Part shown: positions 1 through 44,135 of the stretch, in pieces | Position numbering within the stretch: the first letter of the stretch is position 1 | Layout of the letters: each line of letters begins with the position of its first letter | Source of the DNA: a virus | Direction: 5' to 3' (one strand) | Length of the DNA stretch: 44,135 nt | IMG/VR virus record: IMGVR_UViG_3300034069_000450 | Location: 1 to 44,135 of that record | Position numbers and translations under genes: made by a program | The notes under the pieces: model-generated | Databases searched by the model: none | What the model saw: only the letters and a program-made list of their open reading frames with translations | Told to the model about the DNA's origin: nothing

Positions 1-141
1 GCGAAGGGGTCATCGTTGGCTCCCATCATGAAACCGGCCTCCGCCGCAGCCTTCAAAGCGTCGGCTTGTGCCTTGGCGCCTTGGGCTTGATTGCGGCCCG
101 TCTCGCTTTGTGTTTTCTCAAGTTCGGCCTGCGCACCGGCC
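1..141. repeat. Terminal overlap copy A (identical to 43995..44135)
   Basis: Base-by-base identity from gcgaaggggtcatcgttggc to gcgcaccggcc at both window ends. Confidence 0.97.
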
Positions 142-2012
142 ACCGCCATCGGATCAGGCTGTTGCGGCTGCGGAGGCGGTGCGAACAGCTTCTCGGCATC
201 CTCCACGTCCGCAGCCTCGAACACGCGCCGCAGCGCCTCATTTTGGTCGATCAGCGGGTTGTTGGCAGCGATGCCCCATACGAACTGCGCGCGGGCCAGC
301 TTCTGCATGCGCGTGACGCTGGTCGGATCGGACACCGGCCGAATGTCCATGTCGTCGGCTTGGAAGTCCGCGGCGAAGTCAGCCGCAGGATCGTCTAGCA
401 CGGCAAGGTAATCGGCTGCTGCACGGTCACTGCCGTACTTGCCGATGTTCTCAAATAGCAGCGCATATTCCTCGCGCAATGCCCGATAGATGCGCTTGTA
501 GATGGCGGTGAACACCTGGAGGCCCTGCTCGATCAGGGCCAGCGTCGTGCCCACTTGGCCATTGTTCGACGCGTCGCCGGTGATGACATCCTTGACCGAC
601 GAAATGTCGCGAGCCGCCGCCAGCATCATGTCGAGGATCGACACCATCGTCTGCGAGGGGCCGGGGAAGGTGCGCTCGTAGATACCGTTGCGCAGCTGAT
701 CGCCGGTGACCCCATTGACCGTCTTGTATTCGCCAGGGCCAAACCGCAGATTGCTGCTACGACCCTGACCCTGAAGGCGAATGCCCGAGGCGATAAACCC
801 GCCGCCCGCGACCTGCGCATGGCCTGCGTCGATCAGCTGATTGATCGCGGTGTTCACCACGTCGCCGATCTGCTCAAGCAGATGGCCCAGGCCGATGTCG
901 TAGAACTTGCCCTGCGGATGCGGGAAGAAGCTGTATTTGACGTAGAACCGGCCACGGGCGATTGAAAGCACCTTGCCGTTGTCATTCATGGCAACATCGC
1001 GTGGGCTGAAGTTCGCCTCGACGCGCAGCACCTTGCCAGATGCATGGTCGACCGTGACAATGTAGGGCTCGGGCAGGCCATCGTCGTCTACGTCGATCAG
1101 CCGGTGCTGCTCAAGCAGGAGGCGGGGGGCTTGCTCGTCCTCACCTTCCTTGGTCAGCAGTTCGGTGCGGTAGAAGCCTGACCGCATCCGCTCCGTGATC
1201 TGATACGGGAAGGTGTCGGGCAGCTCCTCCGTCAGCCGCGGTGTGGTGTCGCACGACTTGGCCCCGCTTGGCACAACGACGCGCAACGCCGACACAAGAG
1301 CAGATCGCTGCTCGTCGCGATCGGCATCGTACCAGACCTTGCGGAACGAGCAACCGTCGATGGGTAGCTGGAGCAGGAGCGCGTCGGTATCCTCCTCCCA
1401 ACCCTTCATCCGGTAAAACAGGACGGTGTTGAGATAGTCGCGAACACGGGCGGCGCGCGCGGCCTTCGCGCCAGGCACGATCGCCCACTGGATTTGCGGC
1501 TGGCCATCGGGACCGACGACAGGCTGGCCGTCCGGACCGATCACCGGCATCGGCATTACGCCCTGCGGCGTCTGCATCATCTGCGGCCGACCACGATCCG
1601 AGCCGACGACCTTGACGCTGATCGCCTCGTCGCCCTTGACGATGGCGGGGTAAGCGCGCGCGTTGAACTGCGTCGCGGCCACCGTCAGCAGCGGGTAGTG
1701 AACGTTCGACGCGCCCTTCCACGGATAGTCCTTGGTGCCTCTCGCCTCTTGGGCCGCGGACTTTTGCGCCTTCAGGACGATCTGCTTCCATTCGTCGCGA
1801 TCCGCGTCATCTCGCTCGTAGTCGGTCTTCACGTCCGATCCGAGCTTGGTCAGCCCTTCTTCACTCCACGCATCGCTGATATCGCCGACGCTGTTCGCCA
1901 GCATCAGCAGTTTGGCAATCTGGTCCGGCTCGTCCACCAACGTAGCGTCGACCGTATCGGCGTCGTAGCCGTCCGGGTCGATCAGCAACACATCGGCGGG
2001 CAGGGTGGCCAC
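1..2012 (-). CDS. Portal protein, N-terminal ~670 codons (the ORF leaves the window at position 1 and continues 43994->43919)
   Basis: This is the only minus frame with no stop between 2012 and the window edge, so it is absent from the ORF track. My translation includes KDYPWKGASNVHYPLLTVAATQFNARAYPAIV and DDDGLPEPYIVTVDH. Joined across the junction it is ~695 aa, directly downstream of terminase. GTG at 2012 is the first start after an in-frame TGA. Confidence 0.75.
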   Translation of the reverse strand, partial: MATLPADVLLIDPDGYDADTVDATLVDEPDQIAKLLMLANSVGDISDAWSEEGLTKLGSDVKTDYERDDADRDEWKQIVLKAQKSAAQEARGTKDYPWKGASNVHYPLLTVAATQFNARAYPAIVKGDEAISVKVVGSDRGRPQMMQTPQGVMPMPVIGPDGQPVVGPDGQPQIQWAIVPGAKAARAARVRDYLNTVLFYRMKGWEEDTDALLLQLPIDGCSFRKVWYDADRDEQRSALVSALRVVVPSGAKSCDTTPRLTEELPDTFPYQITERMRSGFYRTELLTKEGEDEQAPRLLLEQHRLIDVDDDGLPEPYIVTVDHASGKVLRVEANFSPRDVAMNDNGKVLSIARGRFYVKYSFFPHPQGKFYDIGLGHLLEQIGDVVNTAINQLIDAGHAQVAGGGFIASGIRLQGQGRSSNLRFGPGEYKTVNGVTGDQLRNGIYERTFPGPSQTMVSILDMMLAAARDISSVKDVITGDASNNGQVGTTLALIEQGLQVFTAIYKRIYRALREEYALLFENIGKYGSDRAAADYLAVLDDPAADFAADFQADDMDIRPVSDPTSVTRMQKLARAQFVWGIAANNPLIDQNEALRRVFEAADVEDAEKLFAPPPQPQQPDPMAVAGAQAELEKTQSETGRNQAQGAKAQADALKAAAEAGFMMGANDDPF

Positions 2013-2013
2013 G

Positions 2014-2136
2014 TTACTTGGCGAACGCCGCGGCGATCAGCGTGGGGTCTGCGGAAGCAAGCGCCTCCACGATAGCGGCCACCTTATCCTCAAGCGCCTC
2101 GATGCGCTCACCTTGCGTCGGCTGCTTGTCGGACAT
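2014..2136 (-). CDS. Small hypothetical protein (40 aa, MSDKQPTQGERIEALEDKVAAIVEALASADPTLIAAAFAK)
   Basis: ATG preceded by AAGGAG 8 nt upstream. It fills the terL-portal gap and is below the 60-aa cutoff of the track. Confidence 0.5.
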   Translation of the reverse strand: MSDKQPTQGERIEALEDKVAAIVEALASADPTLIAAAFAK

Positions 2137-2187
2137 GCCCGTTCTCCTTCGTGACGGGCACCGTCATTAACGGCAGGCAGGAAGGGG

Positions 2188-2198
2188 AATACTAGGCG
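2188..2198 (-). promoter_or_regulatory. CGCCTAGTATT motif copy 1 (candidate late promoter -10 region or RNA signal)
   Basis: Exact 11-mer shared with 29419-29429, 34456-34466 and 42292-42302. It lies in the terL/small-ORF gap, 51 nt before ATG 2136. Confidence 0.5.
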
Positions 2199-2201
2199 TG
2201 T

Positions 2202-2933
2202 TCAGTAGCCGGTGTTACCGTTGCGCTCGCTAGGACGCGCCTCTTCCTCGTAACGCTCGAACGGCTCGACAATGGCACAGGCCATCCCCGACATAATGAG
2301 GTAGCGCTCAGCATCCATGAGGTGATCACGCTCTTTGACGATCTTCCCTTTTTCGTCGCGTCGATACAGCCGCCGTTCGGATTTGAGATTGGTTAAGTTG
2401 GCAAACGCCTTCAACCGCGCTGATTGCAGCCGACGATAGACGGCGAAAATGCCAGCCTCGACCTCGTTGTTCGCGAACGACAGGTCTAACCCCATGGTTC
2501 GATACTCATCGATTAGCGCGCGGCCATCAAGCTGTGAGCGCCCACGCGATGCCGGATCGATAACCCCCGGTATCCACCGCCCCCGGGCGCGTAGTCCGTC
2601 CGCATGAACCTGCGGCGGGGCCTCACCGACGTAATACTCGTCGTAGAGGTATACCGTGTCGCTTTCGCGGTCCCAAGCGCCCCAGAGGGCGGCAGTGCGG
2701 TTCCAACCAACGTCGAGGGCAAATGCTCTTGGCCAGTGCCTTGGGATCGGAAAGGGCTCACAGACCCACGTATCCTCGCTCACAGGGTAAATGACGCCCG
2801 ATCCCAGCGCCGGCACACCCTTGGAGCGGGCATCGCGCTGGTGTGGAGGGATCGTCGCCAGCAGCTCAGCCTTGTCATTGTCAGACAGGTGCGGAACGTC
2901 GTCCCAATCGATCTGAATCGACCACTTGCTCAT
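2202..2933 (-). CDS. terL: Terminase large subunit, C-terminal nuclease half (separate ORF)
   Basis: WDDVPHL, RSKGVPALGSGVIYP, FALDVGWNRTAALWGAWD and DHLMDAERY are typical of the RNaseH-like nuclease domain of TerL. Its ATG overlaps the stop of the ATPase ORF (ATGA at 2933-2930). Confidence 0.88.
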   Translation of the reverse strand: MSKWSIQIDWDDVPHLSDNDKAELLATIPPHQRDARSKGVPALGSGVIYPVSEDTWVCEPFPIPRHWPRAFALDVGWNRTAALWGAWDRESDTVYLYDEYYVGEAPPQVHADGLRARGRWIPGVIDPASRGRSQLDGRALIDEYRTMGLDLSFANNEVEAGIFAVYRRLQSARLKAFANLTNLKSERRLYRRDEKGKIVKERDHLMDAERYLIMSGMACAIVEPFERYEEEARPSERNGNTGY

Positions 2934-3622
2934 GCGGCCGGTGCCAGATCGGGCAAGAACGATAGGGCTACATCGGTCAACCCAGAGAGCGGCGTGAACG
3001 TCGCGATCAGCATACCGCGCGTCGTCATCGTGCGGATTACTGCCTCGACGTAGATGTCTTGTGGGGGTTCTTCGTCAAGCCAGATACCGTCGCGCTCGGT
3101 GCCCTGCCACTTCGCACGCCCTTGGTCGTAACTGCGGAACTGACACACGCTGTTGCCGCCGCTCACGTGTCGCACCGTGCCGATGTCGATCAGACCGGGG
3201 ACGCCCGTCGCCGTAGTGGTGCCGACAATAGTCTCGCGCGGAATCATGCCCGTGCCGCGATCCTCCACCGGCCCGAAAAGCTTGCGACACGGCACATCGC
3301 GCGTTGTGGTGCTGGTATCACCGCCGCAAAGCCAGTTGGTCGGACGATCAAATCGATAGCCAGGCCACCAATCCGGATAGAGCCCGGTCAGGTGCAACGT
3401 TACCTCGTAAGCGCCGATACCCTCGCTTTTACCGACGCGGTTAGCAGCGATGGCCGCGCGCTCGCGATGTTCAAGCCCAGCCGCGAAGAATTGCAGGTGC
3501 TTGGCGTAAAGCTCGCGCCGCAACGGGCCTTCGTCGGGATAGTAGGTGTGGAGACGGCGGCCGGCTACGCGGCGCTCCTTCTCCTCAAGCAGGGCGAGTA
3601 GCTCAAGCTTATCGGCGTGCAC
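2930..3622 (-). CDS. terL: Terminase large subunit, N-terminal ATPase half (separate ORF)
   Basis: Walker A is AANRVGKS and Walker B is GIWLDEEP. GTG start overlaps the terS stop by 1 nt. Confidence 0.88.
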   Translation of the reverse strand: MHADKLELLALLEEKERRVAGRRLHTYYPDEGPLRRELYAKHLQFFAAGLEHRERAAIAANRVGKSEGIGAYEVTLHLTGLYPDWWPGYRFDRPTNWLCGGDTSTTTRDVPCRKLFGPVEDRGTGMIPRETIVGTTTATGVPGLIDIGTVRHVSGGNSVCQFRSYDQGRAKWQGTERDGIWLDEEPPQDIYVEAVIRTMTTRGMLIATFTPLSGLTDVALSFLPDLAPAA

Positions 3623-4023
3623 TAGCCTAGAGCCTTCATCTTTGCAGCGATGCGAGCATCTAGGGCGGCGTCGTCCAGACTATGCAGAGGCTGATTGCCG
3701 CTCGTTACGTCGAGCTTGTCACCATAGCGGCGCGGTGCGAGTTTGCTGAGATACCAACGCTCAGCGTCAAAGGCCAATCTCCCCTTTTGGGGATCAGCGG
3801 CAGCCTTCGCATCGTCGACAGCTCGCTCGGCGCGACGATCGAATCCCGTCTCGCGTGCGCGCGCGATAGCGGCGGCAAACTCAGGGTCTTCATTCTGCCA
3901 ACGCTCGACCGTCCGTCGATCAGGCAAGCGCTGATCTTCACAGATCGTGCGCATGCTGTCGCCATTCTCCAGCTTCTCAATGATTTCGTCGCGGACCTCG
4001 GCACCGAATCGGCTGTCCATCAC
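3622..4023 (-). CDS. terS: Terminase small subunit
   Basis: N-terminal HTH-like segment (SMRTICEDQRLPDRRTVERWQ) and the motif ERWYLSKLAPRRYGDK. It sits immediately upstream of terL. Confidence 0.8.
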   Translation of the reverse strand: MMDSRFGAEVRDEIIEKLENGDSMRTICEDQRLPDRRTVERWQNEDPEFAAAIARARETGFDRRAERAVDDAKAAADPQKGRLAFDAERWYLSKLAPRRYGDKLDVTSGNQPLHSLDDAALDARIAAKMKALG

Positions 4024-4310
4024 AAATCCCGTCCCATCTTGATCCTTGGCACCTCAATCTCGTCCGGCCTCCCCATCCTGATCCGCTGCCCACACCTGGG
4101 ACCACGACCACCGCGGTACTCGTCATTCAGGTGGATCAACCCAGCCGCCTCAGCCTGCTTGACGTACCGACGCACGGTACCGTCGTCACTGATCCGTAGC
4201 GCCTCGCGGATCATAGAATAACTAGGCGGATGCCCGGCGGTGGCGATGGTCGCGCGGCAGTAGGCGACCAGCTGGTGCATCCGTGACTGACGAGCGACCG
4301 GCGCGTTCAC
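4020..4310 (-). CDS. Winged-helix DNA-binding protein (LexA-N-terminal-like); possible late regulator
   Basis: GHPPSYSMIREALRISDDGTVRRYVKQAEAAGLI resembles the LexA wHTH. GTG 4310 was chosen because of its GTGA overlap with the upstream stop; ATG 4280 is an alternative start. Confidence 0.5.
   Translation of the reverse strand: MNAPVARQSRMHQLVAYCRATIATAGHPPSYSMIREALRISDDGTVRRYVKQAEAAGLIHLNDEYRGGRGPRCGQRIRMGRPDEIEVPRIKMGRDL
4216..4227 (-). promoter_or_regulatory. Variant of the late motif (CGCCTAGTTATT, one inserted base)
   Basis: Same orientation as the four exact copies. It lies inside the wHTH gene, ~190 nt upstream of the terS start. Confidence 0.25.
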
Positions 4311-4645
4311 TCCCGCCCCTCCCAAGCCCGAATGGCGGAGAGGGCGGCAACATCCGCTGCGATGGCGTCGTATTCTGACTGCGTGGGCCATCCCAACGGC
4401 AGGTCGGGCAGGCCTAGCGTATGCGCCGCCAATTCTGCGGACTTGCTCCGACAGCGAACATCAGAACCGCCGCCAGCCCAGCCCCAGTCCTGCATCGCGA
4501 TGATCCGGAGCGCTAACATCGTTTTTCCCGCGCTCTCAGCCCCCTCCGCCTCGACGGTAGCCCGAGCATGGGCGACGAGCGTTTCGTGCCCTGGCGGTGC
4601 CTTATCGGGCGATTGCGCCCTAATGATAGCTATCTTACGCATCAC
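4307..4645 (-). CDS. Hypothetical protein (112 aa)
   Basis: ORF track. Its start overlaps the stop of the upstream ORF (GTGTGATG). Confidence 0.5.
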   Translation of the reverse strand: MMRKIAIIRAQSPDKAPPGHETLVAHARATVEAEGAESAGKTMLALRIIAMQDWGWAGGGSDVRCRSKSAELAAHTLGLPDLPLGWPTQSEYDAIAADVAALSAIRAWEGRE

Positions 4646-5205
4646 ACTTCCCCGGCCATCTGCTTGCCACGGCGAAGGGCGGCGAGGGCTGCTTTGAATG
4701 AGATGGAATCATCCCACTTCCCTACGAGGGCAGCCTCCCTGTTTGGCCCCGACAGTATCTCGGAGACGATCCGCCGCGCCTCCACCAAATCCTCATCCAC
4801 CTCCGCCGGAAAGCCGGGATCGGCGACGATGGCGCGGGCTTCGGCGTGGCTTTCCCAGCCAAGTTCTCCGAACCGATAATCCACTGCAGCCATTTCCCTC
4901 ACCAAATCCACCATCCGCTGCTGAAGCTCCGGCGATATGACGTGCGCCTCGTTCCCCTCGCACTCCACGGCACCACAGATGCCGCAGGGGTCGCGATGCT
5001 TGTTGGCGGGGGTGTTGCGGATGTGGAAACTCCATGCCGCTACCGGCTCACCATGTGGGGTGAATGCCCCTTCATGCCGTAGCCCATCTACGTGCCATAC
5101 GACGCAGCTGTTGCCGTCGAGGCGGTGCATCGAGACCGCAGCCGCGAACACCCGGCCGTCGTCGTGAACGGCTTGAAGCTCGCCCTTCCAGTCCACCGTC
5201 GTCAT
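4642..5205 (-). CDS. Hypothetical protein (187 aa, Cys cluster CGICGAVEC)
   Basis: ORF track. ATGA overlap with the upstream gene at 5202-5205. Confidence 0.55.
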   Translation of the reverse strand: MTTVDWKGELQAVHDDGRVFAAAVSMHRLDGNSCVVWHVDGLRHEGAFTPHGEPVAAWSFHIRNTPANKHRDPCGICGAVECEGNEAHVISPELQQRMVDLVREMAAVDYRFGELGWESHAEARAIVADPGFPAEVDEDLVEARRIVSEILSGPNREAALVGKWDDSISFKAALAALRRGKQMAGEV

Positions 5206-5567
5206 GCTGCGTCCTCCTGAGTGTCATCGAGCCAGCGAGCGAGCATGTTCACCTCGCGCTGATTGAACCCGCCGACACCCTCGCCGTCCGCATCCTTGCC
5301 GCCAGCGATCCACGCACAGGTCGCAGGGATCAGCTCGTCAGCAATCGCAGGGTGCTTGGCGATCACGTGGGCGAGGAACAGGTTCTTCGGCATGCGATGG
5401 CGCCACGAGCCGATCGCCGTCATCCAACGCACCCACCATTGCGGGCGCATCAAGCCATGCCCGAGAATGTTGGCGGCGATGAACTGGTAATCCTGGCGCC
5501 GAACCATGGCGAGACGGCGAGCAAGCGCCCGGACATCGTCCATCGATTTCGCGTCGTACGTCATCAT
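5202..5567 (-). CDS. Hypothetical protein (121 aa)
   Basis: Internal ATG ATG at 5567 is preceded by GGGGAAGTGAG. The longer track ORF (to 5825) would run through the non-coding repeat array and gives a poly-Pro/Gly translation. Confidence 0.5.
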   Translation of the reverse strand: MMTYDAKSMDDVRALARRLAMVRRQDYQFIAANILGHGLMRPQWWVRWMTAIGSWRHRMPKNLFLAHVIAKHPAIADELIPATCAWIAGGKDADGEGVGGFNQREVNMLARWLDDTQEDAA

Positions 5568-5572
5568 GCCAC

Positions 5573-5719
5573 TCACTTCCCCGCCCTCCACCAATCGAGA
5601 TTGAACCGGACCGTCTCGACCGGGAGCCCGTGGTGCGCTGCGACCTTCACCGGATCGGCCTTCGCGAGCGTAGCCTGGTCCGTAGCCAGTCCGCGGATCA
5701 TCCATTCGGTGAGGGTCAT
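5573..5719 (-). CDS. Small protein (48 aa, MTLTEWMIRGLATDQATLAKADPVKVAAHHGLPVETVRFNLDWWRAGK), HTH-like
   Basis: Not in the track (<60 aa). By my count nearly all codons end in G/C, as in real genes here. Its ATG directly abuts the last half-site of the repeat array. Confidence 0.5.
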   Translation of the reverse strand: MTLTEWMIRGLATDQATLAKADPVKVAAHHGLPVETVRFNLDWWRAGK

Positions 5720-5876
5720 TTGCCGCACCCCACCTTACCGGGCTGAAACCACCCTTGCCGCACTGCCGCACCCCCCACCCCCCTACGGGGGGAGGGGGTG
5801 GTGCGGCACGTTTGCAGCGGTCCAAGTCGCCGCACCTGCCGCACCCTGCCGCACCCGTCGTTTTCGAGGTGCGGCA
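5720..5876. promoter_or_regulatory. Array of 8 TGCCGCAC half-sites (candidate operator cluster, late-operon control region or iteron origin)
   Basis: TGCCGCAC lies at 5721, 5756, 5764, 5837 and 5847. CGCCGCAC is at 5828. The inverted form GTGCGGCA is at 5801 and 5869. Three copies are spaced 9-10 bp apart. The heptamer is the same as in the switch operators. Confidence 0.65.
5765..5807. repeat. Long imperfect GC hairpin (GCCGCACCCCCCACCCCCC-TAC-GGGGGGAGGGGGTGGTGCGGC)
   Basis: Inverted repeat read directly. The outer arms are two opposed TGCCGCAC half-sites and the inner part is a C-run/G-run pairing. Confidence 0.7.
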
Positions 5877-7991
5877 TCACTGTGTGACCCACTTTCCGAC
5901 GACCACAAACTCGCGCTCGTCGCGATTGCGATCGGGCTTCTTGACGACTTCCAGAGCGCCTTCAGCGATCCATCGTTCAACGATAGTTTTGATCCGGGCC
6001 TTCGCGCGTTTCACCTCATCGGTCTTCGCCGAGAGGTCGATGCGAAGGTCTAGAATGTCGACCAGTTGCTGCCCTACCCAAGCCTTTGCCTGGGAGTCGC
6101 GCCGCCAGTCACCATTCCCTAAAGAGTGCTGAAAGCGCATGAGATGCGCGGTCGTGACGCCCGAAAACGCATCCGGAGGTGTCCAGGAACAGGCGACACC
6201 GACGCTATCGCCGTTCGCCAAATCCTGATTGTTCATGCGATACCAATCGCCGCGCTCGGGCGGCGCGAGATTCGCCTTGTCGTTGTCGACGCGAAAGTAG
6301 AAGAACCGCTCATCGGCGGGCACGTTGAGCTTTGCCGCTTCTTCGTCCGTCATCCGGTTGTAGACCAGCACGGACCGAGCCTTGCCGATGAGAGCGGAGG
6401 CGCCGCGGGCGCTGTCTGCGGTGGCCTCCGCCCCGTTCTGCTTGCGGACGTGGTGGACGAGGTTGATCGCCGCGCCGGTGCGCTCAGCAATGACGTTCCA
6501 CTCGCGGGCCACTAAGTCGATCGCGTTGTTGTCGTTCTCCGATACCGCGTGCGAGCTGATGAAAGGATCGACCACCAGCACGTCGATTTTGCGCTCAATC
6601 ATCTCTTCGATGAGCGCATCCACGATGGGCCGCGCGATCATGGCGCCGTCCGGTCCTTCGGTCGCAATAATGAGGGGCTGATCGCGTCCGCTATCCACGT
6701 AAAGCCGGTCGCCAAGTTCTTTCGGGCTGATCTTGAAGCGTTGCGCCGTCGCGTGGAGGCGCCGCTCGATTTCCTCGACCGGGTCTTCTAGGTTCCACAG
6801 CCAGACGCTCAGCGCGCCTTCCGGCAGCCCTTTATCGTAGAGGTCGCGACCGGTTGCCATAGCCATCGCTTCGCCGATCTTCAGCGACGACTTGCCGACA
6901 CCGCCGGCCGCTACATCGACCGACACGAATTTGCGCAGCAGGTGCTTGCCGTAGAGCCATTGACGCTTTGGTATCGCGCTGGTCGGACGCCACGCGAAAG
7001 GAGTTGCCCGCACCAGCTTATCGACTGGCGCGGCAGGTGCGGCAAACAACGCCGCGACATCGGCCATCCCGTACTCCCTGGCCATGTCGTTGAAGTCGTC
7101 GCCGCCATCGGTCACGAGCCCGGCCATGTCCGGCATGATGACCCGCCCGCCCAGCGTGCGCGCCATCGCTTCGGCTGCTTCCTTGCCGACGTTCCGCTGC
7201 ACCTTGGGATGCGCGACGAGATGCCAGTCGTCGTCTCCCGCCACGATCATCTCGCGCCCGGCCCAACGGTGTGAGGCCCAGCGCGCGACGTGAATCATGT
7301 TGCCGGTGTTGACCGCCATCGCGACCGGGTGACCGGTGGCCTGGTGCAGCGTGGCGGCGGTGCTGTACCCTTCCGCGAAGATGACCGGAGAGGTGCCATC
7401 GTCCTGACCGACAAGGAAGTATCCGCCCTCGTGGGTGGTGCCGGGATAGAAGCGGCGCTCGCCATCCTCCCGGATCGCCTGAAGCGACATCGGCTTGTCG
7501 TTGTGATCGCTGATCGGCACGATGACGCAGGGCGCGTCGCCGAGGCCGAAGCGCTTGCCGGATCCCTGCCGCGTGCCGTGGGCCAGCACGCCCTTGCGCT
7601 GAAGGTAGGGGTGGAGCTCGGAGAGCGGCTTGCACTCGCGCCAGAATGCCAGCGCCTCGGCCGCCGCTTCTTGAAAGCCCCGCAGCCGATCAATGTCGCG
7701 CGCCTCACGGCGCCGTGCGATCTCGGCCCGGTCGATCGTCTCGCTGCTGTTCTGACCGAACCAACGGTGACGAACCTTCTCGTCCCGCCAGTCCATGACC
7801 CAGCCAACCGGACGCTCGTCCGCGTGCAGCAGGTAGCGGCCGGGCCGGCTGCCCTTGTGCCGGGTGTCCTCCATGCGGAAGCTGTGCCAGTGACCATCGG
7901 CGATGATGCTGTCGGGCGCGGACCCGCACACGCCTTTGATGAAGGCGCGGAAGTCCTCTTCGATGTCGCGGATCGGAGCGGTCGCCATCAC
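5877..7991 (-). CDS. Bifunctional DNA primase (Toprim) / RecA-type replicative helicase
   Basis: Toprim motif: VIFAEGYSTAATL...MIVAGDDDW. Walker A: DVAAGGVGKSSL. Walker B: DVLVVDPF. 704 aa. Confidence 0.8.
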   Translation of the reverse strand: MMATAPIRDIEEDFRAFIKGVCGSAPDSIIADGHWHSFRMEDTRHKGSRPGRYLLHADERPVGWVMDWRDEKVRHRWFGQNSSETIDRAEIARRREARDIDRLRGFQEAAAEALAFWRECKPLSELHPYLQRKGVLAHGTRQGSGKRFGLGDAPCVIVPISDHNDKPMSLQAIREDGERRFYPGTTHEGGYFLVGQDDGTSPVIFAEGYSTAATLHQATGHPVAMAVNTGNMIHVARWASHRWAGREMIVAGDDDWHLVAHPKVQRNVGKEAAEAMARTLGGRVIMPDMAGLVTDGGDDFNDMAREYGMADVAALFAAPAAPVDKLVRATPFAWRPTSAIPKRQWLYGKHLLRKFVSVDVAAGGVGKSSLKIGEAMAMATGRDLYDKGLPEGALSVWLWNLEDPVEEIERRLHATAQRFKISPKELGDRLYVDSGRDQPLIIATEGPDGAMIARPIVDALIEEMIERKIDVLVVDPFISSHAVSENDNNAIDLVAREWNVIAERTGAAINLVHHVRKQNGAEATADSARGASALIGKARSVLVYNRMTDEEAAKLNVPADERFFYFRVDNDKANLAPPERGDWYRMNNQDLANGDSVGVACSWTPPDAFSGVTTAHLMRFQHSLGNGDWRRDSQAKAWVGQQLVDILDLRIDLSAKTDEVKRAKARIKTIVERWIAEGALEVVKKPDRNRDEREFVVVGKWVTQ

Positions 7992-8110
7992 GCGTGCACC
8001 AGCCCGAGGCGGTGTATGAAATACTCCACCTGGTCGCCCCAGAGCGTGCCGCGCTTATAGGCCGCGAAGATCGCTCGCTTAAGGCGGCTGTGGTACGGGT
8101 AGAGCCTCAC
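7988..8110 (-). CDS. Small hypothetical protein (40 aa)
   Basis: GTG start in a GTGA overlap with the VRR-NUC stop; its stop overlaps the primase ATG. The C-terminal part of track ORF 7988..8389 reads as plausible protein (LYPYHSRLKRAIFAAYKRGTLWGDQVEYFIHRLGLVHA). Confidence 0.4.
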   Translation of the reverse strand: MRLYPYHSRLKRAIFAAYKRGTLWGDQVEYFIHRLGLVHA

Positions 8111-8547
8111 GCCGCCAACCGCCCAACAACAGGCGCCCCCCACTCGGCGAGCAAAGCCAACGCATATTCCGGCGTCCGCACGATCGCGCATCGGTGGCCA
8201 GCGTCCTGAAGGTAGTTGAGCAGGTCGACTTGGCTGTCGCTCGGCTTGCCCTTGGCATCCTTGAACTCGACGAAGGCAACACCGTGATTCCAGACCAGCG
8301 TCAGGTCGGGCACGCCGGCCTTCAGCCCCTCCTTTTTTGCCTTGACGCGGTCCTTGAGGCCGCGATTGTGGCCATTCGGCACCGCCCACGCCATGACGGA
8401 CGGGGCGGCGATGCGCAGGAGCGCGAGGAACGTCGTCTGGCGCTCGATCTCGGTTGCCAGCCCGTGGTCGACCGGCTCAACCGTGAACCGCGGCATCGGC
8501 TTCAACGGTTCGTCGAAGCCATCCATCATGGCGAACGCGGCGCTCAC
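8107..8547 (-). CDS. VRR-NUC family nuclease
   Basis: PD-(D/E)xK signature: GVPDLTLVWNHGVAFVEFKDAKGKPSDSQ. Confidence 0.75.
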   Translation of the reverse strand: MSAAFAMMDGFDEPLKPMPRFTVEPVDHGLATEIERQTTFLALLRIAAPSVMAWAVPNGHNRGLKDRVKAKKEGLKAGVPDLTLVWNHGVAFVEFKDAKGKPSDSQVDLLNYLQDAGHRCAIVRTPEYALALLAEWGAPVVGRLAA

Positions 8548-8753
8548 TTCAGCCGTCCCTTTCGGGCCGCGACCGCCTGAATAATGTCCAGCCGCTTGCG
8601 CTTGTCGGTGATGCCGCGCTGTCGGCAGAGGTCATCCGCGTCGAGGTAGCGCGCGCGGCGATCGTCGCAGCCCCAGATCAGCTGAAGCACCTGCACCGAC
8701 TGGTCGGCCTGGGTGAGCGGCTGGTTGCCTTTCGGCTTGAACGCCGGCCTCAC
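8544..8753 (-). CDS. Hypothetical protein (69 aa)
   Basis: GTG 8753 lies in a GTGA overlap with the upstream stop; the track start 8783 is an alternative. Confidence 0.45.
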   Translation of the reverse strand: MRPAFKPKGNQPLTQADQSVQVLQLIWGCDDRRARYLDADDLCRQRGITDKRKRLDIIQAVAARKGRLK

Positions 8754-9343
8754 GCGACCAGCTTCCAAGCGTCCGGCTGCCACCCGTTGCGCTCGGCGCG
8801 CTCGATCACCTCTTCAGCGGTCAGCACGATCGACCCCCGCCGCCAGTACGTGCCATTCTCGGCGTAGCGGCCGCGCTCATCGCAGCGGACGACGGGACCG
8901 AAGTGGCGAAGATAATCGGCAGCCTGGCCGGCACGGGAGACATCGCGCCGCGGTCGATCTATGGCGCCTGTCCGGCTGCCCGCGCTTACAATGGTCCCGA
9001 AACTGGCCTTGGACTTGGCGAACTGAACCGCGTGAGCGATCTTGACACCAGCCGCGCGCCCGATCCCTGTTTCCTGCACCCACCGCATGACTGCGGTCGG
9101 GCTGGCTTGATAATGCTTCGCTAACTTGACGATCGACATCTCGGCATGTCGTGCTGCGAAGTCATCTGGCGCCGGCCGCTTGACCGCCTTCTCGCCATGA
9201 ATCAGCGAAATGCCGGTCTCGGCTTCCCAGCGAGCGAGCACCTTGTGATTGCGACCCCAGCGCCGGCGGGCGGCGTTGACGCCAAGCGTAGGAGCGAATT
9301 CGGCCCAGTCAGCCGGCGCTGGGGCCATCGGGCGAGGGCTCAT
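8750..9343 (-). CDS. DNA-binding protein with two HTH-like repeats (possible replication or regulatory factor)
   Basis: Internal repeat: LGVNAARRRWGRNHKVLARWEAETGI versus MSIVKLAKHYQASPTAVMRWVQETGI. Confidence 0.5.
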   Translation of the reverse strand: MSPRPMAPAPADWAEFAPTLGVNAARRRWGRNHKVLARWEAETGISLIHGEKAVKRPAPDDFAARHAEMSIVKLAKHYQASPTAVMRWVQETGIGRAAGVKIAHAVQFAKSKASFGTIVSAGSRTGAIDRPRRDVSRAGQAADYLRHFGPVVRCDERGRYAENGTYWRRGSIVLTAEEVIERAERNGWQPDAWKLVA

Positions 9344-9807
9344 GCCGCAGCCGCCACGATCTGCTGGCCACGTGCGACCATGCGGAGGCCCACAGAGCGC
9401 AGTCCCGGCTTCTCTTCGTCGTCAAAACGACCGTCCATCGCGGCCCGTGTCAGGACCGCATTGTCCTCGCTGTTATCCGCCGCAAGCTCGCCAGGGGGCG
9501 GGGCATCATCACCGAACGCGAACGCGCCCTGTTGCGCCAGCGACAGCCACTCGGTTGTGAAATCCGGCCCCAGGAACATCGCGATCGACAGCAGTTCGCA
9601 GATTTTCAGCGGGCGATTGTCGGGGTGCTCGGCCGGCACCATCGCAGATTCGATCACGCGGTCCTTGACGCCCGTGGCATTGGACAGCTGCTTTACCGAG
9701 TAGCGACACCCACGACCGACGTAGAGCCGCAGCGCGTCCGCAATGGACTCGCGTACCGCGTTGCGGGAAACGAGCGGCGATAAATCCGCTGAACGTGCCG
9801 ATATCAT
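9340..9807 (-). CDS. Hypothetical protein with HTH-like segment (155 aa)
   Basis: YSVKQLSNATGVKDRVIESAM. ATGA-type overlaps on both sides. Confidence 0.5.
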   Translation of the reverse strand: MISARSADLSPLVSRNAVRESIADALRLYVGRGCRYSVKQLSNATGVKDRVIESAMVPAEHPDNRPLKICELLSIAMFLGPDFTTEWLSLAQQGAFAFGDDAPPPGELAADNSEDNAVLTRAAMDGRFDDEEKPGLRSVGLRMVARGQQIVAAAA

Positions 9808-10031
9808 GGGTTAACTCCACGATTATGAGAATGAGTGACGCCCCGCTGCCGGTCGCTGTCCCTGCCGGGATGGTCGTGCGTCGGGGCTTGTCCGCGGTGC
9901 CAGCCGGCGTCGTCCTGCCAGCCGAGCGGGGCGAGCCAGCGCAGCAGCGGGTTGGCGAATACGACCAGCACGATGATGGCGCCGATTGCGATGATGCCGG
10001 CGTGATCGGCGATGAAGGTGAGGGCGGGCAT
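9804..10031 (-). CDS. Small membrane protein (75 aa, one N-terminal TM helix)
   Basis: Hydrophobic stretch: IIAIGAIIVLVVFANPLL. Confidence 0.5.
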   Translation of the reverse strand: MPALTFIADHAGIIAIGAIIVLVVFANPLLRWLAPLGWQDDAGWHRGQAPTHDHPGRDSDRQRGVTHSHNRGVNP

Positions 10032-10436
10032 CTAGGCGGCTCGCGAAGCTTGTTCGGTAAACTCGCGAGTGACTCGACGCGCAAGTTGAGCGATTTCTTC
10101 GGAATTGCTGCGATGCCCGGCAAGATGCCGCTTCACGCCCTTAATCAGCGCGCCTTGCGACCACCAATCAAGACTCACCTTACGCCCGCCAGTGGAGGCC
10201 GGACGGCCATCTATAGCAAGCTCAAAACCATACCATCTATTAGCGATCCACATCGAGACACCGCACCGGCGATGCGTCAGATGATAGTGGTCGGTGTCCC
10301 ATCCTTCGCCAGCATCAAGCAGGAGCAGCACCATCTCGGCTGCCGGATGCAGGCGCTTCCAGAAGCAAAGACGGCGCCAACCACGAATAAGCGAGCGCGG
10401 GTTCCGCTCACACCGCTGCCACGGATCCGCAGTCAT
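10032..10436 (-). CDS. Hypothetical early protein (134 aa)
   Basis: ORF track. Second gene of the Cro-side operon. Confidence 0.5.
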   Translation of the reverse strand: MTADPWQRCERNPRSLIRGWRRLCFWKRLHPAAEMVLLLLDAGEGWDTDHYHLTHRRCGVSMWIANRWYGFELAIDGRPASTGGRKVSLDWWSQGALIKGVKRHLAGHRSNSEEIAQLARRVTREFTEQASRAA

Positions 10437-10627
10437 GCTGCGGCCTGCGACAGCCGGGCGAGCGCGCTATTGAGCGCCACCATCGTGTTCATACGAGGCG
10501 CCATGCCGTTGCGGATGCGCTGGATTTGGGAACGGCTGATGCCGCTAGCTTCGGCAAGAGCGCCTGTCTGGACGCCAGCCTCTGACATCGCGCGCTCAAG
10601 CCAGGCGGGGTCATAGGAAGTGGGCAT
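10433..10627 (-). CDS. Cro-like HTH (XRE-type) regulator
   Basis: HTH: TGALAEASGISRSQIQRIRNG. 64 aa, first gene of the leftward arm, divergent from the repressor gene. Confidence 0.75.
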   Translation of the reverse strand: MPTSYDPAWLERAMSEAGVQTGALAEASGISRSQIQRIRNGMAPRMNTMVALNSALARLSQAAA

Positions 10628-10632
10628 GCCAT

Positions 10633-10662
10633 CTTATATGCCGCACTTATGCGGCAAAGCAA
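10633..10662 (-). promoter_or_regulatory. Candidate early-left promoter (TTGCTT-N18-TATAAG); possibly produces a leaderless cro mRNA
   Basis: On the minus strand the -35 is 10662-10657 and the -10 is 10638-10633. The 18-nt spacer is exactly operator O1. Only 5 nt separate the -10 from ATG 10627. Confidence 0.5.
10639..10656. promoter_or_regulatory. Operator O1: perfect palindrome TGCCGCA-CTTA-TGCGGCA
   Basis: 7-bp perfect inverted arms read directly. It lies in the cro/repressor intergenic region. Confidence 0.75.
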
Positions 10663-10679
10663 GCCCCATTCATGAGGCG

Positions 10680-10697
10680 CGACGCAATTATGCGGCC
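10680..10697. promoter_or_regulatory. Operator O2: CGACGCA-ATTA-TGCGGCC (imperfect)
   Basis: Same 7-4-7 geometry, about 41 bp from O1. Confidence 0.5.
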
Positions 10698-10715
10698 GGG
10701 TCTATTCGTCCGGGC

Positions 10716-11162
10716 ATGCAGGATAGACAGCGCCCGATCGCCGAATGGATGCGTGAAGTCATGCAACGCAGGGGTATTGCGGCCCGCGCTTGGGCTGAAA
10801 AAGCGCAGCTAGGAAAGGATACGGTATCGCGTGCGATCCGCGATGGATATGAGCACGTGACCAGTACGACCACGATCGCCAAGCTGGCGGATGCGTTGGG
10901 CGAGCGGCCTTACGGCGCTGCTGCCGGCGTTCCTAGTGTCGCGTCCCTCGAATCGATTCTAGCGGTGTTGCATCAAACCGTTTTGGGTGAAGCGCCGATG
11001 GAACGTGAGCTGACCCGCATTCTTGCTTCAAGTTTGAGAGACACCCTTCTACACCTCGCAGACGAACCTGAAGCGCTTGACGATCCTCGCCTTTCACAGA
11101 CGCTAGCTCGCGTCGCAGTTCGTCCGCATACGCAGTCATCCGCTCGACCGCGAAAATCCTGA
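10716..11162 (+). CDS. CI-like HTH repressor without a recognisable S24 autocleavage domain
   Basis: XRE-type HTH: ARAWAEKAQLGKDTVSRAIRDG...TTIAKLADALG. No Ser/Lys peptidase motifs are visible in the C-terminal half. ATG 10716 was chosen; the track start 10620 would overlap cro and O1. Confidence 0.65.
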   Translation: MQDRQRPIAEWMREVMQRRGIAARAWAEKAQLGKDTVSRAIRDGYEHVTSTTTIAKLADALGERPYGAAAGVPSVASLESILAVLHQTVLGEAPMERELTRILASSLRDTLLHLADEPEALDDPRLSQTLARVAVRPHTQSSARPRKS

Positions 11163-11252
11163 ACGTCTCACCTGCCGGCATCTCTCTCTCCCGTTCCCCC
11201 TATGTACGACTGATCTGCGTTGTAGGGAACGTGCGAAAAGAATTATCGTGGT

Positions 11253-11270
11253 TGCCGCATTAATGCGCTT
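11253..11270. promoter_or_regulatory. Operator-like site O3: TGCCGCA-TTAA-TGCGCTT (one good half-site)
   Basis: Left arm is exact; right arm matches 4 of 7 positions. Confidence 0.35.
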
Positions 11271-11297
11271 GACGATGCCGCATTAGCGCGGCATATA
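11269..11297 (+). promoter_or_regulatory. Candidate rightward promoter TTGACG-N17-CATATA
   Basis: -35 at 11269-11274 and -10 at 11292-11297. The spacer is occupied by operator O4. SD GAGGAGG and ATG 11340 lie downstream. Confidence 0.55.
11276..11293. promoter_or_regulatory. Operator O4: TGCCGCA-TTAG-CGCGGCA
   Basis: 7-4-7 palindrome with one mismatch, between the -35 and -10 of the rightward promoter. Confidence 0.65.
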
Positions 11298-11339
11298 CCT
11301 CCTCACACCCCGAGCCCCGGCTCGAATGAGGAGGCAAGC

Positions 11340-11591
11340 ATGGTCACCGCCAAGAAGCACGGCCGCAATGGCACCCGCTACAGCAACGGCCGCGATAGCG
11401 TAGTCATCTACCCGTTCCGCTCTGGCTATGCCTCGCGCGTCAGCCGCAGCGATGGCCGCATTTTCCGCGCTTTCCACCCGGATCGCGCCGATGCAGCGTA
11501 TCTCGCTGGCGAGTGGATGGACCCGGAGCAGAACGGGCGCTTTATCCTCGACAACGACATGGCTCGTCTGCGTCAGCAGGTGGCGGCATGA
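11340..11591 (+). CDS. Hypothetical protein (83 aa)
   Basis: ORF track. SD GAGGAGG lies 6 nt upstream. First gene of the rightward operon. Confidence 0.55.
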   Translation: MVTAKKHGRNGTRYSNGRDSVVIYPFRSGYASRVSRSDGRIFRAFHPDRADAAYLAGEWMDPEQNGRFILDNDMARLRQQVAA

Positions 11592-11782
11592 GCGGCGATC
11601 TCATACCTGTGCCGCGCGACTTGCTCGCTGCTGCCTGCTTCTGCGCTCGTAAACACGCACCGGACAGCAGCACCTATCAGCAGCTGAGCGCGTTGGCTCT
11701 GTCGCCGGCTGAAAAAACCTTCGCCGGCATGCCGATCAGCCAAGTCGCGCTCGGCACCTACCATCCGGGGGACGACGCATGA
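11588..11782 (+). CDS. Hypothetical protein (64 aa)
   Basis: ATGA overlap with the previous stop. Confidence 0.45.
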   Translation: MSGDLIPVPRDLLAAACFCARKHAPDSSTYQQLSALALSPAEKTFAGMPISQVALGTYHPGDDA

Positions 11783-12135
11783 CCCCCGCCAATACCCCCG
11801 CGGGTTGGACGGGTGGGGCGTCCGTCGCCGACGTTCTGGAGCGTGCGGCTGATCTGATCGAGCCGGAAGGTTGTTGGACGCAGGGAGCCGACGCCCGTAA
11901 CGCAGCGGGATGGAAAACGACCGGCCACGATGACGCGGCGGTTTGTTTTTGCGCGGAAGGCGCGATCATCCATGCTGCTGGTAAGCGCCCGAAGCACGAT
12001 GCCTTCCAAGCGGTACGTCGAGCGATTGGTGCGCCGTGGATCCATGAATGGAACGACGCCCCCGAGCGCACCCAGCCTGAGGTAGTCGCCAAGCTCCGCG
12101 AAGCCGCTTCCATCGCACGGGAGCGGGGCCTGTGA
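11779..12135 (+). CDS. Hypothetical protein (118 aa, CWTQG...CFCAEGA motif)
   Basis: ORF track. ATGA overlap with the previous gene. Confidence 0.55.
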   Translation: MTPANTPAGWTGGASVADVLERAADLIEPEGCWTQGADARNAAGWKTTGHDDAAVCFCAEGAIIHAAGKRPKHDAFQAVRRAIGAPWIHEWNDAPERTQPEVVAKLREAASIARERGL

Positions 12136-12350
12136 ACGCCCCCTTCTTCCCGCCCGCCGACGTGACGGCGATCGAGCGCACCTACGAGCTGATCGATAAC
12201 AGTCGCTTCGACTGGCACCTGCGCACGCGTCAGGGTCTGCCGTTCGAACTGCGGTTCTGCGCCGAGGGTCAGCCGACGCATTTCTACGCCACCCGCGATG
12301 CCGCGCTCGCCGTTGCGTATCGCTGGGTCGAAACGGGGAAGGCGTCATGA
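12132..12350 (+). CDS. Hypothetical protein (72 aa)
   Basis: ORF track. Its start overlaps the previous stop. Confidence 0.5.
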   Translation: MNAPFFPPADVTAIERTYELIDNSRFDWHLRTRQGLPFELRFCAEGQPTHFYATRDAALAVAYRWVETGKAS

Positions 12351-12526
12351 GCTCCTACGCTCCGCTCCCCGCCGCTCGGATCACGGCCGAAGTCGACGCC
12401 ATGCACGCGCTTGCTGCTGGCATGGCTGCCGATCGGGCCGAGATCGTCGCCATTCTCACCACCGCTAGCCGGGACACCGATTACGATCGGCTGCTGGCTG
12501 CTGCTCTCAAGGAGGTGCGGGCATGA
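12347..12526 (+). CDS. Hypothetical protein (59 aa)
   Basis: ATGA overlaps at both ends. Just under the track cutoff. Confidence 0.4.
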   Translation: MSSYAPLPAARITAEVDAMHALAAGMAADRAEIVAILTTASRDTDYDRLLAAALKEVRA

Positions 12527-12711
12527 AGCGCGCTGTTCCCCTGTGCGTGATCGAGGTGCAGCACGCTCGCGACACCGACCGCGACGGAAGCTGGCACGTC
12601 ATCGATAGCGGACGTGATGCCGAATGGCTTGTCTTTCGGTTGGAGGATGTCAGCCGAGGCTACGAAGGGCGCCCCGTGCGCCTTCGTCTCGCTGATGGAG
12701 CGACGGCATGA
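12523..12711 (+). CDS. Hypothetical protein (62 aa)
   Basis: ORF track. ATGA overlap with the previous gene. Confidence 0.45.
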   Translation: MKRAVPLCVIEVQHARDTDRDGSWHVIDSGRDAEWLVFRLEDVSRGYEGRPVRLRLADGATA

Positions 12712-12911
12712 CCCGCTCGTCCGCCAGCATCCGCACGTCCGAGCCCGCGTTCCGGCCGCACACGTCGCAATGGCAGCGCGAGAACATGGGGCGGGTCGAG
12801 CCGATGGCACCCGCGCGCGGCATGTCCGAGATGCGGCAGGGGCTGATCGTCGGCTGGCTGATCGGGTTCGCGATCATCACGGGCATCGTGCTGAAGGGGT
12901 TCGGGCTGTGA
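12708..12911 (+). CDS. Small protein with C-terminal TM helix (67 aa)
   Basis: Hydrophobic stretch: GLIVGWLIGFAIITGIVL. ATGA overlap with the previous gene. Confidence 0.45.
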   Translation: MTRSSASIRTSEPAFRPHTSQWQRENMGRVEPMAPARGMSEMRQGLIVGWLIGFAIITGIVLKGFGL

Positions 12912-13825
12912 ACGCCGTCACGCTGAACATGCTCGGCGACAGCGACGACGCGTTCCGCGCATCGGTGGTCGGTGCATCCGAGGTGCCGGCGCTGTTCGAC
13001 GCCTCGCCCTGGCTGACCCGGTTTGAGCTGTGGCACCGGAAGAACGGTACCATCGCGACGCCGGAGTTCGGCGGTGACGAGCGCATCCAGGCCGGCATCT
13101 TCTTGGAGCCGTCCATCATCCAGTGGGCGTGCGCCAAGTACGGCTACGAGCCGGTCGAGAAGCCGCGCCGCCTCGACAACGGCGCCGGGCTCGGCGGCCA
13201 TCCCGACGCGCTGGTCCGCTGCCCTGAACGAGGAACGGTCGGCATCCTTGAAGTGAAGATGGTTGACTGGCTGGTGTTCAAGAAGTGGGGTGACGAACCG
13301 CCGCTGCACTACCTGCTCCAGGCGCAGACCTATGCGGGGCTCGCTAAGGTCGAGTGGGCGGACATCGTCTACACGGTCGGCGGGAATAGCCTGAACCGGC
13401 ATCAGGAAGCCGCGCGGCCGGCGCTATTCGAGAAGATTGAGGCGCGTGTCGCTGCGTTCTGGACCGACGTTCGCGCCGGCATTGCGCCCGTGCCGGATTA
13501 CGCCCGCGACGGCGCCGCGCTGATCGAGAGCCTTGGCCTGCCGACCGACGAGGTGGCCGACTTGCGCGACAGTCTCGACGCCGAGCAGGAGGCGATGGAC
13601 TTCCTCGCCGGCAAGGCACTGCGCGACCAGGGCGAAGCGCAGATGGACGCCGCCAAGTGCCGGCTGATCGAGCGCATCGGCACGGCCGGCGTCGCGCTGC
13701 TGCCCGGTCATCGGATCGGCGCCAACCGCACGAAAGACACGCCGGATCGTGAGGCGAAGCCCGGCGAGATCATCAAGGGGCGCCGCGGATACCGGCGCTT
13801 CGACGTGAAGGAGATCGCGGCGTGA
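12908..13825 (+). CDS. YqaJ/lambda-Exo-like recombination exonuclease
   Basis: Motifs: GASEVPALFDASPWLTRFELWHRK...HPDALV...GILEVK (PD-(D/E)xK). GTG 12908 lies in a GTGA overlap. The 5' extension in the track overlaps three other genes. Confidence 0.8.
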   Translation: MNAVTLNMLGDSDDAFRASVVGASEVPALFDASPWLTRFELWHRKNGTIATPEFGGDERIQAGIFLEPSIIQWACAKYGYEPVEKPRRLDNGAGLGGHPDALVRCPERGTVGILEVKMVDWLVFKKWGDEPPLHYLLQAQTYAGLAKVEWADIVYTVGGNSLNRHQEAARPALFEKIEARVAAFWTDVRAGIAPVPDYARDGAALIESLGLPTDEVADLRDSLDAEQEAMDFLAGKALRDQGEAQMDAAKCRLIERIGTAGVALLPGHRIGANRTKDTPDREAKPGEIIKGRRGYRRFDVKEIAA

Positions 13826-14403
13826 TCCTGTTTTTCGACACGGAAACCACCGGGTTCTTCAACGATCGCCAGCCGGTCAATCATCCTTCGCAGCCGCATA
13901 TCGTCCAGCTAGCCGCAATGCTGACCGAGGACGACGGCGCTGAGGTCATGTCGTTCTCGGTGATCGTCGACAACGGCGTGTCCATCCCGGTTCAGGCGTC
14001 GAACGTTCACGGCATCACGACCGAGATTGCCGACGCGCGCGGGATAGAGCCCGAGATCGCGATGCACCTGTTCACGCACGCCTATCGGCTCGCCGACACA
14101 GTGGTCGCCCACAATATCAAGTTCGACAAGGGCGTCGTCGAAGCTGAGATATTCCGCCGTCATGGCGAGGTGCGCCGGCTATCAAAGCCGCTGTTCTGCA
14201 CCATGGAAGCGGCAACGCCCATCGTGAACCTGCCGCCCACCGAGCGGATGCTTGCGGCTGGGTTCGACAAGCCGAAGCCGCCGAAGCTCGAAGAGTGCAT
14301 CCGCCACTTCTTCGACGAAGCACTCGACGGCGCGCACGACGCGATGATCGACGTGGACGCCTGCCGCCGCGTCTTCTTCCACCTCAAATCTTTGGAGAAT
14401 TGA
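13822..14403 (+). CDS. DnaQ-like DEDDh 3'-5' exonuclease
   Basis: ExoI is FFDTETTG, ExoII is VVAHNIKFD and ExoIII is HDAMIDVD. Confidence 0.8.
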   Translation: MILFFDTETTGFFNDRQPVNHPSQPHIVQLAAMLTEDDGAEVMSFSVIVDNGVSIPVQASNVHGITTEIADARGIEPEIAMHLFTHAYRLADTVVAHNIKFDKGVVEAEIFRRHGEVRRLSKPLFCTMEAATPIVNLPPTERMLAAGFDKPKPPKLEECIRHFFDEALDGAHDAMIDVDACRRVFFHLKSLEN

Positions 14404-14404
14404 T

Positions 14405-15289
14405 ATGGCAACGCAGCTTGCTACTCGCGACGATCGCGCAACCCCCGTCCAGGTGTTTCGCCAGACGCTTGGCCAAATGACCGGGCAGCTGAAGATGGCC
14501 CTGCCGGCGCACATCAGCGTCGAGAAATTCCAGCGCGTCGCGACCACCGCCGTCCAGACTAGTCCGACGCTGCTGGATCCCAACAAGTGCGACCGAGGCT
14601 CGCTGTTCGGCGCACTAGTGAAAGCGGCGCAAGACGGCTTGCTGCCCGATGGCCGCGAAGGCGCAATCGTGCCCTATCAGGGCAAGGCGCAGTGGCAGCC
14701 GATGGTCGCCGGCATCATGAAGAAGGTGCGTAACAGCGGCGAGGTTGCCAGTTGGGATGTCGCTGCCGTCTACGAAAAGGACGAGTTTGAGCGGTTACTG
14801 GGCGACGACCAGCGCATCTTCCACAAGCCGTTCGAGGATGGCGACCCCGGCCAGGTGATCGGCGCCTACAGCATCGTGACCTTCAAGGATGGTACGAAGA
14901 GCCGCGACTATATGCCGCGCTGGCGGATCGAGAAGGCGCGAGCGCAAGGGCTGGCGAAGAATAGCCTGATGTGGGCGCAGTTTTACGACGAAGGCGCGAT
15001 CAAAACCGTCATCAAGCACCACGGCAAGCGCCTGCCTATGTCAACGGACGTAGAAGCGCTTTTTGAGCGCGACGACACCATGGCGCACGCGCGCTCGGCT
15101 GTCGCGATCATGGCCCACGGTGCGCAGGAGGCCGAACAACCCGCCCCCGTCTCACGCCTTGACGCGCTGGAAGAGCGGATCGGCGCCAATGACGGCACGC
15201 TGGCCGCTGACAACCCGAACGCTGGTGAAGGTCGCGCGGACGAGCAGCACGGCGAAGACAATCTGCTGCCGATGGGTGACGACCAGTGA
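14405..15289 (+). CDS. recT: RecT-family single-strand annealing protein
   Basis: LPAHISVEKFQRVATTAVQTSPTLL...SLFGALVKAAQDGLLPDGREGAIVPY is typical of RecT. It is adjacent to the exonuclease. Confidence 0.85.
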   Translation: MATQLATRDDRATPVQVFRQTLGQMTGQLKMALPAHISVEKFQRVATTAVQTSPTLLDPNKCDRGSLFGALVKAAQDGLLPDGREGAIVPYQGKAQWQPMVAGIMKKVRNSGEVASWDVAAVYEKDEFERLLGDDQRIFHKPFEDGDPGQVIGAYSIVTFKDGTKSRDYMPRWRIEKARAQGLAKNSLMWAQFYDEGAIKTVIKHHGKRLPMSTDVEALFERDDTMAHARSAVAIMAHGAQEAEQPAPVSRLDALEERIGANDGTLAADNPNAGEGRADEQHGEDNLLPMGDDQ

Positions 15290-15426
15290 TGGCCGTCTAT
15301 CATCATCCCTGCGGCAAGCGGGAGGTGTGCGGGCCGGGCCAGGCTAAGCAGCCCTGCGCCGCGTGCGACCACCTGTTCGCTCGCGTCGAGGCCTCGTTCC
15401 TCACCCGCGTGGGAGCAGGGCGGTGA
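15289..15426 (+). CDS. Small Cys-rich (zinc-ribbon-like) protein (45 aa)
   Basis: MAVYHHPCGKREVCG...CAAC. It overlaps both neighbours (TGATG, GTGA). Confidence 0.4.
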   Translation: MAVYHHPCGKREVCGPGQAKQPCAACDHLFARVEASFLTRVGAGR

Positions 15427-15731
15427 GTGGGCGGGGCACCATGCGCATTGTCGTGTCGGGCTCGTTCACAGCGACCCACTCGTGCGTCGAGGGGCATCCG
15501 CACGATCACAAGTGGCACGTGACGGCGTGGTTCGTTTCGGCACCGCGGGCTGATGCTCGCCTGTTCCGCGAAAGCCTCGACACCATGCTTGCGCGCTGGG
15601 AAGGGCGGGTGTTGCCGGCCGGCCGCGACTGGAACGAAGACATCGCGGAAGAGATTTCGGGGCTGGTCAATTGCGTCGAAGTCAGGGTGTGGCGCGAGGC
15701 GGATCGCCTTGGCGCGCACTGGATCGCGTGA
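15423..15731 (+). CDS. Short PTPS/QueD-like protein (6-carboxytetrahydropterin synthase family)
   Basis: FTATHSCVEGHPHDHKWHVTAWF resembles the His-triad/Cys region of QueD. It is shorter than canonical QueD. ATG 15441 is an alternative start. Confidence 0.4.
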   Translation: MSGRGTMRIVVSGSFTATHSCVEGHPHDHKWHVTAWFVSAPRADARLFRESLDTMLARWEGRVLPAGRDWNEDIAEEISGLVNCVEVRVWREADRLGAHWIA

Positions 15732-15734
15732 TGG

Positions 15735-16481
15735 ATGGACCGCTTCTTCGTCGGGGTCCATCAGCCGTGCGACGCGCACCGGGTGGAAGCCGCCTTCATA
15801 TCGATCCATCGCATTGCGAACCGGCGCAGTCCGTTCGCGGTCGGCGCGTGGATCATGGACAGCGGGGCCTTTCGGACGATCGAGCTGCACGCCGGCTATC
15901 CAGAGCCGCCCGAGGTCTACGCGGCTCAGATCAAGCGGTGGTCGACCAATGGCAATCTGTTGGCAGCGGTAAGCCAGGACTACATGTGCGAGCCGTTCAT
16001 GCTGGCGATCACTGGCTTAACGATCGCGGATCACCAGCGGCTGACGATCGAGCGCTACGACGCGCTGATGGCTTGCGACCTGGGTGGCGTCTACCTGATG
16101 CCGGTCCTGCAAGGCTACTCGCCAGCAGACTACGTGCGACATCTGGAGATGTACGGCGACCGGCTGGCGCATGGCGCGTGGGTCGGTGTTGGCAGTGTTT
16201 GCAAGCGCAACGGCGACCCCGCGGCGATCGAGGAGGTCCTCCTCGCGATCAAGCGCGTGCGGCCCGACCTTCGGCTTCACGGCTTCGGCATCAAGACGAC
16301 CGCCCTGCGCAGTGCGCTCGTCCGCGCGCTGCTGTGGACCGCCGACAGCATGGCGTGGAGCTTCGCAGCTCGGAAAGCCGGCAGGAACGGCAATTCAATC
16401 GAGGAGGCGCTGATGTTCGCCGACCGGATCAACAGCATGGAAATACCGGACACGCTGCTGTCGCTGATGGTGGCCGCATGA
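15735..16481 (+). CDS. dpdA: DpdA-like DNA transglycosylase (TGT superfamily, 7-deazaguanine insertion into DNA)
   Basis: N-terminal FFVGVHQP, a TGT-type catalytic motif WIMDSGAFRT, and C-terminal LHGFGIK. No tRNA-TGT zinc motif is seen. It is adjacent to the QueD-like gene. Confidence 0.6.
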   Translation: MDRFFVGVHQPCDAHRVEAAFISIHRIANRRSPFAVGAWIMDSGAFRTIELHAGYPEPPEVYAAQIKRWSTNGNLLAAVSQDYMCEPFMLAITGLTIADHQRLTIERYDALMACDLGGVYLMPVLQGYSPADYVRHLEMYGDRLAHGAWVGVGSVCKRNGDPAAIEEVLLAIKRVRPDLRLHGFGIKTTALRSALVRALLWTADSMAWSFAARKAGRNGNSIEEALMFADRINSMEIPDTLLSLMVAA

Positions 16482-16520
16482 CCGGTTTTCCCGCCCGCGC
16501 CCGCACCCAGGAGACCACCG

Positions 16521-16832
16521 ATGTCGAGTGAGAACCCTGCGATCGGCGGGCTTGCTGATCGCTGCCTACGCTTTGTCGAGGAGCAGTCGTGCGGCGAATG
16601 GGGCGAGGCAATCGAGAATGCCGACGCCGCTAATCTGCTCACCTTCGTCCAAGCCGAGATCGCAGCCGAGCGCGAGCGGTGCGCGAAGGTGGCCCATGCT
16701 GCGATCCAAGCCGAAATGGAGAAGCTGAACGATTCGAGGTCGAAGTCAATGGCGGCGATCAAATCAGGGACGCTGCTGTCCGCATCTTTTGCAGTTTCCG
16801 CCGCCATCCGGGAGAACGCCCATGTCGAGTGA
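16521..16832 (+). CDS. Hypothetical protein (103 aa)
   Basis: ORF track. It shares the GGAGA..ATGTCGAGTGAG start cassette with the next gene. Confidence 0.5.
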   Translation: MSSENPAIGGLADRCLRFVEEQSCGEWGEAIENADAANLLTFVQAEIAAERERCAKVAHAAIQAEMEKLNDSRSKSMAAIKSGTLLSASFAVSAAIRENAHVE

Positions 16833-17361
16833 GGTGGCGGCCAAGATGAAGCCGCAATACCCCGATTATCTGGACGATCCGGACGGCCTAGACCGCTTCC
16901 GCCAATCTGTGCGGGTCAACAGCGGTCATGACATGGCGTTGGTCAACTACAACTCCCTCGGACGTTTGATCGACACGATTGACCGGCTCACCCGCCAGCA
17001 AGCCGAAGCCCGCGCCACGTCGGGGGCGGGGGACAGAGAACGCCTCACTGACAAGGTGCGCGATCTTATCGCCGAAATGCAGATGGGTGATGCATCTGAA
17101 TACGAGACGACGGACGTGATCGTCGCCCTTCTCTCCGCCTCCCCCACCGAAGTGCCAGGATTGGAAGGGGTGGGGTCAGTGACGATCAGCCGGGAGCGAT
17201 ACGATCGTCTGCGCTTTGCGGCGGGAGAGATCAATGCCGATCCCGGTCTAGCAGCGGTCGCCGGTGAAAGCCGTTCTGCACTCATGACCGCGATGGCAAC
17301 GGAGCGTCGAGCGTTCGCCGCACCCACCCGCCTCGCGCTCAATGAGCAGGGGGAAGGGTGA
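16822..17361 (+). CDS. Hypothetical protein (179 aa)
   Basis: Starts at ATG 16822 (MSSEVAAKMK), the same first four codons as the gene at 16521. Confidence 0.5.
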   Translation: MSSEVAAKMKPQYPDYLDDPDGLDRFRQSVRVNSGHDMALVNYNSLGRLIDTIDRLTRQQAEARATSGAGDRERLTDKVRDLIAEMQMGDASEYETTDVIVALLSASPTEVPGLEGVGSVTISRERYDRLRFAAGEINADPGLAAVAGESRSALMTAMATERRAFAAPTRLALNEQGEG

Positions 17362-18176
17362 TGGCGTATGCTGATCGCCTCGCCCGCCGAGACCAGCGCG
17401 TTTCGCAGAGGACTCGCGTTCTGGCTTGGGTCGATGGTGTCAATAGCGCCGTCATGACCAAGCTGGCGCTTGATGAGGACTCCGACGTTATCCCGGTTCA
17501 CTGTGACCTAGGCGATAGCGTACACGAGGACAGTCACCGGTTCATCAACGATCTAGAGATATGGTACGGCAAGCCGATCATCCGCATCCGCAGCGAAGAA
17601 TACGCGACAATCGATGAGGTGTTCGAGAAGCGTCGTTATCTGTCTGGTATGAACGGAGCGCCATGCACGGGCGCCATGAAGATAGTGCCTCGCATGAACT
17701 TTCAATTGCCAAGCGATACTCACCTGTGGGGATATGCCGCCGATAAGCTAGACGCCAAGCGCTTTACTCGGATGCAGGCCGACTACCCGTTACTGCTCCA
17801 GCGCGCGCCGTTGGTCGAACTCGGCATGACCAAGCGCGACACGCATGCTTACCTCGCGGACCATGGCATCCGCCGGCCTCATGTCTACGATGTCGGCATG
17901 CCAAACGGCAACTGCATTGGCTGCGTCAAGTCGTCCAGCCCGAACTACTGGGCTCTAATCAGGCAAGAGTTTCCCAAAGTATTTGAGCGCCGCAATGCGC
18001 AAGCGCGTAGATTTGGTGCGCGCCTCGTCATCGTTGGTCGCGAGAAGGGCGAGGACGGCAAGGTCCGCAACATCCGCGCTTTTCCAGACGAAATACCGGC
18101 TGATCAATCAACCATCGTTCGCGGTGCCGACTTTGGTGGTTGTGGCTTCCATTGTCCCACGGAGCAATCCTTATGA
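17358..18176 (+). CDS. PAPS-reductase/PP-loop superfamily protein with degenerate P-loop
   Basis: Family-like layout: WVDGVNSAV where SGGxDS is expected, then NCIGC and a C-terminal GGCGFHC (compare the ECGLH-type motif). Confidence 0.5.
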   Translation: MMAYADRLARRDQRVSQRTRVLAWVDGVNSAVMTKLALDEDSDVIPVHCDLGDSVHEDSHRFINDLEIWYGKPIIRIRSEEYATIDEVFEKRRYLSGMNGAPCTGAMKIVPRMNFQLPSDTHLWGYAADKLDAKRFTRMQADYPLLLQRAPLVELGMTKRDTHAYLADHGIRRPHVYDVGMPNGNCIGCVKSSSPNYWALIRQEFPKVFERRNAQARRFGARLVIVGREKGEDGKVRNIRAFPDEIPADQSTIVRGADFGGCGFHCPTEQSL

Positions 18177-18733
18177 CCGACCCCACCCAGGCCGAAGTGC
18201 CGGCGGGCATGAAGGCGTATGGCCCCGCGCATCCGGACTATCCGAACGCGCCAAAGGACTGGAATGGTGGGCCGGTGTTGCTGCGCAACGGGGCCACGTC
18301 GCACAATGCCCAACGGTGGTCGGTCGGATATCCGGCTGACCTGTGCAATCACCCGACCGGCACCGACATCATCGCCTATACACCTTCCACGTCCGTACAA
18401 GGTGCCGGGGACGCCACCCCGCCCGCACCGACCAGCGTCGCGGATGAGGCGACCACGAAGCTGATTGCGCGGCTGGGCGTGGAGCATTGCTACCTCGCAC
18501 CGTCCGATGTCGCAGAAGCCCGACGCTTGCTCGCCTTCGCCCCGCGCCCCGCTGGGGAGGGGGAGAAAAACTCACGGGCGACGCTTGCTGTCATCCTCGG
18601 GCTGACTGAGCAGAAGGTCGGCACCAAGGCGGACTTCCGCACGGCGCTTGACGTGATCGGCAGCTTCGCTCGCCGCGAGTTGGGGGTGCCAGAACCCCGC
18701 GCCGCCCTCGCTACGGAAGGCACCCCCTCATGA
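18173..18733 (+). CDS. Hypothetical protein (186 aa)
   Basis: ATGA overlap with the upstream stop. Confidence 0.5.
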   Translation: MTDPTQAEVPAGMKAYGPAHPDYPNAPKDWNGGPVLLRNGATSHNAQRWSVGYPADLCNHPTGTDIIAYTPSTSVQGAGDATPPAPTSVADEATTKLIARLGVEHCYLAPSDVAEARRLLAFAPRPAGEGEKNSRATLAVILGLTEQKVGTKADFRTALDVIGSFARRELGVPEPRAALATEGTPS

Positions 18734-19017
18734 CGAGCGAAGCAGAGCGCGTCGAGGAGGTGGTGAAGGGGCTGACGAAAGCGCAGCGGGAGGCGGTGCT
18801 AAAGTGTCGCGATGAGTGGCTGAATGCCGCAGAAATCGGTGCTTCTGGGGCGGTGCTGACTGCGCTCTGTTGGAGGTGGCCAGATGGTCCGATTGCGCCG
18901 CCTGTGTGTCTGCTTTCCCGCGATTATAAGGACTCACCGTTGCGGTACATCTATCGCCTTACCGCTGATGGCCTAGCCGTCCGCGCCCACCTGCTTGCGA
19001 AGGAGGGGCGGCCGTGA
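18730..19017 (+). CDS. Hypothetical winged-helix-like protein (95 aa)
   Basis: YIYRLTADGLAVRAHL. ATGA overlap with the previous gene. Confidence 0.45.
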   Translation: MTSEAERVEEVVKGLTKAQREAVLKCRDEWLNAAEIGASGAVLTALCWRWPDGPIAPPVCLLSRDYKDSPLRYIYRLTADGLAVRAHLLAKEGRP

Positions 19018-19199
19018 TCTGCTTCCGTGACCGAACCTACTGCTCACGCACCGAGCACGCGCCGGATTGCGAACGCCAGTGGACGCCCGAGCTGCAAGCC
19101 GAGGCGGAACGTTGGTGGGGCGGACCTGACGCGCCTGTGTGCTTCGGCCCCTGCTGCGATGGCACTGGCGACCGCTTCGACGATCGGGTGCGCCCATGA
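19014..19199 (+). CDS. Small Cys-rich protein (61 aa)
   Basis: Six Cys residues, including CFGPCC. Overlapping start. Confidence 0.45.
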   Translation: MICFRDRTYCSRTEHAPDCERQWTPELQAEAERWWGGPDAPVCFGPCCDGTGDRFDDRVRP

Positions 19200-19633
19200 G
19201 CCCGCAGGACGAGCGGGAGGCGATTGCGCGGCTGGCCTACAGCTGGTCGCCATCGATCCACGAGGCGAAGACTGTCGACTGCGAATCAGGGGGCTTCGTG
19301 GAGGCATCTTGGGAAGAGGTCTCCGATAAAGTTCGCGGCTGGTTCTATGACCGCGCCGACGTCATCCTAGCCCTCCGCCAACCGGGGGCGGAGTACCGGC
19401 GAGGCGTGGAGGTGGAGATCGTAGCGATCCGCGAATACCTGATTGCCTGCGCTGACGCGGTGGATGTTCAGCGGGGTCGATACAGCGGCAACGTCGCGGC
19501 TATGCGGGACCTGCGAGCCGAAGCAAAGGCTTATCGGAACGCTGCCCGTATGATCGACCAAGGGGATCACACCGCGTACCGGGCCACCGCCATACGCATC
19601 CTACCCGAAAGCACGAAGGGAGAGGGACGGTGA
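19196..19633 (+). CDS. Hypothetical protein (145 aa)
   Basis: ATGA overlap at 19196. Confidence 0.5.
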   Translation: MSPQDEREAIARLAYSWSPSIHEAKTVDCESGGFVEASWEEVSDKVRGWFYDRADVILALRQPGAEYRRGVEVEIVAIREYLIACADAVDVQRGRYSGNVAAMRDLRAEAKAYRNAARMIDQGDHTAYRATAIRILPESTKGEGR

Positions 19634-19812
19634 CGGCGCGCGCTCGCTTCAGCCAGGCGGACGTGACGCGAGCATTCCGGGCGGCGAAGACGGCCGGCTT
19701 CTCTCACGTGCGCGTCGGGATTGACGTGCAGGGCAATATCGTAGTCGATGCGAGTGATGTGACGGTCATCCCCGATCGCCGCAACCCGCTCGACAGGCTT
19801 TTGGCATCGTGA
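19630..19812 (+). CDS. Small protein upstream of integrase (60 aa)
   Basis: ORF track. Overlapping start and stop. It could be a recombination directionality factor, but no motif supports that. Confidence 0.45.
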   Translation: MTARARFSQADVTRAFRAAKTAGFSHVRVGIDVQGNIVVDASDVTVIPDRRNPLDRLLAS

Positions 19813-20876
19813 AGACGCGCTACAAGAACGTCACCGTCAATCCGGATCGGCACGGCAAGCTGCGGGCACGCTTCCGCAAGGTCGGCACGACGCCGGTCTA
19901 CATGAAGGCGTTGCCCGACCAGCCGGGCTTCGACGCGGAATACCAGACGCTCTTGTCCTCGCCCCGCCAGATCGATCGCGCCATTCCCGGCAGCATCGGC
20001 GATCTGGTGACGCGCTACTATCGCAGCGGCGATTTCGCGGCGAAGGGATCAGCCGACACGCGAGCCCGGCGTCGCTACCTGATCGAGAGCTTCCGTACCG
20101 ACTTCGCCAACGACATGGTCGTGGACTTCGGATTTGAGCATATCGAGGCCATCCTGATAGCTCGTACGAAGAAGCGACGGTTGGACAGCGGGCGGGAGGT
20201 AGGCGGAGAGGTCGCCGCCAGAAATCTGCGCAAGGAACTGCGTCGCCTATTCGCCTACGCCAAGAAGCTGAAGTGGATCGCCGGTAACCCCGTCGATGAC
20301 GCGGAGAAGATCGGCAAGGCCAAGCTGGCGGGCTACTATCCGTGGGCCGAGGCGGACATCGCGCAGTACCAAGCCAAGCACGCGCTCGGCACCCGTGCCC
20401 GGCTTGCGCTTGAGATCATCCTGTGGACCGGCCAGCGCCGTGGCGACACAAGGCTGTTCGGCCCCCAGCACATCGTTCGCGGCAAGATCAATTTCCAAGC
20501 GGCGAAGAACGGTGCCGACCTCTGGCTACCGATCGCGCCCGACCTCCGCCGTGCCATCGCCGCAATGCCGAGTGTCGGCCTGCGTAGCTTCCTCGTCACA
20601 CAGGCGGGCAACGTGTTCAGCAAGGACGGCTTCGGCAACAAATTCCGCGAGTGGTGCGACGAGGCTGGCTTACCGCAATGTGCTGCTCACGGCCTGCGTA
20701 AGGCCATTGCCCGACGTATGGCGCTAAGCTCGGCGACGCAGCGCGGCATCAAAGCGGTCGGCGGCTGGAAGGGCGACAGCGAGGTTACGCTTTATACCGA
20801 ATCAGCCGAGCAAGAGGCGCTGGCAGAGACGGCACTGGGCCTGGCGATCGACCGATTCTCAACCGAGAATGGCTAA
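19809..20876 (+). CDS. int: Tyrosine recombinase / phage integrase
   Basis: Catalytic signature: WTGQRRGD (Arg), HGLRKA (H-x-x-R), GGWKGDSEVTLYT (Tyr). Confidence 0.9.
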   Translation: MKTRYKNVTVNPDRHGKLRARFRKVGTTPVYMKALPDQPGFDAEYQTLLSSPRQIDRAIPGSIGDLVTRYYRSGDFAAKGSADTRARRRYLIESFRTDFANDMVVDFGFEHIEAILIARTKKRRLDSGREVGGEVAARNLRKELRRLFAYAKKLKWIAGNPVDDAEKIGKAKLAGYYPWAEADIAQYQAKHALGTRARLALEIILWTGQRRGDTRLFGPQHIVRGKINFQAAKNGADLWLPIAPDLRRAIAAMPSVGLRSFLVTQAGNVFSKDGFGNKFREWCDEAGLPQCAAHGLRKAIARRMALSSATQRGIKAVGGWKGDSEVTLYTESAEQEALAETALGLAIDRFSTENG

Positions 20877-20892
20877 CGTGGCCGTCTGCAAT

Positions 20893-20902
20893 TTGTCTAA
20901 CC
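20893..20902 (+). repeat. attP arm-type repeat TTGTCTAACC copy 1
   Basis: Exact 10-mer also at 20992-21001 and 21043-21052. Copies 1 and 3 share ATTTGTCTAACC. Confidence 0.55.
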
Positions 20903-20909
20903 TTGCTGT

Positions 20910-20931
20910 AACCCGCAGAAAACTGCGGTTT
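20910..20931 (+). terminator. Hairpin CCGCAG-AAAA-CTGCGG followed by TTT (weak intrinsic terminator after int)
   Basis: Read directly, 35 nt after the int stop. Confidence 0.4.
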
Positions 20932-20942
20932 GCGCGGCGGGG

Positions 20943-20961
20943 TGGTGGGCCCGGCAGGACT
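20943..20961 (-). other. Possible attP core resembling the 3' end of a tRNA gene (TGGTGGGCCCGGCAGGACT)
   Basis: Read as reverse complement it looks like CCA, discriminator, acceptor stem and the start of a T-arm, then diverges. It lies between the arm repeats. Confidence 0.3.
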
Positions 20962-20991
20962 GCAAGAAATGGGCAATTACAAAGGCTTGCG

Positions 20992-21001
20992 TTGTCTAAC
21001 C
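20992..21001 (+). repeat. attP arm-type repeat copy 2
   Basis: Exact TTGTCTAACC. Confidence 0.55.
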
Positions 21002-21042
21002 ACGCGCGTTTGATGCGTTTCGCCCCTCGTCGCCCGAGGGAT

Positions 21043-21052
21043 TTGTCTAACC
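21043..21052 (+). repeat. attP arm-type repeat copy 3
   Basis: Exact TTGTCTAACC. It overlaps the stop of the RHH gene. Confidence 0.55.
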
Positions 21053-21292
21053 CTCACCCTCCTTCCCGCCCTCCCGCGCCAGCTTCTCGGCAACGGCTTC
21101 GCGCTTCTCGACTTCAGCGACCACGACATCCCGTAGCAGGCTGGCGACCGTCTCAGGCTCACGAACGACGGCTTTGATCCGGTCCACCATGCCGGGCGGG
21201 AAAGCGACCTCGCGCTTTTCAGGATACAGCAGCTTTCGGCCCACCCGCGCGCCGGTATCGGCAGGCGCATCGCTTGTCGAGATATTTAGCAT
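21047..21292 (-). CDS. Ribbon-helix-helix (Arc/Mnt/CopG-like) regulator
   Basis: KREVAFPPGMVDRIKAVVREPETVASLLRDVVVAEVEKRE fits a beta-strand-helix-helix pattern. 81 aa, lone minus-strand gene in the plus arm. Confidence 0.55.
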   Translation of the reverse strand: MLNISTSDAPADTGARVGRKLLYPEKREVAFPPGMVDRIKAVVREPETVASLLRDVVVAEVEKREAVAEKLAREGGKEGEG

Positions 21293-21337
21293 ATGCCCTT
21301 GCGCCGTTTCAGCATGTGCTTTAAATAGAGCATGTGC
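21289..21337. promoter_or_regulatory. Three GCATRTGC boxes (21289, 21312, 21330), including tandem AGCATGTGCTT(T)AAA repeats
   Basis: Repeats read directly in the 60-bp AT-rich divergent gap between the RHH gene and gene 21353. Confidence 0.55.
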
Positions 21338-21352
21338 TTAAAGGAGGCAAGT

Positions 21353-21622
21353 GTGGGCGAGCAGGTGACGATGTGGTCGGTCCGCGAGGCGACGACTAAG
21401 GGAAAAATCAGCGAAGTCGTCGGTACCCCAGAACGGGGATGGGGCGGACGAGCCGGTTTCAGGCCGCTTGATAACCGCTGGGCAACGTGGCTGGTTGGCG
21501 TGGATGTGACTCGCACGCAGGAAGAGGCTGAGGCTCTGGCGCGCGTGAACGTCGCAAAGCGCAAGGCGTCGCTCGAGAAGTCGCTGGCGAAGATCAGCAA
21601 GAATCCTTTCGCAGCCGCCTAA
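21353..21622 (+). CDS. Hypothetical protein (89 aa); positional candidate for an antirepressor
   Basis: GTG 21353 is preceded by AAGGAGG 5 nt upstream. It is divergent from the RHH gene. Confidence 0.45.
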   Translation: MGEQVTMWSVREATTKGKISEVVGTPERGWGGRAGFRPLDNRWATWLVGVDVTRTQEEAEALARVNVAKRKASLEKSLAKISKNPFAAA

Positions 21623-21646
21623 CCCACCCAACGAGGAGCGAAGAGC

Positions 21647-21946
21647 GTGAGTAGTCTATATCTTGTGACCGGTGGGTTGGTCCTGCTGATGCTGTGGAGC
21701 AGCTTCTACTACCTGTTTCGCAACGGTTGGGTTTACCGTCAGCGCGTCGCCATTCTTCAAGCTGATAGGGACGCGTACCAGCGCCTTCCATCGTACGAAA
21801 CGATGATGCGCCGGTTTTGGATTTGGGACGCTGCCAAGTTCATTGATTACGGCGAGTCACAAGCAGATGCTGATCGCCGTGAAGCCGCTAGCGCCGCCGC
21901 TCGTGGTCGTGTGATCCTCGCTCGCGTACAGGTGCGCCATGACTGA
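21647..21946 (+). CDS. Membrane protein (99 aa, N-terminal TM helix)
   Basis: LYLVTGGLVLLMLWSSFYYLF. Lower-GC codons. Confidence 0.5.
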   Translation: MSSLYLVTGGLVLLMLWSSFYYLFRNGWVYRQRVAILQADRDAYQRLPSYETMMRRFWIWDAAKFIDYGESQADADRREAASAAARGRVILARVQVRHD

Positions 21947-22169
21947 CCCCAACGGTTGGCGGCCGGAAGGCGAGGCGATTCAAGATTTAACGGTAAACGG
22001 CTTACCATACAGGGTTCACCATCGTGGGTTCGATCTAACTAGGGTGAGACTTATCCGTAAGGTCCGCGAGGGAGGGGGTAATGGTGTGCCATTACGTGTC
22101 GGCGGTGACGCATGGACGCGGGTACTACGCGCTCTCCCCGCCCCGCCCGCGCAGGATGAGGGGAAGTGA
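21939..22169 (+). CDS. Hypothetical protein (76 aa)
   Basis: ORF track. Confidence 0.45.
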   Translation: MTDPNGWRPEGEAIQDLTVNGLPYRVHHRGFDLTRVRLIRKVREGGGNGVPLRVGGDAWTRVLRALPAPPAQDEGK

Positions 22170-22813
22170 GTCAGAACGTCTCCACCGCAGTGATGCAGCG
22201 TCGCGTCGAAGCGCACGACTCGCTCGACGACTTCCCGACGCCGCCATGGGCGACGCGCGCCTTGTGCGAGTTCCTGGAGGACGAGGACCTGATTTCTGCC
22301 TACGCGACCTGCCGCGAGCCGGCCGCGAATCGAGGCCATATGGTCGCGGCGTTGCGGGAGTATTTCAGCGCAGTCGAGGCGTCCGACGTGCACGATTACG
22401 GCGTAGGCTTCCGAGTGGACGACTACCTATTTGGGCCGCTGCCCTCGTTGGTCGATTGGACGATCACCAACCCGCCATTCCGGCTAGCCGAGCAGTTCAT
22501 TGAGCGCGCTTTGGCGACAAGCCGGGTAGGGGCGGCAATGATCGTCCGCGCAGCCTTCCTGGAAGGCGTAGGCCGATTCGAACGACTGTTCTCGGAACAC
22601 CAGCCCGCGCACGTTCTCCAATTCAGCGAACGCGTCGTGATGCACAAGGGCAAGCTGTCGCCGACCGGTTCCACTGCGACGGCCTATTGCTGGATCGTGT
22701 GGCGTCCGTCGTCGATCGGAAAGATGGCGCGACCCTCGGCCAAGCTTGGATGGATTGCACCATGTCGCAAGCGACTGGAGCGTGCCTCGGATTATCAGGA
22801 CCCCCGCCCGTGA
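22166..22813 (+). CDS. Orphan DNA methyltransferase (amino-MTase, NPPF motif)
   Basis: DDFPTPPW near the N-terminus and motif IV TNPPF. No adjacent restriction endonuclease gene. Confidence 0.7.
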   Translation: MSQNVSTAVMQRRVEAHDSLDDFPTPPWATRALCEFLEDEDLISAYATCREPAANRGHMVAALREYFSAVEASDVHDYGVGFRVDDYLFGPLPSLVDWTITNPPFRLAEQFIERALATSRVGAAMIVRAAFLEGVGRFERLFSEHQPAHVLQFSERVVMHKGKLSPTGSTATAYCWIVWRPSSIGKMARPSAKLGWIAPCRKRLERASDYQDPRP

Positions 22814-23034
22814 CCGCCCCCAAAGCAGCCGAGGTGGAGGCGGAGCGTCGCGAGTGGAGCGAGGTGGTAGAACCGCTTGCCGCTCGTTTCGAGGTCGCCG
22901 CCAAGTTTGGCCAGAGCGCCGTTTGGAACGCTACCGGCTCGGCTGCGATGGCGAAGCTGATGCGGAATATGGCGCGAATCATAGACGACGAGATCATGGC
23001 CCGACGCGCCGCGCATCCTAGCAAGGGAGAGTGA
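22810..23034 (+). CDS. Hypothetical protein (74 aa)
   Basis: GTG in a GTGA overlap with the MTase stop. Confidence 0.4.
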   Translation: MTAPKAAEVEAERREWSEVVEPLAARFEVAAKFGQSAVWNATGSAAMAKLMRNMARIIDDEIMARRAAHPSKGE

Positions 23035-23037
23035 GAG

Positions 23038-23157
23038 GTGACCATTCAGTTATCAATCGCCATGCTTGGGATTGTTATCTCCCTGTCTGGAATAGGGATA
23101 AATCACACACTTAACCGCATCGCCAAGGCCTTGGAGAAGCAGCATGACCCATCCTGA
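23038..23157 (+). CDS. Small hydrophobic peptide (39 aa, VTIQLSIAMLGIVISLSGIGINHTLNRIAKALEKQHDPS)
   Basis: GTG follows GGGAGAGTGAGAG. It lies in a 43% GC pocket (26/60 by hand count, 23041-23100). It uses TTA and ATA codons that are rare elsewhere. Confidence 0.35.
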   Translation: MTIQLSIAMLGIVISLSGIGINHTLNRIAKALEKQHDPS

Positions 23158-23386
23158 CGCAAGCGAGCGGGAGTTCCCGTACGAGCCCAATCAGATGGAT
23201 CGCCGATCGCAGGTGGTCGAGGAAATGGCAGCGTTCCTCGCATGGGATCGCGGGGGACAGACGCACCCACTGTGCAGCTACGATCTCGACCGTGCCGAAG
23301 AGATGGTGACGGGTGAGGTCAATCTTCGCGCCGAGAACGAGCGCTTGAAGAAGCGCGTCGCCGAACTGGAGGGCGTTGTTCAATGA
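23144..23386 (+). CDS. Hypothetical protein (80 aa, C-terminal coiled coil)
   Basis: ORF track. It shares its 5' end (ATGACC..GACGCAAGCGAGCGGG) with the next gene. Confidence 0.5.
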   Translation: MTHPDASEREFPYEPNQMDRRSQVVEEMAAFLAWDRGGQTHPLCSYDLDRAEEMVTGEVNLRAENERLKKRVAELEGVVQ

Positions 23387-23889
23387 CCGACGCAAGCGAG
23401 CGGGTGAGGGAGGTGGCGGCGGGGCTCGCTCCCGTCATCTTCCTCGACATTGACGGGCCGATGATCCCGGCGACCATGTTCCTGATTGACCGGATGTGCT
23501 CGTTCAACCGCAACTTCCCGGCGACGACGATCGCGGTCGTTAACGACCTGTGCAAACGGACGGGTGCGAAGATCGTGTTCAACACAACGCACAACCGACC
23601 GTTCAATGGCGTGCCTGACATTGACGTGGCGCTGGTAGAGCAGGGGCTAAACGCCGCCCATCTGCACGACGACAAGCATACGTTGTACCCGAGCATCCCG
23701 CGCGACGTGGCGATCAAGGAATGGCTCGCCCGGCACGATGAGGTCGAAGCCTGGGTGGCTATTGATGACGTGCTGTGCGCCGACCCCGAACACATGATCC
23801 TCGTCGACCCGGATGCTGGCGTGCACGTCGGGCATCTGAACGACGCCGTTCGCATCCTTGGAGGTAAGCCGTGCCTGATCCTGATGTGA
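23383..23889 (+). CDS. HAD-superfamily phosphatase-like protein
   Basis: Motif I is IFLDIDGP. Also NTTH and a late acidic motif WVAIDD. Confidence 0.6.
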   Translation: MTDASERVREVAAGLAPVIFLDIDGPMIPATMFLIDRMCSFNRNFPATTIAVVNDLCKRTGAKIVFNTTHNRPFNGVPDIDVALVEQGLNAAHLHDDKHTLYPSIPRDVAIKEWLARHDEVEAWVAIDDVLCADPEHMILVDPDAGVHVGHLNDAVRILGGKPCLILM

Positions 23890-24182
23890 CTGCGCCCATG
23901 ACCGACCTAACCGAAGCAAAGCGGCTGGTGGAGGCGGCAAGGCAGTCCAGATACTGGTTTGATCTACGCCAGTCAGAGAAATGGTGGCACGAAAACGGCT
24001 CCACCCTCATCGCCGCGCACGAAGCCGCGTTGGCGATGGTGCGCGATCTGGCGGACGAGTTGGCGAGCGAGCTAGACGGCCGATACGCGAACATGCTTGA
24101 CCATCCTGCCATGAAGCACCGCTATGATCGGGATATGTCGACCGTGGTGGAGGCCCGCGCCCTTCTCGGAGATCGGTCGTGA
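23871..24182 (+). CDS. Hypothetical protein (103 aa)
   Basis: GTG 23871 lies 6 nt after GGAGG. Confidence 0.45.
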   Translation: MPDPDVTAPMTDLTEAKRLVEAARQSRYWFDLRQSEKWWHENGSTLIAAHEAALAMVRDLADELASELDGRYANMLDHPAMKHRYDRDMSTVVEARALLGDRS

Positions 24183-24430
24183 GGAAGTTTCAAATGCGGA
24201 AAGAGCAAATCGCTAGCGAGGGCTGGGGTTTAACCCCTGCATCTTGGGCAGTGGCATGGCAGCCAAACTTCTTAGGCGGAGGCGGGCGATACGATGTGGT
24301 CATGAACGGTTGCCAGCATCATGCTAGCTACGCCGACCGCGCTGCGGCTGAGTTAGAAGCGGCACGTATGAACTATCAGCGAGGAAGTTACTACCGCCCT
24401 ACTCAATACGGGCTAGATGGGTTAGCCTGA
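24179..24430 (+). CDS. Hypothetical protein (83 aa; alternative ATG at 24194)
   Basis: ORF track. Last gene of the plus arm. Confidence 0.45.
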   Translation: MRKFQMRKEQIASEGWGLTPASWAVAWQPNFLGGGGRYDVVMNGCQHHASYADRAAAELEAARMNYQRGSYYRPTQYGLDGLA

Positions 24431-24433
24431 CAA

Positions 24434-24461
24434 CCCCGCCCACCGTGACATGCTGGCGGGG
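24434..24461 (+). terminator. Hairpin CCCCGCC-N14-GGCGGGG just after the last plus-strand gene
   Basis: 7-bp GC stem read directly. No T-run follows. Confidence 0.3.
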
Positions 24462-24657
24462 AGTGCGCGGCGGGGTAACGTTGCCATCGTCGCCTTGGTC
24501 GAGCCGCCACCTCGTCCAACTAGCTAATAGCGTTGCGCACATACACCCGGCGATCAACCCGGATGGCCGGCGAACCGGACTTAAGTGCTGCGAAAGTCGA
24601 GGTGGGTGCACCGCTCGGCGAGAAAGCCCGCCGACCCCGCCTACGGATGACCAAAAC

Positions 24658-24688
24658 TTGTCACCCGCCGCAGCCTATCCACTATAAT
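24658..24688 (+). promoter_or_regulatory. Promoter-like TTGTCA-N19-TATAAT pointing into the 3' end of the lysis cassette (antisense)
   Basis: Perfect -10 hexamer at 24683-24688. It is followed by tandem ATGGATGCT(T)AG repeats, with no plausible plus-strand ORF downstream. Confidence 0.4.
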
Positions 24689-24864
24689 GGATGCTTAGCA
24701 TGGATGCTAGTCTCGCTTAGGCTTCCACAACGCTACCACGACCGGCACGACTTTCGGCGCCAGCTTGGTCACCACGCCCGGCACCACCAGCGACGCGACG
24801 ATCAGCGCCTTGTCGGGGTTCTCCTACACGACGCGGACGGCGGATTTGAGCATGCGGGCGAGGT

Positions 24865-25119
24865 TCATCGATCCGTTCCCTTTGTAAGAGCGTCCGCCTG
24901 CTTCTGCGCTAGCTCTCCGCCGTTCTTCGTGGCACCGAACGCCCACGATACGACACCATTGACGAAGGCAGTGCCGACGACTAGTGTGGTTATCGTCTTG
25001 AAGAATTCATCACCCCGCAGCCCTGGCACGAAGGCCATGAGCGTGATGAGATAGATCGCCAGCGCATAGACCGAAACGCCTACCCACCCACGGGCGTCGG
25101 GAAAGTGCCAGTCTCTCAC
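24865..25119 (-). CDS. Holin-like two-TM membrane protein (84 aa), paralog of 25691..25948
   Basis: Two hydrophobic helices with a charged C-terminus. It overlaps the endolysin stop (ATGA-type). Confidence 0.55.
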   Translation of the reverse strand: MRDWHFPDARGWVGVSVYALAIYLITLMAFVPGLRGDEFFKTITTLVVGTAFVNGVVSWAFGATKNGGELAQKQADALTKGTDR

Positions 25120-25694
25120 GCCTGCCCCCTATAGACCCGCGCCTCCACTTGCCGACGACGCGTGAGCCCCGCCAGCACCTTGCCGCCCGCCTTGTTCCAC
25201 TTCTCGAACTCGTCGGCGGCGCCGCTATAATCGCCAGCCTTGTGCTTGCGGAGAAGCGTCGAGCCCTCGAACGCCGACACGCCGACGTTGTACGCCATCG
25301 AGATCATCGCGGCCTTCTGTGCGTCCGTGGTGCGTGCGTCGCCGAGGGCCTTGGTCACACCGTCCGCGAACCGCTCCACGTCCTTCGCCAGTCGTGCGTC
25401 CGCTTCGTCTTGGGTCCATGTCACTCCCTTGCGAATACCGGGTCCTGTAGCGCCCCAGCCGATCGTCCAGGGATCTGCGCCGGTGCCGGGATCGGGGTAG
25501 GCGGTGAGACGGCAGCCTTCGAACTGCTTAATGAGCCCGAGCGCGATCGGCAGCCAAGCGTATTCACCAGCGAGGCGTTTCATGCCGGCTAGGTCCGCCA
25601 GCTCGTCCACCTTGGCGATGAGCGGCTTGGTGAAGCTGCGATCTGGCATCAACGGCCGGATCGCGTCGAATAGGGCGGTGCGTTGGTCGGTCAC
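25116..25694 (-). CDS. Endolysin, GH24 (T4/P22-type) lysozyme with ~45-aa N-terminal extension
   Basis: Catalytic E-D-T pattern: FEGCRLTAYPDPGTGADPWTIGWGAT. Confidence 0.85.
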   Translation of the reverse strand: MTDQRTALFDAIRPLMPDRSFTKPLIAKVDELADLAGMKRLAGEYAWLPIALGLIKQFEGCRLTAYPDPGTGADPWTIGWGATGPGIRKGVTWTQDEADARLAKDVERFADGVTKALGDARTTDAQKAAMISMAYNVGVSAFEGSTLLRKHKAGDYSGAADEFEKWNKAGGKVLAGLTRRRQVEARVYRGQA

Positions 25695-25948
25695 ATCGTC
25701 TCTCCCCGTAGGCGCCGGACTTCAGCCTCAAGGCGCTTGATTTCCTCGTTCTTCGTGGTGTCCTGCCGGTAGTGCCAAGCCAGTGCGATCCCGACCAAGC
25801 CGGTGATGACGATCGCCTGCGCGAGCGTGCGGAACAGTGTGTTGGCACCGGCCTGCGGCACGAAGGCGGTGATGCTGATGACGTAGAAGGTCAGCCCGAA
25901 CAGTGCGGCGGTGGGCCAGTCGTCAGCTAGGCGGGAGCGAACGGTCAT
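25691..25948 (-). CDS. Holin/antiholin-like two-TM membrane protein (85 aa)
   Basis: LFGLTFYVISITAFVP...IVITGLVGIALAW. It aligns with the 84-aa protein (shared AFVP, F[RK]T, W). Confidence 0.55.
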   Translation of the reverse strand: MTVRSRLADDWPTAALFGLTFYVISITAFVPQAGANTLFRTLAQAIVITGLVGIALAWHYRQDTTKNEEIKRLEAEVRRLRGETM

Positions 25949-26352
25949 GCTTCCGGCAACTCCGCTCCAAGAATCTCCGCCCGGTGTACGGCAGCTTTTT
26001 CTAGAGCCTCGGTCTTCATCTGAGACTCACGCATTGCCTTGACCCTCGTGGCGGCCTCCTTCGCCTTTTCAGGGTCCATCTCAATCATCATGATAAGCGC
26101 ATCTAGGCATTGAGTGACGTTGTTGAGCTTATGGCGGTCGACAGCGCGCTCGGCTTCGAGCTTCGCCATTCGCTTGCGCATCGCCTCCATTTCGGCCGCT
26201 CGTTCGGCAAGGAGGTTGGCTTCACGTTCGTTCGCCAATTTCTTCAACGCAGGGCGGCTTTTGACGATCGCTACCAGCACCCCGCCGATAAGCAGGTTCA
26301 TGGTGCTGAGCAGGATGGTGCGAACCGCTTGCGAGTCCAAAAAAGACCACAT
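25945..26352 (-). CDS. N-terminal TM plus coiled-coil protein (i-spanin-like or lysis regulator)
   Basis: TM helix LLSTMNLLIGGVLVAIV followed by a long charged helical region. Confidence 0.45.
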   Translation of the reverse strand: MWSFLDSQAVRTILLSTMNLLIGGVLVAIVKSRPALKKLANEREANLLAERAAEMEAMRKRMAKLEAERAVDRHKLNNVTQCLDALIMMIEMDPEKAKEAATRVKAMRESQMKTEALEKAAVHRAEILGAELPEA

Positions 26353-26354
26353 GG

Positions 26355-26636
26355 CTACACTCGCGGACCGCGCCCATACGCGCGGGCTAGAAGAATTATG
26401 TAGACGCCAGACGCTGCGCTAAGTCCGTAAAGCGCCTGCCACAGCACGATGCTATCCGGTGCCAGCAGCCAACGCAGGTTGAAGCCGACCATGACAAAAG
26501 CGGTGGAAAGGCACGCTAACCTCATAGGATCGCCGCGCCGCAAATCTTTGCCGAAAGCGGCCGACCAAGCGCCTGGGATCATATAGACAAGCATGATGCC
26601 CCAGACGACGACGTTAAGGATGCGCAGCTCTACCAT
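26355..26636 (-). CDS. Membrane protein (93 aa, ~3 TM)
   Basis: Starts at ATG 26636 (MVELRILNVVVWGIMLVYM). The track's N-terminal extension overlaps the upstream gene. Confidence 0.45.
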   Translation of the reverse strand: MVELRILNVVVWGIMLVYMIPGAWSAAFGKDLRRGDPMRLACLSTAFVMVGFNLRWLLAPDSIVLWQALYGLSAASGVYIILLARAYGRGPRV

Positions 26637-27103
26637 TCGTTGAGCCTGCGGCCGCGAGTAACTAACCGAAGTGCCGCTGTGTCTAGTCGTTCTGCCAGCC
26701 GTCTGATGTGCCGCCAATCAGCCGTGAGCGGAACAATGCCGACGCGGACCATCGACCAGCACCAATCCACTAGCCAAGCATCGTGCGAGTTGATGTAACC
26801 TCCCGCTTGCAAGGCGAGAACCGCTGCGGTTGGTCCGTAAAGTGCCGCAACGATATAATCAGCCTTTTCGCGGGCCACCCCCGCGACAGCGCCTATACCG
26901 ACGATCGCCATCGTCATGTCGATCAGCGTGAGCACGCCAACCTTTAAAGCGCCGAGCTGAAGATACCCAAAGTCAGCGCCGATCAGGTAGGCGAACTGCC
27001 CCGGCAACCAAACAAGCGCCACAGCCAGCGCCACCCGAGAGACCGGGATGAACGGCGCCACGCATAAGGCGATGGCAAGCAAGTAGAAGTCACCGGGGCC
27101 CAT
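26630..27103 (-). CDS. Polytopic membrane protein (157 aa)
   Basis: At least 4 hydrophobic segments. Confidence 0.5.
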   Translation of the reverse strand: MGPGDFYLLAIALCVAPFIPVSRVALAVALVWLPGQFAYLIGADFGYLQLGALKVGVLTLIDMTMAIVGIGAVAGVAREKADYIVAALYGPTAAVLALQAGGYINSHDAWLVDWCWSMVRVGIVPLTADWRHIRRLAERLDTAALRLVTRGRRLNEW

Positions 27104-27106
27104 TGA

Positions 27107-27232
27107 TTATTCGCCGGGGAGGGGAGGCGTAGGCGGAGGAGGCGGGGCCGGCGGATTGGGCCCACGAGGATCGGCATCCTGTGGCTTCACCGGCGCCACC
27201 TTCTCCACGATATCCTTCACAGGCTTCGTCAT
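27107..27232 (-). CDS. Small Pro-rich protein (41 aa, MTKPVKDIVEKVAPVKPQDADPRGPNPPAPPPPPTPPLPGE)
   Basis: SD GGAGAGAG lies upstream. It fills the gap between the tail-fibre and membrane-protein genes. Confidence 0.4.
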   Translation of the reverse strand: MTKPVKDIVEKVAPVKPQDADPRGPNPPAPPPPPTPPLPGE

Positions 27233-27270
27233 TCACTCTCTCCTGGCCGGATGGCGCCGGCCGTCGCATT

Positions 27271-29340
27271 TCATGCCCCAATCAGACCCGCCGCGCGCTG
27301 CTTGACGAGAAGGTCGTTGTGATCGGCGAGCAGGGCGTTGTGCGCGGTAACGAGGGCATTAAAGTCGGTCTGCGTCACAGCGTTGCTCAAGGCAGTAGGC
27401 GCGGCCCCTGCATTGCTCGCCGTCGCCGTGCTGTCCGGATCAGATGCGGCCGGCCCAAGCTGCTTATCCGCTCCGCTGATGCCGTAGTATGATGCCAGCC
27501 CGTCGTGGGTCGTGTTGCCGTACTTGACCACATCGTTGAACGGCAACTTGATGAAGCCTGACGACGCGACGCTGCCGGACGGTCGGTCGCCGTTTCTGCC
27601 GGTGTTGCCGGTGACCTGGATGATGCCGCCTGGGGTGCCGGTCAGCACCTCCATCTCCCACGTGCCGGTGAGGCCGACACGCTCCCATTGGCAGTCGTTG
27701 ACGCGGATGCTGCCGGTGAACTTGTCAATCCGAACGGCATGACCAGCCGCGCCCTTGATCGTGGTGCTGTCAATCGAGAAGTCCACCACGTTATCGACAC
27801 GGATGCCGAACGTTGCCGAACTGTCGACCGTGCCACCGCGAATTTTCAGGTTGCGAACGGCACCACCATTGTCGCCCCGCGCGCGAATTCCCTCATTGCG
27901 CGAGCCGACGATGTGTGGCGAAACGATCTCCACGTCTACCGCATCAGCGCCGCCCAGCGCGTAGATATGGAACGCGCCGTAGGGGTTGGTCGAACCCGCG
28001 TTGCCGCAGTTGATGGCGGTGCAGGAGATGAAGCGGGTAGCCTGGTTGCCGAACAGGCCTCCGCTCGACCCATCCGTGATGACGGCGAACCCGGCCAACG
28101 CAGCGTCCACCGCCGTGCAGTTGGCGAACATAATCTCGTTCGCACCGCCAGACACGAAGGCGCGAGCCTGACCGCCGCGCGTGTGGCAGTTGACGAAGCT
28201 GATCCGCGAAGGCGCGGCCAAGTCCTGCGTATAGCCGATGACCGTGAACAGGTCGTCGCCACCGCCCGACATAGTGGAATTGCTGACGCTGATGTCAGCG
28301 GCCTGATACGCCGTCGTGCCGACATGACCGCTGGTGATGTGGCAGCCGTCCGCGAAGCCGTCCTTGCCATGTAGATTATCGATCGTGCCGAGCGAGCAGC
28401 CGTAGAAGTACGCCTGGCTGCCCGACGAGCCGATCACCTGCACATTGCGGACGAGGAAATAATTGCAGAATAGGAATGCCAGCCCGTGATCGATGAACGC
28501 GCCTGGTCCACGTCCACCACCGCCGGTGTACTGGATCGTCAGGTCCTGCACCGAGCAGCCGTCAGCATTGAACTGAAGGGCCGCGTCATGGAGGCCGGTC
28601 GCTTCGATTACCGAAATGCCGATACCGCGACCGCGCAGTGACACAGCGTTGGTGCCGAACGACACGTTCTTGCTGTGGCGAAGGCGTCCGCGTGGTAGCC
28701 ACAGCTCCGACGTGCCGAACAAGCCGAGGTAGACCACCGCCTGCTCAAGGACCGTCTGATTGTCGAACGATGCCGACGTGGAACAGCCGAGCGCCGTGAG
28801 CGGCAGACCGGCGCTGTCATCGGCAACGAAGCGCGCCCCGCTCGCGTCCGTCGTCCACCAGAAGCCCTTGCCGGCCGCGTAGGTGCCCGCGAGGTCAAGC
28901 CCGCCGGTGTAGCGGTTGAACACCGCCTTACCGCGATCGGTAAAGCGGATGGTGTTGGTGCCGACGGGGATCGTGACACCGGCCAGCGCGGTAAACAGCC
29001 CTACGTCGGATACGTTGCCCCCGGGGTCGCCTTTGATGCCTTCCCCTGCGATACCCGGGATATACGGGTCGATCTGGTTCAACACCGTCCCGAACAGCCC
29101 GCGCAGAACGACCCGGTATGTCTTGCTGTTGTCGAGATAGATGGATGGCCAGACACCCGCAGCATTGGCGCTGAGCGGATTCGCCAAGGGCGTCGTCAAG
29201 GCGGCGTCAGCATAGACGGCCTGAAGCGTGTTGGTGCCCGACAGGTAGAAGGTCAGGGTAGCGCCTGGCACCACGATGCCATTCGCGTCCAACGCTGGAC
29301 GGAAAGGCAGGAAAAACAGACTGGCGGGCTGATCGGCCAT
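27271..29340 (-). CDS. Tail fibre/tailspike with right-handed beta-helix (pectate-lyase-like) body
   Basis: N-terminus FLPFRPALDANGIVVPGATLTFYLSGTNTLQAVYAD...IYLD is typical of phage fibre anchors. The central region has Gly/Asn/Val-rich periodic repeats. 689 aa. Confidence 0.7.
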   Translation of the reverse strand: MADQPASLFFLPFRPALDANGIVVPGATLTFYLSGTNTLQAVYADAALTTPLANPLSANAAGVWPSIYLDNSKTYRVVLRGLFGTVLNQIDPYIPGIAGEGIKGDPGGNVSDVGLFTALAGVTIPVGTNTIRFTDRGKAVFNRYTGGLDLAGTYAAGKGFWWTTDASGARFVADDSAGLPLTALGCSTSASFDNQTVLEQAVVYLGLFGTSELWLPRGRLRHSKNVSFGTNAVSLRGRGIGISVIEATGLHDAALQFNADGCSVQDLTIQYTGGGGRGPGAFIDHGLAFLFCNYFLVRNVQVIGSSGSQAYFYGCSLGTIDNLHGKDGFADGCHITSGHVGTTAYQAADISVSNSTMSGGGDDLFTVIGYTQDLAAPSRISFVNCHTRGGQARAFVSGGANEIMFANCTAVDAALAGFAVITDGSSGGLFGNQATRFISCTAINCGNAGSTNPYGAFHIYALGGADAVDVEIVSPHIVGSRNEGIRARGDNGGAVRNLKIRGGTVDSSATFGIRVDNVVDFSIDSTTIKGAAGHAVRIDKFTGSIRVNDCQWERVGLTGTWEMEVLTGTPGGIIQVTGNTGRNGDRPSGSVASSGFIKLPFNDVVKYGNTTHDGLASYYGISGADKQLGPAASDPDSTATASNAGAAPTALSNAVTQTDFNALVTAHNALLADHNDLLVKQRAAGLIGA

Positions 29341-29400
29341 CGGGCGCTTCCGGATATGAGCGGGAAGGGCACCATCCGGGCCGATTGCGAGTGGGTATGC

Positions 29401-29450
29401 CGCGTGGGGGCGGGGTGGAATACTAGGCGTTGCGTGGGGGCAGGGGGTGG
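29401..29450. repeat. G-rich direct repeats GCGTGGGGGC(G/A)GGGGTGG flanking motif copy 2
   Basis: 29402-29418 and 29432-29450 read directly, in the divergent gap between the tail-fibre gene and the moron. Confidence 0.6.
29419..29429 (-). promoter_or_regulatory. CGCCTAGTATT motif copy 2
   Basis: Exact 11-mer, 78 nt upstream of tail-fibre ATG 29340. Confidence 0.5.
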
Positions 29451-29480
29451 GTTAGCCTGCGCCAAAAGCGAGGGTTGATA

Positions 29481-29882
29481 ATGCGCTACGGCTTTGCTGG
29501 CGTTCTCCTATTAGCCGCTACGGGTAGTGCGGTCGGACAAACTACAACTTGCACAAATTGGTACAACACGACGACCTGCAATACACCGCCGCAAGCTCCT
29601 GGCGTGAACTGGGGCATCCTTCAGTCTCAACCTCAGCAATCTGTGATGGGCGCCTACCAGCAGGGTCGCGCCATTGCTCAGGAGCGCGCCAACCAGCAAG
29701 CGGCGATGGCGCAACAGCAAGCCAACGACATTGAGGCGCAGCGGCAAGGCGACCGCAATCAACGCGTGGGATCGCTAGTTGCGGCCGGACGATGCCAAGA
29801 CGCACTAACGACCGCTTTGAACGAGGGTGACTTTTCCTTGGCCGGTCAAGTCAAGAATGTTTGCGCCGAAGGGCGGAAGTAG
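29481..29882 (+). CDS. Secreted (signal-peptide) Cys-containing protein; opposite-strand moron with ejection-protein N-terminal mimicry
   Basis: Signal peptide MRYGFAGVLLLAATGSAVG/Q and 4 Cys. NWGILQ and AYQQGR are identical to the N-terminus of the 429-aa ejection protein. SD GCGAGGG lies upstream. Confidence 0.65.
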   Translation: MRYGFAGVLLLAATGSAVGQTTTCTNWYNTTTCNTPPQAPGVNWGILQSQPQQSVMGAYQQGRAIAQERANQQAAMAQQQANDIEAQRQGDRNQRVGSLVAAGRCQDALTTALNEGDFSLAGQVKNVCAEGRK

Positions 29883-29885
29883 ATC

Positions 29886-30017
29886 ATGACCCCAAGCATG
29901 TATACCCTGCCGTTCGCGACCGCGATATATTGGGCTGTCAAAGAGGCGTGGGGCTTGTACAAGGCGCGCTCAGCGTCCGTAGCTGAGAGCCAATCCGGAG
30001 CCGATGAGACCTCCTAG
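29886..30017 (+). CDS. Possible small ORF (43 aa) following the moron
   Basis: ATG lies 4 nt after the moron stop. It overlaps the 3' end of the convergent gene, which weakens the call. Confidence 0.2.
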   Translation: MTPSMYTLPFATAIYWAVKEAWGLYKARSASVAESQSGADETS

Positions 30018-31781
30018 CGCGTCTCGCTGCCGCACGGCCTCACCAGCACGCAGCAACACATCGGGACGGTCAATCAACGCAGCCTGTACCGCGCGCCGTC
30101 CGATCGGCGTGAAGGGCGCAGCGAGGGCCAACCCCGCCAAGACGTTCGTCGTTCCATCCTGACCGGATGCGTAGCCACCACCAGCGCCTAGGACGCCGCC
30201 GCCGGCCGCATAGAGGGCTAGACGGCCCGCGGTGCCGCTATCTGGCACGGACGATGGCAGAACGGTCTTTGCTTGGTCGGACAGGTCCTGAAGCCGAGCC
30301 TTGCCTGCGGCGAACGCACGCTTACGCGTCGACCGATCCGCCTCGCGCACCCCTTGGGCAAGGTTCTCAGGTGTAAACACGCCGTCTGTCTTCGACTTAG
30401 CCGCGGCCCGCTCGATCGCAGTCAGGTTTGCGTAAGCGGAATCCGCTGCTCGAAACATGGATGCGTTCTCGGGCGCCTGACGGCTCGCCAGTCCCATGAA
30501 CTCGTCGCGTACCGTCTCAAGCGTGTCAGCGATGTCGTGGTTGCGTGGCTCCGGGCTACGCCGGTACGCGTAGATCTTGTCGTTGAGGCCTCGCTTGATG
30601 GCTTGCAGCTGCGAGCCGTTAATGGGGTCGCTGCCGAACGGCCCGAGCGCGCGCTTCATAACGCTCGTCACCTCGTCGGCTTGATCGGTCGTCAGGGTGC
30701 CGATCTGAGCGCTGATATTCTGCAAGCCGGTGGCGAAATCACCGTCAGGCGTGAGGGAGATGCCGGACAGCCCTTTGTCGTAGGCCTCGTCAAGTTTGGA
30801 CTGAGCCCAGTCGATAAGCGATCGCCCAGGCGGTGTGTTGGGAGGCACCTCCTCTGCAATAGGCTCCAGAGCCTTGTTCACCGCAGCACGGTTTAAGTCC
30901 TCTACGCCTGCGCGCCGAGCAGACTGGATGGCGTCACCAATGATGGGGAGACCTGCGGCACGGTCCTCAACCGATTTAATCGCACCGCCGATCATGCCGT
31001 TTTGGCCGAAGATTTGGCCAGGCGTCATCGAAACGCCAGCACGGCTGAGGCTGCGGACAGCAGGCGCTACCACGGGCGACAAGACATTGCCGACGCCGCG
31101 CACGACGCCGCGGCCGATTGCTCCACCCAGGGCGTTCGTCACGCCGCCCTCAAGCGCGCCTTTCACCCGGTCGTTGTTGCTATTGCCAGCACCGTACGCC
31201 GCGCCGACGAGAGCATCAGCGGTGAGCGCACCTTTCAGCGCGTTCGGGACACCAGTGGCAAGCTGTGCGCCTCGGGCCGTCGCCGCTAGTCCAGTGCCCA
31301 GCGCGCCGCCAAGCACAAGACCGCCAACCTGTCCTGCGGTTGTTGAAAACGGATGGTCGCCGAACGCTGCCTGCTTGGCCCCATCAGCCTGTTGAAGATT
31401 GAGGTCATACTGCTCGCCGAAGGTGCGGCCCTCAGGGGCCGACCAGTAACTATCCCGCCCTGGCAGCACGGTCGTAATGCCCGCCGACAGCTCGTCTAAT
31501 AGCCCACCAGTCACGAAATCGCCCGCGCCGACCAATCCTGCTTGAAAATCGGATCCTAGCGGTTCGCGGGGTGTCTCCGCTGGCGCAGAGGAAGCCTTAG
31601 GCGCAGTCATTACCGGATCGTGTACCGTCGTGTCCGCCGGAGCAGGGGCACCCTTCAAATCGAGATCACCCTGCGCCACTCGCTCGTTGATGAAACGCTC
31701 AAGCTCGGCTGCCTTGTCGTCGCTCGGCGCTTCAACCTCGTACATACCGCCGTTCGCGGCCTTGATCTGATACTTCGGCAT
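29970..31781 (-). CDS. Internal virion / DNA-ejection protein (603 aa)
   Basis: Large Gly/Ala-rich protein with hydrophobic Gly-zipper-like stretches (GGLVLGGALGTGLAA; GGGVLGAGGGY). It sits with the other ejection genes. Confidence 0.55.
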   Translation of the reverse strand: MPKYQIKAANGGMYEVEAPSDDKAAELERFINERVAQGDLDLKGAPAPADTTVHDPVMTAPKASSAPAETPREPLGSDFQAGLVGAGDFVTGGLLDELSAGITTVLPGRDSYWSAPEGRTFGEQYDLNLQQADGAKQAAFGDHPFSTTAGQVGGLVLGGALGTGLAATARGAQLATGVPNALKGALTADALVGAAYGAGNSNNDRVKGALEGGVTNALGGAIGRGVVRGVGNVLSPVVAPAVRSLSRAGVSMTPGQIFGQNGMIGGAIKSVEDRAAGLPIIGDAIQSARRAGVEDLNRAAVNKALEPIAEEVPPNTPPGRSLIDWAQSKLDEAYDKGLSGISLTPDGDFATGLQNISAQIGTLTTDQADEVTSVMKRALGPFGSDPINGSQLQAIKRGLNDKIYAYRRSPEPRNHDIADTLETVRDEFMGLASRQAPENASMFRAADSAYANLTAIERAAAKSKTDGVFTPENLAQGVREADRSTRKRAFAAGKARLQDLSDQAKTVLPSSVPDSGTAGRLALYAAGGGVLGAGGGYASGQDGTTNVLAGLALAAPFTPIGRRAVQAALIDRPDVLLRAGEAVRQRDALGGLIGSGLALSYGR

Positions 31782-33070
31782 TACGGCAGCCTTCGGATGG
31801 TGGAGGAAACTCGGCTGCCGCCACCGCTCATTTCCTCGTACCCCTGTCGGGTCGTACGAATGAGGTCACGCAGACCCGCAATGGCCTCGCGCCGGCCATC
31901 CTCGCTCTGCGCCCTGCTCGGCAGCCCCGCCTGCGCCAGGCGACTCTCGTAATCGCTCATAGCGCCTTCGCCTGGCGTGCGGGTCAGCTTCCGGATTAGC
32001 GGCGAGAGGCCCGCGAGTGCGGCATCTGCGGCATTGGCGCTATCGCTGAGGCTGCCCCCAAAATGACCAATCCAAGCACCCTTCACATCGGTCTTGTTCA
32101 GTGCCGCTTCGGCGCGGTTCAGCTGTCCTTCTATCGCCTTGAGGTCAGTCAGCTTACCGGTGACATTCTGCTTCTGTCGGCCGGTAAGCTGGAAGCGTTC
32201 CTGCGTCATATCCTGCCCTCGCATTGTGACAGCCTGACCGGCTCGCGCGGTGGCCGCACCGATGTCCTGCCCACGCCGAGCAGTCGACGCGCTGATGTCC
32301 TGCCCACGACGCGCGGTGGATGCCGACACATCTTGACCGCGCACGGTGACCGCTTGACCGGCCGCCGCCCGATCATCTGCCAGCACTTTGTCGGCGCCGA
32401 CGCCGATCGCGACCATGCCTTTCAGGTTTTCGTCATGCGGATCAAACCCGGCGAGTTCGTCTGTCGTCCACCCTGCCTCGCGTAGGAGAGGCGCATGCTC
32501 GTCGATAAAGCCCGCTCTATCTGCCAACGGCAGCTTGCTCGCGGCGAGCGACACCGCAGCAGCCACCGCAGTTTTCTGACCGAACGCCTCGCGCCCGTTC
32601 TTGTCCAACTCGCCCATGTGCTTGGTGAGATTGGCCGCCATCTCAGGATCAAGCGCCGCGACATCTGCGATGGAGATCGCCGGCGCAGCGGGGGCTGATC
32701 GGCTACCGCTGACCATCACGTCGCCGGTTACCGGGTCGGTGGGCGATCCAACGTCCGGTCCGAGTGCGGTGACTGCGCCAGTTTGACCGGGCGCATGCTG
32801 CCGAAGATAACCTGCGTACGCCTGCCGGCCGAGCGCCGCGCGACGTGTCGCCTCGTTGTCCGCGTTGACCTTGGACAGCACGCCGAACGTCTGCGGATCG
32901 ACTGCGGCAAGAGGACGCAGCGCATCGGCGGTCGGATTCGCCGCATAAGTCGCCAGCGCATCGTCGCGCACTCGCTGTTGTTTAAGCTGACGCCCCTGCT
33001 GATAGGCTTCCAAGACCCCGCGCGACGGGTCACCGGCTTGCTGAAGGATGCCCCAATTAATCTGCGTCAT
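31781..33070 (-). CDS. Internal virion / ejection protein (429 aa) with RGQD tandem repeats
   Basis: Position, composition, and the in-frame 11-aa repeats RGQD[VI]SASTAR. Confidence 0.55.
   Translation of the reverse strand: MTQINWGILQQAGDPSRGVLEAYQQGRQLKQQRVRDDALATYAANPTADALRPLAAVDPQTFGVLSKVNADNEATRRAALGRQAYAGYLRQHAPGQTGAVTALGPDVGSPTDPVTGDVMVSGSRSAPAAPAISIADVAALDPEMAANLTKHMGELDKNGREAFGQKTAVAAAVSLAASKLPLADRAGFIDEHAPLLREAGWTTDELAGFDPHDENLKGMVAIGVGADKVLADDRAAAGQAVTVRGQDVSASTARRGQDISASTARRGQDIGAATARAGQAVTMRGQDMTQERFQLTGRQKQNVTGKLTDLKAIEGQLNRAEAALNKTDVKGAWIGHFGGSLSDSANAADAALAGLSPLIRKLTRTPGEGAMSDYESRLAQAGLPSRAQSEDGRREAIAGLRDLIRTTRQGYEEMSGGGSRVSSTIRRLP
32206..32350 (-). repeat. In-frame tandem repeat, 33-nt period (about 3 full and 2 partial units)
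   Basis: gatgtcctgcccacg recurs at 32261 and 32294, with degenerate units at 32228 and 32327. Protein: VRGQDVSASTARRGQDISASTARRGQDIGAATARAGQAVTMRGQDM. Confidence 0.75.
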
Positions 33071-33192
33071 GCTTCACGCTCCAGCTCAGCAATCCGCGCT
33101 TTGATTTCACGCACGTTCTCAGCAAGCCCGGTTCGGCCTTCGCGCGCCGCTAGCTTGGCACGCAGGGCAGCTAGTTCCTCGTCGCGGGTCAT
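33067..33192 (-). CDS. Small coiled-coil protein (41 aa)
   Basis: MTRDEELAALRAKLAARREGRTGLAENVREIKARIAELEREA. ATGA overlaps on both sides. Confidence 0.45.
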   Translation of the reverse strand: MTRDEELAALRAKLAAREGRTGLAENVREIKARIAELEREA

Positions 33193-33920
33193 CGCCCGAA
33201 CGGGTTCTGGCTAAGGGCGAACGGGCCGTTGAACACACCCGCTTGCGGCAAACTGTACCCGCCCACCGGCGCTGGCAATGCGTTCGGGGTCTTGTAGCTC
33301 GATTGGCCGAAATAGGTGGCGAGCGCGTTGCCGACGCCTTGAATGGCTTGGCTCTGGCCTTGCGCGCCGTACAGTGCCGCATTGGCCGCTGCCGACGAGG
33401 CGTTGTTGTTTGCCGCTGCCGACTGGTTGCCATAAGCGACGCCCGCACCGGTGGCGGCTCCCAAGGCGCTCGCTCCCGCCGCTTGCTGCCCCTGAAGCGC
33501 ATTAACGTACTGACCCATGGTCTGGCTCGCAAGGCCAGCACCGTACTTGGCCAACGCCTTCTGCGCTGCGCCGCTTTCAAGGGCGCCACGAGCGGCATAG
33601 CCGGTGTTGACGGCGGATAGTCCCTGGTTGAGCGTGTCCTGATAGCCGCTGGCGTTGCGGAAGGTGGCAAGCGCATCCTGCGCCGCTCCCGCGTCACCGC
33701 CGAGCCCGAGTAAGGCGTTGATCTGCGCTCCGGCCGCGTTGCCGCGATCCAATGTAGGCTGCGCCATGCCCATGTTGGTGTTGTAGATTGACAGCGCTTG
33801 TGCACGATCCGCCGCTGCCGACTGCGCGGCGATCTTGGCGGCTTTCTTCGCACCTTTGCCGCTGGTGATCCCCGACAAAAGGCTGGTAGCGCCCCCGATC
33901 CCGGCTGCGATTATAGGCAT
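33189..33920 (-). CDS. Gly/Ala/Gln-rich internal virion protein (243 aa)
   Basis: Starts at MPIIAAGIGGATSLL (ATG 33920). The track's 5' extension overlaps the upstream gene. Confidence 0.5.
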   Translation of the reverse strand: MPIIAAGIGGATSLLSGITSGKGAKKAAKIAAQSAAADRAQALSIYNTNMGMAQPTLDRGNAAGAQINALLGLGGDAGAAQDALATFRNASGYQDTLNQGLSAVNTGYAARGALESGAAQKALAKYGAGLASQTMGQYVNALQGQQAAGASALGAATGAGVAYGNQSAAANNNASSAAANAALYGAQGQSQAIQGVGNALATYFGQSSYKTPNALPAPVGGYSLPQAGVFNGPFALSQNPFGR

Positions 33921-34348
33921 GCGGCCCTCCACTCGAAATGCTCGACGGCGCCGAAATGCTCGGATTGCGCCACGCCGCGGGACAGCATGCCGATCTGCCG
34001 GTTGAACCAACGTGCCCGCACGTTGACCACCGGCGTCTGCGACCAGATGACAGCTCCTAATTCGGCCGCTGCCCATGCGAACATGGCGCGCCCCATCTCG
34101 ATTGCGGCACGTCCGCGGCAACCGAGGCGGAACATCGTGTGCTTTTCCCAGATGCCCAGAAACGCGGGTCCGGTGTGCTGGAACAGCATCATCGCGTCGC
34201 CGTCGTGGACAATGCGCACATCACCGCGCGCAACGATCGCCGATAGGTCTACCTCCCCCTCCTCGACCGGGGCACCGATGTGGGGCCGAATGGCCGGATC
34301 GTTGGCGAATGCGTTGACCAGATTGGCGTCGTGCGTCAGTCGCAGCAT
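33911..34348 (-). CDS. Acetyltransferase-fold-like small protein, paralog B
   Basis: About 35-40% identical by eye to 34336..34770 (LVN..AN.PA, HTMF, CRGR.A.E.G.A, W.QTP, RWFN..IG). Confidence 0.4.
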   Translation of the reverse strand: MLRLTHDANLVNAFANDPAIRPHIGAPVEEGEVDLSAIVARGDVRIVHDGDAMMLFQHTGPAFLGIWEKHTMFRLGCRGRAAIEMGRAMFAWAAAELGAVIWSQTPVVNVRARWFNRQIGMLSRGVAQSEHFGAVEHFEWRAACL

Positions 34349-34770
34349 CCGGGCTTCCTCATGACAAAGCGCTCGACTTCGCCGTGTACGGGGTGGAGGC
34401 CGATCCCGGCGGGCTCAAATCCGATGCGGTGGTTAAACCAGCGGACGTGGCGGAGAATACTAGGCGTCTGTCCCCAGAGCATGGTGGCGCCGTGGTCGAA
34501 CATCCATCCGCACAGGGCCTTGCCAGCCTCTACAGCCGACCGGCCACGACATGTGGGCAGGAACATCGTGTGGCCTTCCCAAACACCAGGCGCGCTCCAT
34601 TCGAAAATCGCTACGGCATCACCGCCATTAGAGAGAATGCGGTACTCGTCGGACTCTATACAGGGCGTGAAGTCGAGTGCGTCCCGTTTCCCTAGATCGA
34701 AGTACGGCAGCACGGCCGGGTGATTGGCGATGCGATTGACCAGCGTCGCCCCAGTCTCGCGCCGGATCAT
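34336..34770 (-). CDS. Acetyltransferase-fold-like small protein, paralog A
   Basis: Tandem paralog of the gene above. From memory it resembles podovirus proteins annotated 'internal virion protein A'. Confidence 0.4.
   Translation of the reverse strand: MIRRETGATLVNRIANHPAVLPYFDLGKRDALDFTPCIESDEYRILSNGGDAVAIFEWSAPGVWEGHTMFLPTCRGRSAVEAGKALCGWMFDHGATMLWGQTPSILRHVRWFNHRIGFEPAGIGLHPVHGEVERFVMRKPGCCD
34456..34466 (-). promoter_or_regulatory. CGCCTAGTATT motif copy 3 (inside paralog A, 107 nt upstream of the paralog B ATG)
   Basis: Exact 11-mer. Confidence 0.4.
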
Positions 34771-35393
34771 GGTTCGACCGTGTTGCCCTGCTTCGCCACG
34801 ACGTAACCAGGGCGGCGAGGTCCTTCGCCCCCATCCGTAGTGCCAGTTGTCGGGATCATGACAGCGCCAACGACATGCGTGTCACCGGTTTGGACCGGGG
34901 GCGTGGTGCTGATCGTGTAGGTAACAGTGCCGCCGGTGCGCGCCGCATCCACGTAAGAGACATAATCCGTATCGCCACTGGCCGTTACCGGCCTCGTACC
35001 GCCATTGACCGCCACGCTGGTGCCGTCTGCGTAGTAGCGTGTGTGGGCAGCGATCGTGATGGTGGTAGGCGAGGCCGTCAGCACCGAAGCGGGATCGATA
35101 TAGCTGCCCTGTAGCGCAGCTTCACGCTTTGTCGCGGCGGTCTGCTCGGCTGCTGCGTCAGCGGCTTCCCGCGCCGCTTGTGCGGCCTCCTTGGCTTCCT
35201 TTGCTGCTTCGGCGTTCTGCCTGACAGCCTCGTCGAGCTGATCCGTGATGCCAAGAATTTCGGCAATCTTGTTGATGACGAACTCAATCTGCTCGGCGAA
35301 CGACTGCCAATATCGTGTGAAAGTCAGCGTCGGTCGGCGGTTCTCGTCGACTAGTTCCGGCGAACCGATGAGGCGGGGCAGCTTGATCGCCAT
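34767..35393 (-). CDS. Tail needle/fibre-like protein with central coiled coil (208 aa)
   Basis: DQLDEAVRQNAEAAKEAKEAAQAAREAADAAAEQTAATKREAALQ, followed by a Thr/Gly-rich beta region. Confidence 0.45.
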   Translation of the reverse strand: MAIKLPRLIGSPELVDENRRPTLTFTRYWQSFAEQIEFVINKIAEILGITDQLDEAVRQNAEAAKEAKEAAQAAREAADAAAEQTAATKREAALQGSYIDPASVLTASPTTITIAAHTRYYADGTSVAVNGGTRPVTASGDTDYVSYVDAARTGGTVTYTISTTPPVQTGDTHVVGAVMIPTTGTTDGGEGPRRPGYVVAKQGNTVEP

Positions 35394-36763
35394 CAGCGTG
35401 AGCGCCCACCCTGAACCTCGTTGGCGCGCACCGCTGACACGCGGAAACGCAACGGATCAGTGCAGCGCACTTCAAAGATGCCGCCAGGCGCATCAAACGA
35501 ACCGAACCGCCGCCAGACAGCGCGGGCACGATACTGCCCTTGACGCCCCATGCCCGCCTGCCGCCAATCACTCCACGTCTTGCCTCCATCTCGGGAGGAC
35601 CGCAGTTCGACCAAAGGATCATCGTCTAGCGATAGAGCGCCGCCAAAATCCGCGTCCAGATGAACGGTGTCGAGCGTGAACGATCCATCGCTGATCGGCT
35701 GGAATGCGGTAAACAGCTTGGAGATTGGCTGTCCGTCATCATCAGCCTTACTATCGCGCAAGCTCCATACGCGGCCCGTTGCGTCGTCACCAAGCAGCGC
35801 CATTCCATCCATGAAAGCCGACGACCGGACACGCCAATTGTCTCGACCGAAGCTAGCGAACTCGCACCACTCAAGCGTTGCAACGTCGAATGCCAACGTC
35901 TCGGTATCGAGGCGCACACAGAAGAATTTGTGACCCTCATAGGCGAAGGTGAAGGCCGAAATGCTGGACGACGCCGCAATGCGCTCTTCGATGCCGGCAT
36001 CGGAAAGCCCCTGCGGCACTGCTCCTGATCGATAAACCCGATGGTCGTCACCGATCCAAAAAAGGGCGCTATCAAGCTGGCACGCGCACCCGGTCGCGAT
36101 AACCCCGCGCTCCATGTTGCGCCCTTCGACGCGTTGGAATGGCAAGTCAGAGTCGCCCGTGATAGCCCATGGCTCGATCGACGTTGCCCCCAAGAGCCAC
36201 AGCACGTCACCGACCACGATCATATCACGAAGCGGATCAGGAGAGCTTTCTGCCGACGCATAGTCTAAGCCGTCCCAGCTTGTAGGATCGCGAAGCGCCG
36301 ACCAATAGAAGCGCTGAGTGCCAGAGCGAATAGCGACAAAGTAGCTACCAAGATATGCAACGGCGGTCGTGTCGGCATCGTCAGGAAACGACACCAACTC
36401 GGCGTATTTACCATTGTTGTGAACAATACCGGCGCCGGCTGTCACGATGACTTCGGTAGAAGAAGCCGCAAAACTTACCGGCCCATCACCATCTACACCG
36501 CCGAAAACTGTACCATTGCTCGCGATTAATTGCCCGCCCGAGATTGCAAAAAGGCGACCATCGAATGTGCCGGCCTGTTGAAAAATCCCGCGGATCGGGC
36601 CGTTGCCCAAAATCCATCCGAGTGACAAACCTGGACGCGAGATCAATACCACTCCATCCTGCGATGTTGCGGCCGCCTCGCTGAACATGTTGACGAGACG
36701 CAGTTCTGGCAGACCTGCGGCAAGCCGGCGGTACGTGCCCTTGCCATAGGCCAGCGCCGTCAT
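35393..36763 (-). CDS. Tail hub/nozzle protein (beta-propeller-like; positional analogue of P22 gp10 / T7 gp12)
   Basis: 456 aa. FYWSALRDPTSWDGLDYASAESSPDPL and repeated beta-blade-like segments. It lies between the adaptor and the needle. Confidence 0.45.
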   Translation of the reverse strand: MTALAYGKGTYRRLAAGLPELRLVNMFSEAAATSQDGVVLISRPGLSLGWILGNGPIRGIFQQAGTFDGRLFAISGGQLIASNGTVFGGVDGDGPVSFAASSTEVIVTAGAGIVHNNGKYAELVSFPDDADTTAVAYLGSYFVAIRSGTQRFYWSALRDPTSWDGLDYASAESSPDPLRDMIVVGDVLWLLGATSIEPWAITGDSDLPFQRVEGRNMERGVIATGCACQLDSALFWIGDDHRVYRSGAVPQGLSDAGIEERIAASSSISAFTFAYEGHKFFCVRLDTETLAFDVATLEWCEFASFGRDNWRVRSSAFMDGMALLGDDATGRVWSLRDSKADDDGQPISKLFTAFQPISDGSFTLDTVHLDADFGGALSLDDDPLVELRSSRDGGKTWSDWRQAGMGRQGQYRARAVWRRFGSFDAPGGIFEVRCTDPLRFRVSAVRANEVQGGRSR

Positions 36764-37431
36764 CGGTAGTCATCCTGACCGAACATGAAATACGCGTCAG
36801 GGCGATCCCAATCGAGCATATCTCGTTCCATTTCGGCTGCGCGCTGCGCTACCACCTGAACCGTCGCTGCGTCCGTACGCGCTTTGCCGAACATGGGTGC
36901 AAGGCGGACCGCCAGCATGGTCCACACAGCCTCCTGGAACATCTGCGGCACGTCGACGGGATCGGACGGCTGCATCACGGCGTCCGTAATACGACCGTAG
37001 CTGTAGCGAATCGTCGTCGCTTCGTCCGGCACCGGATAGAGTTGCATCGACAGTCCGCCCGTCGCGGTCAAGATGGCATAGGCAACCGGCACACCACGCG
37101 TAGTCACATTCGGCAACGCCACCATGTCATCACGGGACCAGAGCGCCAAAAGGCGTTCATCCCCGCCGGTCAACATTACCTTGGCCGTGCCGACACTGAT
37201 CGCACCCGGAAGCGGCATGACCGACACTCCCGGCGCAAAATCCACGGCGCCATCCGTGTCGCGCCACAGATTCAATCCCTTGGCCGCGTACGCCTTCAGC
37301 ATGGAGTTGAGGCGAAGGATGCCGTCTGTCAGCTCTTCGCTGGTCGGGTTCTCGCCAGACGCCAGCACCCCGATCTCGCGCACGGCTTGGGTGACCATAT
37401 CGCGGGCGGTCATGGAGAAGGTGGTAGTCAC
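36760..37431 (-). CDS. Head-tail adaptor / tail tubular protein A-like (223 aa)
   Basis: N-terminus MVTQAVREIGVLASGENPTSEELTDGILRLNSMLKAYAAKGLNLW is typical of podovirus adaptor proteins (from memory). Confidence 0.4.
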   Translation of the reverse strand: MTTTFSMTARDMVTQAVREIGVLASGENPTSEELTDGILRLNSMLKAYAAKGLNLWRDTDGAVDFAPGVSVMPLPGAISVGTAKVMLTGGDERLLALWSRDDMVALPNVTTRGVPVAYAILTATGGLSMQLYPVPDEATTIRYSYGRITDAVMQPSDPVDVPQMFQEAVWTMLAVRLAPMFGKARTDAATVQVVAQRAAEMERDMLDWDRPDAYFMFGQDDYR

Positions 37432-39116
37432 AATAGCCTCTCAATGGTAAGATGAGCGCCGGCCATTAAAACAATGCCATCATTGCCCATGCTAATAAAG
37501 ATTTCGCCATCAAAACCTGGTGCTTCTATATCAAGCACGAAGCTTCGGACGGTTCCTTCTGGCTGATTTGGCATGAAAATACCTGGGTTGCCGAAGTAAC
37601 CGTTTATCTGCGTTGTCCAAATATCGTCACCCGTCTCATAGGTCAGCAGGCCACTGGTTGTTTCCTTGTTAAATACACCGATACCCATACTAATACTACC
37701 ATCGCCAACAGCGCGCTTGAACTTACCGGCCAAACGAATACGATAGCGCGTCGAACCCACGGCCGACCCTGGAAAGCCTGCGACAAAGCGCAACTGCGGC
37801 TGAGGCGTGCCCTGGCCGATAATGCCATCCCCCCCACGTGGCACGTCTTGCGCATAAACATACGATAGCGTCTGGCCAATGCTAGGAGCATAAATCTTGT
37901 TTGGACTGACGTAGCGCGTTGAAGGTGAGATATAGCTGTTAGCTCCGCCGCCGACATAAATTGAGCCTGTCGAAGTCGTGATACTTCCGCCATACACAGA
38001 AAGCGGGGCAGCATTGTTATTGTAAACGAAGCCGGTTGTCCCAGCAGGCGCGTTGACAGTTACGTCGAGATTTCGGGTCAGCAGCATTGTACCGGTGCCC
38101 TGCACAAAAACCTCCTGCGAGGTTGTACTGAGTTTTCCGCCAATCCACTCCAACTGCCCTTGCTCAAGGTTGCACGCTAGCCCAGGCGCGACAAGCGCGC
38201 AGTTAAACATCGTGATCTTGCCGACCGATGCGCTCGCGTTGATCTTACTAACCTGAATGGCGTTGACGGCGGTCGTGCAGACTGAACGGCAATTCTCAAA
38301 ACGAATGTCGTCAACAAATCCCGCGTCGCCGGACCCGCTATCCGCCACGACAAGAAAGGGAGTGCCCTTGCCGACGTGATCACCGTTGCGGAATGTGATC
38401 CGCTTCGACCCGAACAACGTGTGCCAGACGCCTTCAAAGCCGAGTGGGTTGTCGCCGTCGCCGTCACGCGCGTACGTGTTCTCAAATAAGATGTCGTAAG
38501 CGGCCGTCGTTTCGAAATGCACGTTTGCGTTGAAGGATTGAATGTCTCGGAAGGCGCAGAACTGCGAGAATTCCTGCGCAAAGAACGCATAGCCCATGTT
38601 CACGGCTTTAATGCGCTCGGCAAGGCAGTGCTTGTTCGTGAACATCCAGACGCACTGGACCTTGTGCGACGTCTTCGGGGCAATGCCCGTATAGTCTGCC
38701 GCGTAACAGCCGGCAGCGCCGGTGGCGAACCGAACGATAGCTTTGTCGCTGAACTCAGCCGCGTCGAGATTGTTCGTGCGGATTAGCCGAGTTACGTCGA
38801 TGCCCGCACCCCGGACAAATTTACCAGAAGGTACAACAATCGCATGGTCAAGCCGGATGTCACCAGCGGGGAGAATGACGCCGGCCACGCCAGTCGTGTT
38901 GAGAATGGCGTTAATGCCAGCTGCGTTGTCACCGCTAACGGGAATGTAGGGAACGCCCACCCCATTGACGGTCGATGTGCCTGGCTGGCCTGGAGGTCCG
39001 GGGATTCCCGGCTTGCCTTCCGGACCCGGAACAGCCCGCTCCTCAATCAAGGCCAGCGCATCCGCCGTAAACCGCTTGAACGCCGTCGCCTCCGAAAGCG
39101 GCCGAACATCAACCAT
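37428..39116 (-). CDS. Tailspike with collagen-like G-X-Y tract and beta-helix body (562 aa)
   Basis: GPEGKPGIPGPPGQPG, then repeats typical of pectate-lyase-like spikes. ATG 39116 is preceded by GGAGAGTGAGA. Confidence 0.65.
   Translation of the reverse strand: MVDVRPLSEATAFKRFTADALALIEERAVPGPEGKPGIPGPPGQPGTSTVNGVGVPYIPVSGDNAAGINAILNTTGVAGVILPAGDIRLDHAIVVPSGKFVRGAGIDVTRLIRTNNLDAAEFSDKAIVRFATGAAGCYAADYTGIAPKTSHKVQCVWMFTNKHCLAERIKAVNMGYAFFAQEFSQFCAFRDIQSFNANVHFETTAAYDILFENTYARDGDGDNPLGFEGVWHTLFGSKRITFRNGDHVGKGTPFLVVADSGSGDAGFVDDIRFENCRSVCTTAVNAIQVSKINASASVGKITMFNCALVAPGLACNLEQGQLEWIGGKLSTTSQEVFVQGTGTMLLTRNLDVTVNAPAGTTGFVYNNNAAPLSVYGGSITTSTGSIYVGGGANSYISPSTRYVSPNKIYAPSIGQTLSYVYAQDVPRGGDGIIGQGTPQPQLRFVAGFPGSAVGSTRYRIRLAGKFKRAVGDGSISMGIGVFNKETTSGLLTYETGDDIWTTQINGYFGNPGIFMPNQPEGTVRSFVLDIEAPGFDGEIFISMGNDGIVLMAGAHLTIERLL
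38979..39026 (-). repeat. Collagen-like G-X-Y x5 tract
   Basis: GPE GKP GIP GPP GQP G in the translation. Confidence 0.7.
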
Positions 39117-39423
39117 TCTCACTCTCCACAAGAAAGCTTTCGGCAAGCTCGATCACGTACGAGCCATCATCATCGATCAGCAGAACCGCGTCATCCGGCA
39201 CGAATGGCAGTGACAATCCCCAATCGGGCACAACGACGAAGTTGGGAGCGGGCTCAGGCCGCGCGTTTCGCAACGGCAAGCCTTCAGGGTAGAGGCGGGG
39301 AGGACGTAGCGTCGCGGGCTTAGCATCCCAATCGGCCGCGCAGACCATTAACCCGGTCCACTCTTTACGCAGGTCGTGGAGGTCGTATTCGAAGCCGCAG
39401 CGATCACATATTCCGCGCGCCAT
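39109..39423 (-). CDS. Zinc-ribbon-like protein (104 aa)
   Basis: MARGICDRCGFEYDLHDLRKEWTGLMVCAADWD. AGGAGG lies 5 nt upstream of ATG 39423. Confidence 0.5.
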   Translation of the reverse strand: MARGICDRCGFEYDLHDLRKEWTGLMVCAADWDAKPATLRPPRLYPEGLPLRNARPEPAPNFVVVPDWGLSLPFVPDDAVLLIDDDGSYVIELAESFLVESENG

Positions 39424-39483
39424 ACGATCCTCCTGAAACTCGGTGCCCCGCCTTTTCATGGGCGCGGGGCCTTCCCCCGGGCG

Positions 39484-40383
39484 TCAGACGCCCTGCGAGC
39501 CGAAGATGGCGCGATAGTCGGACCAGCCGGCAGCGTACCGCTCGGTGGCCTTGGCCTTCACGTTCTCGGTATCGAAGTCGTCCGCCTTCTGAAGCTCGAT
39601 CGCTCGGCGCTTCATGGTCAGCAGGCCGTTCGGCGCATTGGTCAGCAGGAACCAAGCGTCGAGATCGGTCAGATAGGGATTGGCCACCACCTCAGGCGCG
39701 ATGCCCATCGCGCGAATGGCGTTGGTATCGTTGTTCGGCGTGCCCACCCGCATGGTGGACTTGAGGATGCGCGTCGCGTTAAACAGCTCGCTCGGATGAA
39801 TGACGAGCTTGGTCGCACGAAGCACGATCGGCAGGCCACGTGCGTTCTTCGCAGCCCACATGAGCTTGAACGCATCCTCAATCGAGGACTCGGACAGGTC
39901 GGCGTCCGCAACCTTGTTCGACTGAAGACCGCCGCGAGTCGGGTGCGCGTCACTGATGAGCGACACGCCATCGGCGCCACGGTAGTTGGCGTCGAACGCA
40001 CGATTGAGGATGTTCGCATGGACCGTCTCCTTCGTCGCCTGCATGGAGAAGGACAGCGCCTTCGCCCGGTTCTGGCTGACGTAGGTGTACTGGTCGTCCT
40101 CGATCTCCTCGCGAGTTACGATGTAGCCGAGGCCGTAGGTGACGTTCGTGTACCGCGACTTCGGGCCTTCGCCGTCCGTGTCGTACTCGATCGACTGCCC
40201 TTCGGACTTCCGCTTGGCCATGCCGAATCCGGTAGCCTCGCTGATCTCCTCGTACGCCTTGTCCGAAGTCTGCTCCTCGAACATCTGCGTGTAGAGCGGA
40301 TCCCACTTTTCGTAGGTGAGGCCGAAGAACGACTTGACCCCCGGCCACAGCGTCGAGGGATGGGTTGCGCGCGTGATAAGCAT
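39484..40383 (-). CDS. Major capsid protein (HK97-fold type)
   Basis: 299 aa, located after the scaffold and accessory genes. Segments such as GLGYIVTREEIEDD and DAWFLLTNAPNGL are typical of HK97-like MCPs. Confidence 0.7.
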   Translation of the reverse strand: MLITRATHPSTLWPGVKSFFGLTYEKWDPLYTQMFEEQTSDKAYEEISEATGFGMAKRKSEGQSIEYDTDGEGPKSRYTNVTYGLGYIVTREEIEDDQYTYVSQNRAKALSFSMQATKETVHANILNRAFDANYRGADGVSLISDAHPTRGGLQSNKVADADLSESSIEDAFKLMWAAKNARGLPIVLRATKLVIHPSELFNATRILKSTMRVGTPNNDTNAIRAMGIAPEVVANPYLTDLDAWFLLTNAPNGLLTMKRRAIELQKADDFDTENVKAKATERYAAGWSDYRAIFGSQGV

Positions 40384-40397
40384 TGGTCAGCCCTCCC

Positions 40398-40973
40398 TTA
40401 AAGGCCAGTGGAGCCGGCAGCCGGCGTCTCGGTGGTCTGGTTGATGCGGACGAGAACGACGGCGTACTGGCCGAAGTCGTTATCCGGGCGGCGTGCCAGG
40501 CCCATGATGCGGACCTGAAGGGTGGCAGTCGTGGTCATCGACGCCGTGTCGAGCATCCATCCCGACATGCCGTAAGCGTTGCCTGCGGTGCCTGCGATCA
40601 GGTTAGCGTTGGCGCCGATGTCGCCGACCGCAACGACGCCGTTTGCCTGCACTTCGTAGAGCAGATCTGGATCGTGCTCGACAAAAGCATGCACGGCGTT
40701 GCCCGCAGCGCGAAAACCGGCCGCGACGATCGCAGGGTTGGGAGTAAAGCCGACGACGGCACCGGTGATGCGATTGCCGGCGCCCGCCGTGGCCAGCGTG
40801 GCGGACGGAGTACCGTCAGTGTCAGCGCTGCCGGAAAGAACCACGGGATCACCGCGATAGACGACGGAAGTATCGGCGGCGAGAAGCGCGAACGGGTCAG
40901 CCCCGTCATTGAAAGGCGCGCTCGACGCCGACCGAACGGGCTTCAGCCCGAAGGGTGCGTTTGCGTTAGGCAT
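40398..40973 (-). CDS. Capsid-associated (decoration-like) protein (191 aa)
   Basis: Immediately upstream of the MCP gene, with a Gly/Ala/Thr-rich beta-type sequence. The call is based on position. Confidence 0.3.
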   Translation of the reverse strand: MPNANAPFGLKPVRSASSAPFNDGADPFALLAADTSVVYRGDPVVLSGSADTDGTPSATLATAGAGNRITGAVVGFTPNPAIVAAGFRAAGNAVHAFVEHDPDLLYEVQANGVVAVGDIGANANLIAGTAGNAYGMSGWMLDTASMTTTATLQVRIMGLARRPDNDFGQYAVVLVRINQTTETPAAGSTGL

Positions 40974-40985
40974 GGTGCCTGTACC

Positions 40986-41447
40986 TCATGGAGAGAAAGT
41001 GGCGGAACCGATCCTGTTACCCGAGACGGCGAAGCGCATGTCTGCGCCCGCAACGTCGCGGCCCTCGGGATCGACGGGAGCGCCTTGCAGCGCCTGAGAC
41101 TCCACCTCGCGTCGCCGCACATCCTTGCGAGCCTGATCGTCCGCGTCGTATTCGCGGGGCTTCATGAGGAGGTGCGCCATGATCGGCTTACCGTGTTCAT
41201 CGGTGCCGACAGGTCGCGGTTCGATACCAGGCACCTTGTCCCAGTCGTCGCGTTCGGTGGCGTTGTAGATGCGAGGACCAACGTCATTGAACCAGCGCAG
41301 ACGATGCGATTGACCGTATTCCGCCTCGATCGTCGGCGGCACGGCAAGCTTCATGTCCATCGACTGGTCGAGCGTGCCGTCCATCCGACGACGACGCTGA
41401 GTCGTTTCCTCACCCGCGCGATCCCGCGCCTGCGTTCCCTGCGCCAT
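40986..41447 (-). CDS. Hypothetical head-module protein (153 aa)
   Basis: ORF track. TGATG junction with the scaffold gene. Confidence 0.45.
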   Translation of the reverse strand: MAQGTQARDRAGEETTQRRRRMDGTLDQSMDMKLAVPPTIEAEYGQSHRLRWFNDVGPRIYNATERDDWDKVPGIEPRPVGTDEHGKPIMAHLLMKPREYDADDQARKDVRRREVESQALQGAPVDPEGRDVAGADMRFAVSGNRIGSATFSP

Positions 41448-42241
41448 CAGGCTGTCTGCTCCTCGTAATAGACCTTGGCGTAATCCTCCAAAGTCTTGAC
41501 CATGCCGCGCTTAAGGAAATCGCTGCCGGCCCGCTGCGCTTCGGCAGGGAGGGTGGCGAATGTTTTGGCAGCGGGACGGGTTTGCGCGGCGCGAGTCTCC
41601 GGGGCGCTCACGGCCGGGGCCGGCTTTGCGGGCTGACGTTGGCCATGGAATAGCTGTGGAAAGTCGGATCGCACGGCATCTTCGGCCATGCGGAGCTGCT
41701 CGTCAGGGGTGATGCCCCGCGCAGCCGCTTCGGCGGTGATGCTCTGAGCCAGCGCAGTGGCGGCGCGGTTCTGACCGTACCAGCCACCGTTGCGCTGCAT
41801 GAAATCGTTGATGGCCGGGGCGGGGGCGTTGGCCTCCGAAGGCTGATCCAGCCGCGCCAATTCCTCGCGCGCTGCACGGGCGCCCTCATGGTCCTTGGCC
41901 TCAACCGCGCCGGCGAACCGCTCTTCGGCCTCGCGCCGCGCATTCTCGATCTCGCGGCGCATGACGGTCTCGGATACGCGGCCGATGCGATCGACCGTCG
42001 ACTTGAGTTCGCGCACCTCACGAGTGGCGTCCCGACCGCGCTCCATGCCGTAGGCGATGAAGTCCTTGGGCTCGCGCCAATCCTCGGGCTTGCCGCGCCA
42101 TTCTTCCTTAGGGGACCAGCCGCGTTCACGGGCGAAGTCCTCGAAAGGGTCAGGTGCGCGCTGCTCAACCTGCTGCTCAAGCGCTTCGGCTTGCTCGACA
42201 GCACCCTGTTCCTGTTCGACGTTTTCTACCAGTTCGGTCAT
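41447..42241 (-). CDS. Scaffolding protein
   Basis: 264 aa, highly charged and helical (EQEQGAVEQAEALEQQVEQ...). It lies between the portal region and the MCP. Confidence 0.5.
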   Translation of the reverse strand: MTELVENVEQEQGAVEQAEALEQQVEQRAPDPFEDFARERGWSPKEEWRGKPEDWREPKDFIAYGMERGRDATREVRELKSTVDRIGRVSETVMRREIENARREAEERFAGAVEAKDHEGARAAREELARLDQPSEANAPAPAINDFMQRNGGWYGQNRAATALAQSITAEAAARGITPDEQLRMAEDAVRSDFPQLFHGQRQPAKPAPAVSAPETRAAQTRPAAKTFATLPAEAQRAGSDFLKRGMVKTLEDYAKVYYEEQTA

Positions 42242-42284
42242 CGGACCCCTCGCATGATCGTGGCGAGGTATGACCTGTCCGGTC

Positions 42285-42303
42285 GCGCCTAAATACTAGG
42301 CGC
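42285..42303 (-). promoter_or_regulatory. CGCCTAGTATT motif copy 4 (42292-42302) embedded in the hairpin GCGCCTA-GTATT-TAGGCGC
   Basis: Exact 11-mer. Here it forms a 7-bp stem with a 5-nt loop, directly after stop 42304-42306 and 50 nt before scaffold ATG 42241. Confidence 0.5.
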
Positions 42304-42816
42304 TTACGCTGGTCGCGTGTAAAAAAGGAACGTCATTCCAACGATGGCTTCAGTCCCGTTCAGGCCGCCACCGGCCCCGCCAATCCCGTAGATGAGGCGG
42401 TTGCCCGGTGCGATTACGACGATATCCTTGATCCGCTTTTCTTCGTAGTTGGCCGGCACGAACCCCGCGCTGCTGATCGTACCGCTGGCGGGCGTGGTGC
42501 TGAGGATATGGCGAAAAGTGCCGATGGATGCTGCCCCGCCAGTGATCCGGTTGTTGATCGTGACAGATGTGCCGCCGGTCGGTACTGTGGCCGTCGTAGC
42601 ATAGCGTCGATATTGCAGCGGCATGTTCGCCGAGAATACTCGCGCCGTCATGACGAAGTTGACCCCAGAACCCGCCGGGTTTGTCAGTTCAGCGACGAAA
42701 GCATTGCCGCTCGGCACCGTGACGAGGCCGGTGCTGACGGTAAAGCCAGCACCCTCGAAAACGCGCTGGTCCTCATAAGACGGGTCAATCCCGCCCATAC
42801 CCGACACATCAGCCAT
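42304..42816 (-). CDS. Hypothetical virion-module protein (170 aa, Gly/Thr-rich)
   Basis: ORF track. Confidence 0.5.
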   Translation of the reverse strand: MADVSGMGGIDPSYEDQRVFEGAGFTVSTGLVTVPSGNAFVAELTNPAGSGVNFVMTARVFSANMPLQYRRYATTATVPTGGTSVTINNRITGGAASIGTFRHILSTTPASGTISSAGFVPANYEEKRIKDIVVIAPGNRLIYGIGGAGGGLNGTEAIVGMTFLFYTRPA

Positions 42817-42817
42817 G

Positions 42818-43447
42818 TCAGAATAGCTCCACGTAAGACGCGGTGAAAGCGGACGCTCCGACCGCGAACACGGCAGCAGCGGTGTCGAGGGTCACTGCGC
42901 CGCCTGCCGCCACATACATTCCCGTCCCTGTCGTGATACCTGCGGCACCGACATAGAACACGGTCGACGTGGTGGGCGTGATCGTCACCTTCTGTCGTCC
43001 CGCGCGTGCAGGAACCACCTGCGTTGCGGTAGTGCCGACCGCCACCTGGCCGGTGGAGATGCCAACGCCGCCCTTGCCAATAACATAGGCACCGGCAAGA
43101 CTGCCCGGTGCTGCTACAGTATCGTTCCCGTTCCCGGTGTAGAGACGAGGAATGACCGAAAGCGCGTAAGGGTTGGGGTCACCAGGGGCTTGCAACATGC
43201 CCTCGAAGACTGCCAAACTTGGCGCAACGCCGGTGCGGTATGCGCGAACCGCTACAGGGAAGGCCTCCCCATTACTTGCCGGCGTCACCGACTGCGACGA
43301 AGCGGCGGGCTGGGGGCCGGATGCGCCGCCCACCGGGTTATTGTTGGCATCGACCAGCCGCGCGCTCGCGATAAAAGCCGAACGCCCATCACCCATGTCA
43401 ACGCGAGTGCCGACTTGACGATCGCCTTCGCGGAACGTGTCAACCAT
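42818..43447 (-). CDS. Hypothetical virion-module protein (209 aa, Gly/Ala/Thr-rich)
   Basis: Starts at MVDTFREGD (ATG 43447), overlapping the GroES-like stop. The track's extension to 43588 is antiparallel noise over the GroES-like gene. Confidence 0.5.
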   Translation of the reverse strand: MVDTFREGDRQVGTRVDMGDGRSAFIASARLVDANNNPVGGASGPQPAASSQSVTPASNGEAFPVAVRAYRTGVAPSLAVFEGMLQAPGDPNPYALSVIPRLYTGNGNDTVAAPGSLAGAYVIGKGGVGISTGQVAVGTTATQVVPARAGRQKVTITPTTSTVFYVGAAGITTGTGMYVAAGGAVTLDTAAAVFAVGASAFTASYVELF

Positions 43448-43784
43448 CGGACGCCTCCTCGTAAATGCCGGCAATGTCCTTGTCGCGGCAGATGCGGTAC
43501 TCGTTGCCGTCCGCGCCAATGATGAGCGAGCCAGCGTAACGGCCGAACAGCACGACATCGCCGACCTTGCCGGCGTGGTCCACGCCATCCGCGAACGACC
43601 AAGCGAGCGGGGATTGCGCTACGATACGCCCGCGCTGCGTCGCGATCTGGTCCGTCTCCTGCTTCGCTTGAGGTAGGAAGATACCGCCCTTCGTCTTCTC
43701 CTCGATCTTCTCGGGAGCGACGATAACGTAGTATTCGACCGGGCGGATGCCGGGCTTGCAATCGGCGAGGCTAGGCAGGGTCAT
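43440..43784 (-). CDS. GroES/Cpn10-like co-chaperonin
   Basis: IRPVEYYVIVAPEKIEEKTKGGIFLP (mobile-loop region) and KVGDVVLFGRYAG...YRICRDKDIAGIYE align with GroES along its whole length. Confidence 0.75.
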   Translation of the reverse strand: MTLPSLADCKPGIRPVEYYVIVAPEKIEEKTKGGIFLPQAKQETDQIATQRGRIVAQSPLAWSFADGVDHAGKVGDVVLFGRYAGSLIIGADGNEYRICRDKDIAGIYEEASDG

Positions 43785-44007
43785 GCGCGTTCATCCATTC
43801 TTCGTAAGTACGATCAGCGACGGTGAAGATGGTCGCTGATCTCGTGCGAAGTTCAGCAAGCTGTTCCGCATCAGCGCGTCCGTCGAACCATGAGATTTGC
43901 AGCCACTGGTCGCGAAGATCACTGGCCTCCCCCTTGGATTGATCGAAGACCCAGCGCGTCACCGGGTCCGCCTGCCACGCCTGGAACTCCTCCTGCGAAG
44001 GGGTCAT
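43771..44007 (-). CDS. Hypothetical protein (78 aa)
   Basis: ORF track. Its 5' 89 nt overlap the portal C-terminus in another frame. Confidence 0.4.
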   Translation of the reverse strand: MTPSQEEFQAWQADPVTRWVFDQSKGEASDLRDQWLQISWFDGRADAEQLAELRTRSATIFTVADRTYEEWMNAHDPA

Positions 44008-44135
44008 CGTTGGCTCCCATCATGAAACCGGCCTCCGCCGCAGCCTTCAAAGCGTCGGCTTGTGCCTTGGCGCCTTGGGCTTGATTGCGGCCCGTCTCGC
44101 TTTGTGTTTTCTCAAGTTCGGCCTGCGCACCGGCC
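43919..44135 (-). CDS. Portal protein, C-terminal end (continuation of 1..2012 across the circular junction)
   Basis: The frame is carried over (43994 = 2 mod 3). The in-frame TGA is at 43921-43919. The tail reads ...AAEAGFMMGANDDPFAGGVPGVAGGPGDALGLRSIQGGGQ. Confidence 0.7.
   Translation of the reverse strand, partial: AGAQAELEKTQSETGRNQAQGAKAQADALKAAAEAGFMMGANDDPFAGGVPGVAGGPGDALGLRSIQGGGQ
43995..44135. repeat. Terminal overlap copy B (identical to 1..141)
   Basis: Exact identity with the window start. Confidence 0.97.

Follow-up and report, generated by a model that had tools for sequence, protein, structure and literature searches.

The window analysed here, meaning the whole 44,135-nucleotide stretch of DNA, corresponds to a circular 43,994-bp temperate Sphingomonas podophage, for which a search of GenBank phages at near identity, made with 25 kb, turned up no relative. 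All features described below are on the minus strand, which carries the late genes. An 11-bp box, CGCCTAGTATT (AATACTAGGCG on the plus strand), is present on this strand in exactly four copies. Box 1 (2188-2198) is found 3 nt past the terL stop, upstream of a 40-aa ORF and the portal gene, and lies 51 nt before the ATG at 2136. Box A (42292-42302) follows a cargo ORF, 1 nt past its stop, and precedes the scaffold ATG by 50 nt; it is overlapped by the palindrome GCGCCTA-GTATT-TAGGCGC (42285-42303), the 7-bp hairpin foreseen at this copy. Box B (29419-29429) precedes the tailspike ATG by 78 nt. Box C (34456-34466) sits within the ORF at 34336-34770, 107 nt before the next ATG, and is spelled there by the rare codons CCT AGT ATT, a triple with an expected frequency of 0.0026. 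On recomputation, all four box-to-ATG distances agreed with those first reported.

The repeat was originally predicted to occur four times in a single orientation, and this is borne out. Across the whole window, allowing up to one mismatch yielded no copies beyond the four exact ones. Dinucleotide shuffles gave an expectation of 0.26 matches at this threshold, and none of 100 shuffles reached four or more. The box ties with three GC-rich words for the highest 11-mer count in the window and is the only one of these with a single orientation throughout. A position matrix built solely from relatives, with the window left out, recovered exactly the same four sites at 21.6-36.4 bits, with everything else at 7.1 bits or less. 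Three copies extend to the 13-mer ACGCCTAGTATTC. The one-base insertion variant CGCCTAGTTATT, in which a single T is added, also exists, at 4217-4228 rather than at the 4216-4227 initially given. A literature search on the box word and on Sphingomonas late promoters returned nothing relevant.

Searching the equivalent gaps of related phages, as the original prediction had proposed, uncovered the box at the same four places in at least 13 related phages and prophages; the position of box 1 is occupied in 13 relatives. Four versions occur among these genomes, with one version at all sites of each genome: CGCCTAGTATT (class I, written (C/T)GCCTAGTATT), CGCCTACTATT (class II, at all four sites of a Sphingomonas melonis prophage), CTCCTACTATT (class III) and CGCCCACTATT (class IV). 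In coding site C, adopting the class II sequence entails a Ser-to-Thr substitution. One member of the prophage group is carried by a sequenced isolate, Sphingomonas melonis AS2.3. None of 51 primase-related loci contains the box, indicating that it travels with the late module and not with the replication module. Readings of the box in terms of DpdA-directed modification, Chi-like sites or iterons were dropped because it follows the late module at a fixed distance to genes.

Directly upstream of terS lies a gene for a 96-aa LexA-like winged-helix protein (4020-4310); no other DNA-binding gene travels with the box. The winged-helix gene is also the only non-structural gene common to all box-bearing genomes, among them one whose terminase is different and several whose replication modules differ. 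MW202785, a relative whose capsid is 52% identical and whose gene order is the same, has neither the winged-helix gene nor the box; what it carries instead is an RfaH-like gene. The protein scores 17.1 bits against Pfam LexA_DNA_bind (PF01726; cut-off 23.7), its homologue P0016 has a precomputed PF01726 match, and a profile search of the PDB retrieved LexA chains (E = 0.003). An AlphaFold2 model made with database homologues, of moderate confidence (pLDDT 67), adopts a three-helix winged-helix fold; its 11 best PDB matches are LexA without exception, at a TM-score of about 0.6. Nothing follows the wing in the 96-aa protein; the C-terminal S24 peptidase/dimerisation domain is absent. Pfam and PHROGs gave it no match to the Mor/C, Ogr/Delta or RinA/ArpU families, and the same two resources found no sigma factor or known late regulator among about 60 ORFs.

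The recognition helix of this protein, VRRYV[K/R]QAE, is invariant in nine class I phages whose overall identity is only 60-77%, and it differs in classes II, III and IV. For the class IV genome L165, the pairing of helix and box was predicted first and then found. The correlation spans about four independent lineages and is confounded, since the box-class phylogeny is common to all late-module genes. A one-residue code pairing Tyr with G7 was ruled out by L147, L154 and L164, where C7 boxes go together with a class I-type helix, so that no simple recognition code applies. The insertion variant lies within the winged-helix ORF, where it is kept as CG CCT AGT TAT TC in nine of nine class I genomes with neighbouring synonymous positions varying, and is absent from all nine other genomes that encode the same peptide. 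Near-boxes within this ORF are maintained by rare codons; for the insertion variant, the expected frequency of the codon triple is 0.004. This near-box may be either a weak terS/terL promoter or an autoregulatory site.

We aligned 37 box sites, weighted as 22 flank clusters, into a bipartite profile and found a second conserved element, cATaaC, exactly 20 nt 3' of the box. A21 is present in 20.5 of the 22 weighted clusters, T22 in 19 and C25 in 20. Reading downstream, the profile comprises the box, a C-rich spacer, A21-T22-C25, a pyrimidine at +32, a purine at +33 and a ribosome-binding site near +42 to +46. The second element resembles an alphaproteobacterial RpoD -10: the Caulobacter consensus is GCtANAWC (PMC13004042, PMC8144410), which the element fits at A-11, A-9 and C-7, with the usual T at -12 missing. 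In the window, the weighted profile places predicted -10 elements at 2163-2168 (AATGAC, promoter 1, at +20 to +25 after the box), 42267-42272 (CATACC, promoter A), 34431-34437 (TTTAACC, promoter C) and 29394-29399 (CATACC, promoter B); at promoter C, the rare TTT codon is present in six of six genomes examined. Transcription is predicted to start about 32 nt after the box, near 2156, 42260 and 29387 for promoters 1, A and B. The -35 position of the late promoters reads TATTcc, and a scan of the late arm for sigma-70-consensus promoters found none against 4.0 expected. A scan for intrinsic terminators 5' of the boxes found nothing above chance. In the distant relatives L147, L154 and L152, an upstream box precedes the regulator ATG by 32, 32 and 31 nt, respectively, and the ATG has no ribosome-binding site, as expected for leaderless mRNAs beginning at the predicted start. 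The spacing of the -10-like element would put the box at about -42 to -32, and the element, the +32/+33 signature and the leaderless ATGs therefore suggest that the box is an activator site in the -35 region.

On this evidence we favour, at a probability of roughly one half, the reading in which the box is the recognition site of the LexA-like winged-helix protein, which would thereby activate the four late promoters. The original prediction had envisaged late promoters without a -35 that need a phage factor, for which this protein was the candidate. The conserved positions, the concerted change of the boxes and the co-occurrence of the gene support that part of it; the assignment of TAGTAT within the box as the -10 is probably wrong. 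Encoded by the last gene before terS, where the early leftward operon ends, the protein would recruit host RNA polymerase, or stabilise it, once bound to the box. Each late promoter would then comprise a box at about -42 to -32, no -35 hexamer and a host RpoD-type -10 element 20 nt on, with transcription starting some 32 nt after the box. Along the late arm, the four promoters would set up separate units for the portal, chaperonin and cargo genes, for the scaffold, capsid and connector genes, for the ejection proteins, and for the stretch from tailspike through lysis.

Two of the leaders may add a translational layer. RNAalifold, applied to 11 genomes, predicts a portal-side hairpin (2138-2158; CCCGTC / GA(A)CGGG) around the ribosome-binding site of the 40-aa ORF, with compensatory changes in three of its pairs. 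The scaffold leader hairpin (42248-42268; CCTCGC / GCGAGG) is predicted to sequester the scaffold ribosome-binding site, and the same fold was obtained in 10 of 10 orthologous leaders, folded as single sequences, with differing arm sequences. The predicted start of promoter 1 falls inside the 5' arm of the first hairpin, and that of promoter A in the loop of the second. Initiation at these two promoters would thus fall within or just past the 5' arm of a hairpin masking a ribosome-binding site, and we propose that read-through transcripts would be translated poorly and late-promoter transcripts well. Transcripts starting at +32 could not form the compensatory leader hairpins, so the hairpins would act on other transcripts or the start would lie further upstream.

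A different use of the same components would make the box an operator through which the LexA-like protein represses the late promoters, or else a site read by a host factor, with the winged-helix protein acting elsewhere, for example in packaging. LexA-type domains are usually repressors, which counts against an activator; the box overlaps the -35 region; palindromic forms of it are seen at site A and, in L147 and L154, close to the gene; and in some genomes the winged-helix gene itself sits behind a box. But promoters with no -35 match should be weak unaided, there is no obvious logic in placing a repressor as the last early gene just before its targets, and genome-specific box classes speak against a conserved host factor. 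We regard this arrangement as unlikely.

The box could instead itself be the -10 (TAGTAT) of a promoter like the T4 late type, used by host polymerase with a phage sigma factor or modifier and starting 6-8 nt after the box. A6 and T10, which would be A-11 and T-7, are invariant in all four classes, no -35 is present, and both leader hairpins would fall within the transcript. The original assignment of TAGTAT is nevertheless probably wrong: a separate -10-like element lies 20 nt downstream, and the pyrimidine-purine start signature is absent at +6 to +8. Such a promoter would leave the rigidly spaced A21-T22-C25 unexplained, as well as the ATGs at +31/+32 that lack a ribosome-binding site. The scan of about 60 ORFs turned up no sigma-like protein, and concerted changes at -12 and -10 are unexpected for recognition by sigma region 2. 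We consider this reading improbable.

Action of the box at the RNA level, for processing or for antitermination of the nut/boxB kind, was the alternative first raised, and the distribution of the hairpin makes it weak: the structure occurs at one of the four sites and in one box class only. At copy A, a stem of 6-7 bp closes a 5-nt loop, other class I genomes read TGCCTA..TAGGCA at this palindrome, which is a compensatory change, and every copy lies on the transcribed strand. There is, however, no hairpin at sites 1, B and C, nor at site A in classes II-IV and L159, and Rfam at its gathering threshold gave no match anywhere in the window. Both the fixed spacing to the -10-like element and the leaderless ATGs found at +32 speak for initiation at the DNA level, and one pair of boxes in L152 is inverted. 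A signal in RNA therefore seems quite improbable. Least credible of all is a role as short junctions for module exchange between mosaic phages rather than as expression signals: homology between the window and L142 starts at box 1, box A marks the end of the variable cargo and a variable tailspike follows box B, but a match of eleven bases is too short for homologous recombination, insertions are naturally bounded by promoters in any case, and the location of box C in a conserved gene, the downstream element and the concerted class changes would be left unexplained.

Late-gene control in alphaproteobacterial phages is poorly charted, and activation by the winged-helix protein would supply a testable regulon: a 14-bp site, AAnCGCCTAGTATT, at fixed spacing from an RpoD-type -10, with predicted starts and a candidate 96-aa activator. 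Late promoters can now be annotated automatically in this group of Sphingomonas prophages, and the four natural specificity variants might yield a protein-DNA recognition code or be put to use in Sphingomonas as orthogonal switches. More tentatively, Sphingomonas podophages may use a hitherto undescribed family of late activators of about 95 aa consisting of a LexA domain only, diversified into at least four naturally orthogonal protein/box pairs, with promoter choice coupled to portal and scaffold translation because late transcripts would start within hairpins masking ribosome-binding sites.

Activator-dependent late promoters are a well-known kind of mechanism; what is new is the protein and its site, an instance and not a principle. 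The proposed switch would be analogous to those of Mu C, P2 Ogr and RinA, familiar in kind, with a protein and site that are undescribed. Phage Mu offers a close parallel, with four late promoters activated by protein C, and a middle promoter activated by Mor, that have a -10 but no -35 and are served by a small helix-turn-helix activator over the -35 region. The Mu proteins, however, belong to another family, bind a dyad-symmetric site as dimers and act in enterobacterial hosts. In P2, P4 and 186, one small phage protein (Ogr, Delta or B) likewise serves several late promoters through one conserved upstream element, but these activators are zinc fingers and their site, TGT-N12-ACA, is centred near -55. 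T4 middle promoters also place a phage box where the -35 would be and keep the host sigma-70 -10; their MotA box is centred at -30 and requires the co-factor AsiA, and we saw no motA or asiA genes here. The box differs from the T4 late promoter sequence, TATAAATA, and no gp55-like sigma was found in the ORFs scanned. Closer to the predicted leaders is T4 gene e (lysozyme), where the late start falls within a hairpin masking the ribosome-binding site, so that only late transcripts are translated; the arrangement in our phage is purely predicted, and its promoters and proteins are unrelated. By fold and by profile, the N-terminal DNA-binding domain of LexA is what best matches the 96-aa protein, which differs in being a phage protein without the S24 peptidase/dimerisation domain and in having a box that is unrelated to SOS boxes and mostly non-palindromic. 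RinA, LtrC and ArpU of Gram-positive phages are likewise encoded directly upstream of terS and control packaging and morphogenesis, but they show no sequence relation and act at one promoter 5' of terS, compared with four dispersed promoters and a near-box in the regulator gene here (PMC3152322). Finally, the alphaproteobacterial promoters controlled by Caulobacter DriD also have an activator site at a fixed distance from an RpoD -10 and need no -35, although DriD is a host WYL-domain protein that responds to single-stranded DNA, in place of a phage LexA-like protein (PMC13004042).

The 11-mer AATACTAGGCG on the plus strand (CGCCTAGTATT on the late-gene strand), hereafter the box, occurs exactly at 2188-2198 (site 1), 29419-29429 (site B), 34456-34466 (site C) and 42292-42302 (site A), and the window holds no further copy with one mismatch or fewer. 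Dinucleotide shuffling (n = 100) gave an expectation of 0.26 matches, and 0 of 100 shuffles reached four. Among all 11-mers of the window, the box shares the top count with three GC-rich words; of these four, it alone has every copy in a single orientation. Three copies extend to ACGCCTAGTATTC. The original prediction, which took the word for a candidate late promoter or RNA signal, gave correct distances from the copies to their downstream start codons and rightly placed a hairpin at copy 4. The variant with a one-base insertion that it described also exists, one base away from its reported position, at 4217-4228. We conclude that the box is real and functional.

The window is a temperate podophage of 63% G+C, assembled as a circle (1-141 equals 43995-44135, a 141-nt terminal overlap) with a unique length of 43,994 bp. 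We found no close phage in GenBank; prophage relatives reside in Sphingomonas melonis and S. folli. The minus strand reads, in order, primase-helicase (5877-7991), unknown ORFs, a small winged-helix gene (4020-4310), terS (3622-4023), terL split in two, with ATPase ORF 2930-3622 overlapping nuclease ORF 2202-2933 by ATGA, a 40-aa ORF, the portal gene crossing the circular junction, a GroES/Cpn10-like co-chaperonin gene (43440-43784), cargo ORFs, then scaffold, capsid, P22/SU10-type adaptor and closure proteins, and lastly ejection proteins, a beta-helix tailspike and endolysin. Recombination genes, DpdA and the integrase occupy the plus strand. The split terL recurs in related loci L157, L161, L162 and L165 and in MW202785, and is a single ORF of 464-494 aa in L155 and L163; either a terminase truly made of two pieces or a programmed frameshift could explain the split. 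The GroES/Cpn10-like gene is kept in all relatives, MW202785 included. A 572-aa ORF (37428-39146, minus strand) separates the capsid gene from the adaptor gene, where G+C drops to 57%; lacking both a counterpart among the relatives and any Pfam or PHROG match, it is probably cargo acquired within the structural operon. A DpdA homologue (E = 5e-42) near a PAPS-reductase-like gene (15735-16481 and 17358-18176, plus strand) suggests that the phage DNA carries 7-deazaguanine modifications.

Relatives gathered by three routes (capsid protein, terL and winged-helix protein) share the four box positions: site 1 between terL and the small ORF and portal genes, site A ahead of the scaffold gene, site C within the gene preceding the ejection proteins, and site B ahead of the tailspike. 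There are four versions of the box, and any given genome uses one version at all of its sites: (C/T)GCCTAGTATT in the window and eight other genomes (class I), CGCCTACTATT at all four sites of the S. melonis prophage (class II), CTCCTACTATT (class III) and CGCCCACTATT (class IV). At site C, which is coding, rare codons spell the box (expected frequency 0.0026), and the class II change there costs a Ser-to-Thr substitution. Such concerted change at unlinked sites implies, at the level of sequence comparison, a trans-acting reader that co-evolves with the box. Loci related only via the primase lack the box, even at 80% primary identity, so it belongs to the late module. That it is a DNA-level signal for late transcription is highly probable.

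A profile of 37 distinct sites, weighted into 22 clusters of dissimilar flanks, proved bipartite. Counted from the last base of the box, AA at -13/-12 precedes the 11-mer; then come a spacer rich in C and a downstream element in which A occupies +21 in 20.5 of the 22 weighted clusters, T occupies +22 in 19 and C occupies +25 in 20. Further on, the profile has a pyrimidine at +32, a purine at +33 and a ribosome-binding site near +42 to +46. The downstream element, cATaaC, agrees with the Caulobacter RpoD -10 consensus GCtANAWC (PMC13004042, PMC8144410) at A-11, A-9 and C-7. Taking it as the -10 would put the box at about -42 to -32 and TATTcc at the -35 position, a geometry we consider rather probable. 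By consensus scan, the late arm holds 0 sigma-70-type promoters against 4.0 expected. The best available evidence for the geometry comes from three distant relatives (L147, L154 and L152) in which the box lies directly upstream of the winged-helix gene: the ATG follows 32, 32 and 31 nt after the box without a ribosome-binding site, as would be expected of a leaderless mRNA from the predicted start. The same ATGs count against the proposal that the embedded TAGTAT is a -10. One unlikely rival, in which the box is the -10 for an unknown sigma, would suit the empty scan and meets the same obstacle.

The 96-aa winged-helix gene just upstream of terS is the sole non-structural gene common to all box-bearing genomes, including L142, which has a different terminase, and genomes with unrelated replication modules. 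Its product matches LexA DNA-binding domains by profile (E = 0.003), LexA accounts for the top eleven PDB matches of its model (pLDDT 67, moderate confidence), and a peptidase domain is absent. The predicted recognition helix differs by box class: VRRYV(K/R)QAE in class I, invariant in nine phages that share 60-77% identity overall, IRRAVRAAE in class II, VRQHVVEAE in class III and VRQILKRAE in class IV. For L165, a class IV box was predicted from the helix and then found. This correlation spans about four lineages and is confounded by shared ancestry. A simple helix-to-box code is ruled out by L147, L154 and L164, which pair a class I-type helix with C7 boxes. In 9/9 class I genomes, the winged-helix ORF spells PSYS as CG CCT AGT TAT TC, the box plus one extra T (expected codon-triple frequency 0.004); nine other genomes encode this peptide with ordinary codons, and both class IV genomes have a one-mismatch near-box elsewhere in the ORF. 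MW202785, a relative whose capsid is 52% identical and whose genes follow the same order, lacks both winged-helix gene and box and has an RfaH-like gene instead. On balance, the winged-helix protein probably reads the box. A repressor/operator system, another unlikely rival, would suit the LexA likeness, and less so the lack of sigma-70-type promoters in the scan.

The ribosome-binding site at site 1 lies within a hairpin (CCCGTC/GACGGG) in which three pairs show compensatory changes among 11 genomes; at site A, 10/10 orthologous leaders fold to a hairpin that has the ribosome-binding site as its 3' arm, with arm sequences that differ among leaders. Both 5' arms end between +29 and +35 and would be lost or cut short by a start at +32/+33. 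At T4 gene e, late transcripts are translated and read-through transcripts are not; from the hairpin sequences and the predicted late start, we infer that sites 1 and A may behave likewise. A start further upstream would place the hairpins inside late transcripts too. Palindromes built on the 5' half of the box also occur: (C/T)GCCTA-GTATT-TAGGC(G/A) at box A (42285-42303, minus strand; 8/9 class I genomes, one compensatory change), GCCTA-GTTTG-TAGGC ~116 nt upstream of the winged-helix gene in L147, and GCCTAC-N9-GTAGGC ~77 nt upstream of it in L154. They may represent an RNA hairpin or else provide a dimer with a second half-site. The box as an RNA signal, an improbable rival, would draw on the fold at box A, and is at odds with the fixed spacing to the -10-like element and with the leaderless ATGs.

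Boxes coincide with mosaic junctions (upstream edges 2199, 42303 and 29430, compared with related loci L142, L001 and L002). Similarity to L142 begins at box 1, upstream of which the two have different terminases; box A closes a variable cargo region of 1.2-6.8 kb, and the tailspike after box B is conserved in its first 13-15% only. The ~540 nt from the preceding structural gene to box B (29430-29969) contain no confident gene; the equivalent gap in L001 is ~130 nt. In L147 (S. folli, NZ_JAHXZL010000013), 9900-12300 holds a truncated winged-helix gene flanked by boxes; a leader of box-B type and small genes come directly after it, and there is no terminase. This could be the remains of a prophage or another element with the same switch. 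That the boxes are themselves recombination junctions would match these edges, and is the weakest rival beside their concerted change of version.

The most likely function of the box is to mark a set of activator-dependent late promoters. Four, possibly five, such promoters would carry it, with the LexA-like protein as activator and host RpoD polymerase as enzyme, a complete model to which we assign a probability of about 0.5. For the protein family, the box and the four specificity classes of the box, no earlier description appears to exist; the kind of mechanism is classical, shared with Mu C, P2 Ogr, RinA and MotA.

Follow-up and report, generated by a model that had tools for sequence, protein, structure and literature searches.

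A probable iteron origin adjoining a RecA-fold primase-helicase gene in a family of alphaproteobacterial phages

Replication origins that lie directly downstream of an initiator-helicase gene, with a C-terminal domain of the encoded helicase as their reader, have been described before (PMC9371898, where the reader is a winged-helix domain; PMC7581432; PMC4234260). In the SaPIs of Staphylococcus aureus, the origin follows immediately after the gene of the helicase Rep or PriRep5, and short iterons (6-12 in SaPI) flank a central region in opposite orientations (PMC9371898, PMC7581432). The iterons, each 5-6 bp long, are read by the C-terminal winged-helix domain of Rep, a primase is fused to the helicase in PriRep5, and a separate initiator or loader is not needed. 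The SaPI Reps are AAA+ (MCM/SF3-like) helicases that move in the 3'-5' direction. In phage P4, the alpha protein unites a toprim primase and a helicase with a winged helix at the C-terminus that binds the origin; its iterons are octamers, and a distant second cis site, crr, is present. Reportedly, P4 alpha, ori and crr were described by Ziegelin et al. in 1993 and 1995 and by Yeo et al. in 2002. The P4 alpha helicase is of the SF3 type, and P4 ori is not known to adjoin the 3' end of its gene directly. The IncQ plasmid RSF1010 uses three proteins, RepA, RepB' and RepC; the 20-bp iterons are bound by RepC, and RepA is not known to carry a DNA-reading domain. The oriV of RSF1010 contains iterons and a large palindrome in which the single-strand priming sites ssiA and ssiB lie. 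In the archaeal plasmid pRN1, ORF904 combines a prim-pol primase, an SF3 helicase and a C-terminal winged helix, and the origin just downstream of the gene has no iterons but a 100-nt stem-loop that is conserved in structure and not in sequence (PMC4234260, in which P4 alpha is mentioned and RSF1010 is cited as a comparison). A run-off replication origin near a phage helicase in Bartonella was also considered as a relative (PMC2697382).

The window analysed here is a stretch of 44,135 nucleotides of viral DNA (IMG/VR record IMGVR_UViG_3300034069_000450). Its genes in the region of interest are on the minus strand, including a primase-helicase gene of 704 aa at 5877-7991 with its stop codon at 5877-5879. 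The protein consists of an N-terminal toprim-type primase, a helicase core resembling RSF1010 RepA and a C-terminal winged-helix-like domain. It matches Pfam AAA_25 (E 8e-37), the PHROG DNA primase phrog_2249 (E 2e-53) and RepA of RSF1010 (PDB 1G8Y, E 1e-14). By the AAA_25 and 1G8Y matches, the core is of the RecA-fold type and not AAA+/SF3. No match to NCBIfam was found for the helicase or the neighbouring ORFs, and no other initiator, including any RepC-type iteron binder, is recognisable in the early operon by Pfam and PHROG searches. We propose, with a probability of about 0.8, that the 157-bp gap behind this gene (5720-5876) is the replication origin of the phage and that the helicase recognises the eight 9-bp iterons in it, GGTGCGGCA, through its C-terminal winged-helix-like domain. 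The arrangement is most likely the known layout of an initiator-helicase with an adjoining iteron origin, present here in an undescribed family of alphaproteobacterial phages. Full-text literature searches gave no description of the origin of this helicase family.

Seven exact copies of TGCCGCAC and one variant, CGCCGCAC at 5828, are found in the gap. The exact copies start at 5721, 5756, 5764, 5837 and 5847 on the plus strand and at 5801 and 5869 on the minus strand, and all eight positions listed in the initial annotation were recovered. About 0.014 exact copies would be expected in 157 bp, so the probability of a chance cluster is ~1e-17 by a Poisson estimate. In the whole window 11 exact copies are present, compared with 4.03 ± 1.93 in shuffled sequences. 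Read as 9-bp iterons in the direction of the helicase gene, the sites start with S1 (5868-5876), directly after the helicase stop codon; S1 is inverted with respect to the gene, since GGTGCGGCA reads on the plus strand. It is followed by three direct sites on the minus strand, S2 (5847-5855), S3 (5837-5845) and the degenerate S4 (5828-5836, GGTGCGGCG). S3 is 10 bp from S2 and S4 is 9 bp from S3, in agreement with the 9-10 bp spacing noticed at first. S5 (5800-5808, plus strand) is inverted again. S6 (5764-5772), S7 (5756-5764) and S8 (5721-5729) are direct sites on the minus strand. S7 abuts S6 and keeps 8 of 9 bases (AGTGCGGCA), and S8 is one base away from the ATG (5717-5719) of a 48-aa ORF (5573-5719, minus strand). 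The description of the ORF as HTH-like was not confirmed, with no HTH or other family match in Pfam or PHROGs.

Two inverted-repeat units are observed. In unit 1, S1 and S2 enclose a 12-bp A-rich spacer (5856-5867, TCGAAAACGACG in the helicase direction), a candidate melting site. The spacer is 50% A+T, compared with ~37% for the genome, and a clearly AT-rich unwinding element is not found in the window array. An A- or T-tract (YTCGAAAA, TTGAAAA) is kept at the same place in related loci, where the spacer is 12-16 bp long. In unit 2 this place is taken by a G/C-run palindrome (5764-5808), whose arms are S6 and S5 and whose core is a C-run, a TAC loop and a G-run (5772-5799). The imperfect hairpin with opposed sites as outer arms can thus be read directly from the letters. 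It has 18 bp (6 + 5 + 7 pairs), interrupted by one A/A mismatch and by an internal loop of 1x3. Folded as single-stranded DNA, 5715-5885 has an energy of -54.7 kcal/mol (z = -4.75). Most related loci also have a palindrome ~75-105 nt from the helicase stop codon, with different stem sequences. An Rfam search on the palindrome returned sub-threshold matches to microRNA hairpins only, so no known RNA family is present there. The GC skew of the window gives no origin signal, as it is dominated by the direction of transcription.

The comparison set comprises 66 non-redundant loci from alphaproteobacterial phages, prophages and two phage-like plasmids, and sites were counted in the 263 bp after the helicase stop codon. 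Absence of the array from related phages had been named among the outcomes that would speak against the initial annotation; instead, a repeat array is kept downstream of the helicase gene in 66/66 loci, with 4-12 copies of the 9-mer each (mean 7.1, against 0.32 per control window). The order of elements is shared: an inverted site, the A-rich spacer, three direct sites, an inverted site fused to the palindrome, and direct sites up to the next start codon. The first inverted site lies within 8 nt of the stop codon in 45 of the 66 loci, and 33 have an inverted-then-direct pair with 18-28 bp from start to start. A final site that directly adjoins the next start codon (GGTGNNGCAAATG) is likewise seen repeatedly. 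In total, the array accompanies the helicase gene in ~80 related loci irrespective of the gene that follows. The 48-aa ORF is not a constant partner, its sole tblastn homologue among the loci being in L055; elsewhere the array is followed by an SSB-like gene (assigned by eye from a start of the type MAGSVNKV...GNLG.DPE) or by other genes.

Helicase-only homologues without the primase domain retain it, while helicases with the same N-terminus and a non-homologous C-terminus have unrelated iterons at the same place (CCGGACA, CGAACAT, GCGGAAGT). The module is also carried with its array by circular 'plasmids' of 31-40 kb from Methylobacterium and Microvirga. Two circular elements of this kind are pVL1_6 and pR24_3; in pVL1_6 the module contains the only recognisable replication genes, and ParA and toxin-antitoxin systems adjoin it. 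A near-identity DNA search of cultured phages with positions 4000-9000 of the window gave no match. Among cultured phages, a related helicase is known only from Rhizobium phage RHph_X2_26 (43% identity), and the lack of an array there, both behind the gene and in the following gap, speaks against the origin reading. In a scan that starts from the DNA, the tandem GTGCGGCA-NN-GTGCGGCA is found in 48 viral contigs, mostly as isolated pairs without an array; the true clusters lie after helicase genes of the same family as that of the window, or after unrelated SF3 families.

The proposed reader comprises residues 600-704 (5880-6194, minus strand), as assigned from a structural model and from covariation. 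In the AlphaFold2 model the last 90 residues have a pLDDT of ~90 and form a helix, a second helix, a long helix and a beta hairpin. Foldseek returns winged-helix domains as weak matches (TM 0.35-0.48), the best being the RQC domain of BLM (3WE2, E 8e-3). Gln634 is placed in a loop, and the wing formed by the beta hairpin has Arg690 and Asp691 at its tip. Clustering at 50% identity divides the domain family into 699 clusters, and its position is always C-terminal.

The repeat word varies among loci and co-varies with residues of this domain. Mutual information was computed without preselection between every column of the C-terminal domain and every position of the site, and three pairs ranked highest: Arg690 and base 7 (z = 15.2), Gln634 and base 1 (z = 15.0), and Asp691 and base 5 (z = 13.8). 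When base 7 is C, Arg690 is present in 54/54 loci; when it is another base, the residue is Gly, Ser, Ala or Gln in 12/12 (Fisher's test, 2e-13). Base 7 and Arg690 have each changed 9 times, on the same 9 branches, whether the tree is built from the helicase core or from the C-terminal domain without the covarying columns. Loci with the same repeat word also have a higher domain identity, modestly so (+2.4 percentage points, permutation p = 0.0045). Inspection by eye for one residue of the C-terminal domain that would distinguish the CGG, TGG and GGG words (base 4) gave no clean rule. As these words occur together in many arrays, the reading of base 4 may be weak. As judged from aligned sequences, the covariation shows that the C-terminal domain and the repeats co-evolve, and on this comparative evidence the domain would specifically recognise its cognate iterons. 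Since the array travels with the helicase gene in the ~80 loci and its word co-evolves with C-terminal-domain residues, there is strong support for the suggestion of the initial annotation that the sites are origin iterons beside the helicase gene, and we infer origin activity of the array.

On the model of SaPI Rep, P4 alpha and SCCmec Cch2, the origin could be opened as follows. Unit 1 would present an inverted site, the 12-bp A-rich spacer and three direct sites, and unit 2 an inverted site, the G/C-run palindrome and two direct sites, with one more direct site abutting the next start codon. The putative reader residues would be Gln634, which tracks base 1, Asp691, which tracks base 5, and Arg690, which tracks base 7. 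The oppositely oriented sites would recruit helicase subunits to both sides, and helicase hexamers would be assembled head to head. The DNA may then open in either the A-rich spacer or the extruded palindrome. The RepA-type ring could load there unaided by any separate initiator or loader, and priming would be done by the fused toprim domain. Such self-loading of the primase-helicase at the origin is probable by the same comparison.

The locus resembles SaPI in having its origin immediately downstream of the helicase gene, in the opposite orientation of its short iterons around a central region, and in the primase fused to the helicase as in PriRep5; reading of the iterons by a C-terminal winged helix and independence from a separate initiator or loader would be further shared features. 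It differs from SaPI in the longer iterons (9 bp), in a centre that is not clearly AT-rich, in the extra G/C-run palindrome, in its alphaproteobacterial hosts and in the RSF1010-RepA-like RecA fold (AAA_25) of its core. With P4 alpha it has in common the primase, helicase and C-terminal winged helix on one polypeptide, although no sequence similarity was detected between the P4 and window C-terminal domains and P4 is absent from the Foldseek matches. The helicase core is homologous to RepA of RSF1010, and the array resembles oriV in its iterons and palindrome; in contrast to RSF1010, no RepC-like protein is found, the helicase has a proposed reader domain of its own and a toprim-type primase is fused to it. 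Similarity with pRN1 is seen in the domain order of the protein, in the position of the origin and in a palindrome kept as a structure. By these analogies the system would work like SaPI Rep or P4 alpha, built on a core of the RSF1010-RepA type. Because of this AAA_25/RSF1010 RepA core, it is not a homologue of the helicases of the SaPI, P4 and Cch2 group that it would resemble in action.

A role mainly in transcription is an unlikely explanation of the binding of the C-terminal domain to the array, which would then act as a roadblock, as an operator gating read-through from the early operon toward terS/terL, or in autoregulation. The array does lie between the replication genes and the late-proximal genes, with its last site abutting the next start codon. 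Plasmid iteron-binding initiators often autoregulate as well. In three loci (L052, L014 and L086) TTGACA and, 17 nt further on, a hexamer containing TAT are found with an iteron in between. However, a stricter promoter scan finds a promoter-like pair in only one of the 66 loci, and neither a sigma-70-like promoter nor an intrinsic terminator is found at the window array; the terminator scan of 5720-5876 was negative, and no T-run follows the palindrome on either strand. The sites are downstream of the regulator's own gene and not at the helicase promoter, and the array stays with the helicase whatever gene comes next. Inverted units around a central spacer are the layout of helicase-assembly origins (PMC9371898). 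Control of transcription and origin function can also coexist.

The initial annotation had offered, beside the iteron origin that we retain, a second promoter controlled by CI or Cro in an OL/OR-like logic. This part of its interpretation fell. Its starting point is correct: the heptamer TGCCGCA is shared by the array and by three palindromic operators (10639-10656, 11253-11270 and 11276-11293), which are TGCCGCA-N4/5-TGCGGCA dyads, the second and third (O2 and O3) overlapping TTGACG-17-CATATA at 11269-11297. The same operators are conserved beside the one CI homologue found (66% identity, contig L098). In the array, however, no dyad has a 4-5 bp spacer, the inverted pairs being 16 and 30 bp apart, and the operator half-sites are mostly AATGCGGCA while the iterons are GGTGCGGCA. 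The scan of 5300-6300 gave no sigma-70-like promoter. Within the 4-kb upstream flanks of 96 helicase loci, including 8 with the identical TGCCGCAC word, neither CI nor Cro has a homologue, and a search of related loci for operator-type dyads revealed none at a switch. L098 is absent from the helicase-homologue matches and from the 48 tandem GTGCGGCA-NN-GTGCGGCA contigs, the two lists by which its replication region was judged. That the word of the repeats goes with residues of the helicase again argues against an operator. We rejected a second CI or Cro operator region, given the missing dyad and promoter and the lack of a co-occurring repressor in the 4-kb flanks, and regard it as very improbable; the common heptamer looks like a coincidence.

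It is equally hard to credit a pac/cos recognition region for the small terminase or a centromere-like partition site: some phages have repeated short sites upstream of terS, terS lies within ~400-650 bp of the array in several related loci (e.g. L041, L040 and L053) and pVL1_6 carries ParA, but in the window terS is 1.7 kb away with five ORFs between, the array is anchored to the helicase stop codon and not to terS, the covariation partner is the helicase, and no ParA/ParB is found in the window region scanned.

With the replication origin as the preferred reading, an origin is located and its probable reader named for temperate phages and phage-like plasmids of alphaproteobacteria that form a large uncharacterised family. 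This reading suggests that the design in which an initiator-helicase gene has the origin at its 3' end, studied so far in AAA+/SF3 helicases, arose also on a helicase of the RecA fold (RepA/DnaB class). If this origin of the design on a RecA fold is true, the loading problem is one of opposite polarity.

We are evenly divided on a more far-reaching version, in which a RecA-fold helicase of the RSF1010-RepA class is its own sequence-specific initiator and loads itself by means of the appended winged helix. Recognition would follow a simple rule that evolution has changed repeatedly and that could be reprogrammed, with Arg690 reading C:G at base 7, residue 691 reading base 5 and the loop residue Gln634 reading base 1. 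If true, the rule predicts that the R690G exchange would shift the preference from GTGCGGCA to GTGCGGAA, and Q634R to CTGCGGCA. A residue-to-base rule of this kind could predict replicon incompatibility or cross-talk among co-resident prophages, and could help to build small replicons for Sphingomonas, Methylobacterium and relatives. In the same version, one subclade may bind an iteron pair in the protein linker region of the gene, where Ala-to-Thr changes keep the DNA word, in a manner similar to crr of P4.

Such a tandem iteron-like pair is found inside the helicase gene of the window (7027-7044, plus strand), 1.15 kb from the array. Its coding strand, TTGCCGCACCTGCCGCGCC, encodes FAAPAAP in the primase-helicase linker. 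The pair may be an auxiliary binding locus, possibly a parallel to the distant crr site of P4. It is also present in six related loci (L001, L004, L006, L007, L052 and L053), and its word follows that of the array: L004 and L007 have TGCCACAC twice, encoding ATLATP and ATPATP.

All genes around the repeat array are encoded on the minus strand. A Cro-like HTH protein (10433-10627) is followed by four ORFs without family match, a VRR-NUC nuclease (8107-8547), the 704-aa primase-helicase (5877-7991), the array itself (5720-5876), a 48-aa ORF (5573-5719), four further small ORFs, an Sf6-type small terminase (3622-4023) and a large terminase in two ORFs (2930-3622 and 2202-2933). The N-terminus of the primase-helicase is a toprim-type primase (PHROG 2249, E 2e-53). 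Its core belongs to Pfam AAA_25 (E 8e-37), with the RSF1010 RepA hexameric helicase 1G8Y as PDB match (E 1e-14), and about 110 further residues extend beyond the core at the C-terminus.

Examination of both strands confirmed the site list of the initial annotation. Exact TGCCGCAC is found on the plus strand at 5721, 5756, 5764, 5837 and 5847 and on the minus strand at 5801 and 5869, and CGCCGCAC is present at 5828. The 44-kb window contains 11 exact copies of TGCCGCAC versus 4.0 +/- 1.9 in dinucleotide-preserving shuffles, and 7 of the 11 are packed into 157 bp. The extended consensus of the array is the 9-mer TGCCGCACC, which reads GGTGCGGCA on the opposite strand. The palindrome that had been noted here is also real: it spans 5764-5808, with a TAC loop, 18 pairs in three blocks and two opposed sites as its outer arms. 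Folded as single-stranded DNA, 5715-5885 gives -54.7 kcal/mol (z = -4.75 versus shuffles).

The array is a conserved companion of the helicase gene. A search of viral contigs and of one genome per bacterial species yielded helicase homologues at 96 loci, most of them alphaproteobacterial. In nearly all of these, an 8-mer is over-represented within 300 bp 3' of the helicase stop codon. Allowing at most one mismatch, an average of 7.1 sites (minimum 4) falls within 263 bp 3' of the stop codon in 66 non-redundant loci, compared with 0.32 per window in 2,076 controls taken from those loci. In the common layout, the stop codon is followed by a single inverted site, a spacer of 12-16 bp that includes an A- or T-tract, and two to three direct sites 9-10 bp apart (unit 1); after about 25 bp, another inverted site is joined to a palindrome whose far end is made up of one or two direct sites (unit 2), and about 25 bp further a last direct site abuts the next ATG. 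The first inverted site is at most 8 nt from the stop codon in 45/66 loci; in 59/66, an inverted site is followed by two or more direct sites. The palindrome usually consists of a C-run, an A/T-rich loop and a G-run. Since its stems are quite different in four relatives (L052, L014, L029, L033) while its score exceeds that of controls (mean 8.8 versus 5.7), structure or symmetry is conserved rather than sequence. The next gene is variable: six loci (L002, L003, L006, L010, L011, L013) have an SSB-like one, judged by eye from how its N-terminus reads, and the window, L001 and L055 have a small ORF. The array is retained by helicase-only homologues without a primase domain. The helicase is thus the sole constant partner of the array. 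Some 60-90 nt past the helicase stop, L052, L014 and L086 have a perfect TTGACA, then the fifth iteron and, at a distance of 17 nt from the TTGACA, a TAT-containing hexamer, which suggests a promoter inside the putative origin of some relatives; the window has no counterpart of this arrangement.

The repeat word varies by locus, for example GTGCGGCA, GTGTGGCA, GTGGGGCA, GTGGCGCA, GTGGAGCA, GTGGTGCA, GTTCGGCA, GTGAGGAA and CTGGAGCA. We aligned the last 125 helicase residues and compared every column with every site position by mutual information against a permutation null. Three residue-base pairs top the scan. Base 7 pairs with Arg690 (z 15.2): with C7 the residue is Arg in 54/54 loci, while with sites ending GAA, GGA or similar it is Gly, Ser, Ala or Gln in 12/12 (Fisher 2e-13). 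Base 1 pairs with Gln634 (z 15.0), G1 going with Gln in 54/56 loci and C1 with Arg or Lys in 8/10. Base 5 pairs with Asp691 (z 13.8), where G5 goes with Met, Asn, Glu or Asp in 33/38, C5 with Lys or His, A5 with Lys, Arg or Gln, and T5 with Gln in 3/4. Because kinship among sequences inflates such scores, parsimony counts of changes were made as well. Base 7 and Arg690 change on the identical 9 branches of a neighbour-joining tree built from the helicase core without the C-terminal domain. The same 9-branch coincidence on a tree of the C-terminal domain, with wing and Gln634 columns removed, answers the objection that domain and array merely swap as one block.

AlphaFold2 modelling of the last 150 helicase residues gave a confident structure for the final 90 (pLDDT about 90). 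The predicted domain has two helices, a long basic helix and a beta-hairpin with Arg690 and Asp691 at the tip. Foldseek matched it to winged-helix domains (BLM RQC, PadR/LmrR, DnaD N-terminal) with weak scores, the best E being 8e-3. Contact of Arg690 with the guanine of a C:G pair, the Arg being lost when the pair is lost, would be chemically sensible. The domain family comprises 699 clusters at 50% identity and is always C-terminal in the protein. Where the same N-terminus is joined to a non-homologous C-terminus, the first 170 nt after the stop carry iterons that are placed as in the window and unrelated in sequence, and a palindrome is present there too. The words are CCGGACA (L016, L051), CGAACAT (L020, L021, L032) and GCGGAAGT (L057). 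This looks like modular exchange of a cassette of reader domain plus origin.

The initial annotation had offered replication iterons as one reading of the array, which is strengthened by the covariation of the word with helicase residues and by the array travelling with the helicase gene. We infer that the array is a replication origin, by analogy with studied initiator-helicases that have iterons directly 3' of their own gene and match it in position and layout. The operon of the window encodes no other recognisable initiator, which points the same way. So does a DNA-first scan, in which true clusters of the window's word directly follow helicase genes of this family (L100, L107, L121, L132). 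A word very close to that of the window, (A)GTGCGGCAC, also forms arrays right after unrelated SF3 primase-helicases in L110 (2368-2512, VapE-like) and L143 (270-370, D5_N/DUF5906), and homology of their C-termini to the window's domain is not detectable. Circular plasmids carrying the helicase module and array argue further for origin function. The homologous helicase occurs on four circular 'plasmids' of 31-54 kb from Microvirga (two species), Rhodoplanes and Methylobacterium: NZ_AP024151.1 (pVL1_6) and NZ_CP102848.1 (pR24_3), examined as stretches L147-L149, and NZ_LR026982.1 and NZ_CP141051.1 as helicase matches. Both plasmids read have a toprim protein, a RepA-type helicase and an iteron array. 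The helicase module holds the only recognisable replication genes of pVL1_6, beside ParA, two toxin-antitoxin pairs, an integrase and a tape-measure gene, so this element is probably a phage-plasmid.

In the proposed mechanism, the C-terminal domains would bind the eight iterons, as the covariation supports. The two inverted units would set subunits in opposite orientation, so that two hexamers could assemble, and the DNA would open either in unit 1, at its A-rich spacer, or in unit 2, at its palindrome once extruded. RepA-type rings might then encircle the single strands, with the fused toprim domain priming for the host polymerase.

Such reading of iterons directly after the own gene by a C-terminal domain has been studied experimentally for SaPI Rep and PriRep5 (PMC9371898) and for SCCmec Cch2 (PMC7581432), and pRN1 ORF904 is a related case with a stem-loop origin downstream (PMC4234260). 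The window's system would work like the SaPI/P4 class, but its helicase core comes from a different superfamily, with a RecA fold of RSF1010-RepA type. In RSF1010 the origin is recognised by a separate protein, RepC, whereas here the helicase's own C-terminal domain is proposed. P4 alpha is a further initiator-helicase. An origin in Bartonella grahamii (PMC2697382) could be a domesticated relative of the window type. No description of the origin of this helicase family was found in the searchable literature, and there is no close relative among cultured phages. An iteron origin beside a replication gene is ordinary; this one gains interest from the class of its helicase, from a covariation between residues and bases that is unusually clean, and from a possible second site within the gene.

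As the main alternative, binding might serve chiefly to control the transcription that enters the late-proximal genes, and it may do so alongside an origin role; however, promoter and terminator are both undetectable in the window's array. Control by CI or Cro, suggested from a shared TGCCGCA heptamer, fares worse. The heptamer is indeed shared, as it forms the half-sites of three TGCCGCA-N4/5-TGCGGCA dyads in the phage. The first occupies the gap between cro and cI (10639-10656); the other two are downstream of cI (11253-11270 and 11276-11293) and overlap a promoter TTGACG-17-CATATA (11269-11297, plus strand) ahead of ORF 11340-11591. All three are kept beside a 66%-identical CI in viral contig L098 (1869-1886, 2480-2520), which assigns them to that repressor family. 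Dyads of this spacing are absent from the array, and the operator half-sites are mostly AATGCGGCA versus GGTGCGGCA in the iterons, which disfavours CI/Cro binding. No homologue of the window's CI or Cro is found in the 4 kb upstream flank of any of the 96 helicase loci, including eight with the identical iteron word, and related helicase loci have no operator-type dyad at a switch. L098, of which 8.4 kb at one end were read, is absent from the helicase-homologue matches and from the 48 viral contigs with tandem GTGCGGCA-NN-GTGCGGCA. The common heptamer is apparently a coincidence, and weak cross-talk of CI/Cro with the array is possible.

Within the helicase gene, the primase-helicase linker contains an iteron-like tandem pair at 7027-7044 (TTGCCGCACCTGCCGCGCC, encoding FAAPAAP). 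The pair is limited to one subclade (also L001, L004, L006, L007, L052, L053) and tracks the array word in relatives with the protein altered accordingly, as in L004 and L007, where TGCCACAC occurs twice and encodes ATLATP and ATPATP. By analogy with P4 crr, it may be a second cis site.

The two large-terminase ORFs overlap by 4 nt, 2930-3622 being the ATPase (Terminase_6N) and 2202-2933 the nuclease (Terminase_6C). Since each half has its own PHROG family (phrog_31467 and phrog_5653), the division may be a true feature of this group and not an error of sequencing.

Follow-up and report, generated by a model that had tools for sequence, protein, structure and literature searches.

The window analysed here, a 44,135-nucleotide stretch of DNA, is from a temperate phage with a Sphingomonadaceae-like (Sphingomonas-like) host, and it probably encodes a host-dependent, two-gene cassette in which a DpdA-family protein is paired with a miniature QueD-like protein that would supply or alter the base that DpdA inserts, with the three genes that follow being cargo. 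The first-pass annotation had regarded the gene combination as distinct from the known phage deazaguanine cassettes; this stands for the mini-QueD partner, which appears to be undescribed (no description of the pair was found in the searchable literature), but not for the DpdA-only arrangement, as a 2019 catalogue already lists phages of this group, phiLM21 among them, and such phages may depend on preQ0 from the host (PMC6884629).

Organization of the locus

The five ORFs that the first-pass annotation had combined in one module are all present at the positions where it had placed them, all on the plus strand (Table 1), and the motifs that it quoted are found in the translations: FFVGVHQP, DSGAF and GFGIK in the DpdA-family protein, and the compact His/Cys motif THSCVEGHPHDH in the QueD-like protein. 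The GTG start of the QueD-like ORF has a ribosome-binding site (GGGAG) 7 nt before it, and the TGA of this ORF (15729-15731) ends 3 nt ahead of the DpdA ATG; residue numbers of the mini protein given below are those of the 96-aa form, which starts at the ATG. GC at third codon positions is 0.76 in the QueD-like ORF and 0.84 in dpdA, and codon-position GC favours coding. The dpdA gene lies in the early region of the phage, near an orphan DNA methyltransferase. Promoter and terminator scans gave chance-level results, save one hairpin after the integrase.

Table 1. Coordinates of the cassette and of the genes that follow it in the window.
Feature	Position	Strand	Length	Remarks
Mini QueD-like ORF	15423 (GTG) or 15441 (ATG) to 15731	+	102 aa or 96 aa	
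DpdA-family ORF	15735-16481	+	248 aa	
103-aa ORF	16521-16832	+	103 aa	No match in databases searched; neighbour of cassette
179/190-aa ORF	16789/16822-17361	+	179/190 aa	Chance-level matches only; neighbour of cassette
PAPS-reductase-superfamily ORF (PptA/SspD/DndC-like, stand-alone)	17358-18176	+	272 aa	Profile and sequence matches

The 248-aa protein belongs to the DpdA family

Judged by its sequence, the 248-aa protein is a DpdA-family DNA guanine transglycosylase of type A, within the phiLM21/Orion clade. It matches Pfam PF23859 over profile positions 4-224 of 291 (E 4.6e-42; 144.4 bits against a cut-off of 27) and phrog_1279 (E 1e-66), which places it inside the family to which it had first been assigned, and it is 58% identical to gp25 of Sinorhizobium phage phiLM21 and 41% identical to gp20 of Mycobacterium phage Orion (E 3e-40). 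Its relationship to DpdA1 is only remote (HMM E about 1e-4 to 1e-5), and a profile of type A DpdA found no match among PDB sequences. No member of the clade has shown activity so far.

Across 19 DpdA homologues, D42, which lies with F46 in the DSGAF motif, and D82 are invariant, while D204 is at least 90% conserved. D42/F46, D82 and D204 occur in the same order as D95/F99, D130 and D256 of Salmonella DpdA (PMC10164549), a mapping inferred from motif order and not from structure superposition. The earlier observation that the protein lacks the zinc motif of tRNA-guanine transglycosylases (TGTs) also proved correct: there is no CxCxxC...H motif in the translation, whose sole cysteines are C12, C85, C114 and C156. 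A structural Zn site is common to TGTs and bacterial DpdA (PMC10164549), and its absence from the clade would fit a DpdA-like protein that has no role on phage DNA, being instead inactive, tRNA-acting or directed at some other substrate, so that its pairing with the mini protein would serve a non-DNA function. We consider this alternative improbable. Orion, a member of the same DpdA clade, does have unmodified DNA, in which no 7-deazaguanine was found, but this outcome is explained by its host, which is without the preQ0 pathway (PMC6884629). The Asp trio that would carry out catalysis is invariant or nearly so, type A genes are retained in many temperate phages beside DNA methyltransferases, and in phiLM21 the gene is accompanied by a YhhQ-like precursor transporter, all of which argue for DNA as the substrate.

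The upstream gene encodes a truncated member of the QueD/PTPS superfamily

The AF2 model of the mini protein is a T-fold (pLDDT 94.6) whose best Foldseek matches are E. coli QueD structures (3qna/4ntk; TMq 0.74), the first 13 matches all being QueD or PTPS (TMq at most 0.77). A profile of the mini family matched PTPS and QueD in the PDB (E 1.7e-7 to 1.5e-5) and aligned with E. coli QueD at an hhalign probability of 95%, and 65 of the 115 family members sampled match Pfam PTPS (PF01242). On the basis of this model and of the profile matches, we place the mini protein in the QueD/PTPS T-fold superfamily as a truncated member, and the first description of it as QueD-like was thus right at the level of fold and superfamily. 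This link is visible only through the structure model and a profile search of 1.84 billion representatives; direct sequence searches of Pfam, PHROGs, NCBIfam, PADLOC, the PDB and the phage collection returned nothing for the window protein.

In the hhalign alignment, H13, H21 and H23 of the mini protein correspond to QueD H16, H31 and H33, and E66 to QueD Glu86. Among the 115 family members, H21 is at least 90% conserved and the other two His residues do not vary; we propose that all three are zinc ligands. The protein resembles canonical QueD (4NTK, 3QNA) in its T-fold, Zn-binding His triad and conserved Glu, but it is about 25 residues shorter and falls far under curated family thresholds, one mini-family member scoring 22.8 bits against the QueD equivalog TIGR03367, for which the cut-off is 89.25. 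The loop bearing QueD catalytic Cys27, of the CxxxHGH motif, is deleted, and E54-G55 stand in place of the Asp70-His71 dyad of QueD (hhalign). Having lost both of these catalytic elements, the mini protein is probably not a canonical QueD. Its close subfamily has a near-invariant C15 and an invariant E17 (alignment A1); Cys15 lies two residues past the first His, a position that differs from that of the QueD catalytic Cys. Unlike the window protein, the mini-family consensus retains the DH dyad, so that the subfamily of the window protein may function differently from the other family members, or may be a binder only.

These features bear on whether the mini protein could act as a working QueD, that is, as a CPH4 synthase that boosts host preQ0 during infection, with DpdA then inserting preQ0. 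Its superfamily membership and the retained His triad and Glu are consistent with this, the family member of Caulobacter phage DMCA carries the annotation 6-carboxytetrahydropterin synthase, and every DpdA tested so far inserts preQ0 (PMC10516641). We nevertheless regard a working QueD as improbable, given the lost Cys27 loop, the Glu-Gly in place of Asp70-His71, the sub-threshold equivalog score of its relative and the failure of the window protein to match any Pfam or NCBIfam model; moreover, QueD alone, without FolE, QueE and QueC, offers no obvious means of raising flux.

Another possible functional parallel is DpdL, a Cys-less QueD paralogue encoded near DpdA in Cellulophaga phage phiST and proposed to be a CDG decarboxylase (PMC10516641). 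Were the mini protein an enzyme of this type, CDG from the host would be decarboxylated to 7-deazaguanine, which DpdA would insert to give dDG. Both proteins are short members of the QueD superfamily (DpdL 115 aa, the mini protein about 100 aa) that lack the catalytic Cys position of CxxxHGH and lie near DpdA, and they have local motifs in common near the conserved Glu and where the Asp-His dyad of QueD has been lost, with RWGR and E-S-IAEEL of phiST DpdL aligned with RWEGR and E-D-IAEEI of the window protein. The overall similarity between them is, however, not significant (HMM 9.6 bits; hhalign probability below 3%), and the LxxxHRHxF signature of DpdL is missing from the mini protein, which has HxH after a very short loop. 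The two also differ in company: DpdL is found with FolE, QueD, QueE and DpdA3 and without QueC, whereas the mini protein is encoded with DpdA of type A, B or C only, and none of FolE, QueD or QueE was detected in the window by the Pfam scan or by tblastn. The activity of DpdL itself has never been shown (PMC10516641). Taking both sides into account, a DpdL-type reaction is unlikely.

Mini-QueD genes pair with three types of DpdA-like gene

The mini-QueD family comprises about 200 protein clusters (199 in the profile search), and a DpdA-like gene is adjacent in all 11 loci anchored on family members as well as in the window. The two genes usually overlap or directly abut, with one short ORF between them in two of the loci (L074 and L076). 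The DpdA-like partners fall into three divergent types: A (PF23859/phrog_1279), B (phrog_887) and C (phrog_15826). The type B partner, whose PHROG is named 'queuine tRNA-ribosyltransferase', is a TIM barrel that matches phage TGTs in BFVD with E values down to 9e-8. The link of types B and C to DpdA is based on PHROG and fold matches, with the viral structure library providing the latter for type B; type A DpdA and the type B partner showed no significant similarity when their profiles were compared, and a PDB fold search with the type B model yielded generic TIM barrels only.

Members of the window protein's close subclade are found with all three DpdA-like types, a pattern that speaks for action on the free base and against a role as a fixed structural subunit. 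Of 54 type-A DpdA loci, only 6 have the mini partner, so DpdA does not require it. One of the 11 loci is that of the cultured Caulobacter phage DMCA (strain CB15), and the pair is also present in a related prophage of Sphingomonas parapaucimobilis NBRC 15100, a type-collection strain.

Sinorhizobium phage phiLM21, Mycobacterium phage Orion and Salmonella phage 7-11 exemplify the DpdA-only or 'third' group (PMC6884629). The window phage shares with this group the clade of its DpdA (as judged from phiLM21 and Orion) and the lack of genes for preQ0 biosynthesis, and it would depend on 7-deazaguanine precursors of the host. In phiLM21, DpdA is paired with a YhhQ-like transporter (PF02592), whereas in the window the mini QueD-like gene lies directly upstream instead; no relationship to mini-QueD was detected for phiLM21 gp24 (131 aa), which is encoded upstream of DpdA in that phage.

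Precursor supply and proposed mechanism

No FolE, QueE, QueC, QueF, amidotransferase or YhhQ was found in a Pfam scan of 63 further ORFs of the window, and tblastn searches of the window with the Rosebush, CAjan and phiST enzymes gave nothing at E < 0.1. The first-pass annotation had likewise reported FolE, QueE, QueC and amidotransferase to be absent, and its view of the cassette as partial and host-dependent is upheld: with no gene for FolE, QueE, QueC or YhhQ, the phage must obtain the base or its precursor from the host. A host queuosine pathway is assumed to be present, and the model tRNA-guanine transglycosylase is from a sphingomonad, Zymomonas mobilis. Complete preQ0/G+ cassettes such as those of CAjan, 9g and Rosebush encode FolE-QueD-QueE-QueC together with DpdA1, and four of these five enzymes are missing here; the predicted end point is nonetheless the same, namely the conversion of G to a 7-deazaguanine in DNA as a protection against restriction.

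In the host-dependent, two-gene cassette that we favour, both proteins would be expressed from the long early operon of the temperate phage, and DpdA would work on phage DNA once it has been replicated, replacing guanine by a 7-deazaguanine base. Its target would presumably be DNA rather than tRNA. The exchange would proceed by TGT-type double displacement, with the Asp of the D-x-x-x-F motif as general acid/base, a second Asp for base recognition and a third as the nucleophile. The base or its precursor would be drawn from the host queuosine pathway, and the mini partner, putatively a small-molecule enzyme or a carrier, would act on one of the host's pterin or 7-deazaguanine intermediates, e.g. 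CDG or preQ0. In this manner it would supply or alter what DpdA inserts, a role like that proposed for DpdL; the cassette as a whole would presumably be anti-restrictive.

The pair might go further and form a self-sufficient two-enzyme route by which a common host metabolite is converted to a base outside the eight known DNA 7-deazaguanines and then inserted, which we think quite unlikely. Such a route may start from H2NTP or CPH4, which are folate/queuosine intermediates, or from CDG or preQ0, and might yield a novel deazaguanine with a 7-substituent or even a base derived from a pterin. If true, it would explain what is inserted in DNA by at least some of the 'singleton' DpdA-like enzymes in the three divergent clades (types A, B and C).

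DpdA-only phages were the largest phage group described in 2019, of which one tested phage was unmodified and another had an unexplained trace of dADG (PMC6884629). A mini T-fold protein encoded beside DpdA-like genes of three clades provides a lead on what these phages insert, and may be their missing tailoring or supply enzyme. The pairing also flags the phrog_887 and phrog_15826 types, which are without a Pfam model, as probable DNA transglycosylases.

The downstream genes have no conserved linkage to DpdA

As first described, the cassette and the three genes downstream of it would form a single DNA-modification module, with the two proteins of no assigned function and the PAPS-reductase-like protein supplying non-canonical steps in place of QueE and QueC. 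The five genes run in one direction and lie close together, their stops and starts overlapping or nearly abutting, but packing is equally tight throughout the early operon from 12614 to 20876, and we therefore rejected it as evidence of a module. The 103-aa protein had no match in Pfam, PHROGs, NCBIfam, PADLOC or the PDB, and both it and the 179/190-aa protein are absent from all DpdA and PptA-like loci that were fetched, including the closest prophage (L060), whose DpdA is 89% identical to that of the window.

Membership of the ATP-pyrophosphatase superfamily is a feature that the 272-aa protein has in common with QueC, but its nearest relatives are PptA (PDB 21fy_C; E 9.5e-31) and SspD (PADLOC; E 3e-9), along with phrog_424 (E 3e-31), while its match to PF01507 (21.6 bits) is under the cut-off of 22.5 bits. 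Annotated PAPS reductases from two Vibrio phages, 236O40-1 and 168E36-1, share 31-34% identity with the protein, which has six conserved Cys. Its PP-loop is degenerate, reading VDGVNS rather than SGGxDS, and is kept so in 120 close homologues; PptA has SCGAPS at this position, and no paper on the function of PptA (PDB 21fy) was found in the searchable literature. A divergent QueC was considered as an identity for this protein and rejected, as the family matches are to PptA and SspD, the Pfam QueC model (PF06508) is unmatched and linkage to DpdA is absent. Relatives of the protein were found in none of 56 DpdA loci and, conversely, DpdA in none of the five loci that bear homologues 75-79% identical to it, where these adjoin a repressor or integrase; its homologues are found in unrelated phage contexts. 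With these results, the five-gene module becomes very improbable, and the early operon is best seen as carrying the 103-aa, 179-aa and PptA-like proteins as independent cargo, without conserved linkage to DpdA.

Unlike PptA, SspD and DndC, the 272-aa protein has a degenerate PP-loop and stands without DndA/D/E or SspA/B/C partners: no Pfam or PADLOC match to a cysteine desulfurase, a DndD/SspC ATPase or DndE/SspB was obtained in the window, and these partners are likewise absent beside its homologues. A Vibrio phage PAPS reductase is reported to help evade Dnd (Piel et al. 2022, as cited in PMC13551039). The 272-aa protein is likely the product of a separate DNA-modification or anti-defence gene that is independent of DpdA.

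A new member of a catalogued group of DpdA proteins

The five ORFs that the first-pass annotation had combined into a single DNA-modification module, together with all of the motifs it quoted, were found in the window. Its assignment of the 248-aa protein to DpdA held up, with matches to PF23859 (144 bits, E = 4.6e-42) and phrog_1279 (annotated 'queuine tRNA-ribosyltransferase'; E = 1e-66). Across 19 aligned homologues, D42 (with F46 in the DSGAF motif) and D82 were invariant and D204 nearly so. These residues follow the same order as Asp95/Phe99, Asp130, and Asp256 of Salmonella DpdA, which act as the general acid/base (Asp95, with Phe99), in base recognition, and as the nucleophile, respectively (PMC10164549). 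No TGT-type zinc motif is present in the 248-aa protein.

The window DpdA shares 58% identity with the DpdA of Sinorhizobium phage phiLM21 and 41% with gp20 of Mycobacterium phage Orion (E = 3e-40); its relationship to the DpdA1 enzymes of CAjan and Rosebush, which have been validated experimentally, is only remote. That the other pathway genes are absent from the window was likewise borne out: the FolE, QueE, QueC, QueF, amidotransferase, and YhhQ Pfam families were not detected among 63 further window ORFs, and tblastn of the same pathway enzymes from Rosebush, CAjan, and phiST against the window returned nothing at E < 0.1. Hutinet et al. 2019 (PMC6884629) placed both phiLM21 and Orion in a 'third group' of phages that have DpdA but lack the genes for preQ0 synthesis. 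Partial, host-dependent DpdA phages are thus already known, and the window DpdA adds a new member to a group that has been catalogued before. Orion DNA was found to be unmodified, as the authors of that study expected because the host lacks the preQ0 pathway, and DNA of Salmonella phage 7-11 contained a small amount of dADG (PMC6884629).

The adjoining small protein belongs to the QueD superfamily

The gene preceding dpdA, whose stop codon lies 3 nt 5' of the DpdA ATG and whose coding status is supported by third-position GC, encodes a protein of ~97 aa (mini-QueD) that had no direct match in any profile library searched. Alignment with 10 close relatives revealed that H, C, E, H-x-H, and W-H are kept within the segment singled out by the first-pass annotation, and an AlphaFold model generated from this alignment adopts a T-fold (pLDDT 94.6) whose best structural counterparts in the PDB are E. 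coli QueD (TM 0.74) and PTPS from archaea and human, with QueF-L next. When 1.84 billion representative proteins were searched with a profile, 199 clusters fell within the family at E ≤ 0.001, nearly all of 95-125 aa. Pfam PTPS was matched by 65 of 115 sampled members (E ≤ 0.01), and the family profile matched PTPS and QueD sequences from the PDB with E-values of 1.7e-7 to 1.5e-5.

Comparison with E. coli QueD using hhalign (probability 95%), for which the QueD sequence agrees over residues 3-99 with the PDB-aligned region, set H13, H21, and H23 opposite the zinc ligands H16, H31, and H33, and E66 opposite Glu86. E54-G55 occupies the position of the Asp70-His71 dyad, the loop bearing the essential Cys27 is deleted, and a family member scored 22.8 bits against the NCBIfam QueD equivalog, for which the cut-off is 89.25 bits. 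For this truncated, non-canonical protein, the QueD-like call thus stands at the level of the superfamily and its T-fold, but the deleted loop, replaced dyad, and low equivalog score suggest that the protein is probably not a CPH4 synthase. Its nearest described analogue is DpdL of phage phiST, a Cys-less QueD paralogue that is a proposed CDG decarboxylase (PMC10516641). Similarity between the two sequences is not significant, although they have RW(E)GR and E-x-IAEE motifs in common at aligned positions.

Mini-QueD and DpdA-like genes form a recurrent pair

Besides the window, each of the 11 genomic contexts looked up from a member of the mini-QueD family showed an adjoining DpdA-like gene of ~217-280 aa, usually overlapping or directly abutting the mini gene, with one short ORF intervening in two loci (L074 and L076). 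These neighbours are of three kinds. Type A is the PF23859 family of the window. Type B, a large family (687 matches) from Sphingomonas and Caulobacter phages, has no Pfam model and matches phrog_887, 'queuine tRNA-ribosyltransferase' (E = 4e-32 to 1e-40); its AF2 model is a TIM barrel (pLDDT 93.6) that matched many phage TGT/DpdA models in BFVD (E down to 9e-8), and its motifs, D-N-G-A-F, P-D, and (A/C)-D-S-T, follow a DpdA-like order. As these predicted TIM barrels match both phrog_887 and phage TGT structure models, type B is probably an unannotated DpdA-like clade. Type C corresponds to phrog_15826, is related to type B, and carries the DpdA-like motifs DNGAW, PD, and DSFDG; in one type C protein (L058), ENGCY stands in place of DNGAW as the first Asp motif. 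One of the 11 contexts is the cultured Caulobacter phage DMCA (PQ480021), whose annotation labels the mini gene '6-carboxytetrahydropterin synthase' and its neighbour 'hypothetical'.

The pairing is not reciprocal, with the mini gene present in only six of 54 type A DpdA loci in IMG/VR. Where the window has mini-QueD upstream of DpdA, phiLM21 has a YhhQ-like gene, gp26, after it. The gp26 product presumably transports the preQ0/preQ1 precursor, and it is so listed in the supplement of Hutinet 2019 (PMC6884629); as an accessory, it seems to be an alternative to mini-QueD. The window's own mini-QueD subclade (at least 50% identity) occurs with each of the three DpdA types. As the pairing is asymmetric and the partner types are swapped, mini-QueD fits an accessory enzyme or carrier acting on the free base and useful only with DpdA, and fits a fixed structural subunit less well. 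We found no description of the pair in the searchable literature; this recurrent association is new and worth testing, which can be done in cultured systems, with DMCA as a ready experimental system.

Features of the window and of related loci
Feature	Locus	Coordinates	Strand	Remarks
Cys-rich ORF, 46 aa	Window	15286-15426	+	Between RecT and mini-QueD gene
Mini-QueD	Window	15423/15441-15731	+	Start GTG 15423 (GGGAG 7 nt upstream) or ATG 15441
DpdA, 248 aa	Window	15735-16481	+	
ORF, 103 aa	Window	16521-16832	+	
ORF, 179/190 aa	Window	16789/16822-17361	+	
ORF, 272 aa	Window	17358-18176	+	PptA/SspD-like
Integrase	Window	19809-20876	+	Last gene of long early operon
Terminator-like hairpin	Window	21024-21040		3' of integrase; only convincing one in region
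Orphan DNA methyltransferase	Window	22166-22813	+	phrog_799; 59% identity to phiLM21 gp27 (L001 7234-7881)
ORF, 168 aa	Window	23383-23889	+	DIDGP motif
gp26, 'hypothetical protein'	phiLM21 (L001)	6528-7055		YhhQ/Vut_1 family, PF02592, E 5e-14
Mini-QueD + type B pair	DMCA (L079)	3986-5007		Phage of Caulobacter vibrioides CB15; genes DMCA_035c and DMCA_034c
Type B protein, ~235 aa	L059	5273-5983		TIM barrel, phrog_887
Type B protein, ~235 aa	L061	5402-6112		TIM barrel, phrog_887
Type B protein, ~235 aa	DMCA (L079)	4282-5007		TIM barrel, phrog_887
Type C protein, ~220-234 aa	L058	4758-5462		Adjacent to mini-QueD gene
Type C protein, ~220-234 aa	L072	2351-3004		Adjacent to mini-QueD gene

The three downstream genes lie outside the unit

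The proposed five-gene module was not upheld. The 103-aa and 179-aa proteins had no database match, and neither occurs even in the nearest prophage (Sphingomonas parapaucimobilis NBRC 15100, NZ_BBPI01000069), which encodes a DpdA with 89% identity to that of the window. Relatives of the 272-aa protein were found in none of 56 DpdA loci. These three genes are thus outside the mini-QueD and DpdA unit. The observation made in the first-pass annotation was confirmed, and its interpretation was partly supported.

By sequence comparison, the 272-aa protein is a member of the PAPS-reductase/DndC/SspD superfamily, matching chain C of PDB 21fy, 'PptA' (E = 9.5e-31), phrog_424 (E = 3e-31), PADLOC SspD (E = 3e-9), and, just below threshold, PF01507. 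Across 120 homologues it keeps a degenerate, non-canonical PP-loop, VDGVNS, and six cysteines (C48, C102, C185, C188, C261, and C265), which suggests an Fe-S protein of uncertain nucleotide chemistry. Homologues with 75-79% identity occur in other sphingomonad phages beside a repressor or integrase, with no DpdA found nearby, and identity to proteins annotated as PAPS reductases in two Vibrio phages is 31-34%. According to a report cited in PMC13551039, a phage PAPS reductase aids in evading the host Dnd system; what PptA does was not found in the searchable literature.

Proposed model and genomic context

The analysis itself shows the folds and families of the proteins, their conserved residues, the gene pairing, and which pathway genes are missing. 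We propose that, after replication, DpdA would swap guanine in the phage DNA for a 7-deazaguanine supplied by the host queuosine pathway. Mini-QueD may bind or convert a host intermediate, either a pterin or a 7-deazaguanine, and in this way determine or supply the inserted base, and the phage DNA would thereby be protected from restriction. DNA as the target, the identity of the base, the chemistry of the partner, and the anti-restriction role are the parts that we infer, and we lean modestly towards the model as a whole.

The 44,135-base window spans an entire metagenomic contig, and its phage is temperate and tailed, with Pfam matches to terminase, capsid, lysozyme, integrase, RecT, exonuclease, and a helicase-type AAA_25 protein. 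The host of the phage probably belongs to the Sphingomonadaceae, since the proteins most like those of the phage are from Sphingomonas, Sphingobium, Rhizorhabdus, and Sphingopyxis. All five ORFs lie within a long, tightly packed + strand early operon (~12614-20876) that also includes the exonuclease, RecT, and integrase genes. The 46-aa ORF of this operon has a C-x5-C ... C-x2-C pattern, possibly a zinc ribbon, and its stop codon overlaps the alternative GTG start of mini-QueD. In phiLM21 the gp27 methyltransferase gene is directly 3' of the DpdA and YhhQ-like genes; the orphan methyltransferase of the window lies ~5.7 kb from DpdA, past the integrase. HAD_SAK_2, a HAD phosphatase domain found in the 'Swiss army knife' proteins of RNA repair, was matched by one ORF of a scanned batch (E = 2.4e-15), which we take from its DIDGP motif to be the 168-aa ORF. 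In the structural/late region, one ORF within 29970-44007 matched Cpn10/GroES (E = 3.9e-14).

What the first reader, a model, noticed from the sequence alone, without database searches (positions are those of the whole stretch)
29481..29882. Opposite-strand secreted 'moron' that copies the N-terminal motif of an ejection protein: candidate superinfection-exclusion decoy
This gene is the only clear plus-strand gene in the ~30-kb late arm. It is inserted between the ejection-protein genes and the tail-fibre gene, with its own SD and a divergent promoter gap. It has a clear signal peptide (MRYGFAGVLLLAATGSAVG/Q) and four Cys residues, consistent with periplasmic disulfides.

Its mature part contains GVNWGILQ-9aa-AYQQGR. 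The 429-aa internal virion/ejection protein (31781-33070) begins MTQINWGILQ-11aa-AYQQGR. The match is also visible in the DNA. The 15-mer TGGGGCATCCTTCAG at 29610-29624 recurs as an inverted copy at 33041-33055, and the AYQQGR codons match at 15 of 18 positions.

So the very N-terminus of a protein injected into the cell envelope has been duplicated, fused to a secretion signal and placed under separate control. A prophage-expressed periplasmic copy could compete with, or mis-trigger, the ejectosome of incoming related phages. I do not know of a described exclusion mechanism of this type. A possible 43-aa ORF follows at 29886-30017.
Basis: partly seen in the sequence, partly recalled or inferred. 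Interest (0 to 1): 0.8.

Follow-up and report, generated by a model that had tools for sequence, protein, structure and literature searches.

The report
Secreted mimic of an ejection protein
A temperate Sphingomonas phage carries, among its DNA-ejection genes, a small secreted protein whose middle copies the start of one ejection protein, which most likely lets the prophage jam the DNA-entry channel of related incoming phages, a way of excluding them that has not been described.

Summary
The ORF at 29481-29882 is a real gene for a 133-aa secreted protein with four cysteines. Residues 42-74 match residues 4-38 of the 429-aa gp20-like ejection protein (BLASTP E=4e-8; z=13 against shuffles).

The gene is not a private, recent duplication. 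Identical residues share codons no more often than codon usage predicts (9 seen, 8.0 expected).

The protein belongs to an uncharacterised family of at least 200 sequence clusters in Sphingomonadales and Caulobacterales, mostly on their phages and mobile elements. The family as a whole shares a roughly 31-residue module with gp20-like N-termini (hhalign 96.8%).

In nine phage or prophage loci the family gene lies on the opposite strand inside the ejection-gene cluster. In others it directly follows the repressor gene. In three phage lineages with different gp20 N-terminal sequences, the central segment of the family protein matches the cognate type.

In P22, the first 47 residues of gp20 insert into the gp7 outer-membrane channel. 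A periplasmic decoy that blocks ejectosome assembly is therefore the best explanation. It is untested (confidence about 0.45). I class it as a new variant of superinfection exclusion.

The parts
29341..29480 (.). Divergent intergenic region between the tailspike start and the secreted-protein gene. Presumed promoter and RBS of the accessory operon.
   Evidence: Conserved in relatives L002 and L003 up to window position about 29456, after which the cargo differs. GAGGG lies 8-12 nt before the ATG. The simple sigma-70 consensus scan found nothing.
29481..29882 (+). Gene for the 133-aa secreted protein, a member of an uncharacterised family of small periplasmic proteins with two disulfides.
   Evidence: ORF. 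211 representative proteins at E<=1e-3, aligned over residues about 8-130. Family alignment. AF2 model, pLDDT 86.5. No Pfam, NCBIfam, PHROG or PADLOC match.
29481..29537 (+). Signal peptide (aa 1-19, MRYGFAGVLLLAATGSAVG), with cleavage before Q20.
   Evidence: A-x-[AG]/Q is conserved across the family and Q20 is nearly invariant. No lipobox. The hydrophobic region is too short for a TM anchor.
29547..29582 (+). Beta-hairpin closed by C24 and C33 (C-x8-C).
   Evidence: AF2 predicts strands 23-27 and 30-34. C24 and C33 are nearly invariant.
29601..29702 (+). Mimic module (aa 41-74: GVNWGILQ...AYQQGRAIAQERANQQA), similar to the N-terminus of the gp20-like ejection protein.
   Evidence: BLASTP E=4e-8. 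Shuffle z=13. hhalign of the family against gp20-like N-termini gives 96.8%, E=2.7e-10. Both proteins show the same predicted pattern of a short helix on WGIL followed by a long helix.
29766..29873 (+). C-terminal helical hairpin of the family scaffold (VGxLVAxGxC..A...AL..GDFxLA......C), with C105 and C128.
   Evidence: C105, L120 and C128 are invariant. AF2 predicts helices 105-114 and 118-131 with pLDDT >95. A DNA pattern for this motif hit only Sphingomonadales and Caulobacterales genomes (42 loci) and 16 viral contigs.
29886..30017 (+). Co-oriented 43-aa ORF, 3 nt after the stop codon. It overlaps the 3' end of the gp16-like gene in antisense.
   Evidence: Present alone in the same slot of relatives L002/L068. 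The first 28 codons show 10 identical, 11 synonymous and 7 non-synonymous against L002.
29970..31781 (-). gp16-like ejection protein (603 aa).
   Evidence: Position after the gp20-like gene. phrog_5880. Homologues lie next to family genes in L054, L059 and L067.
31781..33070 (-). gp20-like ejection protein (429 aa).
   Evidence: Homologues include PF16928 'phage DNA ejection protein' sequences. Synteny gp7-like, gp20-like, gp16-like.
32957..33064 (-). N-terminal module of the gp20-like protein (aa 3-38) that the secreted protein resembles.
   Evidence: AF2 predicts helices 7-10 and 15-44. In P22, gp20 residues 1-47 insert into the gp7* channel lumen.
33189..33920 (-). gp7-like ejection protein (243 aa), the proposed target of the decoy.
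   Evidence: phrog_598 'DNA ejection', E=3e-21. Gene call in the identical contig L001. The target role is inferred from the P22 gp7*-gp20 structure.
27271..29340 (-). Tailspike (689 aa, right-handed beta-helix), which bounds the slot on the other side.
   Evidence: PF13229 Beta_helix, E=1.6e-7.
19809..20876 (+). Integrase. It shows the phage is temperate, so prophage expression of the accessory gene is possible.
   Evidence: phrog_1 integrase, E=2e-19.

Best explanation
**Shown.** The window is a temperate P22-like podovirus of Sphingomonas. Between its gp16-like ejection gene and its tailspike gene, on the opposite strand, lies a small accessory operon: a 133-aa gene and a 43-aa gene. The 133-aa product has these parts:
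- a cleavable signal peptide;
- a disulfide-closed beta-hairpin;
- a roughly 34-residue segment that resembles the N-terminus of the phage's own gp20-like ejection protein;
- a long helix;
- a disulfide-stapled helical hairpin.

It belongs to an uncharacterised family carried mainly by phages and integrative elements of Sphingomonadales and Caulobacterales.

**Inferred mechanism.** The protein is made from the prophage (and perhaps late in infection) and exported to the periplasm. When a related phage adsorbs, it first ejects its gp7-like protein to build the outer-membrane channel. That channel must then be filled and stabilised by the N-terminal segment of the gp20-like protein. The resident periplasmic protein presents a look-alike of that segment on a stable scaffold and occupies the gp7-like channel, or another partner of the gp20 N-terminus. 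The trans-envelope conduit cannot be completed and the incoming DNA does not enter. This is superinfection exclusion by molecular mimicry. Specificity would lie in the variable central segment. The hairpin and C-terminal domain would form a constant scaffold.
For: **The gene is real and its product is exported.**
- It has full-length homologues, and the signal-peptide cleavage context and all four Cys are conserved.
- The AF2 model is confident, pLDDT 86.5.
- It has no TM segment and no lipobox.

**It behaves as an accessory gene.**
- It is absent from L002/L068 (gp20 80% identical), which keep the upstream DNA and the 43-aa gene.
- In L003 (about 98% identical flanks) a 61-aa two-TM protein takes its place.
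- Every relative examined has some small envelope-targeted gene on the opposite strand in this slot.
- This is the positional equivalent of P22 sieA. SieA blocks DNA injection, and its escape mutants map to gp16 and gp20 (PMC10883804).

**The mimicry is real.**
- BLASTP E=4e-8 and shuffle z=13.
- Profile-profile comparison of the family with gp20-like N-termini gives 96.8%, E=2.7e-10.
- Among all ORFs of about 160 loci, the only hits of the family HMM outside the family itself are on stretches of ejection-protein ORFs (gp20-like or gp20-analog), at or near the N-terminus in most of them.
- Both proteins show the same predicted pattern of a short helix followed by a long helix.

**The mimic segment matches the cognate gp20 type.**
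- In L056 the family protein has ELPQVPDYYGQF and its own gp20-analog has ELQAPPDYYSQF (z=6.3, rank 1 of 539 N-termini).
- In L066 the family protein has PTDYSSRMAQID and the gp20-analogs of its phage group have PIDYSSLQSQLD (z=6.5, 4.3 and 2.6).
- The window type matches only the window type.
- The resident pair ranks in the top 3 of about 110 in one direction and 2nd of about 150 in the other.

**The family gene is linked to the ejection module.** It lies on the opposite strand inside that module in the window, L054, L055, L059, L067, L048, L061, L066 and L056, although the gp16 proteins are only about 30% identical.

**Other members are placed for prophage expression.**
- One overlaps the end of a Peptidase_S24 CI-like repressor gene (L083).
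- Others directly follow HTH_3 genes (L006, L008).
- The window encodes an integrase.

**Possible parallels.** In three low-GC phage contigs a protein with a signal peptide carries the cognate gp20 N-terminal module and is encoded right after the gp20-analog gene (z 8.9-10.9).
Against: - There is no expression, localisation, binding or plating data of any kind.
- The simple scan found no recognisable promoter.
- Four of seven cognate pairs (L059, L061, L048, L067) show no significant similarity between the family protein and their own gp20 N-terminus. Mimicry is therefore not universal in the family.
- Many family members lack the NWG/DY-type segment altogether, for example the Novosphingobium copies next to relaxase and integrase genes.
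- One member sits inside a chromosomal pnt (transhydrogenase) operon with no mobile-element genes nearby (L007).
- The gp20 homology to P22 covers only the C-terminal part. The role of the N-terminus is therefore transferred by analogy.
- None of 15 IMG/VR loci holding gp20-like relatives, nor L002 or L003, carries the family gene. It is therefore dispensable and rare in this lineage.
- A prophage that excludes its own type is the normal expectation for exclusion. A role in self-recognition cannot be separated from it here.
Confidence: 0.45

Rival explanations
1. Exclusion or lysogenic conversion through a host target. The shared module is a docking motif for a host envelope component, such as a periplasmic or outer-membrane protein or peptidoglycan, that the gp20 N-terminus also needs. 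The secreted protein saturates or alters that host site rather than binding a phage protein.
For: - The module is shared at family level, not only between cognate pairs.
- Some members with the module are not next to ejection genes (L004, L006, L008, L083). One is chromosomal (L007).
- Leavitt et al. raise the same alternative for SieA (occlusion of a host inner-membrane component).
Against: - The in situ P22 structure shows the gp20 N-terminus buried inside the gp7* lumen, not on a host protein.
- Matching between the mimic and the cognate gp20 N-terminal type in three lineages is more easily explained by a phage-encoded partner that co-varies than by a conserved host site.
Confidence: 0.15
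2. An envelope fitness factor unrelated to phage entry. The family is a periplasmic protein of Sphingomonadales and Caulobacterales with a housekeeping or stress role that mobile elements carry as cargo. The resemblance to gp20 N-termini is an old shared helical motif with no functional link.
For: - There is a chromosomal copy embedded in a pnt operon.
- 42 genomic hits cover several genera, including copies without the module.
- Four of seven cognate pairs are not similar.
- There is no match to any known defence family.
Against: - The gene repeatedly lies on the opposite strand inside the ejection-gene cluster of phages whose gp16 is only about 30% identical.
- It is placed directly after repressor genes.
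- The mimic segment matches the cognate gp20 type.
- It alternates with other small envelope-targeted cargo genes in the same slot.
- The genomic copies whose neighbours were examined were mostly next to integrase, relaxase or ArdC genes, or in a prophage.
Confidence: 0.25
3. A lysis or morphogenesis component. The protein is an i-spanin-like or periplasmic lysis accessory factor, or an assembly factor for ejection proteins.
For: - It has a long predicted helix and is exported.
- In L092 and L123 the analogous protein is followed by a small lipoprotein gene, an arrangement reminiscent of Rz/Rz1.
Against: - The N-terminus looks cleavable, not a TM anchor.
- The downstream 43-aa ORF has no Cys or lipobox.
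- The gene lies outside the lysis cassette at 24865-27103, which has its own membrane proteins, including a 135-aa protein with a TM segment and a predicted coiled coil.
- Close relatives lack the gene.
- Other members sit next to repressors or next to integrase/relaxase genes.
- An exported protein cannot chaperone virion proteins that assemble in the cytoplasm.
- PHROGs gives no spanin match.
Confidence: 0.05
4. Chance resemblance, or a non-functional ORF.
For: The public gene call was a shorter 78-aa ORF. The region is rich in Q and A.
Against: - More than 200 full-length homologues have conserved Cys and signal peptide.
- No shuffle out of 5000 reached the observed score.
- Profile-profile E=2.7e-10.
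- The AF2 model is confident.
Confidence: 0.02

Closest known systems
P22 SieA (superinfection exclusion A)
   Same: - It is encoded by a prophage accessory gene just downstream of the ejection-protein genes 7-20-16 of a P22-like phage.
- It blocks DNA injection by P22-like phages.
- Genetics link it to the gp20/gp16 conduit (PMC10883804).
- The window gene occupies the equivalent slot.
   Different: - SieA is a polytopic inner-membrane protein with a cytoplasmic FxRYPxEAxxFNK motif. Its escape mutations lie in the C-terminal regions of gp16 and gp20.
- The window protein is soluble and periplasmic. It has no TM segment and no such motif.
- It resembles the N-terminus of gp20, which points to the outer-membrane (gp7) end of the conduit.
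Ltp of Streptococcus phage TP-J34, and the T5 Llp / Cor-type exclusion lipoproteins
   Same: They are small prophage-encoded proteins exported across the cytoplasmic membrane that stop incoming phages at or before DNA entry (PMC3952083 and PMC9586334, listed). That Ltp targets the tape-measure protein of the incoming phage rests on my own knowledge, not on a paper read here.
   Different: Those are lipoproteins, and they act by binding the tape-measure protein or the receptor. None is reported to copy a segment of the ejection machinery. The window protein has no lipobox.
P22 gp20 / PF16928 ejection protein N-terminal segment
   Same: The N-terminal roughly 35-47 residues of the gp20-type protein are the part copied in the secreted protein. 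In P22 this segment lines the lumen of the gp7* dodecamer.
   Different: - The secreted protein has only this segment in common with gp20.
- The rest of it is an unrelated scaffold with two disulfides.
- The window's gp20-like protein matches PF16928-bearing proteins only in its C-terminal 40%.
Phage 'morons' (accessory genes inserted between conserved late genes)
   Same: - It is present or absent among near-identical relatives.
- It has its own orientation and upstream region.
- Its product is targeted to the envelope.
- Alternative cargo genes occupy the same slot.
   Different: This is a category, not a mechanism. Neither a promoter nor a terminator was demonstrated.

Membership tests
Uncharacterised small secreted two-disulfide family (defined here; no Pfam, NCBIfam, PHROG or PADLOC model) | N-terminal signal peptide ending A-x-[AG] before a conserved Gln | tested here: met
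   Alignment A1: Q20 is nearly invariant and preceded by a hydrophobic region.
Uncharacterised small secreted two-disulfide family (defined here; no Pfam, NCBIfam, PHROG or PADLOC model) | C-x8-C hairpin plus the C-terminal motif G.C..A...AL..GD[FL].LA......C | tested here: met
   C24 and C33 are nearly invariant; C105, L120 and C128 are invariant. HMMER aligns residues about 8-130 to proteins of 120-150 aa. AF2 predicts a hairpin and a helical hairpin.
Uncharacterised small secreted two-disulfide family (defined here; no Pfam, NCBIfam, PHROG or PADLOC model) | Restricted to Sphingomonadales and Caulobacterales and their mobile elements | tested here: met
   All 42 genome hits are from Novosphingobium, Sphingomonas, Caulobacter, Phenylobacterium or related organisms. 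There are 16 viral-contig hits. The window's gp20-like relatives are in Sphingomonas genomes.
P22 SieA-type exclusion protein | Polytopic inner-membrane protein | tested here: not met
   No hydrophobic segment in the mature protein (maximum KD19 0.61). AF2 predicts a soluble helical protein.
P22 SieA-type exclusion protein | Conserved FxRYPxEAxxFNK motif (PMC10883804) | tested here: not met
   Reading the 133-aa sequence directly finds no such motif. There is no PHROG hit.
P22 SieA-type exclusion protein | Gene located just after the ejection-protein genes of a P22-like prophage | tested here: met
   The gene lies between the gp16-like gene and the tailspike gene. An integrase is present.
P22 SieA-type exclusion protein | Blocks DNA injection by related phages when expressed alone | not testable with these tools
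   This needs plating and DNA-entry assays.
Exclusion lipoproteins (Ltp, Llp, Cor) | Lipobox [LVI][ASTVI][GAS]C at the end of the signal peptide | tested here: not met
   A regex search finds no lipobox. The first Cys is at position 24, after QTTT.
Two-component spanin (i-spanin) | N-terminal TM anchor, a partner o-spanin lipoprotein gene adjacent or embedded, and a location in the lysis cassette | tested here: not met
   The hydrophobic region is short, as in a signal peptide. The downstream 43-aa ORF has no Cys. The lysis cassette is at 24865-27103. PHROGs gives no spanin match.
gp20-type ejection protein (PF16928), for the 429-aa protein | Sequence match to PF16928 and the gene order gp7-like, gp20-like, gp16-like | tested here: inconclusive
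   Pfam gives no hit above threshold on the window protein itself. Its homologue list includes PF16928 'phage DNA ejection protein' sequences that match about 40% of the query. The gene order fits.

The most novel reading that the evidence does not exclude
Secreted 'ejectosome decoys' are a general and recurrent strategy. Mobile elements encode a stable periplasmic scaffold that displays a copy of the channel-docking N-terminal segment of the gp20-type ejection protein. The copy caps or poisons the gp7-type outer-membrane channel of incoming podoviruses.
- Specificity would be set by the displayed segment, which tracks the local gp20 type.
- The same trick would have arisen on unrelated scaffolds in other phage lineages (L088, L092, L123).
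- Copies of the scaffold on conjugative-type elements may display other peptides, for example for entry exclusion.
Probability: 0.3. Interest if true: 0.85.

Novelty: new variant of a known kind. Interest (0 to 1): 0.68.

Why it matters
Exclusion at the DNA-entry step is common, but its mechanism is understood in only a few cases.

If the decoy model is right, it would be the first case in which a prophage blocks rivals with a soluble periplasmic copy of the ejection-protein segment that docks into the outer-membrane channel. It would also show that the outer-membrane end of the podovirus conduit can be attacked.

The model makes specificity predictable from sequence: compare the mimic segment with the incoming phage's gp20 N-terminus. 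That makes it directly testable and potentially engineerable.

It would also assign a function to an unannotated protein family of at least 200 clusters in Sphingomonadales and Caulobacterales. And it would identify the gap between the gp16-like and tailspike genes of these phages as a hot spot for envelope-acting accessory genes.

Tried and rejected
**Searches that found nothing useful.**
- blastn and tblastn against the GenBank phage collection gave no match.
- The word-indexed protein search found only three near-identical proteins. Its profile version was saturated.
- The contig of the 89%-identical relative P0003 could not be retrieved. The exact look-up failed. Two metagenome scans and one viral scan found nothing. 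No dN/dS could therefore be computed for the 133-aa gene.
A hand-made degenerate DNA pattern was used instead.
- The PDB sequence search and Foldseek against PDB and BFVD gave no meaningful match.
- Pfam, NCBIfam and PADLOC gave no family.
- Cluster look-ups gave no names.
- A scan around 80 gp7-like genes, meant to gather more cognate pairs, found no further family members. It did turn up the L088, L092 and L123 parallels.

**Ideas rejected.**
- Recent intragenomic duplication or gene conversion, rejected by the codon test.
- A lipoprotein or an inner-membrane SieA homologue.
- A spanin.
- A low-complexity artefact.
Full report
**1. What is in the sequence**

The window is a 44,135-bp metagenome contig (P0002 and P0004 list a longest contig of that length). 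It is a temperate P22-like podovirus.
- The minus strand carries a head-closure (Hc3/gp10-like) gene, a gp7-like 'DNA ejection' gene, a gp20-like gene, a gp16-like gene, a beta-helix tailspike and a lysis cassette.
- Elsewhere there are an integrase, RecET-like genes and a primase.
- Homologues of the gp20-like protein occur in Sphingomonas genomes. More distantly, they include PF16928 'phage DNA ejection protein' sequences.

The ORF at 29481-29882 (+) encodes 133 aa and has a GAGGG Shine-Dalgarno sequence. A 43-aa ORF follows 3 nt after its stop codon.

**2. Check of the observation**

- BLASTP aligns residues 42-74 with residues 4-38 of the 429-aa protein (49% identity, E=4e-8).
- The Smith-Waterman score of 87 was not reached in 5000 shuffles (mean 24.6, maximum 56).
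- The 15-mer is present on both strands at the stated coordinates.

The DNA identity adds nothing, however. Seventeen aligned residues are identical and nine use the same codon. The window's codon usage predicts 8.0. There is thus no sign of a recent duplication or gene conversion.

**3. The protein belongs to a family**

An exhaustive HMMER search found 211 representative proteins at E<=1e-3. Most are 100-170 aa and align over residues about 8-130.

The alignment shows a constant architecture:
- a signal peptide ending A-x-A/G before a conserved Gln;
- a C-x8-C hairpin;
- a variable segment that often reads [IV][ND]W[GSN][IL]...Y..G[RQ];
- a long charged helix;
- a C-terminal motif G.C..A...AL..GD[FL].LA......C.

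AlphaFold2 gives a confident model (pLDDT 86.5). It has a beta-hairpin at 23-34, a short helix at 44-47, a long helix at 55-101 and a helical hairpin at 105-131. The model has no fold match in PDB or BFVD. No Pfam, NCBIfam, PHROG or PADLOC model matches. The mature protein has no TM segment and no lipobox. It is therefore predicted to be a soluble periplasmic protein with two disulfides.

**4. The shared module is a family-level feature**

The N-terminal motif M..INWG[IL]L...GY..GR is conserved in all Sphingomonas-type gp20-like proteins. It also occurs in relatives that carry peptidoglycan-hydrolase domains.

A profile-profile comparison of the small-protein family with gp20-like N-termini gives 96.8% probability and E=2.7e-10 over 31 columns. 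Among all ORFs of the loci collected, the only hits of the family HMM outside the family itself are on stretches of ejection-protein ORFs (gp20-like or gp20-analog), at or near the N-terminus in most of them.

AF2 of the gp20-like protein predicts a short helix on WGIL (7-10) and then a long helix (15-44). This is the same local pattern as in the secreted protein.

**5. Genomic context**

*The slot in close relatives*
- L001 is 100% identical to the window over 5.4 kb.
- L002/L068 (gp20 80% identical) lacks the 133-aa gene. It keeps the upstream DNA and the 43-aa ORF.
- L003 is 97.6-98.5% identical on both sides. Everything from mid-gp20 through gp16 to the cargo is replaced there, and the left breakpoint is at window position 29456. 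A 61-aa two-TM protein occupies the slot.
- Other relatives carry 48-aa or 61-aa one-TM genes, or 71-72-aa two-TM genes, in the same place and orientation.
- The slot is thus a hot spot for small envelope-targeted accessory genes. It is the positional equivalent of sieA in P22.

*Where the family gene lies in other phages*

It recurs on the opposite strand inside the ejection module of phages whose gp16 is only about 30% identical:
- between gp16 and the tailspike in L054, L055, L059 and L067;
- between the gp14-position gene and gp7 in L048 (a Sphingomonas albertensis prophage), L061 and L066;
- just upstream of that gene in L056.

*Other locations*
- Some members directly follow repressor-type genes. 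P0193 overlaps the end of a Peptidase_S24 gene. P0144 and P0132 follow HTH_3 genes.
- Some lie next to integrase, relaxase or ArdC genes (L009, L026, L029, L037).
- One lies inside a chromosomal pnt operon (L007).
- A degenerate DNA pattern for the C-terminal motif hit 42 genome loci, all Sphingomonadales, Caulobacterales or related alphaproteobacteria, and 16 viral contigs.

**6. Does the mimic track its cognate ejection protein?**

I compared the central segment of seven family proteins with seven gp20-analog N-termini.
- The window pair gives z=13.3.
- The L056 pair gives z=6.3 with a quite different sequence (ELPQVPDYYGQF against ELQAPPDYYSQF). It ranks first of 539 N-termini.
- The L066 protein matches the gp20 type of its phage group (PTDYSSRMAQID against PIDYSSLQSQLD; z=6.5, 4.3 and 2.6).
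- Scores between these three sequence types are at most 3.0, and most are below 2. L059 and L067 each reach 4.7 against the L048 N-terminus, so the off-diagonal background is not uniformly low.
- Four pairs (L059, L061, L048, L067) are not significant.
- The resident window pair is among the best of all pairs: top 3 of about 110 gp20 N-termini, and 2nd of about 150 family members.

This is more than a shared ancestral motif would predict. The sample is small, however, and phylogeny is not controlled.

**7. Mechanistic precedent**
- Leavitt et al. (mBio 2024, PMC10883804) showed that SieA blocks DNA injection by P22-like phages. SieA is an inner-membrane protein whose gene I place, from my own knowledge of the P22 map, between gene 16 and the immI region. 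Its escape mutations lie in the C-terminal regions of gp16 and gp20.
- Yu et al. [quoted passage not shown] By analogy, a periplasmic protein that displays a look-alike of this segment could occupy the gp7-like channel of an incoming phage and prevent conduit completion. This step is inferred, not shown.

**8. Parallels noticed**

I screened 80 gp7-like-bearing viral loci for ORFs that resemble their own gp20-analog N-terminus. Three turned up: L088, L092 and L123 (z 8.9-10.9).
- In each, a protein with an N-terminal signal peptide is encoded immediately after the gp20-analog gene, on the same strand.
- In L123 the similarity extends over 83 residues (E=3e-7).
- In L092 and L123 a 77-aa lipoprotein gene follows. 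In L092 the gp16-analog gene comes next.

These may be independent decoys on other scaffolds, or an i-/o-spanin-like pair. PHROGs gives no spanin match. The question stays open.

**9. Verdict**

- Accessory-gene status, export and specific mimicry of the ejection-protein N-terminus stand.
- The 'recent duplication plus signal-peptide fusion' origin does not.
- The exclusion function is the best-supported hypothesis but is untested (confidence about 0.45).
- Rivals are competition for a host docking site (0.15), an unrelated envelope function (0.25), a lysis or assembly role (0.05) and chance (0.02).

Relative to known systems, this would be a new variant of superinfection exclusion at the DNA-entry step. 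The protein is soluble and periplasmic, acts by mimicry, and would target the outer-membrane end of the conduit.

Noticed in passing
L088 6834-7604; L092 6919-7272 and 7277-7510; L123 6035-6418 and 6423-6656: In three low-GC P22-like viral contigs, a protein with a signal peptide is encoded right after the gp20-analog gene, on the same strand. It begins with a copy of that gp20-analog's N-terminal module (z 8.9-10.9; L123 BLASTP E=3e-7 over 83 aa). In L092 and L123 a 77-aa lipoprotein gene follows. These could be independent 'decoys' or an unusual spanin-like pair.
   Followed up: partly
window 29886-30017 (+): The 43-aa ORF downstream of the secreted-protein gene overlaps the gp16-like 3' end in antisense. 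It is conserved alone in the same slot of L002/L068. Its first 28 codons show 11 synonymous and 7 non-synonymous differences, so it is probably a real small gene. Its function is unknown.
   Followed up: partly
L003 versus window 28925-34365: L003 is 97.6-98.5% identical to the window on both flanks. The block from mid-gp20 through gp16 (858 aa instead of 603) to the slot cargo is replaced. The gp20 C-terminal part, gp16 and the accessory gene therefore travel together as one exchangeable module.
   Followed up: partly
L068-L075 and L003, between the gp16-like and tailspike genes: Every relative carries a different small opposite-strand gene here: 43 aa, 48 aa with one TM, 61 aa with one TM, or 61-72 aa with two TM. 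The slot is a hypervariable site for envelope-targeted accessory genes.
   Followed up: partly
window 2202-2933 and 2930-3622 (-): The large terminase subunit is split into two overlapping ORFs that match the C-terminal and N-terminal parts of terminase families. This could be a frameshift, a sequencing error or a genuine split.
   Followed up: no
window 15735-16481 and 17358-18176 (+): There are genes like queuine tRNA-ribosyltransferase and PAPS reductase in the early region. They suggest 7-deazaguanine-type DNA modification.
   Followed up: no
window 33911-34348 and 34336-34770 (-): Two tandem paralogous genes of about 145 aa lie between the needle-position gene and the gp7-like gene. Related genes flank the family gene in L048, L061 and L066.
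   Followed up: no
window 32210-32340 (gp20-like aa 244-290): The gp20-like protein contains tandem RGQD[IV]SA.T.R repeats. The same repeat is expanded many-fold in other ejection-type proteins (for example P0027 and P0031). AF2 confidence is very low in this stretch.
   Followed up: no
L026 and L029 (Novosphingobium sp. BL-8A chromosome): Two copies of a family member without the NWG module lie next to a MobA-like relaxase, ArdC and an integrase. The scaffold is therefore also carried next to conjugation and integration genes, where an entry-exclusion role is conceivable.
   Followed up: no
L007 10001-10384 (GCA_031417655.1): A family member that has the module (GIDWGL...GYEDGQ) is embedded between pntAA and pntAB of a chromosomal transhydrogenase operon. 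No mobile-element genes were seen in the 20 kb around it. This does not fit a purely phage-defence role.
   Followed up: no
window 26630-27103 (-): A 157-aa protein with several hydrophobic segments is encoded directly after the tailspike gene and before the lysis genes. It has no family match and may be another envelope-acting accessory gene or a holin-type protein.
   Followed up: no
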